64,000 nucleotides of DNA from Candidatus Latescibacterota bacterium (lineage in GTDB: Bacteria > Latescibacterota > UBA2968 > GCA-2709665). Positions within the stretch are counted from its first letter, which is position 1, and each line of letters starts with the position of its first letter. Location: positions 1,536,001 through 1,600,000 of the forward strand of contig OZ241917.1 of NCBI GenBank assembly GCA_965203805.1. The letters are read 5' to 3'. Shown here in pieces: positions 1 to 64,000 of this stretch. Made by a program: the position numbers and the translations under genes. Under the pieces are notes generated by a model. The model did no database searches. It worked only from the letters and a program-made list of their open reading frames with translations, and was not told where the DNA came from.

Positions 1-1
1 G

Positions 2-706
2 AGCTACGATAAGGCCGAACAGGAAGGAATCGTCTACCTGAAGTCTCTTGGCGAGGAAGTCAACGTACGGCACGTGCTTGAGCTCATCACCCGCCTGAAG
101 CAGATCTGCAACGCCGACCCAAAGACCGGTGAATCCAGCAAGTTGTCGGACATCAAGGACCGCGTCGACCAACTGGCGGCCCAGGGACACAAGACGCTGA
201 TCTTTTCGCAGTACGTCACCGACCAATCCGGGGTGGGCGCCGTGGCCAACCGTCTCGTAGATTTCAACCCGCTTACCATCACCGGAGACGTGCCTCCGCA
301 CGAACGAGCGGAAATCATCGAACGCTTCAAAACCAGCAGCGAACACAAAGTGTTGGTATTGTCACTGCGGGCGGGCGGACTGGGATTGAACCTGCAGGAG
401 GCGTCATACGTGATACACCTGGACCGATGGTGGAACCCCGCCGTAGAAAGTCAGGCCGAAGACCGAAGCCACCGCGTCGGCCAGACAGTCAAGGTTAACG
501 TCATCAAGTACTCCTGCAACGAAACTATCGAGCAGCGCATTGACGATATTCTCGAGAACAAACGGGAACTGTTCAATCAACTCATCGACGACGTGTCGAT
601 GGATCTGTCCACCCAGATGAACAGCGATGAACTTTTCGGGCTATTCGGATTGGAACGGCCGCTCGACTCGTGCTTTCATGAAAAGAAAGGACTGGCTCAA
701 GGGTAG
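2..706 (+). CDS. SNF2-family helicase, C-terminal part (5' end outside window)
   Basis: Frame open from base 2; KTLIFSQY, SLRAGGLGLNLQEA, DRWWNPAVESQAEDRSHRVGQ helicase-C motifs. Confidence 0.93.
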   Translation, partial: SYDKAEQEGIVYLKSLGEEVNVRHVLELITRLKQICNADPKTGESSKLSDIKDRVDQLAAQGHKTLIFSQYVTDQSGVGAVANRLVDFNPLTITGDVPPHERAEIIERFKTSSEHKVLVLSLRAGGLGLNLQEASYVIHLDRWWNPAVESQAEDRSHRVGQTVKVNVIKYSCNETIEQRIDDILENKRELFNQLIDDVSMDLSTQMNSDELFGLFGLERPLDSCFHEKKGLAQG

Positions 707-952
707 AGTTGTGATGCGGCGCAGCGTGATTTGTGCCGAGACCGTAGAGCGCGTGACACAACCCTGCGGGGTTTTCGCAGATCCAAGGCAGGGAATCCAC
801 ACGTACCTGGAGCTTCCTGTGCGAATGTCGCAATTGCACACATTGTGACGCTTAACCCTACCGTTCGGTCAATGCCCTTTTTGCCGTAGAATAATTACGA
901 ATAGTCCACATAACGCGATTCTCAGACCCTCGATCCAAATGGAGATCTCACC

Positions 953-1156
953 CTGCAAGTTCCAACACCACAAGACAAACTCGCCGAATTTGACGCCCGA
1001 TCGTCACGGATCGAGGGGATTGTCGAGCAGATGGATGCACGCTTGAACAGTCTCGAGCAAGGCCAACGTGATTTATTGTCCTGGACTCGATGGCTTTTGG
1101 GAATCCAGATTACAAGCTTGATCACGCTTGGCACGCTCATTTTGATAAAGCTATGA
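953..1156 (+). CDS. Small coiled-coil protein with C-terminal TM helix (CTG start; not in ORF track)
   Basis: GGAG at 941-944; translates QVPTPQDKLAEFDARSSRIEGIVEQMDARLNSLEQGQRDLLSWTRWLLGIQITSLITLGTLILIKL*. Confidence 0.55.
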   Translation: MQVPTPQDKLAEFDARSSRIEGIVEQMDARLNSLEQGQRDLLSWTRWLLGIQITSLITLGTLILIKL

Positions 1157-1354
1157 TCGTGCTTGCACAACCCCAACCGCAGGTTTCCAATTCCGTGAGA
1201 AATGGGTCTCCGGCCACCTTGAAGCGCCTTCTGCATGCACAGCACAGACATCACCGAGCCCCGGACCGACGCGAAACGTAATGACGGGCCGAGCGGAATT
1301 CGGGTTGTCTAGTCATTCGGCCTGCCCCCCGGTTCAACAGGTCCCCTCCGAATT

Positions 1355-1813
1355 TCAAATAAATGAGGCGAATTCGGACGCTTTCAACATTGCCACCGGT
1401 TTGCCTGCGTCTTCTTGAAGCTTGTCCAATGCCTGCCTGAAGTTTTCGCCCGGGGTCGTCCCCGTCGAGACGATCAGTCCCTCACTTGCGTGTTCATATT
1501 GCTGAAACGGTCTTCTGATATCTTCGATCGCGCGCGTATTGTAAATCTCCCCTTCGAAGGATTTGACCTGAACAACCAGCGCATCTCGGTGAACCAATCG
1601 GGGGATTGAACCGAATTCGAAATCCACTATCAAGTCGGCCCCGTAATCACGAGCGCCTCCTTGTCGTTTCACAGCCCTAACGCCGGGAACGCTTTGAAAT
1701 ACCTTCTTAACGAGAGGTTCAAGATCCCTGTTTGGATGTGTGCGGCTGATTTTATGTGAGATTTCTTTGAGAAGAGGTTGAATCTGCTCGGAAAGATAGT
1801 CGTGCAGGCGGGT
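1355..1813 (-). pseudogene. 5'-truncated Mrr-like restriction endonuclease domain
   Basis: Frame open to ~1813 with no start or RBS; DYGADLIV..VVQVKS..GLIVST PD-(D/E)XK-like pattern. Confidence 0.6.
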
Positions 1814-2380
1814 TCAAGGGTGGATGGCGTGAACGGAGACGGCGCGCCGGTACGTCTGGCGCTCAAGTTCGGATATCCCGACTCGGCGGCCACCCTGGTG
1901 CGTCTCGGGGCGGAGGTGAAAACCGTAGCAATGGCCGCAGGACTGGGCCGCTTGGACCTGACGAAGGAATTCGTGAACAAGCGTGGCGCATCTGAGCCCG
2001 ATCTGGCGTCAGCGTTTGAGGATGCCTGCCGGTTCGGACGGACGGAGATCGCCGAATACCTTCTGTCACGGGGCGCCAACGTGGACGGACAGGGCACGTG
2101 GGATATGACGGGCCTGATGTGGGCCGCTTCGCAGGGACATCTCGACACCATGTCACTGATCCTGGACCGCGGCCCGTCCCTCGAATTGAGGAACGAGTTC
2201 GGCGGCACCGCGATGGGCACGACCCTGCACTTCGCGATCAATTCGCCGAACCCCGGGGCGGACTATCCAGCCGTGATCGACATGCTGCTTGAGGCAGGAT
2301 TGGAATACGAGGGGTCCAGGAAGGGAACGGGGCTGAATCATATCGACGCCGTGCTTCGCCGGCACGGTCGGATCGACTGA
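1778..2380 (+). pseudogene. Ankyrin-repeat protein, probably 5'-truncated
   Basis: ACRFGRTEIAEYLLSRGANVD and TGLMWAASQGHLDTMSLILDRG ankyrin repeats; no RBS; 5' end overlaps the opposite-strand remnant. Confidence 0.7.
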
Positions 2381-2412
2381 ACCGGCAATCCACCGAACAG
2401 TATCACAAAAAC

Positions 2413-2447
2413 AAGGCGCGGCCATCATGGCGGCGCCTTTTCCTTTT
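2413..2447 (+). terminator. Intrinsic terminator
   Basis: AAGGCGCGGCCAT-C-ATGGCGGCGCCTT stem followed by TTCCTTTT. Confidence 0.7.
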
Positions 2448-2480
2448 AGACTGGAGACAGAGCCAGTCGGGCGAATTCTT

Positions 2481-3146
2481 GCGCTGAGCCTGTTAAAGGG
2501 TCGGGGAATGGATACGAAGCGCGGCATTTCGACAAGCTCAATGAACGCGCTTCTTACCGCCAGGGAAAAGGCGCACGGGTCTCGGATGCATCTCACGGAG
2601 GGTTGCCGGCCAGCATGTCACCCTAGACGACGTACAAAATCCGTATCGATACGTGGTCATTGCTTGCGTTGAGCCTGTCGAAACGGCTTGTCGAAATGCC
2701 CGTATTACAGAGTCCCATCGACATGCACGCCGCCTCGGCAAGACCTTCTGGGCGCTAACGTGCCGCCTTTAAGGCTCGGGACACGTTCAAATCACGCTGG
2801 TGTGAACCGATGCCGCAGCAGATCCTTCGTCAGCCGGCCTGCCAATGATGCTCCGGCAGGCCCGACCGCTTCTTCAGGATGACAGTTTGGGCTAACGAAT
2901 GACAGATTCATTTCAACGATGGCTATTGCAAAACATGTCATTCTGAGCGGAGCGAAGAATCTCCCGTCTTCTCAGCTTGACGTGCGGCGGAAGCCTTCAC
3001 CGGCCCATATGCGCGGAGGCCTGGTCTCCCTGCCGGCGTCCTCACAGTCCGGGCGCACGTCGGCAGACAGGAATGTCTGCCTGCCTGCGCAGCGAACCGC
3101 GCTGCAGGCAGGCCCCACCCTTTCAACGGCTTCTTCAGAATGACAG
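2481..3146. repeat. Cluster of REP-like palindromes, partly nested
   Basis: CATTTCGACAAGCTCAATG (~2525) with an interrupted inverse copy (2655-2698); GTCATTCTGAGCGGAGCGAAGAATCT (~2937); CTTCTTCAG(G/A)ATGACAG twice; GCAGACAGGAATGTCTG|CCCCAC carrying a 33-bp insert. Confidence 0.75.
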
Positions 3147-3172
3147 TTCAGCGAGCGAGCGGCGGATTGACT

Positions 3173-3556
3173 CTACGTCTGCATGATCTGGATGAGATTG
3201 CCGCACGTATCGTCGAAGATCGCCAGCATAACTTCCTGATATTTGGTGGGTTCCATCGAAAACGAGACGTCGAGCGCCTTCAATCGCTCAAACTCGGCTT
3301 GAATATCCTCAACGCCGAACGACGCAGCCGGGATCCCCTGTTCGAAGAGTCCCTTTTGATATGTCTTTGCGACCTGATTTTCGTTCGGTTCGAGCAAGAG
3401 CTCGGGACCGTCGGGGTTATCGGGCGAGACGACAGTGAGCCACTTGAACTCCCCGACCGGAACGTCATGCTTTTTCACAAAACCAAGCGTTTCCGTATAG
3501 AACTTCAGGGCATTGTCCTGGTCTTCCACAAATACACCGGTAAGTACGATTTCCAT
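3173..3556 (-). CDS. VOC/glyoxalase family protein
   Basis: VFVEDQDNALKFYTETLGF..FDDTCGNLIQI; ATG at 3556 preceded by AAGGGG. Confidence 0.92.
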   Translation of the reverse strand: MEIVLTGVFVEDQDNALKFYTETLGFVKKHDVPVGEFKWLTVVSPDNPDGPELLLEPNENQVAKTYQKGLFEQGIPAASFGVEDIQAEFERLKALDVSFSMEPTKYQEVMLAIFDDTCGNLIQIMQT

Positions 3557-3661
3557 ATTGTCATTTCCCCTTGTTATCAGACGGTTTCGGGAACGGATGT
3601 TGCGCAGACGCATGATCGTTTTCCGACAGCATTGATAAATGATCGGCCTCTACTGTAATTC

Positions 3662-4543
3662 TCACGCGGCCATGAAGTCGGCAAAAGAACACCCCTTCGG
3701 ATGACAGTAGTTGTATTTGAAGTACGACCTGAATCCAATTTTTCGGTAGACCGGCTCTCCCATCGTCGATGCTTGAAGTACGGCAATTCTGTACCCCATT
3801 TGGCGAGCGTCCCTCATTGGCGCCAACGTCATTGCGGTTCCATTTCCCTTCCTTCTATGCTCCGGCGAAACTTCCACCTGATAGATTCCCGCAACCCCGG
3901 ATGACAGAAACATCATCGAAGTACCGACCGCTACCCCGTCGATCCTCCCCACATAAAGCCTTACCTCAGGCGAATGAATGAGACCCTTGAACATCCCGAA
4001 TTCGAATAGCGTGAAGAAGGACAACCATTCGCGCAGTGCCTTGTCATCACCCACCCGTTCTATTCTGAGGTCGAGCGGAAATGGACGCACTCCATTCATC
4101 GCATCCAGTTCCATGGCCATTCCGGGAGGATTGTGATCCATCGCCACGAAGCCATTTCTCAAGAGTTCGTTTCTCAAATTCGCCGGATGTGCTTTCGGAC
4201 CGAACTTGAGAAGCGGTGGCAGCTCCCTTTGCTCGATACCCTCGCGAATACGTTGGATACGTTTCTTGAGCATCGCTTCGTGGAAGCGCGGTTCGACCAG
4301 GTAATTCGGCCACCACGGTTTGCCGATGACGCCGGTGTAATCTTCTTCTCTCAGGATCGTCTTACCGCCCAATTCCGCGGCGAAGAGGAACAGATCGATG
4401 TTGTTCTGCTCGATCGCAGCAATGACAGCGGAATCCGAAGAATCATTCAACACATCTGGCATCTTGGAATCTATCTCGATCGATCCTGTGGTGGGTAATG
4501 TGACCTTGGTCGCATTGCAGTGCGTCGTGGCCGATTGAGCCAC
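3662..4543 (-). CDS. GNAT N-acetyltransferase (true start possibly 4462)
   Basis: VAGIYQVEVSPEHRRKGNG..AVLQASTMGEPVYRKIGF acetyl-CoA motifs. Confidence 0.88.
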   Translation of the reverse strand: MAQSATTHCNATKVTLPTTGSIEIDSKMPDVLNDSSDSAVIAAIEQNNIDLFLFAAELGGKTILREEDYTGVIGKPWWPNYLVEPRFHEAMLKKRIQRIREGIEQRELPPLLKFGPKAHPANLRNELLRNGFVAMDHNPPGMAMELDAMNGVRPFPLDLRIERVGDDKALREWLSFFTLFEFGMFKGLIHSPEVRLYVGRIDGVAVGTSMMFLSSGVAGIYQVEVSPEHRRKGNGTAMTLAPMRDARQMGYRIAVLQASTMGEPVYRKIGFRSYFKYNYCHPKGCSFADFMAA

Positions 4544-4546
4544 TCC

Positions 4547-4975
4547 TTAATCGAGCCTTAACTGCGAACCTATTTCTGCCAGACTCTCCTTATCTGCCTC
4601 CAAATGTGACGAGCCAAACTCGATGTTCCCCTTGTTCAGAATGTAGCGGGCAGACGTAACGTCCATATCTTCGTGCATTGGAAAGACATGCCCGTGCGCG
4701 TGGGGCACGCCACTTCCGGCGTAGACAAATGCAATTCGTTCTACCCCGTAGATGGCTTTCATTCTTCTGGCGAGGCGCTGGCCAAGTGCCATGATTCGTG
4801 CCGCGAGGTCACCGGGAACCTCGTCGAACGAATCGAAATGAACCCTGGGGATGATCAGGGTATGACCGTCTCGTATGGGCCTGGCGTCCAGAAACGCGAC
4901 AATCTCGGAATCCTCCCATACGATTACCGCTTCTGCGTTTCCGTTGGCAATTTCGCAAAAAGGACACACCGTCAC
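4547..4975 (-). CDS. HIT family protein
   Basis: CPFCEI, GHTLIIPR, VPHAHGHVFP histidine triad. Confidence 0.92.
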   Translation of the reverse strand: MTVCPFCEIANGNAEAVIVWEDSEIVAFLDARPIRDGHTLIIPRVHFDSFDEVPGDLAARIMALGQRLARRMKAIYGVERIAFVYAGSGVPHAHGHVFPMHEDMDVTSARYILNKGNIEFGSSHLEADKESLAEIGSQLRLD

Positions 4976-5107
4976 AATATCCTCAATCTGGCAGTTGTCC
5001 CACTGTTGACGGAATGTGTCACTGACACCGGCCTGAATTTATCCAATCTCCGATCCATTGGCAATACCAGCCGCGGTCTGCGGGTCCCGATAACCCGGTC
5101 AGGGCAT

Positions 5108-5515
5108 TCATCGCGGCTCGGTTTGAATTGTCTTTGAGATGATCGATTGCAGATCCGGTTCGCTAAACCGGTCCGACTTCAACACTTTGCCGTCCTCCCT
5201 GTATATCGGTTTACCGTGCTTGTCGAGTTTACTCATGTTGCTCCGGTGGACTTCGTCAAAGAGCGCTTCAGCGATATCGTGCAGTCCATGGGTGATGAAT
5301 GTGCCCAGGAGTACGTAGAGCAAATCGGTAAGGGAGTCCGCGATCTCGACGATGTCCCGGTCTTGTACGGCCACTCGATATTCCTCCAGTTCTTCCAGGA
5401 GCATCTTGACCCGCCATTCGCTCAACTCCGCGGGTACTTTTGCGGTAGGCGTGCGCTCTACGTGCGCCCCGAACACCTCATGAAATCTCCTCACGCTATC
5501 GAGTTGATCTTTCAC
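5108..5515 (-). CDS. Nucleoside triphosphate pyrophosphohydrolase (MazG-like)
   Basis: EELEEY..EIADSLTDLLYV..EVHRSNMSKL..REDGKVLK. Confidence 0.9.
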   Translation of the reverse strand: MKDQLDSVRRFHEVFGAHVERTPTAKVPAELSEWRVKMLLEELEEYRVAVQDRDIVEIADSLTDLLYVLLGTFITHGLHDIAEALFDEVHRSNMSKLDKHGKPIYREDGKVLKSDRFSEPDLQSIISKTIQTEPR

Positions 5516-5677
5516 ACGGATTCTCCCAAAGGCTCTGCCTCAAATGTTGTCGGAATGTCCATTGTCCCGCGAACCCAATGACTGACGTCCTGGCTGATTG
5601 GGCGAGCGTGAATCCTCTCAGCCGCAGCGCAAACCCACATGGCTCGCCGAATGTGGAATCGCCAGTCGGAGCTTCGA

Positions 5678-6472
5678 CTAAAGCGATTGTCGACGCTTCA
5701 GCAGGAAGATCATTTCGGGCGCGTTCGGCCCTATCGGCTTCCTGTCAAACGACCCGAATTCCCCCACGGTCTCGAGACCGGCGGCGTGGAAAAGCGCTTT
5801 GAGATGAGGATAGGTGTACACGCTCATCCTGAATGGCTCTTCTTCCTCGGACACGACCCGGCCGCCTTCATACAGCCTGAAGATAAACCGCCCGGCGAAA
5901 CCCATGTTGACCGGATCGAATCCATCTTTGACGAAGAATCTCCGGATGGTCCGACCGGTCCCGTCGCCGTCAGGCCATTCCAGTTCCAGGTGTTCCTCGC
6001 CGTCGCCGGATTGAAGCTTGTCGAAGCGGGGATTGAACACGTCAAACGCGAGGACGCCTCCATCCTTCAGGTGTCTCCCGGCGTTTGTCAGCGCCGCCAG
6101 TTGATCTTCCACGGTGTACATATGCTGCATGGGTCTGAATGGAATCACGACCAGGGGGAATTGATCTCCAAGACAAAGGGTCCTGAAATCACCCTCGACA
6201 ACTCGTACCCTGCGTCTGAGACCTGCAGGTTCTTTGGCGAGCTTTGCACGCAGAGCCTCCAACATCGCGCGAGAAGCATCCAGCCCCGTGACGTCAACAC
6301 CCTGCCGCGCAAGCGGCAACGTGATTCTGCCGGTCCCGCAGCCCAGCTCCAGGACAGGCCCGCCATATTCCCCGGCCAGGTCCAGATAGAAGTCTCTGTC
6401 AACCAGATCTACCTTCGTACTGTATGCGGCGTCGTAGTGCTTCGCCGCCAGACTGTAGGCATCATCAATCAT
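5678..6472 (-). CDS. Class I SAM-dependent methyltransferase
   Basis: VLELGCGTGR motif I. Confidence 0.92.
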   Translation of the reverse strand: MIDDAYSLAAKHYDAAYSTKVDLVDRDFYLDLAGEYGGPVLELGCGTGRITLPLARQGVDVTGLDASRAMLEALRAKLAKEPAGLRRRVRVVEGDFRTLCLGDQFPLVVIPFRPMQHMYTVEDQLAALTNAGRHLKDGGVLAFDVFNPRFDKLQSGDGEEHLELEWPDGDGTGRTIRRFFVKDGFDPVNMGFAGRFIFRLYEGGRVVSEEEEPFRMSVYTYPHLKALFHAAGLETVGEFGSFDRKPIGPNAPEMIFLLKRRQSL

Positions 6473-7302
6473 CGCGAGGTTCCGATCGCCTTCTCCGGAC
6501 CAACCAGTTTCTCCGTCAATTCGATCGCTGACTGGTAAGCATCCGCAAGGAATTCGGATGGAGCTTGAGCGCTATTCTGGGGAACCGCCTCAATTATAAT
6601 CGGTCCCTGACGGGATTCGGAATATGCTCTCGAAACGGCATCCCAATCGACAATTCCCCTCATCGGCAACCAGTGAACGTCGCCATGGCCGTCCGTATCC
6701 GAGAAGTGGGTCGTGAGAAGACGATGTGCCCATTTCTCGAGCACGGCGCCGGGAGCATCGGAATACAGGAAGTCGTGTGAACTATCGTAGCACAAGCCGA
6801 GGTTCGCCAGGGGAAGCTCAGTCAAAATGAAATCAACGCGATTGGGCACCCTTGTATTCTCCAGAGCCAGCGCGACCCCGCACTTTGCCGCCTCCTCGCC
6901 CAACCGCCGGAGAATCTCCAGGCCTTCCTCACAAGGCGGAGGCGGCGATGGCCCCTTCGTTACGTGAAGCACGATGCGGGAAATGGAATGCCGGCTGCAG
7001 TACTCAATCAGCCTGAGATGTTCGTCTGCCAGCCGGTCCCGTTCGCTGGGCCGATCGGACCAGAGAGCATTCGCGTTGTCGTATGGCGCGTGGACGTGAT
7101 CGACGGCGAGCCCGGCATCTGCGGCCATTCCCGGCATTTCGTGGGCACGACCCGATGCAACCAGGGGTTCTTTGTTGCCCATCCACAGAGATGTGTGACT
7201 GAAACCACTCTGCCTGATCAGACTCAAGCGTTCAGCCAGAGGCAGGTCGTAGCCGAACCAGGAAAATATGCCGAGAGGGGCCAGGGCGGCAAAAGTCGTC
7301 AT
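6469..7302 (-). CDS. Sugar phosphate isomerase/epimerase (AP endonuclease 2 TIM barrel)
   Basis: LALEN, LCYDSSH, HFSDTDG..HWLP..GIVDW metal motifs; start reassigned to ATG 7302. Confidence 0.85.
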   Translation of the reverse strand: MTTFAALAPLGIFSWFGYDLPLAERLSLIRQSGFSHTSLWMGNKEPLVASGRAHEMPGMAADAGLAVDHVHAPYDNANALWSDRPSERDRLADEHLRLIEYCSRHSISRIVLHVTKGPSPPPPCEEGLEILRRLGEEAAKCGVALALENTRVPNRVDFILTELPLANLGLCYDSSHDFLYSDAPGAVLEKWAHRLLTTHFSDTDGHGDVHWLPMRGIVDWDAVSRAYSESRQGPIIIEAVPQNSAQAPSEFLADAYQSAIELTEKLVGPEKAIGTSR

Positions 7303-7357
7303 GGATAATTCATCTCTTGATGTTGTACCAAAGGTGAGTTCCGACCGCCCCGGACGC

Positions 7358-7476
7358 CGGGCGCCTGCCTGCGCAGCGTACTGCCTGCCTGTGCGGAGCA
7401 CGCCTGCCTGCGCAGTGCCCTGCGCTGCAGGCAGGCAGACAGGCGCTGCAGGCAGGCCCACAACGGACGCCCCTAC
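7358..7476. repeat. Triple-nested CCTG..CAGG hairpins inside a GTAG-type REP
   Basis: GGGCG[7364-7456[7384-7443[7403-7435]]]CCCACAACGGACGCCCCTAC. Confidence 0.85.
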
Positions 7477-7565
7477 AAGTTGGTGAAGAGCGATTCTGTA
7501 AGGAGTATCGCGACGGGTCAACGAGTAGCCGGACATGGGTTTGTTCGCCCGTCGTGACGCTTCTG

Positions 7566-8107
7566 CTATTTGCGGCGCTGTCCCGCAATATACAGGCGTA
7601 GCGCTTTGATCGCCGGAAGATCTACATCTCTCACGGGTGCGCCAGCGTGGTGTTTGTGGAAGTTGACCTTCTCGTCAAGCTGGGCTTCAGCGCTGAGGAT
7701 CGGACAGGATAGGTCGCCCAGTTGCCCCTCCGGCGCACAAAAGGCTCCAGGCGAATACGGCCAGAGGCTACGACGTCTCCGGATTGAGTCCGTTGGAGTA
7801 ACCCAAAACTGACATATTGATCGAGTTTGCAAAACCCAATGTGTTCTTCGGGATGCCGGACTTCCTGTTGGGTATACCCCAACGCACAAAGACAGGCAGA
7901 CACGTCCGGCGCATCTGTCTTCCAAATCGCCCAATCGGCGTCGCCGTGGACGCGCGAGACTTCGTCGAGCAGAAAATCCAGAGCCCAACCCCCGCCAAGC
8001 CAGTGTGGGACCGAACGGGCTTTCAATGCCACATGAATCTCCCTGATCAGCCCAAGCTGGACAGAATTCGGGTCGGCCAGACACTCGATATCTACAGATT
8101 CAGACAT
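7566..8107 (-). pseudogene. Aminoglycoside/lincosamide nucleotidyltransferase-like gene, frameshifted
   Basis: HWLGGGWALDFLL..RVHGDAD in one frame; C-terminus WPYSPGAF..CPILSAEAQL in another frame from ~7760. Confidence 0.75.
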
Positions 8108-8192
8108 GGGTCAAGCTCATGGAATATAAATTAACTCAATACGCCGAACCAGATGCCGCAATGCCATGTGCTGTGCCCATCAGATTTCCTCC

Positions 8193-9041
8193 TTATTCTT
8201 CTATCGAACTACAGTTCGAACCCAATACAAAATCCACCTCGGCCAACCAGGTTTGAAAAGTACTGTCAGCAGGCGCACACAGTCCTGATTCATGGAATAT
8301 CAGCCGTTCAAGGAACTTTAACTGAACCATACTCTGCGGGAGCGGACCAGACAAAGGACTCGTTTGTAGATTCAAGTGCTCCAGACGGGAAAGATGACTT
8401 ATTTCCCCCGGCACAGAACCTTCTAATTGACTACCGCCCACAAATAGGTGAGTAAGTCGGCTAAGGTTGGTCAACTCAATCGGGAATGAGCCTGTCAAGG
8501 GATTGGTACCAATCCATAATTTATTCAAATTTGATAGGCTGCTCAATTCAGGAGGGATCGGGCCACTTAACTGATTTTCAGAAAGAAACAAGACGCGAAG
8601 GTCTGGTAACTTGGCCAATTCGGGAGGGATCGGGCCGGTTAACTGATTCTTGTGCAAATAAAGCACTTGGAGTTTATCCAGACCACCGAGTTCCTTCGGT
8701 ATTGAACCTGTCAGATTATTTCCCTGCAGATTTATAGTCACAACTCGATTATTTGACACCACGATACCGTGCCAGGTAGAAATATCACTATCTGTCAACC
8801 AATTGGCTTTGACCCGCCAATTATCTCCGTTCGTCGCGAGATAAAGCGCAATCAACCTATCGCGGTCTGACAAGGGTGGAGAATAAGTAGATCCGAAGAC
8901 TCGAGCAAAGGCTATAAAATCAGCGAAATCGACATCAAAATCACCGTCAAAGTCTCCAGGATACGGTGAACAATTTTCCTGCGCAGAAACCGAACCCACT
9001 ATAAGCACGAACAGAATAAACAAAGTCAATCGTGCCTTCAT
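8193..9041 (-). CDS. Secreted leucine-rich repeat protein with a dockerin/EF-hand-like motif
   Basis: Signal peptide; GDFDGDFDVDFADF; ALYLATNGDNW cap; LxxNxLxGxIPxEL repeats. Confidence 0.9.
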   Translation of the reverse strand: MKARLTLFILFVLIVGSVSAQENCSPYPGDFDGDFDVDFADFIAFARVFGSTYSPPLSDRDRLIALYLATNGDNWRVKANWLTDSDISTWHGIVVSNNRVVTINLQGNNLTGSIPKELGGLDKLQVLYLHKNQLTGPIPPELAKLPDLRVLFLSENQLSGPIPPELSSLSNLNKLWIGTNPLTGSFPIELTNLSRLTHLFVGGSQLEGSVPGEISHLSRLEHLNLQTSPLSGPLPQSMVQLKFLERLIFHESGLCAPADSTFQTWLAEVDFVLGSNCSSIEE

Positions 9042-9090
9042 AGTATCCCCCAAATTATATAAAACAAGCCATGGGACAATATTGCTCAGT

Positions 9091-9303
9091 TCAAAGCTTC
9101 AGGTGGCTGTCGATCCATTCGTACACTTTCTCTCTGACGCCTCCCGGAAAACCATGATTACCACCGTCCTCGTCGAAGAAGATGGTTCGCAAATTATCAC
9201 CCGCACCGAGACCAGCGTACCGCTTGCGGGCGTGCCGCTCGATTCTCTTTGTCTCGGCGACCTGCCGCTCACTGATCCTCTTCCAATTCCCCTGATCGGC
9301 CAA
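9091..9303 (-). pseudogene. C-terminal remnant of an alpha/beta hydrolase-like gene
   Basis: RYAGLGAGDNL..GGNHGFP..REKVYEWIDSHL; no N-terminus or RBS. Confidence 0.55.
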
Positions 9304-9451
9304 GGAATTCAGTTGACGCCGGAGGACCCAATTTCGTCTGAGGTGTCTTCAGCTACCGATATGGCGCAGCCGGTTGACGTCGGTTTCTTCAGACGAACTA
9401 TCTCACGGCAGATTAGCCGTCATCTGGTCTCGCAAGGACGCCCCTCCCGGT

Positions 9452-10252
9452 TCACGACTCGAACATCCAGCTAGCCCTGCCGTAATCGAATGCTTCGAAG
9501 TCGTCACGGTACATGTTGTAGACCAGCGCGGCCAATTCGCGGCTGTACGCCGTGGTGAGCGGAACCCGAACCGTCGCGTTTCGCCTCTCTGACGCTAGCG
9601 CGACCGTCTCCTCTGGCGCACCGAGCCGCCTAAGAATCGCCTTAAAATCGTCTGCGAAATTCTCAAATCGGCCGATAAAATCATAATTGATCAAATCCTG
9701 CATCAGAATCCGGTTCTGAGCATTGAAGTGCCCGTCATAGATGGCATCAGGCTTCAATTCGTAACGTACCGTTGCGCGACAGTCTGACAGGAAGTGTACG
9801 AAGTCTGCAAACGTCACCATAGCACGGTGATTTCCATCCCCGGCAGGGTAATTGAACTCGTCCCGAATCACATCCTGCAGCCACAAATACTGGGTATCCC
9901 GCGTGTTTCCGATCTTCGACTTGTAGGCCGAGAGCAATCGATGATACGGATTGCGGACAAAGCAGAATTTCACCCATTCGGTCGAGGTCAGCATCTCAAC
10001 GATCTCCTTAGTGCTGTAGCGGGCGAGAAATAACCCGCGATCGAGACCGTGGACGTCGTTCGGATTTTCCTGCACCGACTTTCCGGCCAAGTGATATAGC
10101 GCCACCTTAACCGTCGTGCAAGCGACTTTGGGTAACGTCATGCACAGGCATTTGTACTCGGGAAGGACCCACCCGTGGTAAGTGAAACTCTGGTTAACAT
10201 CGTTTTCCCGTGCTGTCCGGATACGCGATGTCAGCTGTTTCGCATCGTCCAT
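9452..10252 (-). CDS. Sulfotransferase family 2 protein
   Basis: PKVACTT and FVRNPYHRLLSAY PAPS-binding motifs. Confidence 0.9.
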   Translation of the reverse strand: MDDAKQLTSRIRTARENDVNQSFTYHGWVLPEYKCLCMTLPKVACTTVKVALYHLAGKSVQENPNDVHGLDRGLFLARYSTKEIVEMLTSTEWVKFCFVRNPYHRLLSAYKSKIGNTRDTQYLWLQDVIRDEFNYPAGDGNHRAMVTFADFVHFLSDCRATVRYELKPDAIYDGHFNAQNRILMQDLINYDFIGRFENFADDFKAILRRLGAPEETVALASERRNATVRVPLTTAYSRELAALVYNMYRDDFEAFDYGRASWMFES

Positions 10253-10288
10253 TTCTGCCTCGAGCTGTCGCTCCCATACTGGAGGGCA

Positions 10289-10702
10289 TCAAAGCCGCCG
10301 TTGATTCTTGAGTTCCGGGACGATGTGATTCCGCAGAATGGGATTCAGCGGATATTTCTCCGATTCCAGTTCCGCCATGGATGCCCATGCGATCTCGAGC
10401 ACCTCGTCCTGGTCGGGAACGGGGTTTCCCTCAAAGCCTGCCGTGTAAGCCCTGATCCTGACCATGTGCCGTTCTCCCGTTCCGTCAGGGTCGACCAAAC
10501 GCTCGTATTCGCCGAAGAATTCTGGATCCGTGGGCGTGATGTTCAGCTCTTCCAACAACTCTCTTCGCAGTGTCTCCAGGTCCGACTCCCCGTCTTCGAC
10601 CTTTCCGCCAGGCAGGAGATAATCATCGATGCCGTCGCATTTCACGAGCATGAGGCCATCCTGCGTAATCAGAATTCCAGATATGCGAACGAATGTCTTC
10701 AT
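10289..10702 (-). CDS. NUDIX hydrolase
   Basis: PGGKVEDGESDLETLRRELLEELNI Nudix box. Confidence 0.92.
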   Translation of the reverse strand: MKTFVRISGILITQDGLMLVKCDGIDDYLLPGGKVEDGESDLETLRRELLEELNITPTDPEFFGEYERLVDPDGTGERHMVRIRAYTAGFEGNPVPDQDEVLEIAWASMAELESEKYPLNPILRNHIVPELKNQRRL

Positions 10703-10805
10703 TGCCTGCTTTCAGGCTTGGGTGAAGGCGATCGTCTGTGAAAGACTCGAAGTTATCGGGGAGATCCCTTGTCGATCCACAGTCCGCCCGGATTGTCTTT
10801 CCTGT

Positions 10806-11300
10806 CTACGCCGATTCCTCCACCTTCAGGGACTTAACCGTAACAGTGGACCCCCACCCCGGTCCGATACATACCGGCCCTATGAGACCGCTGTAGTCGT
10901 TTCGTTGAAACTCATCCGGGTTCTCGCCCTCGTTGCTGTAACGCAACTCACCGTCGACCAACACCCGCATGAAATCCTCCTGTATCTCCCACGTCACCCT
11001 CACCCATGTATCCCGCGGAATCCGCCCCTGTCCCTCCGCGAAGAACGCGTGGCCGTAGACCGGCTCGTAACACGCCATCTCTTCAAGTGCGACTTCCCAG
11101 TTCAAGATCACGTGCCCCTTCGCGAAATGGAGCCGAAGGTTTGTGGAATCCGTCTTCGCCACCGCTTCGATGCGCAGCGGCACGGCGTAAACACCTGGAG
11201 TGCGAACATATCCGTATCCCGAAAGGCTCAGCCGCTCACTGTCGCATTTTGCGACACATTCGCTGACCGGGACGAGCTCGAAAAGCGGAATCTCCGGCAT
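10806..11300 (-). CDS. Hypothetical beta-rich protein
   Basis: 164-aa ORF with a strong AGGAGG RBS. Confidence 0.75.
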   Translation of the reverse strand: MPEIPLFELVPVSECVAKCDSERLSLSGYGYVRTPGVYAVPLRIEAVAKTDSTNLRLHFAKGHVILNWEVALEEMACYEPVYGHAFFAEGQGRIPRDTWVRVTWEIQEDFMRVLVDGELRYSNEGENPDEFQRNDYSGLIGPVCIGPGWGSTVTVKSLKVEESA

Positions 11301-11312
11301 CTCAACCTCCTG

Positions 11313-12137
11313 TTAAACCAGTCCGATTTTCCTGAACAGAAACAGGGCTTCAACGGTAAAACTCGCCCGGTGTTCCTCCCCGTGGCCGGTAATCCAGCCC
11401 CCGTCCTCCTGTTGATTGCCCGTCACGCTGGCCAATGACAATTCAAAGAGGTCTTCCGCAACGTCACCGGCAAGATGGCTGGCGTGCGCAATGGAGATGA
11501 CGTCTCCCGGATCCCCTTTGCCCTGTTCCACGGTATCATACAATATCCTCCTGCACCCGCTGACAATCTGTTCGTCTGTCCCAATGCCGGATGTGTGGAG
11601 ATGAAACAGTGGCAACGCCATCCAGTGTGTGTGATTGTAGTCCGGAAATCTCTCGCCATTCCATCCCCGCCGGACGAAATTCACGGCTTTTGAGAAATCT
11701 ACCTCGTGCTGCAGGCCCGATTCCATCAGTTTGCAGCACAGAGCCGCGGTCAACCAGACCTGGTTTCCATACCGGCCGGGCAGCATCCAGAACGGCGGAT
11801 TGAAAGCCACGATTGCTTCCGGCTCATCCCAGCTTCCGTCATCCCGCTGGGTTCTGCGGAGAAAGTCGAGTGTATTCAGCATTACCGAACTGTCGCGGTC
11901 TCCAATCCAGCTCAGCCATTGTAGCGCGACGAATGTCGCGGTGATGATCGACAGGTCGCCCTGAAAGTCCTTGTCGGTTCTCGTCCAGCCACCGTCGTCT
12001 CTCTGATTGACGGCGAGAGCCTCGATGACCTCGCCGCGACTGCAATCTCCCGTCGCATATCTGGCCAAACTCGAAAGTGCGGGATCGTCCGAATCAAGGA
12101 CGAAAGCCACGGCTCTTCCCGGATCAATTCTGCTCAC
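11313..12137 (-). CDS. Prenyltransferase/squalene-oxidase repeat protein
   Basis: QRDDGGW, QRDDGSW, QQEDGGW QW-like repeats. Confidence 0.85.
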   Translation of the reverse strand: MSRIDPGRAVAFVLDSDDPALSSLARYATGDCSRGEVIEALAVNQRDDGGWTRTDKDFQGDLSIITATFVALQWLSWIGDRDSSVMLNTLDFLRRTQRDDGSWDEPEAIVAFNPPFWMLPGRYGNQVWLTAALCCKLMESGLQHEVDFSKAVNFVRRGWNGERFPDYNHTHWMALPLFHLHTSGIGTDEQIVSGCRRILYDTVEQGKGDPGDVISIAHASHLAGDVAEDLFELSLASVTGNQQEDGGWITGHGEEHRASFTVEALFLFRKIGLV

Positions 12138-12189
12138 GATTCCTTCCTCCAACGGTCACTCGAACCTGGTGGCCGAAAACGAACAGTGC

Positions 12190-12296
12190 TCAATCCAGCG
12201 TTGCGGTTAAGACACACACCGCGACGATGGCGACCGCTCCGATCCCGAGGAAGAGTTGCGGGTGCAGATTGAGCACGCTCGATCGGGCTTGTAAAG
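12190..12296 (-). pseudogene. C-terminal remnant of a membrane protein
   Basis: LHPQLFLGIGAVAIVAVCVLTATLD* directly after the neighbouring stop codon. Confidence 0.4.
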
Positions 12297-13052
12297 CTAC
12301 ATGATCGGCCTGAACCTGGCCTGTAGAATCCTCTGGGCCGACGACTCGCCAAAAGGCGCGCTGCAGCCCCGCAGATCCTCCACGACAGAGCGGTAATCGT
12401 AGACCAATCTGTGATTTGCCACGTTCCAATCCTGCCCATCCCAGCTCACGGTTGCATATCCAATGCGACGGTCCCCGTCGAACGGAAACCCAACCGAGTC
12501 GACGATACTATAGCGCTGACCGCACGGGACGCCGGAGGACGCATAGTGGAGGTGTCCCGCTACAATAAGATTTGCCTTCACACTTCCGAGCAGTTCTCCG
12601 GCCTCTTCCTCTTGCGTCACGGTCAGAAGTCCGAAGGGATCCGGCTCGAGAACCAGAACACCGGTCACGTCGGCAGGCGTCGCGTGCACGATGAATAGAT
12701 CGTCTTCCGGAGACGCGCCTCCCGGCGGGGTAATCCTGTGTTCAAAGGGTAGGCTCTTCAAGTAGCTCAAGCCATCTGACCCCAGTTTCTCCCTGACCCA
12801 ATCCGCGCCGTCGTCTGGATACCCTTCATCAAAGACGAAAAGGTCTGCGTTACCGTAAACCGCAGGAAACTCCAGGTCACGTATCATGTCCAGACTCTCG
12901 GCCGGGCGGGGTCCGTTCAGCACCAGGTCTCCGGCGACCACCAGACTGTCAATCCGTTGACTCTGCAGGTCCTTGAGAACGGCGTCGAGCGCAGCGGCAT
13001 TGCCGTGAATGTCCGCAATCACGGCTACTGTATAGAACTGGCGATTACTCAT
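12297..13052 (-). CDS. Metallophosphoesterase
   Basis: DIHGN, GDLV, GNAD, GHLH motifs. Confidence 0.92.
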   Translation of the reverse strand: MSNRQFYTVAVIADIHGNAAALDAVLKDLQSQRIDSLVVAGDLVLNGPRPAESLDMIRDLEFPAVYGNADLFVFDEGYPDDGADWVREKLGSDGLSYLKSLPFEHRITPPGGASPEDDLFIVHATPADVTGVLVLEPDPFGLLTVTQEEEAGELLGSVKANLIVAGHLHYASSGVPCGQRYSIVDSVGFPFDGDRRIGYATVSWDGQDWNVANHRLVYDYRSVVEDLRGCSAPFGESSAQRILQARFRPIM

Positions 13053-13617
13053 TCAAACCTGGAGAGCTTCGATCCCTTTTCAAATCATACGCGAAACGGT
13101 ACAGTTCACCGAAGTCCGCAGATTCCGGGCCGAACAACCCCGGCGCCTTGCTGAAATGGACGGCGCGAACTTCCACAATCCTGCTGTGCGGATCAGGATC
13201 AGATCTGTTCTCGCTTTTCCGAACCACGTTCACCCACGATACGACACGCACGTGCGCCGGATGCGGGATGTGGGGCAGCCTGGGGCGGTCGCTTCGTGAG
13301 ACGCAATAGTACATCCCCATGGGATGAAGCTTTCCCGGAACCCAACCGGTCTCCTCCAACAGCTCGCGACGACCGGCCTCCTCCCAATTCTCGCCGGATT
13401 CAAGCGTGCCTCCCGGCAGGACCCATTTCCCGTTAGACCGCCTGGTCACGAGACAATGCGTTTCCGATACGAAGGGAATGACATAAGACGAGCCACAAAC
13501 GGTCGACGCCAGCACATCTTCGAATCTGCGGAAGTGGACACCAGGACGCAACTGTCCGTTCTTTCCGCTCAGCACGGGGTATTGGGAGATCAATTCGTCG
13601 AAATGCGAATAGTCCAC
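13045..13617 (-). CDS. NUDIX hydrolase
   Basis: PGGTLESGENWEEAGRRELLEETG; start reassigned to GTG 13617. Confidence 0.85.
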   Translation of the reverse strand: MDYSHFDELISQYPVLSGKNGQLRPGVHFRRFEDVLASTVCGSSYVIPFVSETHCLVTRRSNGKWVLPGGTLESGENWEEAGRRELLEETGWVPGKLHPMGMYYCVSRSDRPRLPHIPHPAHVRVVSWVNVVRKSENRSDPDPHSRIVEVRAVHFSKAPGLFGPESADFGELYRFAYDLKRDRSSPGLNE

Positions 13618-13699
13618 GTTCAGCCTGCTCTGTTTCCAGAGTCGGGTCCTTCCCCGCAGCGACGATCGTGCAACAACAGATCGTTCCGATTCCCGAGAA

Positions 13700-14413
13700 T
13701 CAATCGGCGTTGGCGATGGAATCGACCGCCGACGGCAGTTCTTCCATGTTGGAAATTGTCTCGTCCGGCAATTCATCCGGCACACGAGGTTCCAATTCCG
13801 CGTATCTGCCTCGCCGCATCCAAACGGTCCGTAGACCGACCTGCTTTGCAGGGATGATATCGTTGTCCAGGCGATCGCCGATCATAATCGCCTCCGAAGG
13901 CGCAAATCCCGCCCGGTCGAAAATTGTACGGAAGAATCGCTCATCAGGCTTCTTGATCCCGAGGCTGCCTGACACGTCCGTATGGCGGAACCATCGCAAT
14001 ACACCAAGATCGTCCAGGACGTCGACGATGTCCGCCGGCGCGTTGCCGGCCAGCGCGAGCGTGTATTCACAGGCCAACTGCTCGAGGACCGCCTCGGCCC
14101 CCGGGTACAACCGGCAACCGAGAGACCTGATCTCAGAGTAGTGCGATCGCACCTCACGTGTGATCTCGTTGAAGAGGCGTACATCAGACCCGGCGAAGTG
14201 CCACGTGATCGCGGGCATGGCGCTCGGAACGAACTGCGATATCTTCTCGCTGTCCAACTGTCTGTACTCTTCAATGGACAACTCAAAGCCGAAGTTGCCA
14301 AGCGTGGTTCGATGCGCCTCCATCAACGCATCCTGTTGACCGACGGCATGGAGAAGGGTCTCTCCGATATCGAACAACAGCACCGAAATCATGCGAATCT
14401 CACCTTGGTTCAT
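13700..14413 (-). CDS. HAD-family hydrolase
   Basis: FDIGETL, KKPD, MIGDRLDNDI. Confidence 0.92.
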   Translation of the reverse strand: MNQGEIRMISVLLFDIGETLLHAVGQQDALMEAHRTTLGNFGFELSIEEYRQLDSEKISQFVPSAMPAITWHFAGSDVRLFNEITREVRSHYSEIRSLGCRLYPGAEAVLEQLACEYTLALAGNAPADIVDVLDDLGVLRWFRHTDVSGSLGIKKPDERFFRTIFDRAGFAPSEAIMIGDRLDNDIIPAKQVGLRTVWMRRGRYAELEPRVPDELPDETISNMEELPSAVDSIANAD

Positions 14414-14447
14414 CCAATATGCGGCGCGACGTCATCCAGCCTCTATT

Positions 14448-14685
14448 AATCTAAGGCACAAACTTACATGGACGGACAGGATGAACAGGATAAAGACCAC
14501 AAGCAGGACAAATGCTCACCTTCCGGGCTAAATCGATAAATCCTTACTACTGTAGACCGCGCAACATCAACCTGACCCATCAGATTCCGCATTTTTTAAA
14601 CGCTGTCGTATAATTCTCCGCTGAAATTATTTAAATACAATCAGTTATACAACAGAACCGCGGATTCTCGTTAATCATCCAACCT
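14448..14685 (+). repeat. Dispersed spacer element, copy A (inverted relative to B-D; no hairpin insert)
   Basis: Reverse complement aligns with 23787-24050, e.g. TGAGCATTTGTCCTG..GGTCTTTATCCTGTTCATCCTG..CCATGTAAGTT. Confidence 0.8.
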
Positions 14686-14705
14686 GCGCGATTCGCTTGT
14701 ACAAA

Positions 14706-15680
14706 TCAACAGTCACTAAAGGAGGTTAACACGGCGTCCCATGCGAGCTCGGAAGCGATAAATCCGATATCGAACTCATCCAGGGTTTTCGTTTTGACTT
14801 CGTTTGTGGTCATCGCATACAGGATATCGCCGTCATATTGGGTGTGAAAAGGCTGAATCGCCTGAGACATGGAACTATGCACCTGTTTCGCCATTTGATG
14901 CAAAGGTCCTGAATCCATCTGCCGGTTGGTGACGACCAGCGTCAGGGTCGTGTTTTCGCGGGAAAGGTCGCGCTTTGTCGATCGGGCGGACCTGCGTTCA
15001 ACCCGATCCCGTATATGAACGCGGTTTCCTGTCTTGGGATCCCTATTCCCCCTGACAACCTGCCCCTGGCGATCGACAATCGCGCCGAGCGCATTCACAA
15101 CGGTAAATACAGCTATTTTCGTACGTCCGATCTGTCGAAAGGCGGCCCCCTGTCCGGATGATTCCCGAACGCCCAACCCGGATCCGCCGCCCACGTTGGC
15201 CGAACGACCTGCGCCGCGGGCGCCGAGCGGGAAGACGCCGGTACGGGCTGCTCTCAGAGCGGCACGACCGAGTTTCATATCCGGATAGATGGCGTTTTTC
15301 CTCCCTCTCCAATCCCAGATAATAGCGCCCGATACGAGGGGAATATTCTCCCAGTTAATGGAATATTCCTGCATCGCGAGGAGTTCGGCGCGCACACCCA
15401 GAACTGCTTCAAGACCGTAAAGTGAGCCGCCGGCGAAGCAAATGGCGTGGTACCAGCCATATCCCGTCTCGATTGCGCCAACGCTGCCCCCTCGAATATC
15501 GACAGCCGTCGAGACGCCTTTCGGGAAGTGGAACACCGTACAACCGGTCGGACCCTCTTCATACTCAGCGATACCGACCTTCATGTCCGGAAAGTTGAAC
15601 TCGAGGATTGGACCGTCAAAGTCGGTCTTTGGATTCAACTGTACGGTATCATGTGAGACCGGTTTTCTTCGCTTTGCCAT
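14706..15680 (-). CDS. P1/S58 family peptidase (DmpA-like)
   Basis: GPTGCTV, VDIRGG, GGSLYGL, ENTTL, PFHT..DGD. Confidence 0.88.
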   Translation of the reverse strand: MAKRRKPVSHDTVQLNPKTDFDGPILEFNFPDMKVGIAEYEEGPTGCTVFHFPKGVSTAVDIRGGSVGAIETGYGWYHAICFAGGSLYGLEAVLGVRAELLAMQEYSINWENIPLVSGAIIWDWRGRKNAIYPDMKLGRAALRAARTGVFPLGARGAGRSANVGGGSGLGVRESSGQGAAFRQIGRTKIAVFTVVNALGAIVDRQGQVVRGNRDPKTGNRVHIRDRVERRSARSTKRDLSRENTTLTLVVTNRQMDSGPLHQMAKQVHSSMSQAIQPFHTQYDGDILYAMTTNEVKTKTLDEFDIGFIASELAWDAVLTSFSDC

Positions 15681-15683
15681 CGG

Positions 15684-17027
15684 TCAATCCCGTTTGGAAT
15701 CGCCTTTCGCCAGGCTGGCGCAGACAAGCTCCTCGTCATTTCGCGCAAACACATGCTTATAGGCGAACGCGGGATGTGCCCATGTGACCCCGCCTCTCCG
15801 GTTCAACTGATCGCGCGTCGGTTCGATCAGTTTCGCGCGACTGATGATATTCAGCCCGTCCGGCGAAAGCGTTGTAATCAGGAGTTCGCCACGCTCATTG
15901 AACATCCAGACCCTGTCGCCGTTCCTGATGAAATGGATATTGCTCCAGCGGGCTTTGGGCACCGCTGTCAGGTCTTCCCAGATCCGTTCGCCGTTGCGGG
16001 CATCAAGGCAGCGGAGTTCCCCGTAGCTATCCACACCGTAAATGTAATGGCCAAGTCGGACCGGAGTCGACATCGTGGAATGGAGGGCATCCGTGTTCCG
16101 CTCGTCCTTGCCCTTTCGGTGCCACCCGAATTGCATCTCCGGCTTATCCGGACTCACCTTCAGCAGCAACGATCCATCGAAGAAATCCGTAAAAAACAAC
16201 TCGTTACGATAAAAAACAGGGGATGCGATCCCGATCTCCATTCGATTCGGCGGAAAAGGATGGCGCCAGTAGACACCGCCCGTCTTCGGATTGAGACCGA
16301 CGATACTCTCGGCCGTCCGACAGACCAGGATGCGCTTATTGCCCTGCTTAATCGCAATCGGCGCCGAGTAAGATGCCTTGTCGTCCAGCGCCTTCCATTT
16401 CTCAACGCCGGTTTCGCGGTCGAATGCGACGATGCAGGCATCGGGCGTACCGCCGACCTGGACGATTACGTTTGATCCTTCAACGATCGGCGCACCTGCA
16501 ATGCCCCAGGTCGGCATCGCGATATTGTATTCGGAGTTCAGATCTCTCTTCCACTTCAATGCGCCGGTCGCCGCGTCGAAGCAGTGGAGATGGCCCATCG
16601 CGCCAAGGGCGTACGCCAGGCCGTTGTGAACGGTAACCGTCGCGCGGGGTCCCGCGACATAGTTGATCCGGTACTCGCAATCGTACGTGTAGGACCAGAT
16701 CAGTTCTCCCGTTTCCCATGCAAAACAGTGGACCCGCTCGACCTGTTTGGGTTTTGCGAGACGGTCCGTAACGTAAACGCGCCCGTTGGCGACGCTCGGG
16801 CCGCTATAGCCGCTGCCGATCGGCACTCGCCAGCGGACCGGGATCTCCGGGCCGTCAAGCGCTTCGATGATCCCGGTCTCTCGCCAGACCCCATCCCGGG
16901 CCGATCCGCGCCACTGCGGCCATTCGTCGGCCGCAATCGAAGAGATGGGGATGAACACCGCCAACATCATTGCCGTAAATCTCAAATGGATCCCCTTCAT
17001 GTTTCGTCCTGTCATTTGTTCTGGCAC
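15684..17027 (-). CDS. Secreted PQQ-like beta-propeller protein
   Basis: Signal peptide; EWPQWRG; GSGYSGP; repeated CFDAxTGxxxW; WAHPA. Confidence 0.9.
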   Translation of the reverse strand: MPEQMTGRNMKGIHLRFTAMMLAVFIPISSIAADEWPQWRGSARDGVWRETGIIEALDGPEIPVRWRVPIGSGYSGPSVANGRVYVTDRLAKPKQVERVHCFAWETGELIWSYTYDCEYRINYVAGPRATVTVHNGLAYALGAMGHLHCFDAATGALKWKRDLNSEYNIAMPTWGIAGAPIVEGSNVIVQVGGTPDACIVAFDRETGVEKWKALDDKASYSAPIAIKQGNKRILVCRTAESIVGLNPKTGGVYWRHPFPPNRMEIGIASPVFYRNELFFTDFFDGSLLLKVSPDKPEMQFGWHRKGKDERNTDALHSTMSTPVRLGHYIYGVDSYGELRCLDARNGERIWEDLTAVPKARWSNIHFIRNGDRVWMFNERGELLITTLSPDGLNIISRAKLIEPTRDQLNRRGGVTWAHPAFAYKHVFARNDEELVCASLAKGDSKRD

Positions 17028-17177
17028 GTAAATCTCCTTGAGGTATCGACGCTTCCGGCATTTGCAGCCGCCGCGAGCTTGACGGGTCGGAGCGGCACGA
17101 GCGACCTGGTAATCTGACGATTGCGCATCACGCGGGGCTGGCTCCCTTGACGGTTTCTGATTCTAATGATTCCAGAC

Positions 17178-17202
17178 GAACCTTTTCGCCTTCCAATACG
17201 TC
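17178..17202 (+). promoter_or_regulatory. Putative ECF-type promoter for the sigma gene
   Basis: GAACC-N16-CGTC upstream of the AGGAGGG RBS. Confidence 0.5.
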
Positions 17203-17227
17203 ATGCTATCAGGAGGGCATAGACCGA

Positions 17228-18547
17228 ATGTTACGACATCCGCCCAAAGAACTCGTCGGGCAATCCTCAGAGGGAAACACCGAAGCGTTTGTTGCCGCAG
17301 TCAGGTACTATGAAGATCGACTGGCCACGCTCATCAGATACTTCATTGATAATGAAAACGATGCGGCGGATGTGCTCCAGGATACTCTGCTCCAGGCCTG
17401 GTCCACTCGGCACCAGTTGCGGGAACCGACAAAGTTCGGCCCATGGCTCTTCCAGGTTGCGAGAAACCGCTGCCGGGATTTCCTCAGAGGAAAGCACAGA
17501 AGAGAACTGCCGACGTCGCCAATTGAGCTGGAGCGGATCCTGAATGAGTCACGTACGACGCCGCAGGATCGAATGGAATCGATCCGGCGGATCAGACGAG
17601 CAATAGAGAAAATACCAAATTACGAAGCGAACGCCATCAAAGACTTTTACTTCAAAGGTCTTACAATCGGAGAAATCGCAAAACGTACCGGACGTTCCGA
17701 TGGCACAATCAAACGCCGGCTTTCAACCGGACGTAATCGGATACGTGAAGTACTCGGCGTGTCAGAACAAAGAAGGAGGCCGCCAATGCCGGCACCTGTC
17801 TCACATGAGTTGAAGCACCGATTTCCCCAGGAACGTCCCACGATTCAGATCGGCAGGTCGGAGTGTCCATCATTTTCCGTAGACTGCCAGGAACTCCGAT
17901 GGTGGTTCGCCGTACCCAAAATAGACCAGTCGGTGCTCGTCGCAACCTATAGTCCGGACTCCTGGAAGCTGACGTCGGTAATGAGACTGAAAGCAACCGG
18001 AGTCGCTGAGGTCCACGGGGTCGAAGGTATCGAAATCGAGGTGACCGAGTCCAGTACGCAAACGCCCACGGAGAGCAGGGTCTGCTCGATCGTCGGACGG
18101 CTCACAGAAGAAAGGGCTCAGTACCTCGCCGTCATTCAGCGAAACGGAACGTTCAGTGTCGAGACTTTCTTGAGCGAGGCCTTCTGGCGAGATGCTCTCC
18201 GGATGCTTGAACCTCAGGGGACATTTAACGAGGTGGCGCCTCGGGAGTTTCGCAGAACTGACGAGTCCTGTGAAGAAGCGGGGGCGGGAAATCACGACGT
18301 ACGAGTAGAAGGTCGTTTGTTCTCGTGCCTGAGGGTCCTTGAGCTCGAGGGAGATCCCCGGGCGTCGGATTCCGTCTTCACCGAGAGTTTTCTAACTACG
18401 GAGGGCCGCACCCTGCTCAGGAGACATTTCTGCCGCCCTGAATGCGAGAACGTCTCCGTCGATCATTCGGAGGGGGTCGTAGTGGACGGATTCAGTTTCG
18501 TACACTGGTATGACAATCTGACAGATCTGGCGTTTCAGCAGCGGTAA
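17228..18547 (+). CDS. ECF RNA polymerase sigma factor with a long C-terminal extension
   Basis: DAADVLQDTLLQAW, WLFQVARNRCRD (region 2), GLTIGEIA..GTIKRRL (region 4); ~240 extra residues. Confidence 0.9.
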   Translation: MLRHPPKELVGQSSEGNTEAFVAAVRYYEDRLATLIRYFIDNENDAADVLQDTLLQAWSTRHQLREPTKFGPWLFQVARNRCRDFLRGKHRRELPTSPIELERILNESRTTPQDRMESIRRIRRAIEKIPNYEANAIKDFYFKGLTIGEIAKRTGRSDGTIKRRLSTGRNRIREVLGVSEQRRRPPMPAPVSHELKHRFPQERPTIQIGRSECPSFSVDCQELRWWFAVPKIDQSVLVATYSPDSWKLTSVMRLKATGVAEVHGVEGIEIEVTESSTQTPTESRVCSIVGRLTEERAQYLAVIQRNGTFSVETFLSEAFWRDALRMLEPQGTFNEVAPREFRRTDESCEEAGAGNHDVRVEGRLFSCLRVLELEGDPRASDSVFTESFLTTEGRTLLRRHFCRPECENVSVDHSEGVVVDGFSFVHWYDNLTDLAFQQR

Positions 18548-18755
18548 CTCCGGCCCGTTCGCGAGAGATATCTGCTGTCGCAAATCGTAACGAACGTGCT
18601 GAAGCAAACCTCAACAGAAATTCGAGCGTTGTCACGGATTACTCATAGCGGCAGCCTGTCGCGTCACCCCTCCGGGTTGCCAGGCGCAAATCTGCCGGGA
18701 CGGGATTCCCCATTGCATGAATGAGTCGCTCCGGTTCGCCGCTCGCTGCACAAGT

Positions 18756-19595
18756 TTAGATCTTGTCGGCAACATTCAATCCGTTCCGGGCGACGGTATG
18801 CTCCTTGACGATCGTCCTGTCTGAATGAAGGGTGACAAAGTTGAAACAAGGCGGGTGCGCATCGTCAAAATCCAATTCCTGTTCATCTGGCCAATAGTTG
18901 AGTTGGCAAAAGGTGCTGCCTACACTGATGTATGCGATGCCGTCCTTGTGGATATGGGTCCCTCGATGAACATGACCGAAGAACACGCCTCGCAGACGAT
19001 CTCTTGCCGGTAACAGCGCCTCGTGCAGTTCATGGCCGTTAAGCATGCCCACGTCCCTGGAGTACCACCTGGAATCCAGATCGTGGGGCGAGTGATGAAT
19101 GAACACAGTCAGTGAACCGTTCTGTCGGCAAACTTCCGTTCGAACAAAATCAAGCTGATCGTCAGATACATTGCCAAAGTGTCCGACCTCTTCAAATGGC
19201 TGCTTGGTATCCAGCACCAGAAACCGTTCGTCCTGATACGCAAATCGATAGCAGTTCAGGTCCGAGTTGGACAGCGCGTCCTCTTTGGGACCCATTGCCA
19301 GATGCTTGCGCATATATTGGCGGATGTCATGGTTTCCTGTAACAAAGTAGATCGGGACGTTGATTTGAGAGAATGCCTCCGCAGCCAATTCGTAGGCGAC
19401 CTCTGTCTCGTGATTTGCGACGTCCCCGGTATGAATCACAAACCGGGGAGCCGTCGGCAGGCCGTTTATGGCTTCAGCGACCCGCGAAAGATTGCCAAAT
19501 GGGTTGTTGCCGAATGCGACCCAATCTCTCTTGTGCCCTAAGTGAGTGTCACTGATGTGGACAAAATGCAGTGGATCGGCCATGTCTTCCTCCAT
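18756..19595 (-). CDS. Metallophosphoesterase (Icc/CpdA-like)
   Basis: SDTH, TGD, GNHD, HHSP, GHVH. Confidence 0.9.
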   Translation of the reverse strand: MEEDMADPLHFVHISDTHLGHKRDWVAFGNNPFGNLSRVAEAINGLPTAPRFVIHTGDVANHETEVAYELAAEAFSQINVPIYFVTGNHDIRQYMRKHLAMGPKEDALSNSDLNCYRFAYQDERFLVLDTKQPFEEVGHFGNVSDDQLDFVRTEVCRQNGSLTVFIHHSPHDLDSRWYSRDVGMLNGHELHEALLPARDRLRGVFFGHVHRGTHIHKDGIAYISVGSTFCQLNYWPDEQELDFDDAHPPCFNFVTLHSDRTIVKEHTVARNGLNVADKI

Positions 19596-19680
19596 TACCG
19601 GTAGTTGGGATCCGTTGACCTGTCTATGCCGGCGCGCTACGATCCGGGTTTCCGGAGATCGCGCAGGAATCGCCCCGGTC

Positions 19681-20772
19681 TCAGAGCGCTGCGGTCGTCT
19701 CTTTCAACGACCGGAGCAGCCGTCTTACTTCGGATCCATATGAAGGTCCCCCGTTTCCGATGGCCTTTCGCGCGGTTATTGTCCAAATGAGTTCCTGAAG
19801 GCTGTAAAGGAGATGGACCGATTCCCACGTCGGCCCATCAAGTCCCCTCGTCCGCAGGTACTCGCCCCAAAAAGCCTCTCGGAACGCCGAAAAATCGCTT
19901 CGGTATCGCCAAAGCTCCTCTCCCCACTCTCCGAAGTTGAACTCGAGGACCGGATTTCCGATACCCGCGTTTCCCCAATCCAGGATTCCGGTGACTTTCA
20001 GGTCCACGTCTGATCGGACCAGAATCTGGTCCTCGTGGATATCCCCATGGAGTACCACGTCTTCCATCTCGGCAAGCGCTCCAAATGCCCGCTGCCATTT
20101 TTCGTAACTCGCTACGGAATTCAACGCTCCGAATTCCTCCGTGCTGCCCTCGGCAGCCAATTCCCGGATCGACGAAGCAACTGAATCCGGTGCGTTTCCG
20201 AGCGAACCCGATTGGAGTGCTCCGTAAAGCCATCGATACGAGTCGCCATGATCGCCGTCGAGGTCGTGAGACTGTGGTTTCAGGAAGGCAGTTTCGGGAC
20301 CCAACGGCAGGTTGTGCCAGATTCCGGCGAGCCGTCCGACGGCGCAAATCACATTTCCATAGTCGGTCGTACTGCACGCATGTTCGATTCTCCCGAGCAG
20401 CACCCCCTGCAGACGCGTGACAACGCCGAACCGGTACGGGCTTATCTCGCGGTTTTCGACCAATTCGACAAGCCTGGGAACCGGCAATCCGTCCAGTCCG
20501 CTCAACAGTTCATATACTGCCAACTCCAAATTCAGCGAAGACTGGTACCTGGGATGCCTCGGAAACAGAAACGCGTGATCCCGGGACTTGATCACGTGCT
20601 TGGACCATCCGGTAAAGTCGGTTTCGAGCTCAACGGGTGTCAGCCCGAACGCTTCACAGAAGCGATCGAGTTGAGGCCTGATCAATATGGCTTCGAGTGC
20701 ATTAGAGTCTGCCACGATGCAGTGATCCCGGAACGTACGCCCTATGCTGATTCTATGGGACGTCTTTCCCAA
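19681..20772 (-). CDS. Aminoglycoside phosphotransferase (APH)-fold protein
   Basis: LHGDIHEDQILV, GILDWG. Confidence 0.85.
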   Translation of the reverse strand: MGKTSHRISIGRTFRDHCIVADSNALEAILIRPQLDRFCEAFGLTPVELETDFTGWSKHVIKSRDHAFLFPRHPRYQSSLNLELAVYELLSGLDGLPVPRLVELVENREISPYRFGVVTRLQGVLLGRIEHACSTTDYGNVICAVGRLAGIWHNLPLGPETAFLKPQSHDLDGDHGDSYRWLYGALQSGSLGNAPDSVASSIRELAAEGSTEEFGALNSVASYEKWQRAFGALAEMEDVVLHGDIHEDQILVRSDVDLKVTGILDWGNAGIGNPVLEFNFGEWGEELWRYRSDFSAFREAFWGEYLRTRGLDGPTWESVHLLYSLQELIWTITARKAIGNGGPSYGSEVRRLLRSLKETTAAL

Positions 20773-20916
20773 ACCAATGTGTTATGCCTCGTTTTACTTC
20801 CCCACGACAAGAAGAATGTGGCTGCTGGCGCCCAGGAGAGAACGGTCTCGATCCGTTCGCTGTCCAGCAGATACAATCGGCGAATGCGCCACGGTTTGAC
20901 TCGTTTGGAGGCCATA

Positions 20917-21288
20917 TCAGACCTGAACATCGGCATAGAAGTTGATGATATTTCGATCCGGATCGCGGAACCACACGGACCGACGGCCCCACGGCTGGGT
21001 TGCGGGAGGTTTGACGATCTCGATGTTCATGGCCTTCAATCGTCTGAATTCACGGTCAACGTCGTCTACTTCAAATTCGATCGTATAGCTACCGGTACCA
21101 GCACCTTTTAGGCATCCAGGCGCCATTTTCTCCGTGCGTTCCGAGGAGTAGATGGACAGAACCGCACCCTCCGTCGGGATGATCTCGAAGATATTCGCCT
21201 CTTCAGGCTCGAGTTCCAGGATTTCCCTGTAGAACGCGCAGAGACGAGGCACGTTTTCTGTCACAATGCAAATGCCATTGAACCGCAT
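20917..21288 (-). CDS. VOC/glyoxalase family protein
   Basis: IEFEVDDVD..QPWGRRSVWFRDPDRN. Confidence 0.9.
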   Translation of the reverse strand: MRFNGICIVTENVPRLCAFYREILELEPEEANIFEIIPTEGAVLSIYSSERTEKMAPGCLKGAGTGSYTIEFEVDDVDREFRRLKAMNIEIVKPPATQPWGRRSVWFRDPDRNIINFYADVQV

Positions 21289-21372
21289 GGTTAGCCCCCG
21301 CAAGTCCACGTGGGATTATCACTCGCACGTCGCCACCGTCGCACATGCCCCCGCATAAGGAAAACATGATGG

Positions 21373-22185
21373 TCACGTGTTAATCTCCGGTCCCCAATCG
21401 GCGGCGAAGTCATTGGCCGAACTGTTGGATAGATTGACCAGGTTCCGACCGTCAAAATCGATCCGGTAGATCTGCTGGCGGCCGTCTTCGTGGCCTGTAA
21501 AGACGATCTGTCGGCCGGTCGGAGACCAGGAGAGTTCTCCTACGCCCGTTACCCGGTCAGTGAGGCGTCTGGGATCCGATCCGTCAGCCTTCATGACGTA
21601 GACCTGCCGTTCACCGGCGCGGTCAGAGTTGAAGGCAATCCACTTTCCGTCCGGCGACCAGACAGGGTCACCGTCGTCGCTATCTGAAACGTGCAGGCGT
21701 CGCTGCGCGCTTCCGTCCGGGTCCATCACGTAAATCTGGGAGCGTCCATCACGGTCCGTGGTGAACGCGATCTGAGAGCCGTCGGGAGAAAAGGTGGATT
21801 CCAGTTCGCACGCCGAATGATTCGTCAGGTTCCTCTGGTGGGAGCCGTCGCTGTCCATCGTGTAGATTTCCACATTGTCGTCTCGATCGGTGGTAAAGAT
21901 GATCGTCTCCCCGTCCGGCGACCAGTGCGGCCGGAGATCCGGTGCCGCATTCCGGGTCAGTCGCTCCGGCCGGCTCCCGTCCGCGTCGATCAGGTAGATT
22001 TCCCCTTTCCCGTGACGCCTGTCGCAATACGCGATCCGCGTGCCGTCCGGCGACCATCGCGGATGATCTTCCTCCCATTCCGCGGTACGGGTGATATTCG
22101 TCTGATCACTTCCATCCGGATTCATTACGAAGAGATCGAAGGTCCCATCCCTATCGCTGACAAACGTGATCTTCGATGAATTCAT
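21373..22185 (-). CDS. TolB-like PD40 beta-propeller protein
   Basis: Repeated PxWSPDG..IAF.SDRDG..IY.MD.DGS. Confidence 0.9.
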   Translation of the reverse strand: MNSSKITFVSDRDGTFDLFVMNPDGSDQTNITRTAEWEEDHPRWSPDGTRIAYCDRRHGKGEIYLIDADGSRPERLTRNAAPDLRPHWSPDGETIIFTTDRDDNVEIYTMDSDGSHQRNLTNHSACELESTFSPDGSQIAFTTDRDGRSQIYVMDPDGSAQRRLHVSDSDDGDPVWSPDGKWIAFNSDRAGERQVYVMKADGSDPRRLTDRVTGVGELSWSPTGRQIVFTGHEDGRQQIYRIDFDGRNLVNLSNSSANDFAADWGPEINT

Positions 22186-22218
22186 GACGGCGCCCACGTC
22201 GACTGGTTGGGTTTTGGG

Positions 22219-23605
22219 GAGATATTGTCAAATGTTGTGGATGGCGGCGAGCGTATCCTGATGGATCAGGCGGCGGCTTTGACGTCTCCATCCTCGAATT
22301 CGACGCCCTGGACCACGAGTTCAATGAGCTTGTGACTGTGTAATCGTTGCCAGTGTTTCTGGGCTTGGTCGGCCAGTTTGTAAACCATCATCAACGTGGC
22401 GTTTCGAGAGCCGCATCCTTTGGTCTGGCGCGTGCGGTGGCGAACGGTGCTGAAAGTGGATTCAATGGGATTGGTGGACCGGAGGTGTCGCCAGTGAGCG
22501 GCCGGGAAATCGTAAAAGGTGAACAGCACGTCCTTGTCTTTTTCCAGGCACGCACACGCTTTGGGGTATTTGGCTTCATAAAGGGACAGAAAGTCCTCGT
22601 AAGCGGCCAGGGCATCCTCTCTGGTGGGTGAGAGATACATCTCGTGGAGGCGCCCTTTGGCCTGCGCCTGGACCGTTTTGGGGAGGTTATCCAGCACGTT
22701 GGCACTCTTGTGCACCCAGCAGCGCTGATGGCTTGTCTCGGGGAAGACTTCCTCCAGCGCGGCCCAGAAACCCAGGCCGCCATCGCCAATGGCCAGGGCA
22801 GGCGCTTCTTTCAACCCTCTTCTTTTCAGGTCCCTGAGCACACCTTCCCAGGACAGCTTGCTTTCACGATGTCCATCCTCGATCGCCAACAGTTCCTTAC
22901 GGCCATCCTTCGTGGCACCGATGATGACTAAGACGCAGGGCCGGTCCGGTTCCAGTCGCACCTGGAAATAGATGCCATCGGCCCAGACATACACGTAGTG
23001 TTTATCTGAAAGATCCCGTTGTTGCCACGCTCGATATTCTTCGTCCCAGATCTGCTTGAGCCGAACGATGTTGGCCGGTGACAGCCCCACCGCATTCTCA
23101 CCCAAAATCGCAGAAAGTGCCTCGGGGAAGGACGACGTCGAGACCCCCTTGAGATACAGTGCCGGAATCAACGCATCGATAGAGGGTGCCCGACGCATAT
23201 ATCTCGGCAAAATGGCTGAGCTGAATGTCTTTCCCTTACGCCTGTCGTGCACACGCGGCTGCCGGATCTCAAGGTGTCCTACGCCCGTGATCAGTTCCCG
23301 TGGCTTGTGAGATCCATTCCTGACCACTTGCCGGTGACCACGTTCATCCTTCTCCGCTTGCAACCCTTCAACGTAGGCGTCCACTTCAAACTCCAACGCG
23401 GCTTGCAGCATCCGCCTGGCCCCAACACGAATCAGATCTTCCAGGCTCAACGTCACTTCATCTTTGACTATCGTCTCAACTTCGGAGGCCGTATATTGTC
23501 TCATCGAGCGTATCCTTCCTCCCTCGTCTGAGGGATCTCGGGTTAATAGTGATACTATAGGATACGCTCTTTTTTTACCTCATCCACAACTTTTGAATAT
23601 AACTC
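22219..23605 (-). mobile_element. IS256-family insertion sequence, complete
   Basis: Imperfect IRs GAGATATTGTCAAATGTTGTGGATG / GAGTTATATTCAAAAGTTGTGGATG; 8-bp TSD GTTTTGGG at 22211-22218 and 23606-23613. Confidence 0.95.
22266..23504 (-). CDS. IS256-family transposase
   Basis: RNG, LYLKGVST, YVWADGI, GDGGLG, QRCWVH, STNPIES. Confidence 0.96.
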   Translation of the reverse strand: MRQYTASEVETIVKDEVTLSLEDLIRVGARRMLQAALEFEVDAYVEGLQAEKDERGHRQVVRNGSHKPRELITGVGHLEIRQPRVHDRRKGKTFSSAILPRYMRRAPSIDALIPALYLKGVSTSSFPEALSAILGENAVGLSPANIVRLKQIWDEEYRAWQQRDLSDKHYVYVWADGIYFQVRLEPDRPCVLVIIGATKDGRKELLAIEDGHRESKLSWEGVLRDLKRRGLKEAPALAIGDGGLGFWAALEEVFPETSHQRCWVHKSANVLDNLPKTVQAQAKGRLHEMYLSPTREDALAAYEDFLSLYEAKYPKACACLEKDKDVLFTFYDFPAAHWRHLRSTNPIESTFSTVRHRTRQTKGCGSRNATLMMVYKLADQAQKHWQRLHSHKLIELVVQGVEFEDGDVKAAA

Positions 23606-23657
23606 GTTTTGGGTTCAAGCTGATTAGTGAACGCTGATAGCTGCTCTTGCTCCGCTT

Positions 23658-23699
23658 CCTCCCCTCTCCCCTTGGGAGATGGGGCTGGGGGGTGAGGGT
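23658..23699. repeat. REP-like palindrome (CCCTCTCCC..GGGAGA..GGGTGAGGG type)
   Basis: CCCCTCTCCCCTTGGGAGATGGGGCTGGGGGGTGAGGG. Confidence 0.55.
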
Positions 23700-23786
23700 C
23701 ACCACTTCGCACCAGACGAATCCAATGCCGAATCGAGACATGATGCAATAAGAACGTGATATAAATTATCGCAACACAGGAATCTA

Positions 23787-24052
23787 TGGTGGATTATTCA
23801 CGAAAACCCTGGTTTTGATGTATAACGGGTTGTTTTTCAATAGATTCTGCGAAATATTACGCGTCAGCATTTCATGAATTACGAAATTGATTGGTCAGGG
23901 AGATGTTTTGTAGCCCACCGAGGTAAGGATCCATCGGTTTGGCCCGGAATCGTGAGCATTTGTCCTGTTCTTGGTCTTTATCCTGTTCATCCTGCCTGCC
24001 TCGCCTGCTTCAGCAGGCAGGTCCATCCATGTAAGTTCATGTTTAGTGAATT
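23787..24052 (-). repeat. Dispersed spacer element, copy B (27-bp hairpin insert at 23995-24021)
   Basis: Aligns with copies A, C and D. Confidence 0.8.
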
Positions 24053-24740
24053 ATGCAGGCGATATGTCATATTTCCTCAGGACGAGAAGCTTGTCTTCCT
24101 GCGCCGCCTCCAGGATAAAGTCGAACCGGTCCGCATCCAGACACATTTCAACGTCTCGTGGATTTATGCCCGGGTAGCCCTCTGCCGCTGCCTGACGAAT
24201 ATCGTCTGCAGCCCCGGACTCGGCGGCTCTCCGGATATACGGCGCAGGATCGGTCCGCGGGTCCCGAATGAGCGCATCGATGTATTGGGCGCATGCCAGG
24301 TCCTCTTCAGCCGTACCGTCCTCTCCGGTCACGACATAGGTCAACTCCATCGGCGCCAGTTCGCGCAATCTGTGAGCGACAGCCGATGCGCAGACGAAAC
24401 CCGTGCAGATCAGTGGCTTGCAGTGGCGTACGGCAACCGCGCCTATTGTGCCGGCAGTCGTACGTTGGACGATGGTTTTCCCGCGAATGTCCGCTTCCTG
24501 CAAGTCCGCGGGTGAATTGTATAAATCGAAACCTTCTGCCGGCGCGCCGTCCTTCAATGCCACGGACCCAGGAATCCGCGCCTTGATTTCAAGAGCTTCC
24601 TCGAGGTCGTCAACCAGAATCATCCTCGACGCGCCCATGTGCAAGGCCCATGCGGCAACGGTATACGCCCGCATTACGTCGATAACAACTGCCGCGCCGG
24701 AGACAGACTCACACTCTCCGATGCCTACAAATCTTGCCAT
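24051..24740 (-). CDS. 2-phosphosulfolactate phosphatase family (ComB-like)
   Basis: AVVIDVMRA, FDLYNSP, TTAGT, EDLACA. Confidence 0.88.
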   Translation of the reverse strand: MARFVGIGECESVSGAAVVIDVMRAYTVAAWALHMGASRMILVDDLEEALEIKARIPGSVALKDGAPAEGFDLYNSPADLQEADIRGKTIVQRTTAGTIGAVAVRHCKPLICTGFVCASAVAHRLRELAPMELTYVVTGEDGTAEEDLACAQYIDALIRDPRTDPAPYIRRAAESGAADDIRQAAAEGYPGINPRDVEMCLDADRFDFILEAAQEDKLLVLRKYDISPA

Positions 24741-24785
24741 GGAATTTCCGCCTCACTTTTCGCTTGGGTTGCTATTGGATTGAAA

Positions 24786-25589
24786 TTAACCGCGCTCCGG
24801 ATACGGATTCTCGGTGAGCTTGATTCCCCCGACCCAGGTCGTGTGGTGTGTGGTCACGATTTCACCCGATGAGGTCGTATTGCGTTCAGCGAACAGTTTG
24901 AGGCGAGGGTCATCATGGCCGGGAAGCGATCCTCCGGCCCAGGCCCAGATGGAACACTGGAACTGAAGCCATTCGTAGATATCCGGATAGATCCTTTTCT
25001 CAATGACGTCGGCCGCGAAACGAATCCCTACACCGCTCCTTTCCATTGAGACGCGCATCTGGTCCTGAACGGTGATCGTCTGGGATAGCCGCGCGCCATC
25101 ACCGAAAACGTCCTTCACCTCCTGATGGTGCAGCTCTCCGATCAGTTCACAGAAGATAAGACCGCCGGGCTTCAGGACACGCAGTGCGGCCTGTACACCG
25201 TAGGTGTCGTACCCGATGGGCGCGCGTTCGGAGTAGACGAAGTCGAACGATTCCGGCTCCAGGGAGTCGCTCTCTGCAAGGAAATCGAGACGCCTGAATT
25301 CAACGTTCTGCGCATCACTTTTTCTCAGGGCGTTCTCGGCCAGTTCTATGTGTTTGGGGTCGTTTTCGACACCGAGAGCCGAGTCAAAGCGTACGGCATT
25401 CTGCAGTAGCGTTCCGCCGTTCCCGCATCCAATGTCCAGCACCCGCATCTCCGGGCGAAATTGCGAAGCGATAATTTCCGTTGCCCGGGGCGCAATGTCC
25501 GAATCAGTGCGGTACTTCGCCGGTCGCGAACCGTAGTAAAAGTGTTCCAGATTCAGAATCGACTTCAGGCGGTCTTCGTCAAGTTCCAC
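24786..25589 (-). CDS. Class I SAM-dependent methyltransferase
   Basis: VLDIGCGNG, RVLKPGG. Confidence 0.9.
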   Translation of the reverse strand: MELDEDRLKSILNLEHFYYGSRPAKYRTDSDIAPRATEIIASQFRPEMRVLDIGCGNGGTLLQNAVRFDSALGVENDPKHIELAENALRKSDAQNVEFRRLDFLAESDSLEPESFDFVYSERAPIGYDTYGVQAALRVLKPGGLIFCELIGELHHQEVKDVFGDGARLSQTITVQDQMRVSMERSGVGIRFAADVIEKRIYPDIYEWLQFQCSIWAWAGGSLPGHDDPRLKLFAERNTTSSGEIVTTHHTTWVGGIKLTENPYPERG

Positions 25590-25676
25590 AAATCGAATCT
25601 CCGATCGGGTCGAGATGCGCTGAAGCGGGAAGACGTGCCCAGGCTTTGAGCCGCATGCTACATCAAAAATACCTGA

Positions 25677-26339
25677 TTACGGCCGCGCGCCTCTGACGGC
25701 AAAGAAAAACGGATGGACCTCTTCCGCAGTATCGGCACTTGTAAGCCCTGCGCCCACGACACCATCCTGTTCGATCTCAAATCCGGTCTCGGCAAGGATC
25801 ATTCTGTAGGTATCGGGACCAAAATTGCTCCAGTACATCGTCTCGCCGAGGAAGTCATCTTCGGTATAGCCAGGACCGTCGTCATGCCTGGCAACCGTAA
25901 CCAGGAGGAGACCACCGGGTCGAAGCCACCGGAAAAATCGACAGAAGAGTTCCCGATGCTTCTGCCTGGGGATATGGAAGATGGCGTAGAAGCTGACAAT
26001 TGCATCGAAGCCGGCTGCCGGGAAGTCAGCCTCCATAACGTCGGCGGTGAGGAATCTGCCCGATGGGACGTTTTTCCCGGCCAGAGCGATCATGCTTGAA
26101 GAGACGTCGATCCCCGTAACGTCAAACCTCTTCGCAAGGTGGCGCGCGACCGGTACGCCGGCGCCGCAGCCGACGTCAAGGATCCTTGAACCGGGCTTCA
26201 GACGTTCAGAGATCAAATTGAGCTCCGCCTCGGCCGTGGTGCGCCGCTGCTCCGCGTAGCCCTTCGCACACCGGTCGTAGGCTGCCCTCACGAGCTCTCG
26301 ATAATCGACGTCGGGGTCGTCAGCAATCTTGAACGGCAT
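25677..26339 (-). CDS. Class I SAM-dependent methyltransferase
   Basis: ILDVGCGAG, WLRPGG. Confidence 0.92.
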   Translation of the reverse strand: MPFKIADDPDVDYRELVRAAYDRCAKGYAEQRRTTAEAELNLISERLKPGSRILDVGCGAGVPVARHLAKRFDVTGIDVSSSMIALAGKNVPSGRFLTADVMEADFPAAGFDAIVSFYAIFHIPRQKHRELFCRFFRWLRPGGLLLVTVARHDDGPGYTEDDFLGETMYWSNFGPDTYRMILAETGFEIEQDGVVGAGLTSADTAEEVHPFFFAVRGARP

Positions 26340-26468
26340 GATACCACTTCCTGGACGGGGTCAACCCTTCAACGAGATTTCACGAAGTGATGGATTCGCT
26401 CCCCCAGTATACCCGGCAATAGGACCTACAATATACACAGAAAACCGGCGGTAGTGTTCTTATCCCCA

Positions 26469-28838
26469 CTATTCTTCCCGAAGGGCGTTTGCGGGATTCA
26501 TCAGGGATGTCCGGTAGGCCTGTCCTCCTGCAATCAAGATGACGATCGACGTCGTCAGCAGGGTGGCATAAACGAACACATCCACGCCAATCTGAATACG
26601 ATAAGCAAATCCCTGAAGCCACAGTGTCAGTACATAGTAGGCGACAGGACAGGCCGCCAGAGCACCAATAATACCCAGGAATGCAAACTTCCGCACGTAC
26701 CGTGCCGCCACCGGCCATTCCGATGCCCCCACGACTTTCCGGATACCAATATCCCTGGTTTCTTGTTCAACCATCAGCCTGACAAGACCCAGCAGTCCGA
26801 GGCCCGACAGGAACAGGACAAGAAAGACACATATGCTTACGATCTGAGTTAACGCCCGTTCGTTCCTGTATAATCGTTCGATCCTATCGACCAGAAAGCC
26901 GCTGTTGGTCGGAAAGGCAGTCCGAGGCGCAACTTTCGACCATGTCCGATGTATCCACTCGACGGCATCGTCTACACCGTCCGGATGGATTCTCACCAGT
27001 ATACCGGAACCGCTTTCTGTTAAAAAAATCCCAAGCGGTTCAATCGGGTTGTGGAGCGACATAAAGTGGTAATCTCTGACAACACCCACAACCGTCCTGC
27101 GTTTACCCCACCAACTGATCTCTTCCCCGATCGGCGCCTCCAACCCGAGTAGCCTGACGGCCGTTTCGTTAAGGAGGCAGGTGCGCTCAACTTCATGCAG
27201 GGTTGTAAAATTCCGGCCTCGACTGAGTGCAATGCCCAACGTCTGCAGATAGTCGATGCTTGCCGCGAGACTGCGAATGGAGACGCCGCCCGTAATGGAA
27301 CGACCCCTGGCGGTATAGCTCCTCAGATTGCCGCCGGGGATGCCGCCCGATGCAACATTCAGAATAGATGGTGAATCCTTCAGCTCCCGTTCGATCGTGA
27401 GACGCTGAGACGCCGACAGCCCCGGCGTTGAAAAATAGAAGACATCCTCCAGAGAATAACCGAGTTTCTTTTTGTCAATATGGTCCATCTGCAGAAAGAC
27501 AACTGCGGCACTTGACAGGAAGAACGTGGAAACCGCAAATTGCAGCGGCAACAGGATCTGTTGCAGCCACTTCGCGGTGTCGAATTTCAACTGACCCTTT
27601 ACAACCTGGGTCGGCTGTATCCCGGATACCCATCGGGCGGAAGTACCCCCGATCGCGATCCCTGCAACGAGAACGAGCGCAAGCAGTGTCAACACGATGA
27701 ATGAAATCCGGCCGGATGCTGAATACACCTCGTAAAATACCATGCCATTCAAGTAAGGGAAGCAGAGGTAAGCAATTCCGACACCGGCCAGTACCGATAC
27801 TGAAGATATCGCAAACGACTCCACCAGAATCTGGAATGCCAGTTCGGACCGCGTTGCCCCGATAACCTTTCTGATTCCGAATTCCCTGGCGCGCGACAGA
27901 TATGCTGCCGCATTTAGATTGAAGACATTCAGACATGCACCGATCAATACGAGAACGGCGGCAATCAGGAAGACGTAGACATAGGCAGATTGGCGGAGCA
28001 TTGCATTCGCTGAAAACTGTTGATTTGCCGGCGACTCGAGATGGAGATCGGTTAACGATTGAAGAGAAAGTTGGAACCGTTGTGCGTCTTTCCGTCCGTA
28101 AAACCTCTGAATGAAGTCGCGCTCCTGCACTTCGAAATTCTCATTGGTGTAGCCTTTCGCCAGCAGCACGTACGTATAGACGGACATCCAGCCCTTTGAA
28201 TCCAGATAGTTCGAGAGGTGGTTCGTTACCGTATTGATCGAGAACAGGTAATCGAATGAAAGATGCGAATTCCGCGGAATGTCTCTTAAAATGCCGGTTA
28301 CCGTCAGGAAATACGCTTTGCCCTTGAATTCGCCCGCTTTAACGACCTTTCCCATGGGATCTTCATCCCCGAACAACTTTTTGGCCAGGGACTCCGTAAT
28401 CACGATTGAATTGGGTTTCTCAAGGGCGATCCGGGGGTCTCCTTCGACAAGTGGAAACGTGAACAAATCGAAGACATTGGCGTCAACGCAGTAACCCGAC
28501 GCACGGTACTGACGTTCGCGGGTTTGAATGACTCTGTTGAATCTGAAGAAACGTACGTAATCGAGAATATACGGGTAGTCGCCCGCGAGACGCGGCCCCA
28601 TGAACCAGGCAGACTGTTGCCAGATACGTTCACCGTTTTCGAATTGCTGGCGTACTGTCAGACGATATATCCGTTCGGCATTTTCGTGAAATCGATCATG
28701 GCTGAATTCGTGCCGGACGTAGACGGCAATCATCAACGTCGCGGCAACGCCGATCGCCAGCGCCAGGACGATTGTCGCAGAAATGAATTTGCGCCCCATT
28801 AGATGGCGCGCAGTGATTTTGAGATGGTGTTTGAGCAA
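26469..28838 (-). CDS. ABC transporter permease (duplicated MacB/FtsX type)
   Basis: RAREFGIRKVIGA, IGIRKVVGAS, NPANALREE; two periplasmic domains. Confidence 0.92.
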   Translation of the reverse strand: MLKHHLKITARHLMGRKFISATIVLALAIGVAATLMIAVYVRHEFSHDRFHENAERIYRLTVRQQFENGERIWQQSAWFMGPRLAGDYPYILDYVRFFRFNRVIQTRERQYRASGYCVDANVFDLFTFPLVEGDPRIALEKPNSIVITESLAKKLFGDEDPMGKVVKAGEFKGKAYFLTVTGILRDIPRNSHLSFDYLFSINTVTNHLSNYLDSKGWMSVYTYVLLAKGYTNENFEVQERDFIQRFYGRKDAQRFQLSLQSLTDLHLESPANQQFSANAMLRQSAYVYVFLIAAVLVLIGACLNVFNLNAAAYLSRAREFGIRKVIGATRSELAFQILVESFAISSVSVLAGVGIAYLCFPYLNGMVFYEVYSASGRISFIVLTLLALVLVAGIAIGGTSARWVSGIQPTQVVKGQLKFDTAKWLQQILLPLQFAVSTFFLSSAAVVFLQMDHIDKKKLGYSLEDVFYFSTPGLSASQRLTIERELKDSPSILNVASGGIPGGNLRSYTARGRSITGGVSIRSLAASIDYLQTLGIALSRGRNFTTLHEVERTCLLNETAVRLLGLEAPIGEEISWWGKRRTVVGVVRDYHFMSLHNPIEPLGIFLTESGSGILVRIHPDGVDDAVEWIHRTWSKVAPRTAFPTNSGFLVDRIERLYRNERALTQIVSICVFLVLFLSGLGLLGLVRLMVEQETRDIGIRKVVGASEWPVAARYVRKFAFLGIIGALAACPVAYYVLTLWLQGFAYRIQIGVDVFVYATLLTTSIVILIAGGQAYRTSLMNPANALREE

Positions 28839-28956
28839 CTGGCGGTTCTTTCAGCCGGGCCTGTGCAGGTTTCTCACAGGCGCCACGGGATTGCGTCACA
28901 ACGTGGAGACGTGTTCGACGCCGTAGCGTGGACGGTGCAGTCAATCGCTCCACACG

Positions 28957-29325
28957 CTACCCGTTCTTGTCTTGCGCAATGCACAGACTGTTTCCATCGG
29001 GGTCGTCGAAACTGAATTCGAGATTGCCCCAGCTCTGGTCCCAGAGCTTTCCAACGGAGATGCCCGCTTTCTTGTACTCGTCGTACACTGTTGCCGCGTC
29101 CTCGACGTAGATCTGTACCGTCCGTGCCCCCGGCGGTCCATCTCCGGGAAAGGACGAAACGACAATATGGGCAGCGTCCCGGACGACGCCCATATAGCAG
29201 GGGTCGAGTTTTTCCGGATGTGGCCTCCAGGCGTACACGCGACGGAACCCGAGTTTTCCGCAGTAGAATTCCTCGGCAGCTTTCGAACTCGACACCCCCA
29301 GAATAGGTACCGCCTCTTTAAACAC
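28957..29325 (-). CDS. VOC/bleomycin-resistance family protein
   Basis: FYCGKLGF, DQSWGNLEFSFDDPDGN. Confidence 0.9.
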   Translation of the reverse strand: MFKEAVPILGVSSSKAAEEFYCGKLGFRRVYAWRPHPEKLDPCYMGVVRDAAHIVVSSFPGDGPPGARTVQIYVEDAATVYDEYKKAGISVGKLWDQSWGNLEFSFDDPDGNSLCIAQDKNG

Positions 29326-29326
29326 G

Positions 29327-29494
29327 CTATAACCTCCAATTTTGCTTTGCGATCGGAAGGATCGACACTAAAAGACGGGGCTGCGCAACGGCCGACTCCA
29401 GTCTGCCTGTATCACGCAACCCCGATGCTCCGCCAGTTTGAACAACGACCTGTCTGTGAAGTTCGATTACCTCTGCCAGAGAGAGATACCTCAT
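29327..29494 (-). pseudogene. doc: Truncated Doc (death-on-curing) toxin
   Basis: MRYLSLAEVIELH..TGGASGLRDTGRLESAVAQPR then unrelated sequence; Fic motif absent; TAATG overlap with the antitoxin. Confidence 0.8.
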
Positions 29495-29688
29495 TAACTA
29501 AGCCTTCTATAGAGTTCCTCATTCTTGCTCAATACATGTTGCGCAGCGGCATCGAAGTCCGTTTGAAGCTTGTTTAACAGCTCGTCCAACGCAGTTCTTG
29601 CAAGCTCTTCCCGGCGTATACCAAGGCGTTTGGCGGTTAGATCCAACCTTTCGTTTTGTGACTCTGTGAGTTCAAGTAGTAGCTTCAT
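29494..29688 (-). CDS. Ribbon-helix-helix-type antitoxin (Doc partner)
   Basis: C-terminal VLSKNEELYRRLS typical of Doc-associated antitoxins; GGAGG RBS. Confidence 0.8.
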   Translation of the reverse strand: MKLLLELTESQNERLDLTAKRLGIRREELARTALDELLNKLQTDFDAAAQHVLSKNEELYRRLS

Positions 29689-29846
29689 CGTCGTTCCTCC
29701 AAGCGTTGTTGGTTTTTCCACATAATCGCAAATTTCGCAGCAGGGTTCAAGTAGGATCGTGCTTCTGGACCCTATTCAAATGTCACTCTTTGGAGTCATG
29801 TCGGTTTACGAAGCCTCGACCTGTATTCTGAGCTTGCCGCGGGTGT

Positions 29847-30644
29847 TCACGTCTTCCGGAGTATCACGTAGACGTTTCCATGTTCCCCGGACACGTGTTC
29901 CATGTCCTCGATCTCTTCGAATTCCTCCCCGTATATGGCGGCAATCTGCAACTGTTCAGATCTGTGGGCAAGCTTCTCCAGATCGGAGTAAAGCCAGAGC
30001 CTCAACGTATGGCGCTCTTCAAACCGATCGATCTTCCCGTCCTGTGCGACCTCAAACGTGCAGACCTGGTGACTCAATCGTGATTCTCTGTCTTCGTCGA
30101 GAATTCTCCACGACGTACTCACACAAATGCCGCCGCGCTCCAGCGTCCAATGATCGCCATCCGGAAGTTGGCCTTCGTGAGCGAAGTTAAGGTGGACAAT
30201 GTAGATTCCGTTCTGACGAAGTGACGAACCTGTAGCTCGCAGATGAGAGACGATTTCGTCATCCGAATGGAGATATCCGATGCTGTTGATCGAATTCACC
30301 GCGGCATCGAATGCGCCGGGGACCTCAGCGGATACCATTTCCCCAGGCACGACGCGGACATTCATGGCGTATCCTGCCGCTGCAACCGTGTCGATTGCAT
30401 ATTGAACCATATATCGGTTGGCGTCATACCCCGCAACGTGGAATCCACCCGCTGCCAGGGCCCTCAGCATGCGCCCCGTTCCACAGGCGGGTTCCAGAAT
30501 GTGACTAACGGGGAAGGGAACGTGTGACTCAAAGACTCGTTTGAAAAAGCGTATCTCCTCGGACAGATCCCATGAGAACGCGATGTCATAGATCTGAGGA
30601 TGGTTGTAGAGCTCGAACGTTTTAGTCGGTTCGGGTGTAATCAC
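29847..30644 (-). CDS. Class I SAM-dependent methyltransferase
   Basis: ILEPACGTGR. Confidence 0.9.
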   Translation of the reverse strand: MITPEPTKTFELYNHPQIYDIAFSWDLSEEIRFFKRVFESHVPFPVSHILEPACGTGRMLRALAAGGFHVAGYDANRYMVQYAIDTVAAAGYAMNVRVVPGEMVSAEVPGAFDAAVNSINSIGYLHSDDEIVSHLRATGSSLRQNGIYIVHLNFAHEGQLPDGDHWTLERGGICVSTSWRILDEDRESRLSHQVCTFEVAQDGKIDRFEERHTLRLWLYSDLEKLAHRSEQLQIAAIYGEEFEEIEDMEHVSGEHGNVYVILRKT

Positions 30645-30703
30645 CTGATTCTCCCTGTCGTTCGAGGTTCCTGGCGCGTGCGAACCGCACGATATTCAGG
30701 CAA

Positions 30704-30728
30704 GGGCACCCACAAGGGACGCCCCTAC
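30704..30728. repeat. GTAG-type REP (uninterrupted copy)
   Basis: GGGCACCCACAAGGGACGCCCCTAC; related copies at ~34786-34810 and 7358-7476. Confidence 0.7.
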
Positions 30729-30912
30729 ATGACGAGGGGATTGTTTCAGTCCAGCAATCTCTTGACCACATAGCGCAAACTGACAGTTTGCGGCACTGTC
30801 ACAGAGCCGTTGCCCTGAGTTTGCGGTTCCTGAGTGTCGTAGCGTCGACGGATGTTGCGTGGTTGGCCGACCGGCGTGATCCCGGCTTTGCTAATCTGGT
30901 CAGCGAACAGCG

Positions 30913-31587
30913 TCAGGTACTGCCCCAGCTTTCAACCAGATCCCGATCCGCGCCCCCTTCTACCAACACGGGTATCAGTTCCGGATGCTTCTGGCGCACG
31001 GCCGTATTGTACAATAGCCTGGTATAGGGCTTCACGAGTGCGCCTTCTCCGATCAGCCACCGGGTGAGTTGCTCGTGGCCTCCCGCCACGGCAAAGTGCA
31101 GGGGGGTCACGCGCCAGACGGTGTCGTCCTCCTGTTCCCTGGTCAACAGGTCCGGCTCGGCATTCAGGAGGTGTTGTACCCGGTCCGTGTCACCCAGATA
31201 GCACGTCGAGTAGATATCCAGTACGGTCCCGGCCTTTTCCAACATCCGGGCGAGTTCCATCCGGCGATAACGTCGCGCAATACAGTAGGGCTTCAGGAGA
31301 ACCGTGATCTCCGCCCGGATCCGCCCAGGGATATTGGGATCGGCTCCCTCGCGCAACAGGAACCGAGCGACGTTAATCCGATTGCCGCGTGTTGCTTCCC
31401 ACAGAAACGACCGGTTGTGCCCCCCGCTCTTGGCATGCAGGAGCGACGGATCCTGTCTCAGATACCGCTTCACGGCCCTCAAATCGCCGCGCCGGACTTC
31501 CTTTAATATCTTGTCGATGCCGAAGCGGCCGCTGTGGCCCGCGCGCGGCTTGGTTTCATTTCCCCATCCGTTGTCGCCCGACGGCAT
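30913..31587 (-). CDS. Ankyrin-repeat protein
   Basis: FLLREGADPN, TPLHFAVAGGH. Confidence 0.88.
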   Translation of the reverse strand: MPSGDNGWGNETKPRAGHSGRFGIDKILKEVRRGDLRAVKRYLRQDPSLLHAKSGGHNRSFLWEATRGNRINVARFLLREGADPNIPGRIRAEITVLLKPYCIARRYRRMELARMLEKAGTVLDIYSTCYLGDTDRVQHLLNAEPDLLTREQEDDTVWRVTPLHFAVAGGHEQLTRWLIGEGALVKPYTRLLYNTAVRQKHPELIPVLVEGGADRDLVESWGST

Positions 31588-31736
31588 ACTTATCGTCCTC
31601 TTAAAATCGATATCGGAGTCTGATATCTGACAGATTTTCCCGGCGCGCGAACTTCTCGTGGCGGTCGGCCGAAGGTGCGAATGCGCCTCGCCCAGTGCCG
31701 TCGTATTGACGCCCCTCGCGGAGTATCTCTGGAGAT

Positions 31737-32210
31737 TCAGGCGGTTTTTCGCAGTTCACGATCCAGGCGCTCCAGGCTCTCTTGTGGCCATGTCTCTTTC
31801 CTGTCATACCCCTTGTCAAACTGAGGAACATGGGCTGGCAGTTCGAGCCAGGCATGCTTTTCCCTGGTCCAGATGTGCGCATTTATATTCAGAACCCTCG
31901 GGTCGTCCAGCGTTTGCGACCTCAATAACGCCGTGCATGGGTGATGAGTAGCAGTATTGTAGATCACATCCTCGCACGACTGGCAGATGAACGTCGTTCG
32001 ATTCGCCGCGACGGGCTTCGAGACGAACTCTCCCTTGTCGCATGTAAGATCGGATTCCAACACAATGATGGTAATCCCAAAGGCCGAGCCGGAAGCCTTC
32101 TGACAGTCCAGGCAATGACACGCATGCACAAAGAGAGGCGCGTTCAGAAGTCTGTAACGCACGTCTCCGCACCGGCAGCTACCGAAAAACATACGGTTCC
32201 CGTTCACCAT
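31737..32210 (-). CDS. GFA (glutathione-dependent formaldehyde-activating) family protein
   Basis: GSCRCG, CHCLDCQKASGSAF, CQSC, AHIWT. Confidence 0.92.
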   Translation of the reverse strand: MVNGNRMFFGSCRCGDVRYRLLNAPLFVHACHCLDCQKASGSAFGITIIVLESDLTCDKGEFVSKPVAANRTTFICQSCEDVIYNTATHHPCTALLRSQTLDDPRVLNINAHIWTREKHAWLELPAHVPQFDKGYDRKETWPQESLERLDRELRKTA

Positions 32211-32224
32211 ATCAACCGAAGGAC

Positions 32225-32575
32225 TAAGGTTAATTATCCGAAAAAATCCATCGTTTCGTTGTGTAACAAGTTGTATTTAAATGGATTAAGCGATGCATAA
32301 TACGAAAATCCATGAATAAATGCGGAATCTGATTGGTCCGGATAATGTTTCATGCGCTACAGGGGTGTGGATTCAACACAATATCCAAGAAACCTGAGCA
32401 TTTCTCCTGCTCCTGGCTTTTTCCTGCATCAGGTCTTGATCCTGCTCTTGGTTTCCAATCCTGTTAATCCTGCAAAACCTGATCGGTTTGGGTTCTTATC
32501 CTGTCTATCCTGCCTGCCTGTGCCGTGCCCGGCACGGCAGACAGGTCCATCCATGTAAGTTTGTGTCTTTGAATT
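32225..32575 (-). repeat. Dispersed spacer element, copy C (33-bp hairpin insert at 32513-32545)
   Basis: Aligns with A, B and D; extra ATCCTG-rich segment. Confidence 0.8.
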
Positions 32576-32590
32576 GTAGAAACCAGGACA

Positions 32591-33535
32591 TTACCCCAAC
32601 CGTTTCACCAGGCCGTAATCCACCACCTGCCGCACACGATATCCGGCGCCGAAATAGATCTCCTGCGCCGGATTGTTCAGTCCGGTATGAAGCGTATTGC
32701 GTGCCACACCCCGTTTCTTGAACTCCGCGCACATCAGATTGAACAAAACCGTTCCGATCTTGCCGCGCCGATAGTCCGGATGCGTGCCAATTCCCGTAAA
32801 GCCGCCGCTTCCATCCGTTCCTACCCGGACCGGTCCGGCGAATCCCACCACCGCGGGCCCGTCCGTCGCAACGAATACGGGATACGGCGGCTCACCCTCC
32901 AGGCATCCCTTGACAGAAGCCTCCCAGCCACCGGGGAACAGTGCCTCCATGAACGCACCCAGCGCCTCGCGGTGTCCTTCTTCGCAAAATCCGAACAGGA
33001 TGCCTCGAGACCGGTTGTCTTCGATATAATCTTCCATTTCCTCCCGAAGTTCGAACTTGTCAAACGTCGTTTCCATAAACAGACTCACCGAACCGCGATT
33101 GCGGAATCCCTGATTCAGGAAAAACGTATAGGCCGGAGTCTTCATGTCGACGCCGGTCGCGAACGTGATCGGATTTCCCTTGTAACCGATCCGCAGTTCC
33201 GTACAGCCACGTCCCGCCAGGAATTTTCCCGCGGCATCCAGGAGCTTGCCTCCAATCCCCTGCTGCCGAGAGTCCGAATCGACCATCAACACGCTCAGGT
33301 AGCCCGTCTCTCCGAGACTGGGCGCGACTGCAAGCACGAACCCCACAACCCTGCCTTCAACCTTGGCTGTAAACGCACCCTCCGGATCAAAGTCCGCATG
33401 TGCCAGGACCCGCTGCCGGAACCCCGCAGCGTCCATCCGGAAATCGTATTTCCGGTCCGAAAACGCCCGCTGCCAGAGATCCATCACCGGCAACAGATCT
33501 TCGTCTTTCCAGGTAGCAATCGAAAAAGTGCTCAT
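32591..33535 (-). CDS. Tandem-domain GNAT N-acetyltransferase
   Basis: RQQGIGGKLL and HPDYRRGKIG; start reassigned to ATG 33535. Confidence 0.9.
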   Translation of the reverse strand: MSTFSIATWKDEDLLPVMDLWQRAFSDRKYDFRMDAAGFRQRVLAHADFDPEGAFTAKVEGRVVGFVLAVAPSLGETGYLSVLMVDSDSRQQGIGGKLLDAAGKFLAGRGCTELRIGYKGNPITFATGVDMKTPAYTFFLNQGFRNRGSVSLFMETTFDKFELREEMEDYIEDNRSRGILFGFCEEGHREALGAFMEALFPGGWEASVKGCLEGEPPYPVFVATDGPAVVGFAGPVRVGTDGSGGFTGIGTHPDYRRGKIGTVLFNLMCAEFKKRGVARNTLHTGLNNPAQEIYFGAGYRVRQVVDYGLVKRLG

Positions 33536-33559
33536 ATCAAATTCCACCAATCCACTTAG

Positions 33560-33848
33560 TCCGAATGATTCATGAAAACCGGTGTATTTGTTGTATAATC
33601 GGTTGATGTTGAATAACATGAGCAGAATATATAGCGATAACCTGTAAGAGTCTGGAATCGGGTTGGCCGGCGTAATTGTGGGGTCTCAGGGTGGCAGGAA
33701 TGACGACGCGCGGTCCATGGTGAATCGATTCACTGCCGTTGCTCGTTTTGTCGCGCTTTTTGGTTTTCATCCTGTCGATCCTGCCTGCCTGTGCCGTGCC
33801 CGGCACGGCAGACAGGTCCATCCATGTAAGTTCCGTTTTTTTGAATTA
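33560..33848 (-). repeat. Dispersed spacer element, copy D (33-bp hairpin insert at 33784-33816)
   Basis: About 55 bp identical to copy C at the CATGTAAGTT end; divergent AT-rich end. Confidence 0.78.
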
Positions 33849-33854
33849 GAGGGT

Positions 33855-34250
33855 TTAACTGCCGGGAAGGAAAGCGACGGCTTCGATCTCCACCAGGTAA
33901 TCCGGATGGGCGAGGCCGTTGACGAACAGCAGCGTGTTCGGGGGAAACGTGTCCGTGAAGAAGCGGTTGCGGACGCGGCGAAATGCGTCCAGGTGAGCGC
34001 GATCGGTCAGGTAGGTGGTCAGTTTGACGATGTCGTCCAGACTTCCTCCGAGTTCCTCGAGGATGGCCTGAAGATTCGCGTAGATCTGCTGTGTCTGCGC
34101 CTCAATGTCGCTTTGCCCGACCAGGTTGCCGTCCGGGTCGAGGGCGATCTGACCGGCGACGTAGACGGTGTCGCCTGCCTTCGCGACGTGTGAGTACCCC
34201 ACCCCCGCTGTCGAGTGGACACTTTCCGGGTGTATGATTTCACGTGCCAT
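33855..34250 (-). CDS. RidA/YjgF family protein
   Basis: YSHVAKAGDTVYVAGQ, LVEIEAVA. Confidence 0.93.
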   Translation of the reverse strand: MAREIIHPESVHSTAGVGYSHVAKAGDTVYVAGQIALDPDGNLVGQSDIEAQTQQIYANLQAILEELGGSLDDIVKLTTYLTDRAHLDAFRRVRNRFFTDTFPPNTLLFVNGLAHPDYLVEIEAVAFLPGS

Positions 34251-34342
34251 TCGACCCCACCTCCTTTGTAGTTGGTCGTGTTCGACTTCGAGGGCTACGT
34301 GCTCCTGGTGCGGACATTAAAACGCGCGCAGGTACCTGTCCA

Positions 34343-34753
34343 CTACGGTCTTCCCGTCAACTTTGCACCGATCCACGCCATAGGAATATAAGCGCCAACG
34401 AGATCCACGACGTAAAACAGGGCGGGGCCACCTATCGTGAACACGTTGACGATGCCGCCAATCAGGAAGAGTCCCCCAACTACCATCGCCGCTGCCATCC
34501 TGCAGCTTGCGGCGATAAGGGCGGCCAGCTAGGCGCCCACGAGGGACCCCAGCGCATGCGCCACCCACGGGAATATGAAGTGCCTGAATTCAAACAGGTG
34601 CATGGACGATTTGATGGAATCCACGTTGGTCACGTCGACACCTTCGGGAGGCGGAATGATTGCAGGTCCGATCATGACCACAATCACATTGGCGATGCTG
34701 CCCACCACGACACCGACGACGACGGCCAGGACGTTCTTCAGCTTGGACTTCAC
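34343..34753 (-). pseudogene. Membrane protein with an in-frame amber stop
   Basis: ..AHALGSLVGA*LAALIAAS..DLVGAYIPMAWIG; the frame continues after TAG at 34529-34531. Confidence 0.75.
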
Positions 34754-34873
34754 AAATCACCTCGCGAGTTAAGACTTCGTTTGGCGGGCGCCCACAAAGG
34801 ACGCCGCTCCAATGTTTGGGTGAGTCGATCGGGGCTGTGGAAGGACGTCGGGACATGTCGCCTGCCGCCCCTT

Positions 34874-35365
34874 TCAGCCTGCGAGACGAGGAAGCACGTT
34901 TTCCGCCTTCCCTGGCACGAATAAGTCTTCCGCGTGGAGGAACTCCGGTCGATCCGGAGACACCGAAACGACTTGCATTCCAGCGTCTCGAGCGTAACTG
35001 ATTAATCCATGTTCATCTCTTCCGAGCCCGACAGCCAGAACGACCCTGGCTTCCCCAAGCCACACCCATCCCCTCGCGCCTGGCTTGAAGTCGTCGGATT
35101 TCTTCAAGTGGACGTTCACAGACCCCGCCCTCTCGTGGAGCTTATCTCCATTGCCTGTAATAATGTGCCGGACGCGCCCTCTCTCCTCGAGGTCCGCCAG
35201 AGCCCGGTGCGCATCATTGGGTTCCGCCTGGATGAATGCAGCTTGAAATCTCGCAAGAATCCTTGCGAGTTCTCGAGGCCTTTCGATCATGATATCCGCC
35301 ACGGGACCGGGAAACGGTTCGTGCAGCGGGAAGTGCTGGTTAACGCCTTCGACGCGTCCGAACAA
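34874..35365 (-). pseudogene. Sir2-like domain, 5'-truncated
   Basis: AEPNDAHRALADLE..IITGNGDKLHERAGS; N-terminal GAGxS motif absent. Confidence 0.65.
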
Positions 35366-35398
35366 CGCCGTTGACCGCTGCGCGCGGCGTGACCAAGT

Positions 35399-36211
35399 CT
35401 AGCCGAGATGTTTTTCCAGCCATTCGATGGCAAAGTCCGCCAGATTCCTCGCGTCGAACAGATAGGAGTCTGCGGCGCCAACCCGCCCCTCGGCATGGCG
35501 TCCCTGTGCCATATACTCTTTCGAAATGGACTGGAAATAATCTCCGTCGAGCCGGTCAGCGATTCCGTTGGATGTATCATACTGTTCGAACTCGATCCAT
35601 TCGCACCTGCCATTGCGCAGGATCGGCCATCGATAGCGCTCGGTTTTCTTGTTCGGCACGTCAGCAATATGCTCCGCGTGGTGAAGAATAGTCAGGCTAT
35701 CGAAGAGCGGCCCCAGCAGAAGAATCTTACCCCCAACGTCGCACAATTTCTCAAGAGGGGAACCCGCGCCATAGCCGAACTGCAACGGGTGGTCTGCCGT
35801 TATGCATTCCGCCTTTGCCCCGACTGCCGCAACTCGCGCCTCCGGATGGTCGCTGCAATGCGCCCCGGGCCATGTGCGCAGGTATTCGGTAAGGACGCTC
35901 CATCGGCGATTGGCTCGAGTCCGATACGGATCAAACGGTGGGCACTCTGCAAGATAGGCTTTCTGCAAGCCCTCCGGCCAATCGTCTATTTCGTTCAATG
36001 GCTCCTCACACTTGATGTACATCATCAAGGCCCCCGTTGAACCGAGCACTTCCAGCACTGCCCGAAGCACCATATCAGGCCCGCCGACGATCCAGCCGAC
36101 TGCCTTAACGGAAGCATGCAGCATCACCGTGTCACCTGAGGCAATCCCCAGTTTCGACAAATCAGATACCATTCTGCTTCGTGTGATTGCAGGTAGACCC
36201 GTTTTGACCAT
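35399..36211 (-). CDS. Aminoglycoside 3-N-acetyltransferase (AAC(3)/YokD family)
   Basis: GDTVMLHASVKAVGWIVGG, SDHP, YGAGSPL, TILHHAEH. Confidence 0.92.
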   Translation of the reverse strand: MVKTGLPAITRSRMVSDLSKLGIASGDTVMLHASVKAVGWIVGGPDMVLRAVLEVLGSTGALMMYIKCEEPLNEIDDWPEGLQKAYLAECPPFDPYRTRANRRWSVLTEYLRTWPGAHCSDHPEARVAAVGAKAECITADHPLQFGYGAGSPLEKLCDVGGKILLLGPLFDSLTILHHAEHIADVPNKKTERYRWPILRNGRCEWIEFEQYDTSNGIADRLDGDYFQSISKEYMAQGRHAEGRVGAADSYLFDARNLADFAIEWLEKHLG

Positions 36212-36359
36212 GCTGATTGTGTCCTGTGTCGGGGAAGACCTTGCTCTGAAGTTAACGGTGCGATCCTCCGAATCGAGAACCGATTGCGAGAGGGCAACGA
36301 TTCGCCGAACCGGACGTGAAGGTGTTAACAGCAGTAAAGTACCGACAAAGCTCCCCGGC

Positions 36360-37118
36360 CTACGACGATACCGTCCCGGCAATGAAGTCCCGAAGTTCAT
36401 CGAGGGTGAGGGCCCGTTTGGCTTTCCTGTGGATCATTCGGTGGCAATTACTACAGACGACCGCCATGTCTCGGCACGGATCGACTTCAAGTCCTTCATC
36501 AGGTGCCGCACTCAGCTCTTGCATGTGATGTACCTCCGCGAAATCACGCCCCCATTTGCCGTAAACATCCTCAAAGGCAAAACCACACACTTGGCACTTG
36601 TATCCATGAATTCGCAGCGCAGCAGACCGGAGTCGGGGGCTTCGTTCACGTCTTCGCGACACGACAGCTTTGGTATTCCCCTCAATGCCCACCGTTACCT
36701 TCTCGCAATCCGCATCGGACTCGGCCTGAAGATCGCTCAGCACGGACGACGGAATGGGTGTGACGTCCACAAGGTGGCGTACCGCTTCCCAGACCTCAGC
36801 GTCCGTACGCGCTTTCCACTGTTTCAGCACGCGAGCATCTCGTTTTGGAAGAGCCTTCGGTTGACCGCCGACCCGCCAGCCGCGACGTCCGGAGTCTAAG
36901 TGACTATCGAACTGATCACGCGAAGCCTTAAGGCTGTTGTGGAAGGACCGGAGACTTCGTCCGTCTCCAAGTGCGTCGAAGAACGACGCGTAGGCCACTG
37001 CCCAAGAGTCGGTTTCCATTTCCGCAGGAGGGAGCGGTTTTCCCGCGTCCACTTTTCGACCGCAGCGGGAGAGGAATAAAGCTGAGAGGATGAATTCTTC
37101 ACTTCGCTCGATTGACAT
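36360..37118 (-). CDS. HNH endonuclease (McrA-like C-terminus)
   Basis: RERSPRLR..CQVCGF..EVHH..CSNCHRMIH. Confidence 0.9.
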   Translation of the reverse strand: MSIERSEEFILSALFLSRCGRKVDAGKPLPPAEMETDSWAVAYASFFDALGDGRSLRSFHNSLKASRDQFDSHLDSGRRGWRVGGQPKALPKRDARVLKQWKARTDAEVWEAVRHLVDVTPIPSSVLSDLQAESDADCEKVTVGIEGNTKAVVSRRRERSPRLRSAALRIHGYKCQVCGFAFEDVYGKWGRDFAEVHHMQELSAAPDEGLEVDPCRDMAVVCSNCHRMIHRKAKRALTLDELRDFIAGTVSS

Positions 37119-37227
37119 CGGTTTGTCCCCGGGTTAGCAGAGTCGGTTTTCAGTTAAGTTTACAACCGGTCGTACCCGAACTGTGAAGCCCAATGTGCTA
37201 GAGTAATACGTCGTGCATCTGATGTAT

Positions 37228-38229
37228 CTAGAACGGAACGTCATCTGGACGTTTAATTCCACTTCCCTTATTCCCGTCTTCCTTATTGAAGACGAAGTCC
37301 ATACCGACCGCGAGATTGAGTATATCATCTCGATCCAAGAAAATCACCTGGCGTCGGTTATCGAGGTCAAGATGCTGCCCAAGCCAAGTTTTCGCCTGTT
37401 TCGTTATTTGTCCCGCAGAAATGATAAACACATGATCGACCAAGACACGCTTGTTGGTCTCTGGATCCCAGATGGGATAATGAAGGACCATTCGAACCTG
37501 ATTCAAGACTTCCGAGATATTCGTGTTTCCACTCCTTCCCGCAGAGTCCAATTTGCCTTTCTTAACTTGGGCAGAGAAGTACAAGTAATGGGTGGTTGGA
37601 AGCTGAAACTTCATCCACATGTCGTTTCCGAACTCTAAGGCTCTATCGGAGTGCCCACTGATCGAGATTCGAGAAAAACCCAACTGCGCGAAAATTGGCT
37701 GTAGAATCCCCTCGATGATCTGGTCTTCACTCAAATTGTCTAGGTGTCGACTGAGATCATCACGCCGTTCGACTTCTTGGGGCGTCCACTTCCTCGTCGA
37801 AGATTGCGGGACGGATGTAACTTGCGTTCCTGTGCTTCTAATGTGGCACTTCTTGTTCTCACCATAAAATACACTCAAGTCGTCTCGAGCCAGTGTGAGA
37901 TTGACATCGGCAAGCGCTCCATCTGGGTCTTTACCACTTTGCTTGAGATCTGCATAGTCTAACAACTCTTGGACAATTCTCGTAATCTGGGGTGAAGGGA
38001 GTTGTGGCTGTGGCGCCGGCAATCCGTTTAATTCGTCCAGTCGATCGACTACCCAGTTCTTTCTGGTCGATCCATCGTGCGAATATTCAAGTCCGCTGGC
38101 CTCGAAGAATTCAGTAAGGTAGGTACTCGATCTGTACGGAAAATTATCCCAAGCAAATCCTCCCATACCACCAGATGCACCACAGATCATCTCCGCAAGT
38201 GTCTGAATTGATCGCTTGGTAAGTTTCAA
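37228..38229 (-). CDS. Hypothetical protein with a C-terminal restriction-endonuclease-like domain
   Basis: EFGNDMWM..AQVKKG PD-(D/E/Q)XK-like pattern; N-terminal FPYRSS..HDGSTR domain; visibly lower GC. Confidence 0.65.
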   Translation of the reverse strand: MKLTKRSIQTLAEMICGASGGMGGFAWDNFPYRSSTYLTEFFEASGLEYSHDGSTRKNWVVDRLDELNGLPAPQPQLPSPQITRIVQELLDYADLKQSGKDPDGALADVNLTLARDDLSVFYGENKKCHIRSTGTQVTSVPQSSTRKWTPQEVERRDDLSRHLDNLSEDQIIEGILQPIFAQLGFSRISISGHSDRALEFGNDMWMKFQLPTTHYLYFSAQVKKGKLDSAGRSGNTNISEVLNQVRMVLHYPIWDPETNKRVLVDHVFIISAGQITKQAKTWLGQHLDLDNRRQVIFLDRDDILNLAVGMDFVFNKEDGNKGSGIKRPDDVPF

Positions 38230-38407
38230 GATACTGTCCTTTCACTTTCGATAATTTGTCAAACAAAGAGGAATCTCTTGGCCGCTTGCACAATTCCTTG
38301 AATGCTCGCTGACGCAGCCTCTTCGAACTTGGTGCAGGTCTTGGTTGCGTCGGATGGACAACCCAAGTTCGCAAGCAGATTGTAAGAAGGTCAGACGTCC
38401 CTATTAA

Positions 38408-39649
38408 CTATCGTGGAAACACCAATATTGCATCGCACCGACGGCGCTCCTTGCGCACGCCACCCCGGTGAATATCCGAGTAACTGTTCACCACCTCTCC
38501 CCGAACCACCATCGTACTGGATCCCCCTCCGTCCAGGTTATAGGCGTTGTGGGCCCCGAGGTCTGCAAGGAGATCCGTGAGTTCGGGAAGGGTCATCCCC
38601 ATAGCCAGACTCGGCTGACGACCATCCGCGACGATCAGCCAAAGCGTGTTCTTGTCTTTCGACATGCCGATCGCCGTCCTTGGATGTCTTCCATCATAGA
38701 ACCAGGGCTCAAAGGATTCGCTGCCGTAATCAGTAAACCGCTGACCGTTTCGAATCAGCAGTGTTCCAGCGCTCGTATAGCTGCAGTCTTCCAATGGAAG
38801 GGGGCTCTCCGGATTCTCGCGGGAGGTCAGCCGATAGATGATCTTTGTCTTTGAACCCAACCGGGCGTGCTGCTTTAACCAGTCGGCGTACTTGCCAGAC
38901 CCGGAAAGGATGTATCCGTTTGAGGGGATAAGGTTTGATCCCGCATTCACCTGGATGGCTGAAACCGTGTCCTCCCGTACGATTATCTCGACGCCATTCC
39001 GGTCGGTAAGAGTACTTCGGTTCCATTCAGGTGTATAGAGGATGAGGTCATTCTTATCGAGTTCCTCCTTTTCCTTACCATCTTTATCCCATCCACGGAC
39101 TTCGTTTCGTCTCCGGTTGATCCCGGTCACCTCGCTCTCTTCCCTCGCATCAATTGACGCCGTTATTTTTAGCAGAGGTTCCGCAACGATCATGGTCTGT
39201 CTGTCGTCCCTCGTGCAGATTCCAACGCTCCTGCGACCGGGCGTTCGTGGTTCGCTCAGGATCTTCCCATCCAGAACAAAGAATTCGCTTGGATCGCCGT
39301 GATAGATGTTCCATGCGTTGTTTGAAAAGGAGTATCCCGCATTTACGGCGACAAGAGCGTCGTATCTCCTTGCCATATCGCTTGTCGCCTCCTGCCCGAC
39401 GATCTGATTCATCGCCATGACCATCTTCAATCGGTACTTCCGCAGGTCTATTTCCGCGACGTGAATGTTTTGGGGAAGCCCCTCGCTGGTCGAGTCTGCG
39501 GAGATATGTGTCCGAACCAATCCAGAAGCGACCTCGGTCTCAATCTCCTCCACGCTGGTATTCAAAGGTGGATTCTCGTTCGCGCAGATTGTGAACCCGC
39601 TCAACAACAGTGCTGCCAACAACAGCTGGATGCGAATTCGCCCGTTCAT
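38408..39649 (-). CDS. Secreted phosphodiester glycosidase (NAGPA) family protein
   Basis: AVNAGY, RHPRTAIG, DGRQ, AYNLDGGGSSTM. Confidence 0.92.
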   Translation of the reverse strand: MNGRIRIQLLLAALLLSGFTICANENPPLNTSVEEIETEVASGLVRTHISADSTSEGLPQNIHVAEIDLRKYRLKMVMAMNQIVGQEATSDMARRYDALVAVNAGYSFSNNAWNIYHGDPSEFFVLDGKILSEPRTPGRRSVGICTRDDRQTMIVAEPLLKITASIDAREESEVTGINRRRNEVRGWDKDGKEKEELDKNDLILYTPEWNRSTLTDRNGVEIIVREDTVSAIQVNAGSNLIPSNGYILSGSGKYADWLKQHARLGSKTKIIYRLTSRENPESPLPLEDCSYTSAGTLLIRNGQRFTDYGSESFEPWFYDGRHPRTAIGMSKDKNTLWLIVADGRQPSLAMGMTLPELTDLLADLGAHNAYNLDGGGSSTMVVRGEVVNSYSDIHRGGVRKERRRCDAILVFPR

Positions 39650-39742
39650 CTCAATCTCCCAACTGAATGATCTGTGCCATAAATCGCCTGTGCTCGTTCG
39701 CCGCGGTTCAGGAGCAACAATCGTAGGAGTTATGACAGGCGC

Positions 39743-40366
39743 CTATGCCCTTTGAAGCGTAACTTCACAGAACGGCTTCCCGCATGGGCTCGCAATATAC
39801 GTCGTGGAAACGTGCCTGAACCCACCATTCTGGTCTGCGATATACTTGAATGCGCCTGGCGTGTGAAGCGACATGATCGGCAGGACTGCCTCGAGAGAAG
39901 CCACCCCTGAACTCGCCATCTTTCCCTGCTCCGATTGTTGCTGCAAAAGTGCTACCAGATATCCCTTTGGGGTGAGATGCGCGGCAATAGACGCCAGGGT
40001 CGTCTCCAGATCCACGTATTCGAAAAACAAGGCGCCATAAGCCAAATCGAAACGGCCTGGTTCACTGAAGTCTTCCGGAAAACTGCATTCCTTCGTTCGC
40101 AACGCTGTAAGCATCTCAAGGCGTTTGCGTAGATATGCCAGATACTCTGGATTGACATCCACAGCCAGAATTTTTCTCAACTGCGACGCTCCTGTGTTCT
40201 CAAGGCCATTACCTATACCCGCACCCAGGTACAGAAGCGATTTCGGGTCGAACCGTACCAGGCAATCCTCAAGATGCTTCCGGATCATCTCGCCCTGGCG
40301 CACGGATTCATGTTCCATGTGCATCTTGTAGTCGGCAGCGGGAACAGTCAACCAGGGATTGATCAC
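39743..40366 (-). CDS. Class I SAM-dependent methyltransferase
   Basis: LLYLGAGIGNG, VDVNPEYL. Confidence 0.82.
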   Translation of the reverse strand: MINPWLTVPAADYKMHMEHESVRQGEMIRKHLEDCLVRFDPKSLLYLGAGIGNGLENTGASQLRKILAVDVNPEYLAYLRKRLEMLTALRTKECSFPEDFSEPGRFDLAYGALFFEYVDLETTLASIAAHLTPKGYLVALLQQQSEQGKMASSGVASLEAVLPIMSLHTPGAFKYIADQNGGFRHVSTTYIASPCGKPFCEVTLQRA

Positions 40367-40637
40367 AGTTCAACCCGATTATCGTGTGTATAGAATACCT
40401 GAGCCCACCAACTATCGAAATATCCAAAGCCGAGTGGATTGCCATTGCGCCGGAGTTGTTTAACGTTACGCCGGTTTCCAAACCTGCGAATATGGGTTGC
40501 CGAGGGCCAGGCGCCGGTGGGCGCGTAGCACGAATTGCCGCGTGGCAGGACGCGAAATACTTTGCGTCTGATTGAACGTAATTGGTTTCATTTGTACCCA
40601 ACCATTCGGTCGAGTGCATCCGAACAGGGGCGCGGTT

Positions 40638-41540
40638 TCAGGCGTTCGTAAGCGTTTCAAGGTCGCGAGACGCTTTCAGCAAAGCCTCCTGGACGTTCAG
40701 AAACTCAAGATACCCGGGTGGCATTGGATACCTGGCACTGTCAAACGACTGAAGTGGATCGACGATCTTCTGCCTTGCAAATGCGTAGAGAGCCTTTTGG
40801 TGGTCGGTCGCCACAGAAGCCCGGTCAAAGGGGATACCACAATGATTACGCCACAGTCGAGAATCAACGACATTAACCATCGCCTGAATTCGCGAATCTC
40901 GATTACCAAACTTCGAGTTCAGGTAATTGGACAATCTCTCGGCCTGCACGTGTGGTTTGCGCATGATGTCTTCGTACCCAACAAAAACCCGGTGCGCCGC
41001 GTCTTCGGTGTGGCGCAGGATCAGCGTCATCATGTGCTGCCAGCGCAGCAAATTCATCGCAACAAAAGAGACGCAAATTTTAACATTCTTTGGCATAATG
41101 AACTTTTGCCACGATATTGCGACGTCGAGAGGGTTGCGAATCGTGATGACATATACCGCCTCTCCCCAAATCTGTTTCCAAAAGGGTAAGAAATGGGCGA
41201 GCGCCGGGTCCTTCCAGAACCAGGGACCATCGTTCTGCATTTCTGAAATCAGTTCGCACGCTTTAGTTCGATACCCCCGATCAGTGGCTTTGCATTCCAT
41301 TCGTTGCTGGAAGTCAGCCTCCCACCACGTCGCCCCGGAAGCAAAATCCCCTAGATCAGCCAGAAAATCCCATAACGGCAGGTATTCCCAATATCCTCTG
41401 GGCGAATGTTCATCGGCAGCGTGCAACTTTTCGGAAGCGCCCGCATGCGCACCCCATGCATGCACCATCTCAGCAACCACGGATGTCCCGCTGCGCTCTA
41501 CACCAAGTACGATAATAGGATGGCTTTCAGAGCGGTTCAT
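40638..41540 (-). CDS. Sulfotransferase family protein
   Basis: LGVERSGTS, WKDP, RNPLDVAISW. Confidence 0.88.
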   Translation of the reverse strand: MNRSESHPIIVLGVERSGTSVVAEMVHAWGAHAGASEKLHAADEHSPRGYWEYLPLWDFLADLGDFASGATWWEADFQQRMECKATDRGYRTKACELISEMQNDGPWFWKDPALAHFLPFWKQIWGEAVYVITIRNPLDVAISWQKFIMPKNVKICVSFVAMNLLRWQHMMTLILRHTEDAAHRVFVGYEDIMRKPHVQAERLSNYLNSKFGNRDSRIQAMVNVVDSRLWRNHCGIPFDRASVATDHQKALYAFARQKIVDPLQSFDSARYPMPPGYLEFLNVQEALLKASRDLETLTNA

Positions 41541-41668
41541 TTCGAGTGCCCTTTGAAACTTCCGCCAATGGCGCATTACGTTTGGCCGCGCCCGAATCGA
41601 GACGTGGTGACGCGCAGGCGTCACGGGGCTGAAGCCGGGAACGAGCGTGTCTGCTGAGGTCAGGGTCC

Positions 41669-42412
41669 TCAGACCGCAGTCAGCAAGATAGGCCGACCAT
41701 CGGTAATGACAACAGTATGCTCATAATGAGCCGAGAGAGATCCGTTTGAGGTTTTCATTGTCCAGCCGTCGCTGTCTTCAACGGCCCGGGCCGGGTTCTC
41801 GGCAATCAGTGGCTCGATCGTGATCACAAGCCCGTTCGTAAGCGGCGTCGAATCGAGCGGATTATAGGTGTTGGCAACGATGGGGTCTTCATGGATAACG
41901 CGACCGACTCCATGCCCCGTAAGCTCACTGACAACCCGGAATCCTTTTCGCGTCACTTCTTGCTCGACGGCACGGCCGATGCAATTGATCGGTTCGCCCG
42001 CACGGGCTACGGCCACCGCCTTCTCGAATGCCGTGCGGGCGCACCGGCACAATCCAACGGCTTTCGGGGAGCATGGAGGAATCGGGATGGTTATTGCTGC
42101 ATCCGCAATGTATCCGTTCAGTTCCGCGGTGACATCCAGGCTTACAATGTCACCCTTTTCGAGCACTCGATCACCCGGAATACCGTGGACGATCTCGTCA
42201 TTGACGCTGATAAGATTGACGCCGGGAAAACCGTAAAACAGCCGGGGCGCGGACGTTGCTCCGTACCGGTTGAGCACCAACTCGCCAGCGCGATCGACGT
42301 CCGCAGTGGTTACTCCGGCGCGAACGAAACCTGCCATTTCCCTCAACGTGGCGGCAACCACCTGCCCAGCCTTCGCAAGACCTTCGAAATCCTCAGGACG
42401 TTCTATCGACAA
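41669..42412 (-). CDS. map: Methionine aminopeptidase type I
   Basis: SVNDEIVHGIP, DIVSLDV, GHGVG..HEDP, TIEP, SAHYEHT; start reassigned to TTG 42412. Confidence 0.93.
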   Translation of the reverse strand: MSIERPEDFEGLAKAGQVVAATLREMAGFVRAGVTTADVDRAGELVLNRYGATSAPRLFYGFPGVNLISVNDEIVHGIPGDRVLEKGDIVSLDVTAELNGYIADAAITIPIPPCSPKAVGLCRCARTAFEKAVAVARAGEPINCIGRAVEQEVTRKGFRVVSELTGHGVGRVIHEDPIVANTYNPLDSTPLTNGLVITIEPLIAENPARAVEDSDGWTMKTSNGSLSAHYEHTVVITDGRPILLTAV

Positions 42413-42649
42413 CGACCCACTCCCTTTGAAGGGGATAACTCTCAATGGTGACCGGTCTGAAGCAATAATGCGGCTTGTGGGACAAGGCTCGTGTTGCGTA
42501 TCAGGTTCCCACCATTCGCGAACCTGCCGGAGGGTTGCGCAGGTGGGTCGTCGCAGGCTAAGGGGGCTTTGGGCAAGCTCAGGACTGGTTCCGCGCCGTA
42601 TCCTAAATGCACATACTATTCGACCATGCGAATCTCACGATCCGAATGG

Positions 42650-43480
42650 TCAGGGCTGTCTACCATCGACGTCTCTAAATCCGTACTCACGGGCCAAGTC
42701 GGGGACCTCAAGATATGGTCTCCCTTCGACCTTATTCATCACCTCCGGGTCGCCAGCCAACGCCGCTATCGCCCGGCCGGAGTATACTGGCGTAAACGTT
42801 TTCTCCAAACCTTCAGGTTTCGTGCTTTCGCCGGGTTCCCAGGTTCGCATGTATTGGTGTTCGTCGCCAAGCGACAACAGGATAACCACTATCCCGTTCT
42901 TCCGACATTCCTGCGCCATTCCATGTGTCATTCTGTATATCGCGGACTTGAATGTGTCATAGAAAAGATTCGGGTGGAATTTGCTGTCCGGATTGATCCC
43001 ACTGGTGGTGTTGACGATCAGACCGTGTCCCTGCTCCAGCATGATCGAAACTGCGCCCCGAGCAGCAGTCATATGGGATCTCAACCCGGCTCCGTGCATG
43101 AGTTCCCACTGTCGCATCGGTAGTTCCCAAAACCGTTTTCTCCTCCAGAATCCATCGTCCATTTCGTAGCCGCCCCAAGCGTTGTTCACCAGCAAATCCA
43201 GCCGTCCCTGTTCGCTATTTACTCGAACGAAGAGTTCATCAACCTGCTCGTCCATCGCGTGATCTACCCGGACTGGAATCCCGATCCCACCCCGTTGAGT
43301 CACCATTTCAGCCGTGTCTTCAATGGTTTCGTTGGGGATGTCCGTGGTCTGATTCCCTCGGATGCTGCGTCCCGTCACATATACAGTCGCGCCGGCTTCG
43401 CCGAGCGCAGTGGCAATGCCCTTCCCTCCTCCGCGACTTGCACCAGTCACCACGGCTACTCTGTTTGCCAAAGTCTTCAC
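42650..43480 (-). CDS. SDR-family oxidoreductase
   Basis: TGASRGGGKG, LVNNAWGG, YDTFK. Confidence 0.92.
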   Translation of the reverse strand: MKTLANRVAVVTGASRGGGKGIATALGEAGATVYVTGRSIRGNQTTDIPNETIEDTAEMVTQRGGIGIPVRVDHAMDEQVDELFVRVNSEQGRLDLLVNNAWGGYEMDDGFWRRKRFWELPMRQWELMHGAGLRSHMTAARGAVSIMLEQGHGLIVNTTSGINPDSKFHPNLFYDTFKSAIYRMTHGMAQECRKNGIVVILLSLGDEHQYMRTWEPGESTKPEGLEKTFTPVYSGRAIAALAGDPEVMNKVEGRPYLEVPDLAREYGFRDVDGRQP

Positions 43481-43672
43481 TTTCCGCGTTTCCTGTCGCC
43501 TGGTTACATTGACTCACAACGCTCAAGATTACAGAAGCGGATTCGTCCGGGTCAATCTGTCATTCGTCCTCTTGGGCTTCCTGGAAGCAAAACCGCCGCT
43601 AGAACCAGGAAGAATGCAGCCGCCAACGATTTGTCGTCTGCGCACAGTTTGACAGGTAATAGAAATGGGAGA

Positions 43673-44881
43673 TCAGGCGCGCAGGCGCTCGAGGCATTCC
43701 TCATATGCTTCAAAGCGCTCGCCCTCGCGTTCCTCGGGATCGACTTTCTTGAGGAACAACGCACTGCCGGGCTTCGTGCCGGTGAATTCGCGGTGGCTCT
43801 TGATGTGCGCCGGGTCCTCACCGCTCCACTTGACCTCGCCGTCCTGCAGATACACGAAGTTTCCTCCGTGTTCGTCGATCATCGCCTGCATCCGATCGCG
43901 ATAGAACAGTCCCTGCTCGCAGGCCGTTTCCCTTACCGTTGCCATGACAGCAGGCGGATCTTCCTCTTCAGAGTCGAATTCGTTCAAGGGTCCCTCTACC
44001 TCACTCTTGAAGTCAATTTCGTCGAGATCGACCGTTCCGAATCCGCTCTGCGCGGCCACGAGCAGATGGTTGCGGTCGCGGCGGAATGGCGGCGTGGGCC
44101 AATCGGAAGCGGGATCGTGCCCCATCAGGCTGGCGCCCACGGCATCGGTGGCGATGATCTGGTCGCCCGCGATGAGGGCGTTGCACACGCGGCCCTCGCC
44201 GTCCCACTCACGACCCCATTGACCGGTCGTGGCGTCCACGATATTGAGACACGGGTTGGTAATGCGCGCCAGATCGGGGAGCACGTAGGACAGCCGGATT
44301 GCGTGGTGGAAATAGGTGCGCACGCGACCCTCTGGCGGAATCGTGGGTGTGAGGCCAAACAGGTTCTTGGTGCAAAGCGTGACCCCCATGAAGAGGTGGT
44401 TCTTCATCTTGGCGACGGAGACGACCTCGTCTGCCTCGCTGAAGCATCGGCTGAGCGTGTAGCGCTGGAACATACAGCCGCCGCCAGGAACGTCATACTC
44501 GGCGAAGGGGGGCAGGTTCGACTCCACGTACTCAACATCGAATTCATCGAGCAGCGGACGGTAGTTGAAGTAGTCCGTCACGGCACCATTCGCATCCCGG
44601 CAGAAGGTGTCCGCAGCGACGAGCGAGGCTGAGGTCCGCTCGCGCAGGAGCCGAAGGACGGCGCGGCAGACGGCATCGTCGACGAGCTCTCGGCGGCGGC
44701 CCTCGAAATGAGTCACATTCGTATGCCCCATATTGAACTTGAGCGCGACGCGGCCCGCCTTCTCCAGCTTCTCCCAGGAACGCTCCAGGGGGGCGGTTGC
44801 CCTTACAAGGTTCTCGTAGACCTCCTCGTCGGAGGCCCGGTGATCGCAATGGACTGCACGAACGCTGAAATCACGGTTCAT
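43673..44881 (-). CDS. DUF362 domain protein
   Basis: VSVAKMKNH..GVTLCTKNLFG, IIATDAVG. Confidence 0.85.
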   Translation of the reverse strand: MNRDFSVRAVHCDHRASDEEVYENLVRATAPLERSWEKLEKAGRVALKFNMGHTNVTHFEGRRRELVDDAVCRAVLRLLRERTSASLVAADTFCRDANGAVTDYFNYRPLLDEFDVEYVESNLPPFAEYDVPGGGCMFQRYTLSRCFSEADEVVSVAKMKNHLFMGVTLCTKNLFGLTPTIPPEGRVRTYFHHAIRLSYVLPDLARITNPCLNIVDATTGQWGREWDGEGRVCNALIAGDQIIATDAVGASLMGHDPASDWPTPPFRRDRNHLLVAAQSGFGTVDLDEIDFKSEVEGPLNEFDSEEEDPPAVMATVRETACEQGLFYRDRMQAMIDEHGGNFVYLQDGEVKWSGEDPAHIKSHREFTGTKPGSALFLKKVDPEEREGERFEAYEECLERLRA

Positions 44882-44972
44882 CTCAATGTTCTCCTTGTGT
44901 AATTCCGGCCTGACGCAGGAAATGGCATAGGCCGCAACCCGTCGTTTCAGGCAGTCAACTTGGGTCTGCCGT

Positions 44973-45281
44973 CTAATCAAGAAGCTTCAACAAGGTGGTC
45001 CGGTCCCATCCTCCCGGCCCCGGACCCTGGTACGCGGCGAGGATGTCCAGCACCCTTACCATCGAGTGGAGTTTCAGATACCGCTCCTGATCGGCACTCA
45101 GCAATCCATAAGTCTGTAAGAAACACTCGGCCAGGTCTGGCGTATTGAGGAATATACTCAAAAAAAGGTCCCGTACGTCGGTGAATGCAGGTGCAAACGC
45201 GGTATTTCCAAAACCCAGCGCAGCCGTCAGGTTCCAAGTCGCCGGATCGACGTTGGTCCCGGAATTGCCGCATTTGAACAA
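44973..45281 (-). pseudogene. C-terminal remnant of an APH-fold phosphotransferase
   Basis: NVDPATWNLTAALGFGN resembles a degenerate DFG region; no N-terminus. Confidence 0.45.
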
Positions 45282-45427
45282 ACGGCCCGAGCCACCGGGA
45301 GAGAGATTTCATATTCGACGAATTTCTGATACGTGAGCAGAGGTTCTGGATGGTCATTTGATGACTGAGTCCATGAATTAACGGCCTGGCAACCCGCCGT
45401 CGCATCGAGTTGGCTGATTCTCCCCTT

Positions 45428-45940
45428 TCAATCGATGGCATGAAGATTGTACCGATCAAACAGCATCCTGGTCTTCGGATTCCTCATCGCCCCGAGTACA
45501 GAGATTCCCACAACCTCTCCTCCCAGGCGTTCGATCAATCTGACGAGAGCCTTCGCCTGAGCCCCGGTTTCTATCACATCATCGACGACCAGAATTCGAT
45601 CACCCTCAGAAACAAGACTGCGATTCACCTCCAGTGCCTTCTTCGTTCCTGTATAGTCAACAAAGGAAATCTGAGCCACATATCGACGAAGCGTCGGAAG
45701 GGCGCCTCCCGTCCTTATCGGTATAAAACCCTTTCCCAGTTTGAGTGCCACCGCGCTGCCAAGCACGAAGCCCAATGCTTCCGGGCTCGCAACCTTCTCA
45801 AACTGCACCCCCCCAAATGGTCTGGCCAGATCTGTCACCAGATGTTGCAATACGGCGGGACTATTGCATAGGGGCGTAAGATCAACCTTGTTTCCCCGAA
45901 CCCTGCGATCTATATGACCTTTATAGTAGCTCCAATCCAT
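45428..45940 (-). CDS. Adenine phosphoribosyltransferase-like PRTase
   Basis: PEALGFVLG, RILVVDDVIETGAQ. Confidence 0.88.
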   Translation of the reverse strand: MDWSYYKGHIDRRVRGNKVDLTPLCNSPAVLQHLVTDLARPFGGVQFEKVASPEALGFVLGSAVALKLGKGFIPIRTGGALPTLRRYVAQISFVDYTGTKKALEVNRSLVSEGDRILVVDDVIETGAQAKALVRLIERLGGEVVGISVLGAMRNPKTRMLFDRYNLHAID

Positions 45941-46032
45941 TGTTAAACCCGGCGGGAAAGTTGCCCCACTTTGCGTTGGTAAATTGGCTAGATGCCGCAG
46001 CACAAATCCGATGTGTTGGGCCTCGGGCCGTT

Positions 46033-46587
46033 CTATCTGTCAAACGGTAAGTACAGCCTACACCGGCACCCCAGGGTCGCCAGCCCTTTCTCGTAGATCT
46101 CCTCGCATAGAGCGACTTTTCCGTCCATGTACGACTGGCGGTCATTATCGTGGGCTTCAGCGAGTTGCCATTTCAGATTGCTGAGCTTTCGAGCGTATTC
46201 GGGACTTAGTCTGAGGAAATCCCTGAAGACAAGATGCCTCTTCAAGGCTTCACCATACTTGTCACAAACGTACGTATGGTGGGCGGGCAAAGATTCCTTC
46301 AACCCGCTATCCGCCAGATCAAAGGCGTCTCTTCCTGGAATGCCCTGATCTCCTTCATGGAAATACCCGATCTCTGCGAGCCGATCCTTCGTGCACTCAA
46401 AATCCCGTGGCTCAATGACAATGTCAACGTCAATGATTGGCTTGGCGGTCATTGCGACGACAGACGTGCTGCCGACATGCTCGATGCTGCAATATCTTCC
46501 GGACAAGACAGAGTCAAAACGTTGCCGCAACGCTTCGAACCACGAGGGCCAGATCGGATCATAGCGCCTTACCAACGTAACGGACAT
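46033..46587 (-). CDS. GrpB (UPF0157) family protein
   Basis: YDPIWP, IEHVGSTSV, AKPIIDVDI, FRDFLR. Confidence 0.92.
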   Translation of the reverse strand: MSVTLVRRYDPIWPSWFEALRQRFDSVLSGRYCSIEHVGSTSVVAMTAKPIIDVDIVIEPRDFECTKDRLAEIGYFHEGDQGIPGRDAFDLADSGLKESLPAHHTYVCDKYGEALKRHLVFRDFLRLSPEYARKLSNLKWQLAEAHDNDRQSYMDGKVALCEEIYEKGLATLGCRCRLYLPFDR

Positions 46588-46712
46588 GATTCAATTGACC
46601 TGCTTTGTGCCGAACGTATCGCCGTGTCCGAACCGCGCAGCGGTTTGCGAAGGACCGAATGTCCTGCCGACTGAGAGATACGATTTTCGAGGCTGCGAGA
46701 GGTTCGCGTCCC

Positions 46713-47525
46713 TCATGTTCGATATTCCAAAAGCAGCTTCTCACACGATGCATCCTTCTCCGGGTTACGTTGTTTACGTGCAACGCCCCAGAAGTGTTTA
46801 ACCATCTTGGAGGAAAGGATAAAATGCAGCCCATGAGTCTTCATGACTTGCGTCGTAATTCCCATCGTGTCGTACACTTTTCCTCCTCCGCTTTCCTCGA
46901 AGTCGACGCAAGAGAACCCAATCTCACGAGCCGTCAGCAAGAAAGCTTCTGTGTTCTTGATTAGACAGCACGACGGATGCATACGGTCGCCCAGGACGGC
47001 GGGCATGGGAAGGTGCTCAAGAGCTTTCCCTGGCTGGACGTCTTCAATATCGTCCTCCATCATGACGTTGATGAACTTTTCCGCACCACCCTCGTCAAGG
47101 GAGCCCCACGGCACCTCAGTTTCCCCGTCTTCTGTGAATCTGGCCTGAATAGCCCAAACATCGTCTCCCGCTTTAGCTAACTCGCTTGCCATCGTTGTCA
47201 CAGTCTCATCCTGGACAAAGACAATATCGGCATCCAAAAAGAGGAAATAATCACAGTCCTGATGCGAAAAAACAAAGTCACGGAGATTCTCACCGTGATT
47301 GTTGCCAGGTGTGTTACTGTCCCACTTTGTTTGCACGATTGGGATCTTCTTGTCCTCAGCGAGAGCCCTCAATTGCCGCATCTCATCGGTCGAATTGTTG
47401 TCCAGAATCGTCAGGCGAATCCCCTCAAGATCACTGTGTGTCGCGTACAGCGATCTCAGCAAAAGTTCAACAAAACAAGATGTGTCCTGGTTGATCGTTA
47501 CTGCCTCTATGTGGCGAATAGGCAT
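46713..47525 (-). CDS. GT2-like glycosyltransferase
   Basis: ILDNNSTD, YFLFLDADIVF. Confidence 0.75.
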   Translation of the reverse strand: MPIRHIEAVTINQDTSCFVELLLRSLYATHSDLEGIRLTILDNNSTDEMRQLRALAEDKKIPIVQTKWDSNTPGNNHGENLRDFVFSHQDCDYFLFLDADIVFVQDETVTTMASELAKAGDDVWAIQARFTEDGETEVPWGSLDEGGAEKFINVMMEDDIEDVQPGKALEHLPMPAVLGDRMHPSCCLIKNTEAFLLTAREIGFSCVDFEESGGGKVYDTMGITTQVMKTHGLHFILSSKMVKHFWGVARKQRNPEKDASCEKLLLEYRT

Positions 47526-47533
47526 CTGATATC

Positions 47534-47776
47534 TTACTCCACTTTAGTTTGGTTTACTCCTCGATCCCACCCACAAAGAGAGCGTTCAGCATAGGGGGCA
47601 GCGAATAAGTCTCTTTCCCTTGAGAGAGATTGAACGGCTTTGAAAATGCCTTCGCGTGTCGTACTTGCTCCTTTGCTTTCCACTTCGCCAACGACTGGAA
47701 GTTTGAAACTGAGCACAAATACACTGGCGAGTACGAAGTGTCTCTGGCACATCGTAATTGGTCCTCCTATGCTCAC
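47534..47776 (-). pseudogene. Possible N-terminal remnant of a secreted protein
   Basis: Short ORF with a signal-peptide-like stretch; its stop abuts the next start. Confidence 0.35.
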
Positions 47777-47844
47777 GATTGCTTTGTACTCCCCGTTAAA
47801 TGCCTGTGGCCGGTCTGGATCTCATAAGAGACAGTAAGGGGAGA

Positions 47845-48630
47845 TCAGCGCCGGGTTTCATCCGCCTTTCCGAAGCCACCGTATAGAGCAAACAGACCTT
47901 TCTTCCAAAGCACGTCAACTCTATCAAACCCTACATTTGCAAGCAGCGAAAGATGATGGGGAATATCCAACGGAGAGTCTTCTATCAAAGAGTTCTTCAG
48001 GATCGGATCAACGCTGTCCTCCGGAAAGTTTCGTCGAAGCAACTCAGCCCAATCCTCGAATCCAAGCATAGTCAGTTCCGCTTTTGAGCCGTGAACGTGA
48101 TCAAGACACAGAAAACAGCCGCCTGGTTTGATCCAACTGCAAATCCGCACGTATAGACCCTCGTATTCCGATTCCATCCTGCCGTGACACAGCGCATACG
48201 ACGAGACCACACAGTCGAACGAATCGTCTTCGAAATGTAAAGCATCATCCGTGAACAAGTCCCCGACAACGGTTCTGAACCCGGCACCGGTTTCCGTCAG
48301 TTGTCTCGCTGCTTCCGCAAGAAGCTTTTCAGATACATCCACCAGCGTAAGCCGGCTTTGGGGAAACCGGCCCAAAACAAGCTTCGAGAGCCTGCCCGTT
48401 CCAGCTCCCAGGTCCAGAACGGAAGGGGCGTGGGGAACATGGGCGGCCATAGTTCGCAGCATGAGTTCGTGCGTGTACTTGAAGTCGTGCGACACCTTGC
48501 TCGCATTCGGGAAGAAACCGGCAGGGTCGGCCACATCCCGAAAATGCTGGTTAACCTGCTCCCGCGGCTCCTTGATGTCGATCCCTTGATCCAGCATATC
48601 CCGAATCTCTGAAAACGCACAATCGTCCAT
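47845..48630 (-). CDS. Class I SAM-dependent methyltransferase
   Basis: VLDLGAGTG, WIKPGG. Confidence 0.9.
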   Translation of the reverse strand: MDDCAFSEIRDMLDQGIDIKEPREQVNQHFRDVADPAGFFPNASKVSHDFKYTHELMLRTMAAHVPHAPSVLDLGAGTGRLSKLVLGRFPQSRLTLVDVSEKLLAEAARQLTETGAGFRTVVGDLFTDDALHFEDDSFDCVVSSYALCHGRMESEYEGLYVRICSWIKPGGCFLCLDHVHGSKAELTMLGFEDWAELLRRNFPEDSVDPILKNSLIEDSPLDIPHHLSLLANVGFDRVDVLWKKGLFALYGGFGKADETRR

Positions 48631-48813
48631 TCCAGATCTCCACAGTGTCTCTACGCTTCTGTTGTGTTCCCGCTTTTCTGCATGCTCAGTTCTAACGCCG
48701 ACCGGTCCCATAACATTCTCGGCACCCCCGAAGCCCGAGGGTGCCGTGTCAATCGGTGAGGGGATTTGTCAGTTTAGCCAAGGGTCAGGAACCAGACATT
48801 GCCCTTGGTTTTT

Positions 48814-49119
48814 TCATTCATCTCCTGCCAGTGCTTCTGACCAACGCCTGGCCATTGCCCTCAATTCTTCCTCATGGTCGGGCCAATCGTGAAGCGTGGC
48901 TGGATCAAAGTCAGCACCATTGGGCCAGACGAGTGTATGGACCTCGGAATCGATACGCACCTGATTAAAGAGCACTTCATCCATCAGAGGTCCGAACAAC
49001 TCGCCCTCAAGAACTGGACGAAAATCGATTTCCTGTATCGTTTTATCGTTGAATCTGACATTGATCCGATGAGGCCCAACGATCTCAAATTCAATGACTT
49101 CATAGATCGAATGACTCAT
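48814..49119 (-). CDS. DUF2442 protein (putative antitoxin)
   Basis: FGPL.D..LFNQV.ID..TLVWPNGADFDPATL. Confidence 0.9.
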   Translation of the reverse strand: MSHSIYEVIEFEIVGPHRINVRFNDKTIQEIDFRPVLEGELFGPLMDEVLFNQVRIDSEVHTLVWPNGADFDPATLHDWPDHEEELRAMARRWSEALAGDE

Positions 49120-49130
49120 TCAATTCTCCC

Positions 49131-49400
49131 TTAATGTAGCGGATCGATCGGCAAGGGCGGATGCCCGGATTGGAGCCGATCCCAATCTACAAGTAGCTCA
49201 TCCTGGTGTAACTCCGCCCAGGCTTCGACGAATCGTCGTTGCCGGCGTGGCAAAGTCCCTGCGATCAATTCAACAGTATCCACAGCGTAAACGGCCACTT
49301 CATCTTGATAGTAGGCGTGAAAATGAGGCCGATGGTGCTGTGTTCTCGGTTCGGCAAACATGCGAATGATGATTCCGAAAAACCGAGAAATCTCAGGCAC
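49131..49400 (-). CDS. DUF4160 protein (putative toxin)
   Basis: PEISRFFGIIIRM..HHRPHFHAYY..WAELHQDEL. Confidence 0.9.
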   Translation of the reverse strand: MPEISRFFGIIIRMFAEPRTQHHRPHFHAYYQDEVAVYAVDTVELIAGTLPRRQRRFVEAWAELHQDELLVDWDRLQSGHPPLPIDPLH

Positions 49401-49418
49401 TTTTCTTCCTTGCGATAT

Positions 49419-49474
49419 GGATTCTATCGATATAATCCCACAGGAAGTATACCGAATTCTGCGAGGGTAGGCAA
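49419..49474 (-). promoter_or_regulatory. Sigma70 promoter and palindromic operator of the DUF4160/DUF2442 module
   Basis: TTGCCT-N17-TATACT; GGATTATATCGATAGAATCC palindrome downstream. Confidence 0.65.
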
Positions 49475-49690
49475 AACCCGAATTTGGAGAGGTGGGCGTC
49501 TGCTGTTGCACATGCGAGCTTGACCAATATGCCCGTCAAATCTCCATGTTGGCGAGCGTCCTCAAAGACTGCGAAACCGCGAAGAAAGTTAGGCGAGGGG
49601 CTGTTGCCTCAAGCCGCGGACACGGTGCTACCAGTGTACGATGCTTCGGTTGGGCGCACGGTATGCATCGGGTCGGCTGATTGTCGCCTC

Positions 49691-50668
49691 TCAGGCTATG
49701 CCTTCGATTGCAGCCTCACCCATACGAATCGCCGTATCCGGAAGCGCGAGAATCCGGTCTTCCAGGGCCCAGATCCTCCGATTAGATGACTTCGGCCCCC
49801 ACTTCCGGTGGAGCTGGCAGAGGCGCCTGGCATAATAGGCGGCAAATATGAACGGGAGTGCGGTACGTTCATCATCTGAAGGAGGTCGGACTGAGAAGTA
49901 TCCCTCCACGAACCGCTGCGTCTCCTCATCGGTCAGCTGTCGACCCACGGTCCCCATCAGCCATTGCATCCGGACCATCACGACGTCTTCGAGCGCCGGA
50001 GCAAAGTGTGCCGAATTGAAGTCGGTGAACCGGACTTCACCCGTTGGGGAAGCAATCGTGTTCCAGCTTCGCACGTCTCCTCTACAGAAGAGCCACCGGA
50101 CGTCCATCGTTCTCGGCGTGTCATTCAACTGTGCTCGAAGCCGAGTGACGGCATCCGCCATGATCGAGGAAAACGTCGCCCTCTCGCAATACTCGAGAGC
50201 CTCGGAAATGTACGTCCGCGCATCTTTGATTTCTGATCTACAGGCAGAAAAGTCTTCGCTCGCATCGTGAACCCGTGCGAGCGCCTCCCCCACGTCGCGG
50301 AGCGTGTCGACGCGGTCGACGACCTCTCCTTCCAGGAAGCGCTCGACCGAAATCACCAGGTCTCGAACGGACTTGCAGGCGCGTCCATCCGTGGTTGGCC
50401 GAATGTCGGGGCACGGCGCGCCGCGACCGGCAAGATGGCGAACGAACGCCACGATGGTTTTGGGATGGGTCGCGCAGTCCCACCCCGGATTTACACGGAA
50501 CACAACGCGTCCGTCCCGCAAGCTGTCGCAAAAGAAGACACACCGCGAATTCGCCCTGCGGACGCTGGTTACTTCCAGGTCCCAGAATCGCTTGCAGAGA
50601 TCCGTGATTTCCCCCTGATCGGGCAGCGGGCCCGTTTCATCTCTGGATCTGGGATAGCGTGTTTCCAT
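49691..50668 (-). CDS. Phosphotransferase (APH/homoserine kinase type II fold)
   Basis: ALARVH, RGDVRSWN, FTDF. Confidence 0.8.
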   Translation of the reverse strand: METRYPRSRDETGPLPDQGEITDLCKRFWDLEVTSVRRANSRCVFFCDSLRDGRVVFRVNPGWDCATHPKTIVAFVRHLAGRGAPCPDIRPTTDGRACKSVRDLVISVERFLEGEVVDRVDTLRDVGEALARVHDASEDFSACRSEIKDARTYISEALEYCERATFSSIMADAVTRLRAQLNDTPRTMDVRWLFCRGDVRSWNTIASPTGEVRFTDFNSAHFAPALEDVVMVRMQWLMGTVGRQLTDEETQRFVEGYFSVRPPSDDERTALPFIFAAYYARRLCQLHRKWGPKSSNRRIWALEDRILALPDTAIRMGEAAIEGIA

Positions 50669-51330
50669 TGGCTTTCCGGCTCGGGAAAAGTTCTCCGTAC
50701 TTACGCACCCGAGCAGCGGGTTAACCGTAACCCCGCACGGGCCGTGGCCGAGGGCGCTCGTGTCAGGCGTCTGGCTCGGCAAGGGCAGGGTGGTGGCGCT
50801 AGAAACGCTCCTTGTCAAGTCGGTCAACAGTCTCGGCAAGGAAATGAAACCCGACCTCTCGAGGATAACTTCCAAGCCAGTCTCCCGTCACAAATTCAAA
50901 CGCCCAATCGTCTGTGTTCAGCACACCCATGCACCCCTCGTGGACTACCGGCTTCTGTGATCGCCGCGCATCGCTGACGACACTTGCGACCTGCACGCAC
51001 ATTGTGTCATACACCCGCCGTGGTGCGACGGGGTGGTGGAAATGGCCAAACACATGAAATGCAGGTTTTCGTTTCTTCAGGAAGCTCAGCATCGCATCAG
51101 GACCCGGCGCCAAGCCTTCGGATTCGGCGCCGACTCCGAATCCTCCTTCGTGGGAGACCAGGACATCGACAGCATCCTCTGAACGAGAATCGAGCCCGCT
51201 GGGATCCCCCGCTTCACAGAATCCAACCCGTACGTCCCGATCGTGATGGACGAATCCGTCGGGTACGTACTCGAAGATACCGTGCGGATCGATAGGCTGT
51301 GGATGTCCAAGTCCTTTTTCATCTAATGTT

Positions 51331-53153
51331 GAGTCCCCTCCGAGAAGGGGGTTCAGGAAGATTTCGTGTGTAGGTGTCAGTGTTGTGTATTGAGAGGTCG
51401 CGTTGCGTGGTGAAAGTGCATCGGGTTGCGGCCCATCAACACAGAGGCGGTTTACGAGGTTGCTCGCGTGGTTTTGGGGCAAGGATATGCATAAAAAAGT
51501 CGCATCTTATGCGGGGAGCATCGTGGGTGAGGTGAGGTAATTCTGGATCCGAACGAGATTGACCCATAAGCCACGACAGTGCGCCCACAGCTGATGTGGC
51601 ATCAATCCACGATAGCGAGTTTTGCCGTTTCGGGTGTAATAGCTCAACTGGAAGAGGCTGGCTTCGACGTTATTGCGTCGGTTTCTGATGTGTTCAGGCA
51701 GGGCTTCACTCTGTTTGCGTTTGATGTAGTTGTCGATGGCCTGTTCTTTAAAGTATCGGGGTTTGCCATCCATGATGAGTTTGTATTTCCCCGGTTTGTA
51801 TTCTTGGGCAAGCTGCACGGCTTGGGTATTTCGATCCATGACTTCGACGCCTTCTCTTGTTCGTCGATAAATGAAACGCCCTGGGGTTCCTTGCAGGCCA
51901 CTGTAATAGAATTGCTTGTCGTGTTCGTTTGCGTACTCGGCGTTGGATTGATCATTATAGGCCCCATCCATCGACACGTCTCGAACCTGCCCTACCACGT
52001 GCTGTGTGCGCCCTACGGCCGCTTGCACAAACGCGTTGTCGGGCGCTGTCGCGGATTTGACGTCAATGTCCGTGATCAAATTGAGGCCCTCCTCACCGCA
52101 GGTCTCGGTGAGGTTCACACTGTATCCTTTCACCTTCGCTTCCCCTTTCTTACGAAAGGCCGCATCTTCGTCATCGGGGGACTGCAAGGAGGATGCGGAG
52201 ATCTCATCAGGCGGCTTGGGAAGCACCTGTTTGGAGGAGGATAAAACCGAATACTGGTCTCCAAAAACACGCGCCATCACACCATAGTGATCGCTGTCTT
52301 TCTCGGTATAGATCGCTTGAAGCCTGCTCAATAACACACCGTATTCCTGTAGCTTCTCACCTTTTTCAGCACGGGTGAGACGGTAGACAACCTGATGGGG
52401 CTTCACCTTGAGCATTCCGTCCAGAACCTGCCGGTGTTTTCCTGATAATCGCCGCTTCCGGGCCTCGTCCAACGATCCCCAGAACCGTTGTAAACAACCC
52501 ACCACCAACTGCAACCGACAACATAGCGCAATGTTCGAGCCGATTAACTTACTGTCCATTCGGATTTGCTGACCCAGCACACCAAAGGCGTCGGCCTGCG
52601 TCTTCGTTAAGCTGCTAAAGGTCTCGCCAACCAGATCCCGACCGGTTTTCAGTTGATACGCATACAAGGACTGTTTGAACAGATAATACGTCGACTCCAC
52701 AGGCGCCTCATCAGACAGATTCATCAACCCCAATGCCCGCATCGCCAGGATATTGAACCGACATTGCTCGAACAGTTGTGCATCGCTCCACCCGAAGCCC
52801 TCCTTCAAGACCATCATCGCCGCCAACTGACGAATCGGGGCATTGGGACGGCCTATGTCGGGATCAAACAACACGGAAAACACATCCTCGTCGATCTCTG
52901 ACGTGATGTGCTGGTAAAACAGATTATGCCACGACTTCGGATCATTCAACTGCGCCTGCTTCCGCTGTGTGAAATGCGACTCGAAATTCGAAAACAGATC
53001 CGGTTGACTGCACGACGCACTCGGCTTATACATCTGTCCTCTCCCACGCTCTCTACAATTGTAATTCTCAATACTTCATCCTTGCTGACTTTTCACACTT
53101 CGAATTTAGTACTTTCACCAGCATAAGTAAATGCGACTTTTCGGAGTGGACTC
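51331..53153 (-). mobile_element. IS5/IS1182-like insertion sequence, complete
   Basis: IRs GAGTCCCCTCCGAGAAG / GAGTCCACTCCGAAAAG; 6-bp TSD AATGTT at 51325-51330 and 53154-53159. Confidence 0.9.
51507..53033 (-). CDS. DDE transposase (DUF772-like N-terminus)
   Basis: GRPNAP..WSDAQL, RMDS, LQSPDDEDA, DGAY, RNNVEA..TRYRG. Confidence 0.92.
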   Translation of the reverse strand: MYKPSASCSQPDLFSNFESHFTQRKQAQLNDPKSWHNLFYQHITSEIDEDVFSVLFDPDIGRPNAPIRQLAAMMVLKEGFGWSDAQLFEQCRFNILAMRALGLMNLSDEAPVESTYYLFKQSLYAYQLKTGRDLVGETFSSLTKTQADAFGVLGQQIRMDSKLIGSNIALCCRLQLVVGCLQRFWGSLDEARKRRLSGKHRQVLDGMLKVKPHQVVYRLTRAEKGEKLQEYGVLLSRLQAIYTEKDSDHYGVMARVFGDQYSVLSSSKQVLPKPPDEISASSLQSPDDEDAAFRKKGEAKVKGYSVNLTETCGEEGLNLITDIDVKSATAPDNAFVQAAVGRTQHVVGQVRDVSMDGAYNDQSNAEYANEHDKQFYYSGLQGTPGRFIYRRTREGVEVMDRNTQAVQLAQEYKPGKYKLIMDGKPRYFKEQAIDNYIKRKQSEALPEHIRNRRNNVEASLFQLSYYTRNGKTRYRGLMPHQLWAHCRGLWVNLVRIQNYLTSPTMLPA

Positions 53154-53566
53154 AATGTTTGGAGCGCTGCGAATTCGTCGTGGTTCCCAGCCGTAACCAG
53201 AATGGGCCGAGTCAGATGCTCACGGACCCTGTCTGGTAGAGTCGCATCAACATCATCCAGGAGGATCAGCTTAGCCAGGTCATAGACGGCAGGATCCCAC
53301 GCTTCGAACCTGTCAAATGGCACGTCTCCGGTCCTGGGGTCCGGAAAAACTCCCAGGTCACCTACTTGCACCACAAGATCGAACGGTTTTCCCCTTTCGG
53401 ATTGCCAGACCAGCAGGACTGAAAGGGCGTGACAAGCTCGTCCGTGTACATCACCAATGAATGCAATCTGCATGGGGTTCTCGTTCCAGCAAGTTTGCGC
53501 CCGACGTTCCTGCTGGCTGTGAACCTGCCGAAGCGCAGCGTAGAAAGGTTGGCAAAAAGGTTGCCT

Positions 53567-54565
53567 CTAGCCTTCTGCGCCACGCCCGTAGACCGTGCGA
53601 ATCACGTCCTCGATGTCGGGCTCCTGGACGGACACGTCGCGCACCCTGTAGTGGGCCGAAAGCTCCGCGATGAGTGCCGACGCAGACACCTGGCTCCTCG
53701 AAAAGCGGATGCGGACGACGTTGTTCCGACGTTCGAGAATCTCTGCGTGGGGATGCGAGAAGCCACTCAGCGGCTCTCCGGCGCCGGGATCGCACTCGAC
53801 GATAAGGTAACGGTGCGGGGTGATCGAGTCGACGAGCGCCGCCAGTGGTCCGTCTTCGATGATGCGTCCCTGGTTGATGATGATGAGTCGCTCGCAGAGC
53901 TCCTCCACGTCGTCCAGGTCGTGCGTGGTGAGCAGCACGGTGGTGCGCCGGCGCCGGTTGATGTCGCGGATGAATGCCCGGATCGCGGCCTTCACCTCGA
54001 TGTCCATGCCTATCGTGGGCTCGTCGAGAAACAGGATATCCGGCGCGTGCAGCATGGAACCGGCCAACTCCCCGCGCATGCGTTGCCCCAGGGACAACTG
54101 CCGCACCGGTGTGTCGAGGAGGTCCCCGATGCCGAGGACCTCGCAGAGTTCTGCCAGGCTACGCTCGAAGTCGTCGTCGGCAATGCGGTAGATCCGCTTG
54201 AAAAGTTCGTAGGATTCGCCCAGGCGAAGGTCCCAGTTCAGTTGGCTACGCTGACCGAACACGGCGCCGATTCGCTGTACGACCGCCCGCCGTTGCCTCT
54301 GGGGCGACAGGCCGACGACGGAGACGCGCCCGGACGTGGGATACAGGATGCCGGAGAGCATCTTGATCGTCGTTGACTTCCCCGCGCCGTTGGGACCGAT
54401 GAATCCGACCAGCTCGCCCGGCTGAATCGCAAAGCTCACGTCGCGCACCGCGTGCACCTCACGCCGGTCGGGCCGAAACAAGCCCTTCACCGCACCGGCC
54501 AGCCCCTTTTCCTTCCCGGTCACGCGGAAGGTCTTACAAACCCTCTCTAACTCTATATGTGACAT
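53567..54565 (-). CDS. ABC-2 exporter ATP-binding protein
   Basis: GPNGAGKST, LSLGQRMR, LFLDEPTIG. Confidence 0.95.
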   Translation of the reverse strand: MSHIELERVCKTFRVTGKEKGLAGAVKGLFRPDRREVHAVRDVSFAIQPGELVGFIGPNGAGKSTTIKMLSGILYPTSGRVSVVGLSPQRQRRAVVQRIGAVFGQRSQLNWDLRLGESYELFKRIYRIADDDFERSLAELCEVLGIGDLLDTPVRQLSLGQRMRGELAGSMLHAPDILFLDEPTIGMDIEVKAAIRAFIRDINRRRRTTVLLTTHDLDDVEELCERLIIINQGRIIEDGPLAALVDSITPHRYLIVECDPGAGEPLSGFSHPHAEILERRNNVVRIRFSRSQVSASALIAELSAHYRVRDVSVQEPDIEDVIRTVYGRGAEG

Positions 54566-54568
54566 GGT

Positions 54569-55384
54569 CTACGACCCCGCGCTTTCGTAGCGGCGAAGGC
54601 CGGCGGCAAAGACGGCCAGCGCCAGGGCGAACATGGCGACACCCACTGCGGGGGTCCACAGTGCCACGTCGAGGGGCAGAGACGTGTTCGCACTCTGGCC
54701 GAGGAAGTCGCATGCGGGGTAGAACCCGATGAAGCCGAGGGGCAGTACGAAGGTCAATAGCGCCTGCAGGGGCCACGGGTACACGGTCAGTGGGTAGAAG
54801 GTGCCGCGCGCCATCAGTTCCATGCTGGCGTCCACGAGTGGCTGGCTTCGCATGGTCCAGAACGCGATGGAGCTGATGAGGGTGAGGTAGGACCAGTAGA
54901 TCAGGGTCCCGCCAGCAATGACGAGGAGCACCTCGGCGACGTGCAGCGGTGTCCAGACAAACCCGGACAACCGGGCCCCGTAGAGGAAGTATCCCGCGCC
55001 GATGCCCAGATGCACGAGGCCGACCACGTTGATGCGGTGGCAGGAAAAGTGGAATGTGATCTCCAGAGGTCTGAGAAGCATCAGGTCGAACTCGCCGCGC
55101 GTGACAAAGCGATCGATCTGCCGCGACTGAAATGACAGGATGGACATGACGCCACGGCTCATCAGGCTCAGCCCATACAGAAAAGCGAGCTGCGGGAAGG
55201 TCCATCCCGAAAGCGGCTGGAACCGGTCGACCAACACCTTGAGGGCAACGCCAATCCAGATGTAGTTGAAGCCCAGTCCAAGGCAGATGCTCAGCAGCGA
55301 GAACGGATACTCCAACGCCCGCTGAATCGACAAACGGCCATACAAGGCTCCAACGGACAAGTGATGACGCACGTTTGCGATCAT
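54569..55384 (-). CDS. ABC-2 family permease (DUF990-like)
   Basis: GEFDLMLLRP, YPLTVYP; multiple TM segments. Confidence 0.9.
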   Translation of the reverse strand: MIANVRHHLSVGALYGRLSIQRALEYPFSLLSICLGLGFNYIWIGVALKVLVDRFQPLSGWTFPQLAFLYGLSLMSRGVMSILSFQSRQIDRFVTRGEFDLMLLRPLEITFHFSCHRINVVGLVHLGIGAGYFLYGARLSGFVWTPLHVAEVLLVIAGGTLIYWSYLTLISSIAFWTMRSQPLVDASMELMARGTFYPLTVYPWPLQALLTFVLPLGFIGFYPACDFLGQSANTSLPLDVALWTPAVGVAMFALALAVFAAGLRRYESAGS

Positions 55385-55392
55385 GGGCCTAC

Positions 55393-56184
55393 CTATCCTC
55401 CCTGCACGAAGACCCGCCGCTGGGCGCGCGTCCAGACGAGACCCGCGAGCAGGGCGAAGACCACGACCCAGAGCGCCTGCACGGAGAGGATGTGGACGAC
55501 CTCTGCGGAAGAAACGCGACCAATGTAGATCTCCAACGGCGCCTGGAACATGTACTGGAAGGGCATCCACCGCGACGCATCGGCGATGAAGTCGGGGAAA
55601 AGCCACATGGGCACCAATCGTCCCGACAGGGCGAAGACGAGGCTGGTCTTTACTGCACTCACGTCCCCAAAGTCGGTGACCCAAAAGGCCGTCATGCCAA
55701 CGAGGACGCTAAGCAGCCACAACAGCAGGAAGCTAAGCGCGCAGCTCGGCAGAAACAACAACCACGCTCCCATCCCCGCCGGCAGCGGGGGAGCCACAAA
55801 GAGGAGCGAGATGGCCAGCAGGGGCAGGGCGAACTGCGTGACTGCCGCCAGCGAACGCCCCACGTCTTCGGTCAACCAGTACCAGATCAGATTTACGGGC
55901 CGGATCAGATCGAGCGCGATCTCACCTGCGCGTATCTTGCTGAAGAGCACGTTGTCGATGCTGACAATGAAGCATGCATTCATCAACACGGCGACGACGG
56001 CATAGGTGACCATCTGCGCCTCGGTGACCCCGGCGACCTGGTCGATACCGCGAAACGCGGTGCGCCAGAGGAAGACGGAGCCGAGGAGGAAGAACAGGTT
56101 CCGTCCAATGGAGGACAGATACTCGAAGCGGTAGGCCAGCGCGTTGAGCAGCTGGAGCTTCAGCAAGTAGGGGTAAAGGTTCAT
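55393..56184 (-). CDS. ABC-2 family permease
   Basis: GEIALDLIRPVN, SGRLVPMWLFP, VQGG end. Confidence 0.9.
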   Translation of the reverse strand: MNLYPYLLKLQLLNALAYRFEYLSSIGRNLFFLLGSVFLWRTAFRGIDQVAGVTEAQMVTYAVVAVLMNACFIVSIDNVLFSKIRAGEIALDLIRPVNLIWYWLTEDVGRSLAAVTQFALPLLAISLLFVAPPLPAGMGAWLLFLPSCALSFLLLWLLSVLVGMTAFWVTDFGDVSAVKTSLVFALSGRLVPMWLFPDFIADASRWMPFQYMFQAPLEIYIGRVSSAEVVHILSVQALWVVVFALLAGLVWTRAQRRVFVQGG

Positions 56185-56290
56185 GGACGGTTAATTTTCT
56201 GTCCCGGAAACCGGTTGCGTGAATTCAGCTGAGCATTATCCGGTAAGTGCGGAACGACAAACGTGCCCCCGTCGTCTCCCGGGCAGCCAC

Positions 56291-56899
56291 TCACAGGATC
56301 TCCCTGCCGAAGTCGGCGTAGGTCCCCGCGGCCGAAAGCCTGATCGGGGCGTTGATTCCGTCCAGTTCGGTTGCCACGGAATCCAGCGCTGCGAAATCGG
56401 GGATGGTCCACACGGCCAGGCCGCCCGGTTCGGGAGCCAGCATCCCGATTCTCTGGACAAGGAGATTGAGGGTGAACTCAGGATGCTGCTTTGCGCGGCT
56501 CTCGTAGAAGCCTCTGACGGAATTCCCGGTGTCGCGGGCAGCGAAAAATTCCGCGTAGTAGGTGCCGTTGCGGGCTGGAACCGGTTCGAGCAATGGAGTG
56601 TAGCACCCGGCCACGTCGATCCGCGCGACCTGAAAGAACGCCTGTTCCAGGTCGTCCGCCTCGCCGCTGCGAAAGATCCGGTCCCACGCGTCGATCCTGT
56701 CGAGGCCTGCGTTCCGCGTGTGCCAGACCGTCATGTATCCCGGTTCGGGCCCCAATCGCCACGTGCGGCCGACAGACAGGACCAACTCGTCCTCATACCC
56801 GCTGTCCCATCCCTCCTGGCCCTGTGCGGCCTGAGCGCGAAACGTCTCCGGATCGACGCCCGGCAGACGGCTGATGTACTCGATGTAAACAAGCCCCAT
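56291..56899 (-). CDS. Hypothetical protein
   Basis: 202-aa ORF, GC-rich codon usage, AAGGA upstream, collinear with neighbours. Confidence 0.75.
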   Translation of the reverse strand: MGLVYIEYISRLPGVDPETFRAQAAQGQEGWDSGYEDELVLSVGRTWRLGPEPGYMTVWHTRNAGLDRIDAWDRIFRSGEADDLEQAFFQVARIDVAGCYTPLLEPVPARNGTYYAEFFAARDTGNSVRGFYESRAKQHPEFTLNLLVQRIGMLAPEPGGLAVWTIPDFAALDSVATELDGINAPIRLSAAGTYADFGREIL

Positions 56900-56920
56900 T
56901 TCGTTTCTTGTCCTTCTGTC

Positions 56921-57982
56921 TCACGGACCAGCCACAGCGACCTCTTTCCCGGTCGCCGCCGAGGCATAGAGCGCATCCATGAGCCGCTGAATTCGCACGA
57001 TCTCCCCACCCGAAACGGGAGAAGCATCACCCTGACGGACGGCACGCAGGAATTCGACGATCAGCGACCTCATATCGTAGTCGCCGGGCTTCAACGCGAG
57101 GGTCTCCTCACGCCACGAACGTCCGTCGTCGGTCCAGATTCGAAGTGGTGAAATAGACGCTGCACCGCGGTCTCCGAGAAAAGTCCAGCCTTCGTGACTA
57201 TCGGAGGGCGCCTGAAGAAAATTCGCTTCCACGGTCAGGATGGTATTGCCGGACAGCCGAATGAAGCCGCCGCCGTAGTCCTCGAAATCCGGATCGAGCG
57301 ACGCAGAATCGATGTCGCCTCGCACGGAACCTGCAGCCATCGGGTAACTGGAGACCCGCTGATGGCAGAATGCGCTGGCTGTCAGCGGCTCGGGGTTGCC
57401 GAGCAGCCACAGCACGAGGTCGAGGTTGTGAATCGTCCAGTGTGCGAGAGCGCCGCCGCCGCACGACCCGCGCGAGCGGTGCGCCATCGCCGGCAGTCCG
57501 CGGGCACACCCTCCCCACGTTCGAACGGCGTGTACGTGACCGAGTACGCCGTCTGCGATCCGGTCTCTCAGGTACCGGGACTCGTCCCAGGTCCGGTACT
57601 GGAAGCAGATGCTCAGCAGTCGATCGTTTGATTCGGCGGCATGAACCATGTCCCGTGCCTCGTCCGCAGTCATCGCAACGGGCTTTTCGCACAGGACGTG
57701 ACACCCCGCCTCAAGGCACATCACCGCGAGAGATCGATGGCTAGAGGGCAGCGTGGCGATGCTCACGACGTCGGGCCTGGTCCTTTCGAGCATCTCTTCC
57801 GCATCCAGAAATCCGGCGACTTCAAACTGCTTTTCGGCCCCCGCCACCCGCTGGGGCTCCAGATCGCACACGCCCACGAGCGAACAGACTCCGGCATCTT
57901 CCGCCTCCTTGTAGGCCGGGAGATGTTGCGCGGTTGCGATCTGGCCGCACCCGATCACCGCGACTTGAGTGTCCTGTCTCAT
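56921..57982 (-). CDS. Gfo/Idh/MocA oxidoreductase
   Basis: IGCGQIA, HVLCEKP, GGGAL..IHNLD. Confidence 0.92.
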   Translation of the reverse strand: MRQDTQVAVIGCGQIATAQHLPAYKEAEDAGVCSLVGVCDLEPQRVAGAEKQFEVAGFLDAEEMLERTRPDVVSIATLPSSHRSLAVMCLEAGCHVLCEKPVAMTADEARDMVHAAESNDRLLSICFQYRTWDESRYLRDRIADGVLGHVHAVRTWGGCARGLPAMAHRSRGSCGGGALAHWTIHNLDLVLWLLGNPEPLTASAFCHQRVSSYPMAAGSVRGDIDSASLDPDFEDYGGGFIRLSGNTILTVEANFLQAPSDSHEGWTFLGDRGAASISPLRIWTDDGRSWREETLALKPGDYDMRSLIVEFLRAVRQGDASPVSGGEIVRIQRLMDALYASAATGKEVAVAGP

Positions 57983-58196
57983 AAGACCCTGGATACCTGG
58001 CCGTCAAGTCTCCACACCGGAGACACTGCCCATCGTCAACCCTTCGACTATCGCCCCGGGAAGGTTGAAGCCCGTGTGCGTTTGGCATGGCGCAAAGCGT
58101 TTTCCGGTCGATGAACCCCGAAGGGCTGCCCGCCAGGGCTCAGCGATCCATGCCGCGCGGGATTAAGCGGTTGTTTGGGGTTGTGCGGGAGTCCGG

Positions 58197-58775
58197 TCAA
58201 ATCTCCCAACCTGACTCATATGTACGGCCTTTGAGGCGTTCGGCAAGTTCGACAAATACTGTCAACGACTTCTCTAATCTTGAAGTTGACGACTGATCCA
58301 GTTCAGTGTCCGACACCCAGTTTGCTTCGTGCACGTATACATTGTACGGACTCACGATGCATTTGAAGTCGAGAATCATCGAGATGGCCAGCGACGTAAA
58401 CGCCGTATAGCTGTGCGGCACACCACCCGAATTGACAAACATCACTACCTTGTCATAGAAAGCGCCTCTAAGCGATCCGCCGGGTGGCGTAGAGCCTGTA
58501 TACTCGACGAATTTCTTGAGCTCGGAGCAACACGCCCAGTTGTAGACCGGACTGGCCAATATTACCGCATCAGATGCCGCAACGATCCTGTGGCACGACT
58601 GGTACACCTCGGACGAATAGATCTCGTCGTCGTCGAAATTCGGCGGATCCAGTTGTCGAAGATCGATGAAATCAACCCGGATGCCCGTGTCCTCCAGCGC
58701 GGTCCGACACATAATGGCCAGCACCCTGCTTCGACTAACGGCATTGAGACTGCTGCTGACGACCGAAATCCTCAT
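58197..58775 (-). CDS. NADPH-dependent FMN reductase
   Basis: SSSL...SRS, SPVYNW..ELKKFVE. Confidence 0.88.
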   Translation of the reverse strand: MRISVVSSSLNAVSRSRVLAIMCRTALEDTGIRVDFIDLRQLDPPNFDDDEIYSSEVYQSCHRIVAASDAVILASPVYNWACCSELKKFVEYTGSTPPGGSLRGAFYDKVVMFVNSGGVPHSYTAFTSLAISMILDFKCIVSPYNVYVHEANWVSDTELDQSSTSRLEKSLTVFVELAERLKGRTYESGWEI

Positions 58776-58917
58776 CTGAACCTTTCCTCAGAGTCGGAAC
58801 GCATCTGGCGCCCGGCTTCCCACCGGAATCCGAACGCCGAGACCTGACGAGGGGCAGCCGCGGGATATGGCGACACTGACGCGACGGCGCGATCCCGACC
58901 GTAACAGGAGGATTGCA

Positions 58918-59358
58918 CTACTTGGCCGCCTCCATTGACGCTACCAGCAAGTCAATTTTGTCGTCGTAGTTGGCAACGAGATCAGGAAGTGAACTGACGT
59001 CGGCCCAAAAAAAATCGAATGGATGGATGACGGTTCCGTCCTCCGCATGTTCTCCGTGGCGCCATGTTTCATCCGTCGGCCCTTCCACCGACAGATGAAA
59101 GAACCAGCGAACCTGAAGTTCATTGCTCCCGCAGTCCCGCATGTCCCGGGTATCCCGGCCCAGGAAACGCACATATCCGATCCCGGCCAAACCCGTCTCC
59201 TCCCTTGCCTCGCGCATCGCAGCATCCCGAGGACTCTCTCCGGGCTCAATCGTTCCCGCAGGCACCTGAATACCCGCATCGGGCGCCCCGGGTTGCGTAA
59301 AGAGGAGCAGCCGGCTGCCGCTGGTGATATAGGCGTAGGCTCTGTCGCGGGTTTTCAT
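58918..59358 (-). CDS. NUDIX hydrolase
   Basis: PAGTIEPGESPRDAAMREAREETGL. Confidence 0.92.
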   Translation of the reverse strand: MKTRDRAYAYITSGSRLLLFTQPGAPDAGIQVPAGTIEPGESPRDAAMREAREETGLAGIGYVRFLGRDTRDMRDCGSNELQVRWFFHLSVEGPTDETWRHGEHAEDGTVIHPFDFFWADVSSLPDLVANYDDKIDLLVASMEAAK

Positions 59359-59645
59359 TGCAATCTGGAAACTGATGGGAGTTCGATGTATTTTTCACCT
59401 GTCCTGCGATATTTCAATGCCTTCCTTCTTCCGACTGCTTTATCTCTCATCGATTCCGGCTTCCTTCTCAGTGTGGCGCAATCTGGCTTCAAGTTCTGCA
59501 AGGAACCCGTATTCATAAAGACGCGCTGAGAATCCGCCACAGTCACTCAAACTGGAGTTACCGCTGAGGTAATACGTATGGACTACCTTGGCTGAATTCC
59601 TCTGTCTTTCAGTTTAATTTCAGACGGAGACGTCAAAGCCGTCGC

Positions 59646-60764
59646 CTAATCCTTCAGGATGCGCTCGCCGCCATCCACAACATTTGAGAATATCTCCAGG
59701 AACTTTTCCGCCCTAGCCAGTCTCTTCCGCGCGTCATCGCTTGGTTTACTATCTGGATACTTTGACAGAAACTTCGTCATTTGGCGAAGTTCGAATCGGA
59801 ATCTGGCAATGTCGTCCCCGTTAAATTCATAAGGGGCCTGGTAGTAAGTCAGGAGCCGGAAGTAGGCCATGGGTGCCACCTCCGACGCAGGATATTCTGT
59901 GACGATACGTCGAAGCACCTCCCGGGCCTCATCAGGTTTCGGGACTCCCAAGGATGCTTTCGGAGGGAAGTATTTCCACAGGTCCTCAACAGCCGTCGCG
60001 TAATCAAAGTAGACTTGCGGCGTCTCCTCAGCCTCAACCCGTTGATCGGCCCTTTGGAATTTCTGCTGTGCCTCAATCAGTCTATCCAAAACTTGGATCG
60101 ACCAGCTAAGACCGCGAAATCCCCTGAAATATCCCTCGGTTATGGCGGATCCATGCGTGTACGTCGTAAACAGCATGACACTCTTTGTGGATCCAACTGC
60201 ATCAATTGCGTCTTCACCGAACTTCTCCATGATTTTCAGCAGCACCCGCTTCGCCCCTCGATAGTCCCTCTTGCCTGCGAGGAGCTTCGCGTTGAAGAAT
60301 AGACCGTATGGACTGTACAAGTTCAAGGGCGGCTCAGATGCCCTTTGGTAAGCCTCATTCGCTCTCATGTCTGTACTACCGCTAACTATTACATATGAGT
60401 GCCCGGCCAGGAGGTATAGCCAGGTCCTCGCAATCGGATTCGCCTCCTCTAAGGCCTCCAACGAAAGAAGGCTGGCGCTCCGTTTCAAGATCCTCTTTCT
60501 ATAAAGCCGGTACCCATCGAGTGTTGCCGGCAGTGCCCTTGAAGGTATCTCGACAGGGCGCTCGCGATAATACGTCCGGAATCGAACGTCAAGGTAGATG
60601 GGTTGTCCGGCTCGCAAGCGCACGGTTTCACCGGTGTGAAGGGTTACGTCTACATCTACCACTATTGGAACATGACGATGACCCATGGCGAAGCCATTGG
60701 CCTCGGCGTCCGATGCCATAAACAACGCGGCCAACAGGGCCCATAGATGTCTGGTAAATTTCAT
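59646..60764 (-). CDS. Secreted TPR/BamD-like helical-repeat protein
   Basis: Signal peptide; IVTEYPASEVAPMA and FLSKYPDSKPSDDA repeats. Confidence 0.7.
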   Translation of the reverse strand: MKFTRHLWALLAALFMASDAEANGFAMGHRHVPIVVDVDVTLHTGETVRLRAGQPIYLDVRFRTYYRERPVEIPSRALPATLDGYRLYRKRILKRSASLLSLEALEEANPIARTWLYLLAGHSYVIVSGSTDMRANEAYQRASEPPLNLYSPYGLFFNAKLLAGKRDYRGAKRVLLKIMEKFGEDAIDAVGSTKSVMLFTTYTHGSAITEGYFRGFRGLSWSIQVLDRLIEAQQKFQRADQRVEAEETPQVYFDYATAVEDLWKYFPPKASLGVPKPDEAREVLRRIVTEYPASEVAPMAYFRLLTYYQAPYEFNGDDIARFRFELRQMTKFLSKYPDSKPSDDARKRLARAEKFLEIFSNVVDGGERILKD

Positions 60765-61006
60765 ACAGGTCTCGGATTCACGTTTTGCATACAATCACAA
60801 AGAGGAAGAGGACGTCCTCGCACTATTTCTCGCCAATTATGCGGCGGGTATGCGGTGTTGACTGGAACGCACACTGTGCTTGGAGGCCCATGGCGTAAAC
60901 CCGCTAGCTGGCCGCCGGCTTCACGGCGGCCCAATCTTCCCGCCGTACCCGAACTGCCGCAGGCGGTTGACAAGGGTGCGGATGCACCGAGCCGCGCACG
61001 GACGCG

Positions 61007-61165
61007 TCAGGCGATTGCCGCGTCGAGGAAATAGAGTTTGGATTCTGCTCCGATTTCGGCGACGGCTTCCTTTATGTCGTCACGATCCTTTCGACTCAGG
61101 AAGTCCTTTGCCTGCTTTTTCAGGTGCTCGAGGTTGGGATTGGAGGGAAGAAGGACGCGTCTCAT
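61007..61165 (-). pseudogene. Chimeric remnant (ankyrin-protein N-terminus fused to an AAA-like internal piece)
   Basis: LPSNPNLEHLKKQAKDF joined to SRKDRDDIK..GAESKLYFLD. Confidence 0.55.
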
Positions 61166-61229
61166 GGGAACCCTCTTTCGTTGATGCCTGTTGTCAGAGA
61201 TCCAGCCGGAGTGCCCGTGGACACGTCTG

Positions 61230-62288
61230 TCACAGTCGTATCCAATCCTTAAGGTTTGCATGCTCAAATATCATCTCGTTCTGCAATTGCAGATCCTGTC
61301 CCAGGCCGGCGTCGAGGGCTTTCTCATACATGGCGATGGCGATCCCTATGTCGACGTAGGCCAGGCCAACCGCATTAAAGTAGATTCTTTCGTCGTCGTC
61401 TTCCCTTCCCGGCTTCGAGCCGCACACCAATTCCCCGAGATTCGCATACACGTCGCTATCCGTCAGCATGCCCTCCTTGTACATGCGGCTGAGCGTCTGT
61501 GTTCTGTGTTTCACGGTCTCCCAGTCGTCGCAGACGATCTTGTCGCACTGTTTCGCCACGTTGTATTCATCTTCCCAGCCGCCAATATGACTGTAGAAAG
61601 CGCCGGGTTTCATCCATTCTGCCTTGAGCAGCGGCGCCTGTGCGCTTGTTGCCGTGACGATGATATCCGCTCCGTTAACGGCGCGTTCGAGGACTGAATT
61701 CGCGACCGAAAAATCCATGCCGGGAAGGATCGCAGACATTTCCCGTGCGAACAGTTCTTCCTCAGCACCCAGTTTCGCGGCCACACGACATGTGGTCAGA
61801 GATGGTATGGCGGCCTTCATTGCGATCAGGTGCATCTTTGCCTGTTCACCGGCGCCGATAAATCCAATCGATGTTGCGTCCTGCCGCGCCAGATACCTGG
61901 CAGCCAGCGCGCCGATGCTTCCAACTCGAATGTTGGAACATAGCGTACCTTCCATGAACGCAATCGGAAATCCATGGACAATCTCGGACAAAATGATCAC
62001 CGCTGAAAGATTCTGAATCCCATGGATGACCGGATTCGGCGGAAAGACCGACACCCACTTCATCCCGCATATCCTCTTATCCTTGAACGTCGCCGGCAGG
62101 CAATTTATCCTCTCCTGGGTTTCATCGTTGAAGATCTGCACGATCTTGTCAGGAAACAGAACGTCTCCTTTATCGAAGGCACGAATTGCCGATTCGGCAG
62201 CGTCCATCGCCATCCGGATATCCAGGCACCCGGCGGCAAGGAGATCTTCCTGTGAAAGGAAACGGCAATGAATGTCATGACGTGGCAT
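61230..62288 (-). CDS. Ornithine cyclodeaminase/mu-crystallin family protein
   Basis: GMKWVSVFPPN, IGAGEQA, ADIIVTAT, NAVGLAYVDI; start reassigned to ATG 62288. Confidence 0.9.
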   Translation of the reverse strand: MPRHDIHCRFLSQEDLLAAGCLDIRMAMDAAESAIRAFDKGDVLFPDKIVQIFNDETQERINCLPATFKDKRICGMKWVSVFPPNPVIHGIQNLSAVIILSEIVHGFPIAFMEGTLCSNIRVGSIGALAARYLARQDATSIGFIGAGEQAKMHLIAMKAAIPSLTTCRVAAKLGAEEELFAREMSAILPGMDFSVANSVLERAVNGADIIVTATSAQAPLLKAEWMKPGAFYSHIGGWEDEYNVAKQCDKIVCDDWETVKHRTQTLSRMYKEGMLTDSDVYANLGELVCGSKPGREDDDERIYFNAVGLAYVDIGIAIAMYEKALDAGLGQDLQLQNEMIFEHANLKDWIRL

Positions 62289-62325
62289 TGAGGGTCCTTC
62301 CGAATGTAAGATGTTTACACTTCTC

Positions 62326-62670
62326 TCATTGTCGTGCGTCTGGCGCCAAAACACCGGCAAGTGTTTCTGTCGCCCACTGATTGATACTCTTTCCACTTAC
62401 TTCAGCAGCCATCGCGATCGCTGCGTGAACCTCTGGAGGAATGCGCAACATCAGTTTGCCGGAATACGGCTTTTGAGGGGATCTGTTGAGCTTTTCACAG
62501 GTTTCTAGATAGTCGTCAACCGATTCTTCAAAAGCATAACGCAGTTCCTCAACCGATTCGCCGTGAAAGCCTACCACATCATTGATCCCTGCAATGTGAC
62601 CAATGAAGCAGCCATCTTCATCACTATAGTCAATCCGAGCCGCATATCCTCTATGGGTCATCGTGTTCAT
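62326..62670 (-). CDS. hicB: HicB antitoxin
   Basis: GYAARIDYSDED..FHGESVEEL..SVDDYL..PYSGKLMLRIPPEVH..SINQW. Confidence 0.95.
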   Translation of the reverse strand: MNTMTHRGYAARIDYSDEDGCFIGHIAGINDVVGFHGESVEELRYAFEESVDDYLETCEKLNRSPQKPYSGKLMLRIPPEVHAAIAMAAEVSGKSINQWATETLAGVLAPDARQ

Positions 62671-62921
62671 GGAGTAACTCCTGCCCGTTGTAGAAAACGT
62701 CTGGCATCACGCACTTGATAGACTCTTGCCTCTCTGTGAGGGTGAGGACGGTGAAAAGTAGCGACGACACCATTGAGCGCAAACCGCACCCGCGAACCTC
62801 TGCCTTCAATTGATTCAGCTCCAATTGCCTTGAATAAAGCTTCAATACGCCTCCACTCCAGTCCCGCAGGAACTGGCGTTTTGAAGATATCAGCCAGAGT
62901 ATCCCGGTGCCGTTTGTTCAC
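62667..62921 (-). CDS. hicA: HicA toxin
   Basis: WRRIEALF..EGRGSRVRF..FHRPHP; ATGA overlap with hicB. Confidence 0.95.
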   Translation of the reverse strand: MNKRHRDTLADIFKTPVPAGLEWRRIEALFKAIGAESIEGRGSRVRFALNGVVATFHRPHPHREARVYQVRDARRFLQRAGVTP

Positions 62922-62927
62922 GGGTCA

Positions 62928-62956
62928 ATGATATCACAATCTGATATCATTTGCAA
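62928..62956 (-). promoter_or_regulatory. hicAB promoter with overlapping operator
   Basis: TTGCAA-N17-TATCAT, 6 nt before the GTG; perfect IR ATGATATCA-N5-TGATATCAT. Confidence 0.8.
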
Positions 62957-63003
62957 GGGATTTGTGGAGATGTCAGTGAACGCCATCAATGTGTCAGTCT
63001 GTG

Positions 63004-63177
63004 TTAGATACACACCGGGTTGGGCATGCCGCTCCGAACCAGCGTCATCGTCGATTCGATCACGGTCAGCATCGTCACCTCCCCCTTGGGACCCAATCCC
63101 GCAACCGTCCGGAAATTTCTCAACGCCTGCCGTGTGGCGTCGCTTAGTTCACTGTCCACCAGCCCGGGACGATTCCC
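63004..63177 (-). pseudogene. Peptidoglycan-binding domain remnant
   Basis: PGLVDSELSDATRQALRNFRTVAGLGPKGEV; no start codon. Confidence 0.5.
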
Positions 63178-63180
63178 CCC

Positions 63181-63678
63181 TCACTCATCAGCGCGGTCGT
63201 CCTTCTTCTCGTGGCGTAATGTGCGTTCAAGTTCTGCCAGGAATCCGCTCTCACTAATAAATCCTGAAAATCCTCCGTATTCGCTCAAGTCTGAACAGGC
63301 TGTCAGAATTGAATTTGCCGCCATATCACTGGATATCTTCGCTTTAATCCCATTCAAATAAGATTCAAGATCCGGACGGTCCTGCAAAGCGCCTAACGCT
63401 CTGGGCCTGATTCCGGCGATTTCACGTTCCACGTCAATTCGCCATCCCTTATGCTTGAGAAATGACCGAAACGCGATTTCCTCGGCCTTTTCCAGATGAC
63501 CATCGATATAGAGCGTCATCACCGCAGCTTCAAGAAAGGCCAATTGTTCATCTGTCGTAAGCTTTCGCGGATCGATAATTGAGCGCATTCTGGAACTGAA
63601 GAGCTTAAAGAGAGTGCCTACGAGGATTGGTGCAAGAATGAAAATAGCTATCACTGCAATTGAGTCATCTGAGAACAT
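63181..63678 (-). CDS. Membrane-anchored TerB-like protein
   Basis: N-terminal TM; YIDGHLEKAEE..SESGFLAEL. Confidence 0.6.
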   Translation of the reverse strand: MFSDDSIAVIAIFILAPILVGTLFKLFSSRMRSIIDPRKLTTDEQLAFLEAAVMTLYIDGHLEKAEEIAFRSFLKHKGWRIDVEREIAGIRPRALGALQDRPDLESYLNGIKAKISSDMAANSILTACSDLSEYGGFSGFISESGFLAELERTLRHEKKDDRADE

Positions 63679-63883
63679 CGATCCCCCTGCAACACCTGTT
63701 TGTCCTCTTTGTCTGACGTTCGGCGAACATACCAACGGCAAGTCGGGTGGGGGCCCGGACGGCCCGAGCCGCAAGTGCTGCCGTTACCCGACGCCGGGAC
63801 GATCGTGCTGCTTTCCCTGACGACAAGGAGGCCGCAAACCAGCGACATCCTCAATTCGAATGAGGCTCCCGTTTCACTTTGCT

Positions 63884-64000
63884 TCACTTCATCAGAAAGT
63901 TCCTGCCATACTGATACGCGGTCTCGAGATTTCTTGCCCTGTTGCTCGATGTTGCAAAGTGATCCGCCATACCAGGGAGGAGCGCGAACTCACAATGCTT
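63884..64000 (-). CDS. 3' end of a gene starting beyond the window (possibly flavodoxin-like)
   Basis: ..RARNLETAYQYGRNFLMK*. Confidence 0.4.
   Translation of the reverse strand, partial: KHCEFALLPGMADHFATSSNRARNLETAYQYGRNFLMK

Follow-up and report, generated by a model that had tools for sequence, protein, structure and literature searches.

The 64,000-nt stretch of DNA analyzed here (the window, which defines all coordinates unless stated otherwise) very probably represents the promoter-distal, oldest two-fifths of the cassette array of a ~150-kb sedentary chromosomal integron that is now a CALIN. The genome that carries the window (G000) and its relatives (denoted by other G numbers) show attC sites, the crossover point of an attI, cassettes reshuffled at the GTT core, and a gradient of age from one end of the array to the other. 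The array within the window and its single exception to the common gene direction are as follows.

3173 to 64000, minus strand: distal (old) part of the cassette array, with ~62 short genes in one direction, recognized by Pfam, the gene map and the strand-bias rank.
17147 to 18547, plus strand: ECF sigma factor with a long extension at its C terminus, the sole supported plus-strand gene of the array, kept in three out of six relatives.

Pfam matches and the gene map extend the array by ~88 kb beyond the right edge of the window to coordinate ~152,400, and the whole array (3173 to ~152,400, genome positions 1.539–1.688 Mb) covers ~150 kb and ~140 genes. A total of 59 minus-strand ORFs within 3173–64000 have a Pfam match (E ≤ 1e-3), compared with one (the ECF sigma factor) out of 58 plus-strand ORFs of at least 120 aa that overlap the array. 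The original prediction of a co-oriented minus-strand array with one exception that runs past the right edge was thus borne out. The strand bias is specific to the array, which ranks first among 572 sliding 150-kb windows of the genome (one strand holds 0.961 of the coding bases, against a median of 0.62 and a 95th percentile of 0.87 for the genome), and the median gene length is also smallest in the array (268 aa vs. 351 aa, 150-kb windows). The predicted variation in GC content was found as well (0.497 to 0.624 per 2-kb window), as were the unrelated neighbors and recurring families, in the predicted numbers: six class-I methyltransferases (5678, 24786, 25677, 29847, 39743, and 47845), three NUDIX (10289, 13045, and 58918), three VOC (3173, 20917, and 28957), two GNAT (3662 and 32591), three metallophosphoesterases (12297, 18756, and 53093), and two sulfotransferases (9452 and 40638). 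The cassettes are rich in APH, AAC(3) and ANT(2'')-like genes, GNAT, VOC, and beta-lactamase-fold enzymes. The recurrence of methyltransferases, APH, NUDIX, HAD, and VOC could also reflect a birth-and-death process in which a few enzyme families were duplicated in tandem and diverged with the orientation kept, but this origin is extremely improbable: only three window genes have an in-array paralog (E ≤ 1e-10, coverage ≥ 0.5), these paralogs are <31% identical and 43–117 genes away, and same-family neighbors are unrelated in sequence.

Three toxin–antitoxin (TA) modules and at least ten gene remnants had been predicted. Two of the modules are clear and the third consists of a weak RHH match and a truncated Fic/Doc gene; about six remnants were verified (one of them by eye only), not ten. 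Two insertion sequences are also present.

62326 to 62921, minus strand: HicA/HicB toxin–antitoxin cassette (Pfam, HicB 2.9e-22, HicA 8.3e-10).
48814 to 49511, minus strand: TA-like DUF4160/DUF2442 gene pair (Pfam); the same pair is found near the array head in G013.
29327 to 29721, minus strand: possible RHH antitoxin and truncated Fic/Doc toxin remnant (E 0.0018 and 0.024, below the Pfam cut-offs), including a Doc fragment.
7631 to 8107: gene remnant, ANT(2'') fragment.
11313 to 12152: gene remnant, partial cyclase-like ORF.
34251 to 34873: putative gene remnant, a frame with an in-frame TAG, recognized by eye only.
34874 to 35365: gene remnant, SIR2 fragment.
51480 to 53095, minus strand: IS5-like (DUF772) insertion sequence with seven identical genome copies, interrupting a metallophosphoesterase cassette (N-terminal part 53093–53473, C-terminal part 50799–51482).
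22218 to 23605, minus strand: IS256-family insertion sequence with three identical genome copies, missing at the equivalent site of G012.

Folds and an alignment, together with 96 sites found in the relatives, agree with the pattern expected of attC sites, namely imperfect palindromes of ~55–140 nt with R'' (..AAC) and R' (GTT..) cores, paired L'' and L', and a variable center. R'' TAAC and R' GTTA are conserved, and the 10-bp L stem displays compensatory changes at all ten pairs, with 88.5% of the cells paired compared with 32–55% for a control with a slid partner. A covariance model (R2) built solely from the relatives' attC sites, with filters off for the window scan, identified six sites in the window and 32 unique sites further right (38 in total, 41,572 to 151,883), all on the minus strand. 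Whole-genome scans placed 27 out of 27 covariance-model matches (150 out of 3608 candidates scored) and 32 out of 32 nhmmer matches, all on the minus strand, inside the array; outside it, no attC was found by nhmmer across the whole 5.87-Mb genome or by the covariance model among the 150 out of 3608 candidates scored. Over seven arrays, 206 out of 207 nhmmer matches lie in array orientation. Sites are mostly located within about 100 nt 3' of a minus-strand stop codon. The window holds six to nine of them, all eroded and all to the right of 40 kb; the predicted lack of a canonical attC set holds for the window only, and attC sites of canonical type follow further right in the same array.

60928 to 61013, minus strand: best attC relic in the window (R2, 40.2 bits, E 2e-7), ~220 nt 3' of the ornithine cyclodeaminase gene, with an intact L stem and mutated R boxes (TGAC...GATT).
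63710 to 63790, minus strand: attC relic (R2, 29.3 bits, E 1e-4), 3' of gene 63884–64552.
50682 to 50769, minus strand: attC relic (R2, 29.7 bits, E 8e-5), between the IS-split metallophosphoesterase cassette and the APH gene.
49550 to 49634, minus strand: attC relic (R2, 28 bits, E 2e-4), just 3' of the APH gene 49691–50875.
48707 to 48755, minus strand: truncated attC relic with the center deleted (R2, 26.6 bits, E 5e-4), 3' of the DUF2442 gene.
46608 to 46692, minus strand: attC relic (covariance model E 0.011, nhmmer E 9e-5), after the GT2 gene 46713–47525, whose G013 orthologue has a strong attC (E 5e-12).
42497 to 42565, minus strand: weak attC relic (covariance model E 0.054, nhmmer 0.007), after the SDR gene 42650–43480.
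41572 to 41656, minus strand: attC relic (R2, 28.9 bits, E 1.3e-4), immediately 3' of the M24 peptidase gene 41669–42445.
40457 to 40544, minus strand: leftmost detectable attC relic (covariance model E 0.021, nhmmer 2e-4), ending in AACGTTAAAC, after the sulfotransferase gene 40638–41624.

No attC is detectable left of 40,457 in G000 (best candidate E 0.12, R2 with filters off), which is consistent with an alternative where the integron takes up no more than the right ~24 kb of the window (40–64 kb) and 3–40 kb are ordinary, vertically inherited chromosome with leading-strand co-orientation. Many gene junctions in the left part are <50 nt or overlapping and leave no room for an attC, Ks in this part equals or exceeds that of the flanks, and the replichore between 0.8 and 2.0 Mb has 45–94% minus-strand coding bases per 100-kb bin (mostly about 60–80%). 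This restriction is nevertheless unlikely, since attC sites of the relatives are interspersed among the orthologues of left-part genes (G013 at 10.9, 25.5, and 37.6 kb; G008 at 16.2, 26.0, 31.9, and 44.3 kb; G011 at 18.5–31.3 kb), a degenerate attI copy lies at 22.4 kb in G013, and the orthologue of 18756–19595 is directly followed by an attC on its 3' side in three out of four relatives that have the gene. Furthermore, content, gene size, and polarity of the left part are continuous with the attC-bearing part (~96% on one strand in the top-ranking 150-kb window), and its gene content is still turning over. An integron origin of the entire array within the window is preferred.

Comparison with the relatives agrees with the predicted single-gene indels and shuffling. 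Each relative contains orthologues of only 22–36 out of 62 window genes and gene order is only partly conserved (collinear chains of 21 out of 30 to 33 out of 34), whereas the strand is kept in 189 out of 190 orthologues. Neither of the two observations named in advance as contradicting the original prediction, a conserved gene order and a genome-wide strand bias, was made. Orthologues of the window genes at 18756, 31737, 39743, 40638, 43673, 46713, 49691, 58197, 58918, and 59646 are followed by attC in relatives. Some genes of the left part resemble core genes; the PQQ beta-propeller gene at 15684–17027, for instance, has a counterpart with 81% DNA identity in another family. Between G000 and G012, homology is lost or regained precisely at the R' GTT of coordinates 95118, 98341, 100051, 102106, and 119458, and 11 out of 138 homology breakpoints lie within 15 nt of an R' site, compared with ~0.6% expected by chance. 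Most breakpoints between close genomes are located away from detected attC sites, and several indels are flanked by short direct repeats rather than attC. Median Ks against G013, G008, and G011 decreases along the array from 0.75, 0.67, and 0.54 in the window to 0.21, 0.19, and 0.04 further right (flanks 0.36 and 0.56), and Ka/Ks in the window is 0.15. Judged from these substitution rates, the window genes are old, vertically inherited, and under purifying selection, and the cassettes further right are younger. The location of dnaA (3.64 Mb), the GC-skew maximum (~0.8 Mb), and the negative GC skew over 0.8–2.0 Mb suggest that the leading-strand template carries the attC bottom strands, with a GC-skew curve that is irregular elsewhere; the same placement is reported for 25 out of 30 sedentary chromosomal integrons (SCIs) (Loot et al. 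2017).

The head of the array is preserved in the relatives. A ~165-nt segment 3' of a recombinase stop codon is conserved in G013, G011, G008, and two further loci (L073 and L074) and ends in ..CCGTAGTTA; the five sequences are unrelated beyond the GTTA. By this comparison, the segment is an attI with its crossover at the GTT. Each of the six relatives that were fetched carries one to four attI copies, one of them near PolB. At the right end of the array, recombinase and attI adjoin the PG-binding gene and PolB; the PolB anchor is common to all 15 genomes of the genus, and arrays were confirmed at this locus in the six fetched genomes. The prediction that a recombinase would be found beyond the right edge therefore holds for the relatives, but G000 has lost both elements: it contains no attI copy, and no integrase or recombinase remnant was found in its genome (best TIGR02249 score 93 bits, cut-off 265).

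The recombinase of the relatives is a tyrosine recombinase with VchIntIA as its closest solved relative. It scores 214 bits against TIGR02249 (cut-off 265), lacks ~42 aa relative to VchIntIA (the IntI-specific insertion), and has an additional conserved N-terminal domain of ~105 aa with the motif IPGRRW..P..KCW. The gene points in the same direction as the cassettes, with attI just past its 3' end. The intact form is 376 aa long, and all three copies examined within the genus are damaged (the N-terminal domain is missing in G013, a frameshift affects G011, and an internal part is deleted in G008); the G013 copy scores 218.6 bits against NF040815 (recomb_XerA_Arch, curated cut-off 220). The original prediction had offered an uncharacterized capture array with non-canonical sites as an alternative to an eroded integron or CALIN. 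Such an array, driven by a serine or HUH (non-tyrosine) recombinase, would fit the window's lack of any Rfam family match and the lack of a canonical integrase but is highly improbable in view of the attC architecture, which makes non-canonical sites unnecessary, the GTT crossover, and the tyrosine recombinase closest to VchIntIA; the reading as a heavily eroded integron or CALIN is upheld.

The array's own recombinase would be IntI-like, with the additional domain at its N terminus but no IntI-specific insertion. A competing possibility, which we regard with some doubt, is that this short-type recombinase is a passenger or neighbor and that the array was built by a canonical IntI since lost throughout the genus or acting in trans. 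Canonical IntI (464.5 bits, with the IntI-specific segment) is present in G017, a member of the same family, and in G034, and in G017 it lies directly beside a short-type gene at two loci. In addition, the preprint of Ghaly et al. (2022) describes the IntI-specific domain as a requirement for recombination in integrons, and the short-type family is very large (>7,700 members at E ≤ 1e-30) and extends to phyla not known for integrons. However, none of the 15 genomes of the genus contains a canonical IntI above the TIGR02249 cut-off, and no attC of this array's family lies within 20 kb of the IntI loci of G017. In five genomes, and in several copies, attI and the short-type gene move together as a single unit. 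G016, which belongs to another genus, has no canonical IntI, and its strong attC array surrounds a short-type gene. Among 31 metagenome contigs with at least 2.5 kb of flank, 7 have attC sites next to short-type recombinases, recognized by their structure rather than their sequence. Together with the GTT crossover and the size of the family, these associations make it somewhat probable that a distinct clade of tyrosine recombinases, with the ~105-aa N-terminal domain in place of the IntI-specific one, runs integrons in this Latescibacterota lineage and in other uncultured lineages.

In the proposed mechanism, the tyrosine recombinase would insert promoter-less circular cassettes (one ORF and one attC) at an attI that probably lies at the head of the array, on its right-hand side beside the PG-binding gene and PolB, and insertion at a single head would give all cassettes one polarity. 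Loss of the recombinase gene and every attI copy in G000 has frozen the array as a CALIN, in which changes now arise solely through insertion of IS elements, microhomology deletion, and point mutation. Cassettes of the window have descended vertically since the divergence of the genus under purifying selection, with most attC sites lost, and behave as domesticated accessory genes (mainly small-molecule-modifying enzymes and TA modules) that are probably expressed from their own promoters.

Cury et al. (2016) define a CALIN as a cluster of attC sites that lacks an integron integrase, with a mean of five attC sites. Taken as at least two clustered attC sites with no integrase nearby, this describes G000, which has neither integrase nor attI and, with 38 covariance-model attC sites, far exceeds that mean; its relatives reveal the former platform. 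It is not a complete integron, as an intI with the additional domain and attI are both absent. The operational definition of SCIs by the same authors (>19 attC sites or presence in all genomes of a taxon) agrees with the number of sites, and the fixed PolB-linked locus and vertical inheritance point the same way.

The array resembles the Vibrio cholerae superintegron and other SCIs in its size (>100 kb), short ORFs of one polarity, lineage-homogeneous attC, TA cassettes, duplicated cassettes, GTT-core exchange, and attC bottom strands on the leading-strand template. It differs in its candidate-phylum host, the absence of integrase and attI from G000, the 40–60 kb of distal array without attC, the several attI copies in relatives, and a linked recombinase that lacks the IntI-specific domain and points in the direction of the cassettes. 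The preprint of Colombi et al. (2025) describes an ancestral chromosomal integron in Xanthomonas with lineage-specific intI inactivation. Both integrons occupy one conserved locus across a genus (here by PolB, 15 out of 15) and have repeatedly inactivated or lost integrases and arrays that are then stable; compared with that account, the present array is far larger, has another integrase type, and has lost attC sites while its ORFs stay selected. A recombinase co-directional with the cassettes and followed by attI is also reported for the “inverted” integrons of the Treponema group and for archaeal integrons (Cury et al. 2016; Ghaly et al. 2022), but their IntIs carry the IntI-specific additional domain, which the recombinase described here lacks while having the ~105-aa N-terminal domain.

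A literature search, judged from titles and abstracts, found no description of integrons in the Latescibacterota; with 150 kb and ~140 genes, this array is comparable in scale to the Vibrio superintegrons. Should the linked recombinase be the integrase, the defining domain may be dispensable, and a second integrase profile would have to be added to detection tools. Complete integrons of this kind would then be classed as CALINs wherever a survey demands the intI_Cterm signature, and the definition itself could create part of the CALIN excess that has no explanation so far, as well as the seeming lack of integrons in some phyla. A single array displays both ends of cassette evolution: young cassettes shared between species with intact attC near the head (Ks down to 0.04), and ancient cassettes that have no attC and are still intact under purifying selection (Ka/Ks 0.15). 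It shows directly that integron cassettes turn into ordinary genes of the chromosome, and it accounts for the lack of recognizable sites that is possible in co-oriented islands of unrelated accessory genes. The cassette content represents an environmental reservoir of small-molecule-modifying functions.

A total of 59 minus-strand open reading frames (ORFs) with a Pfam family (E ≤ 1e-3) were found between 3173 and 64000 when every minus-strand ORF of at least 75 aa and every plus-strand ORF of at least 120 aa of the window (G000:C1:1536001-1600000, in the 5.87-Mb, single-contig genome G000) was scanned. A single one of the 58 array-overlapping plus-strand ORFs (at least 120 aa) had a Pfam match, an ECF sigma factor at 17147-18547. 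The original prediction had described a one-strand array of short genes with varying GC content and recurring families, and this description held: GC content ranges from 0.50 to 0.62 per 2 kb across the window, and six methyltransferases, three NUDIX, three VOC, two GNAT, three metallophosphoesterase and two sulfotransferase genes are present. Further window genes encode AAC(3), an ANT(2'') fragment, two APH, HIT, MazG-like and HAD proteins, HicAB and a DUF4160/DUF2442 pair, and two genes encode transposases; neither Rfam nor tRNA searches gave a match in the window. Paralogs within the array (E ≤ 1e-10) exist for only three window genes, all <31% identical. The recurring families are therefore not recent duplicates, and a tandem-duplication origin of the array was ruled out.

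The array was also correctly expected to run off the right edge. Gene calling with a simple dicodon model trained on G000 itself added ~88 kb of co-oriented short genes up to window coordinate ~152,400, with content of the same kind (more methyltransferases, ~8 APH, NUDIX, HAD, GNAT, VOC, beta-lactamase-fold and ankyrin genes). The left border is a helicase operon on the plus strand and the right border a PG-binding gene and a family-B DNA polymerase gene (PolB). The fraction of coding bases on one strand is 0.961 in the array (genome median 0.62, 95th percentile 0.87), which ranks first among 572 sliding 150-kb windows of the whole G000 genome; the same bias is therefore not seen genome-wide and was rejected as the cause of the polarity. 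The median gene length (268 aa vs 351 aa) is the smallest among the 572 windows.

Inspection of the window intergenic regions, by eye and by 7-mers, revealed hairpins and no obvious common site, and the resulting reading that attC sites are absent was overturned once the whole 150-kb array was analysed. In a 7-mer count over all array intergenic regions, read on the minus strand, TAACACG (14.8-fold) and AACGTTA (11.8-fold) were enriched. Their occurrences pair at a spacing of 75-125 nt, mainly at window coordinates 100,000-149,000, and each pair brackets an imperfect palindrome with the following layout:

5' side: nnyTAAC, spacer, L'' box of 8-10 nt
Middle: variable centre, often with a small hairpin of its own
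3' side: L', 5-nt spacer, GTTArrr-3'

Folds and alignment show that this is the architecture of attC sites. A covariance model built from nine G000 seed sites (R1) gave 35 matches in G000, every one on the minus strand, and 96 matches in the arrays of six relatives, all in array orientation. The R boxes of these 96 sites are conserved in sequence and the L stem displays compensatory changes at 10 out of 10 pairs, in an alignment that was fitted to the structure and hence leans towards it; in the same structure-fitted alignment 88.5% of the L-stem cells are paired (32-55% after shifting the 3' partner by 1-3 columns) and none of 500 shuffles matched the observed covariation. A second model (R2) is not circular for G000 because it was built from the relatives' sites only. 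With filters off, R2 gave six matches at E ≤ 0.01 and nine at E ≤ 0.1 in the window, all on the minus strand and each directly after a gene stop codon. None lies left of 40,457, where the best candidate had an E of 0.12. A further 32 unique matches, all on the minus strand, lie right of the window, and the left flank of the array contains none. In a whole-genome search in which 150 of 3608 first-look candidates were scored, all 27 matches fell within 1,596,928-1,684,382 of the contig. An nhmmer profile derived from the R2 alignment placed all 32 of its G000 matches inside the array on the minus strand and none outside; across seven arrays 206 out of 207 matches were in array orientation, mostly within ~100 nt downstream of a minus-strand gene. 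A crude regular-expression and stem scanner for generic attC sites recovered 5 out of 16 known sites in locus L104 and none in two others (L073 and L074), and is uninformative on other phyla.

No integron integrase was found in G000: the top-scoring TIGR02249 matches, at 2.27 and 3.37 Mb, are Xer-like genes with 93 bits (cut-off 265). None of the 15 genus genomes exceeded the cut-off. The recombinase anticipated beyond the right edge exists in relatives: a tyrosine recombinase gene lies at the right end of the array in the same-genus genomes G013 and G011, on the cassette strand and a few kb from PolB, with none in G000. Fragments of the gene were detected in G008, G003, G013 and G011. Comparison of G013, G011, the G008 pseudogene, L073 and L074 (the last two from other records titled Latescibacterota) revealed a common segment of ~165 nt 3' of the recombinase stop codon that ends in ...ATTACCGTAACnGTTCGGTAATCCCGTAGTTA; directly after GTTA the five sequences are unrelated. 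This pattern is the signature of an attI whose crossover lies at GTT. The six relatives contain 1-4 copies of this attI each, one of them near PolB, and G000 contains none. Lacking both integrase and attI, G000 falls into the category of clusters of attC sites lacking integron integrases (CALIN) as described by Cury et al. (2016), and comparison with the relatives makes its former platform recognisable. Outside the window, G000 carries a reverse-transcriptase gene (RVT_1, 142993-144561, minus strand; L017:2993-4561) at a position where the relative G012 contains a recombinase 3' remnant, attI and two cassettes instead.

The G013 protein has the Vibrio integron integrase VchIntIA as its best solved relative (2a3v, E 2.8e-43), in an alignment of two blocks that skips 69 VchIntIA residues vs 27 query residues. 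It scores 214 bits with TIGR02249 (cut-off 265) and 218.6 with NF040815 (cut-off 220), and a canonical IntI of G017, a genome of the same family, scores 464.5 bits. The GKGxKDR and HxxRHSFA motifs lie 100 aa apart in the canonical IntI of G017 and 59 aa apart in the recombinase linked to these arrays, here termed short type, which lacks a segment present between them in the canonical protein. According to the preprint of Ghaly et al. (2022), the IntI-specific domain is a defining feature of integron integrases and necessary for integron recombination; by that definition its absence places the short-type protein outside IntI. Database homologues indicate an intact length of ~376 aa, of which ~105 aa form a conserved N-terminal domain (IPGRRW..P..KCW). 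At E ≤ 1e-30, more than 7,700 homologues from many phyla were found, some of them named "site-specific tyrosine recombinase/integron integrase" by NCBI. The intact form, modelled with AlphaFold (pLDDT 87.8), matched VchIntIA best and XerA second. The L073 copy is intact; the three copies examined within the genus are all defective:

G013 copy: N-terminal domain missing
G011 copy: frameshift
G008 copy: internal deletion

Residues 1-53 of the G013 ORF match window 63535-63693, which looked like a fossil array head in the window; this was ruled out, as the stretch is not part of the recombinase family and replaces the lost domain. The match (62% identity over 53 aa) covers the start of ORF 63181-63774, so the truncation in G013 fused the recombinase to a piece of a related cassette. 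In a sister genus, G017 pairs the two recombinase types in two loci (L065, G017:C1:2492064-2496008, and ~2158606-2160115), with a canonical IntI of 338 aa (464 bits) followed after ~370 nt by a short-type gene of 284 aa on the same strand. The short type is multi-copy in G017 and in G031 (six copies, 314-aa ORF).

We lean slightly towards the short-type recombinase as the cognate integrase of the array. Its gene and attI move as one unit, and G016, a genome of another genus without canonical IntI, has 19 strong attC matches around its short-type gene; same-strand attC sites also lie downstream in other loci from records titled Latescibacterota or Gemmatimonadota. Against this stand the presumed requirement for the domain, the canonical IntI adjoining the short-type gene in G017, and the huge size of the family, which is present in phyla without known integrons. 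In favour of the short type again, the canonical IntI of G017 was rejected as partner of this attC family, with no match within 20 kb of its two loci by R2, a model that could miss other attC types. Further evidence in favour comes from a metagenome survey of 80 contigs encoding relatives 31-55% identical: 31 contigs had at least 2.5 kb of flank and seven of these contained attC matches (three with 2-3 sites each), next to recombinases that are all of the short type. Their TAAC/GTTA boxes are clean and their L stems complementary; the sites are found by the covariance model and missed by a sequence-only profile, and lie in contigs with a GC content of 0.40-0.51 in six out of seven cases.

Much of the region is present in fourteen same-genus genomes at 74-94% DNA identity, and the PolB anchor in 15 out of 15, with a distance from the left-end matches to PolB of about 96 to 150 kb. 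The whole region was fetched from six relatives and genes were compared by reciprocal best hits. A single relative's array contains orthologues of 22-36 of the 62 well-scored window genes, and 189 out of 190 orthologues keep their strand. Gene order is shuffled: the longest collinear chains range from 21/30 to 33/34, and in the more distant relatives 6/8 to 7/16 adjacent pairs are still adjacent, while three right-flank genes (151-153) have the same order in all six. The comparison of gene order called for in the original prediction thus shows partial conservation only, with frequent single-gene indels and polarity-preserving shuffles. Between G000 and G012 (92.9% identity over aligned array DNA), homology begins or ends exactly at the R' GTT at 100051, 119458, 102106, 95118 and 98341. 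At these points one cassette stands behind different attC sites, or one attC is followed by different cassettes. In G000, 11 out of 138 ends of high-scoring pairs lie no more than 15 nt from an R' core (~0.6% for random positions), as do 2-7% in four other genome pairs (vs 0.4-1%). Breakpoints are mostly located away from detected attC sites and several indels are bounded by short direct repeats; the array is also shaped by illegitimate deletion and IS activity.

An IS5-like element (DUF772 transposase; 51480-53095, 1,616 bp, seven identical genome copies) interrupts a metallophosphoesterase cassette, whose N-terminal part now lies at 53093-53473 and its C-terminal part at 50799-51482. An IS256-family element (22218-23605, three identical genome copies) has an apparent ~8-bp flanking direct repeat, seen by eye in the junction sequences, and is absent from this position in G012; a 75-nt inverted copy of one of its ends lies 37 kb away at 59623-59697 (92% complementary) and is probably a solo IS end. 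An apparent in-frame TAG was seen by eye in a small membrane-protein frame (34251-34873, minus strand). A repeat of ~100-350 nt is built of CAGGAT-rich units and a GC hairpin (GCCTGCCTG...), with GGTCCATCCATGTAAGTT as its end motif. About 25 partial copies, oriented either way, are spread over the genome; the repeat resembles a MITE or REP element and is unrelated to attC. Its window copies are:

14442-14666
23800-24053
32245-32580
33757-33848

The Ks between reciprocal-best orthologues of G000 and its relatives declines from left to right along the array, with the same trend against G014/G009 and against G012.

Median Ks of G000 vs G013/G008/G011
Left flank: 0.36
3-25 kb (window): 0.75
25-45 kb (window): 0.67
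45-64 kb (window): 0.54
64-85 kb: 0.21
85-105 kb: 0.19
105-130 kb: 0.04
Right flank: 0.56

The high Ks shows that the window genes diverged at least as much as the core genome. They have been passed down vertically from the time the genus diverged and are under purifying selection (median Ka/Ks 0.15, maximum 0.32). Many cassettes right of the window differ far less between species than the core genome does, indicating exchange after speciation, and the five best G000 attC sites lie within a 9.3-kb segment that G012 lacks. For ten window genes, an attC site follows the orthologue in relatives (directly so for gene 18756-19595 in three of the four relatives that have it), which ties window genes to the cassette system despite the loss of sites in G000. 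For the leftmost 3-18 kb such attC-after-orthologue support is thin; the alternative that the integron never carried some of the left end is rather unlikely. A PQQ/BamB-like beta-propeller gene, 80-82% identical in DNA even in another family, and the divergent ECF sigma gene form a conserved pair embedded in the array (15684-18547), which may be a non-cassette island. Outside the window, a 458-aa protein (83625-85001, minus strand; L014:625-2001) that matches no Pfam family up to E 0.1 shares 98-99% identity with its counterparts in all six relatives (Ks 0.00-0.02 vs 0.1-0.3 for its neighbours) and has a 55% identical paralog at 93764-95077; a recent sweep, a mobile unit or nucleotide-level constraint could account for it.

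The dnaA gene lies at 3.64 Mb, close to the cumulative GC-skew minimum, and the skew maximum at ~0.8 Mb, so forks should cross the array from right to left. On this skew curve, which is irregular between 2.1 and 3.7 Mb, the cassettes would be co-directional with replication and the attC bottom strands would lie on the leading-strand template. Loot et al. (2017) report this orientation for 25 out of 30 sedentary chromosomal integrons and link it to large stable arrays.

Overall, strand bias, attC sites, and the attI and recombinase of the relatives bear out the first of the two alternatives proposed, a heavily eroded integron or CALIN. The window corresponds to the distal portion, eroded and domesticated, of a very large sedentary chromosomal integron, which has no integrase in G000. 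This kind of system is already known. The host phylum, the multi-attI arrays and a cassette life history that is visible from mobile unit to ordinary gene are new, and the chief new element is a linked recombinase without the domain that defines integron integrases.
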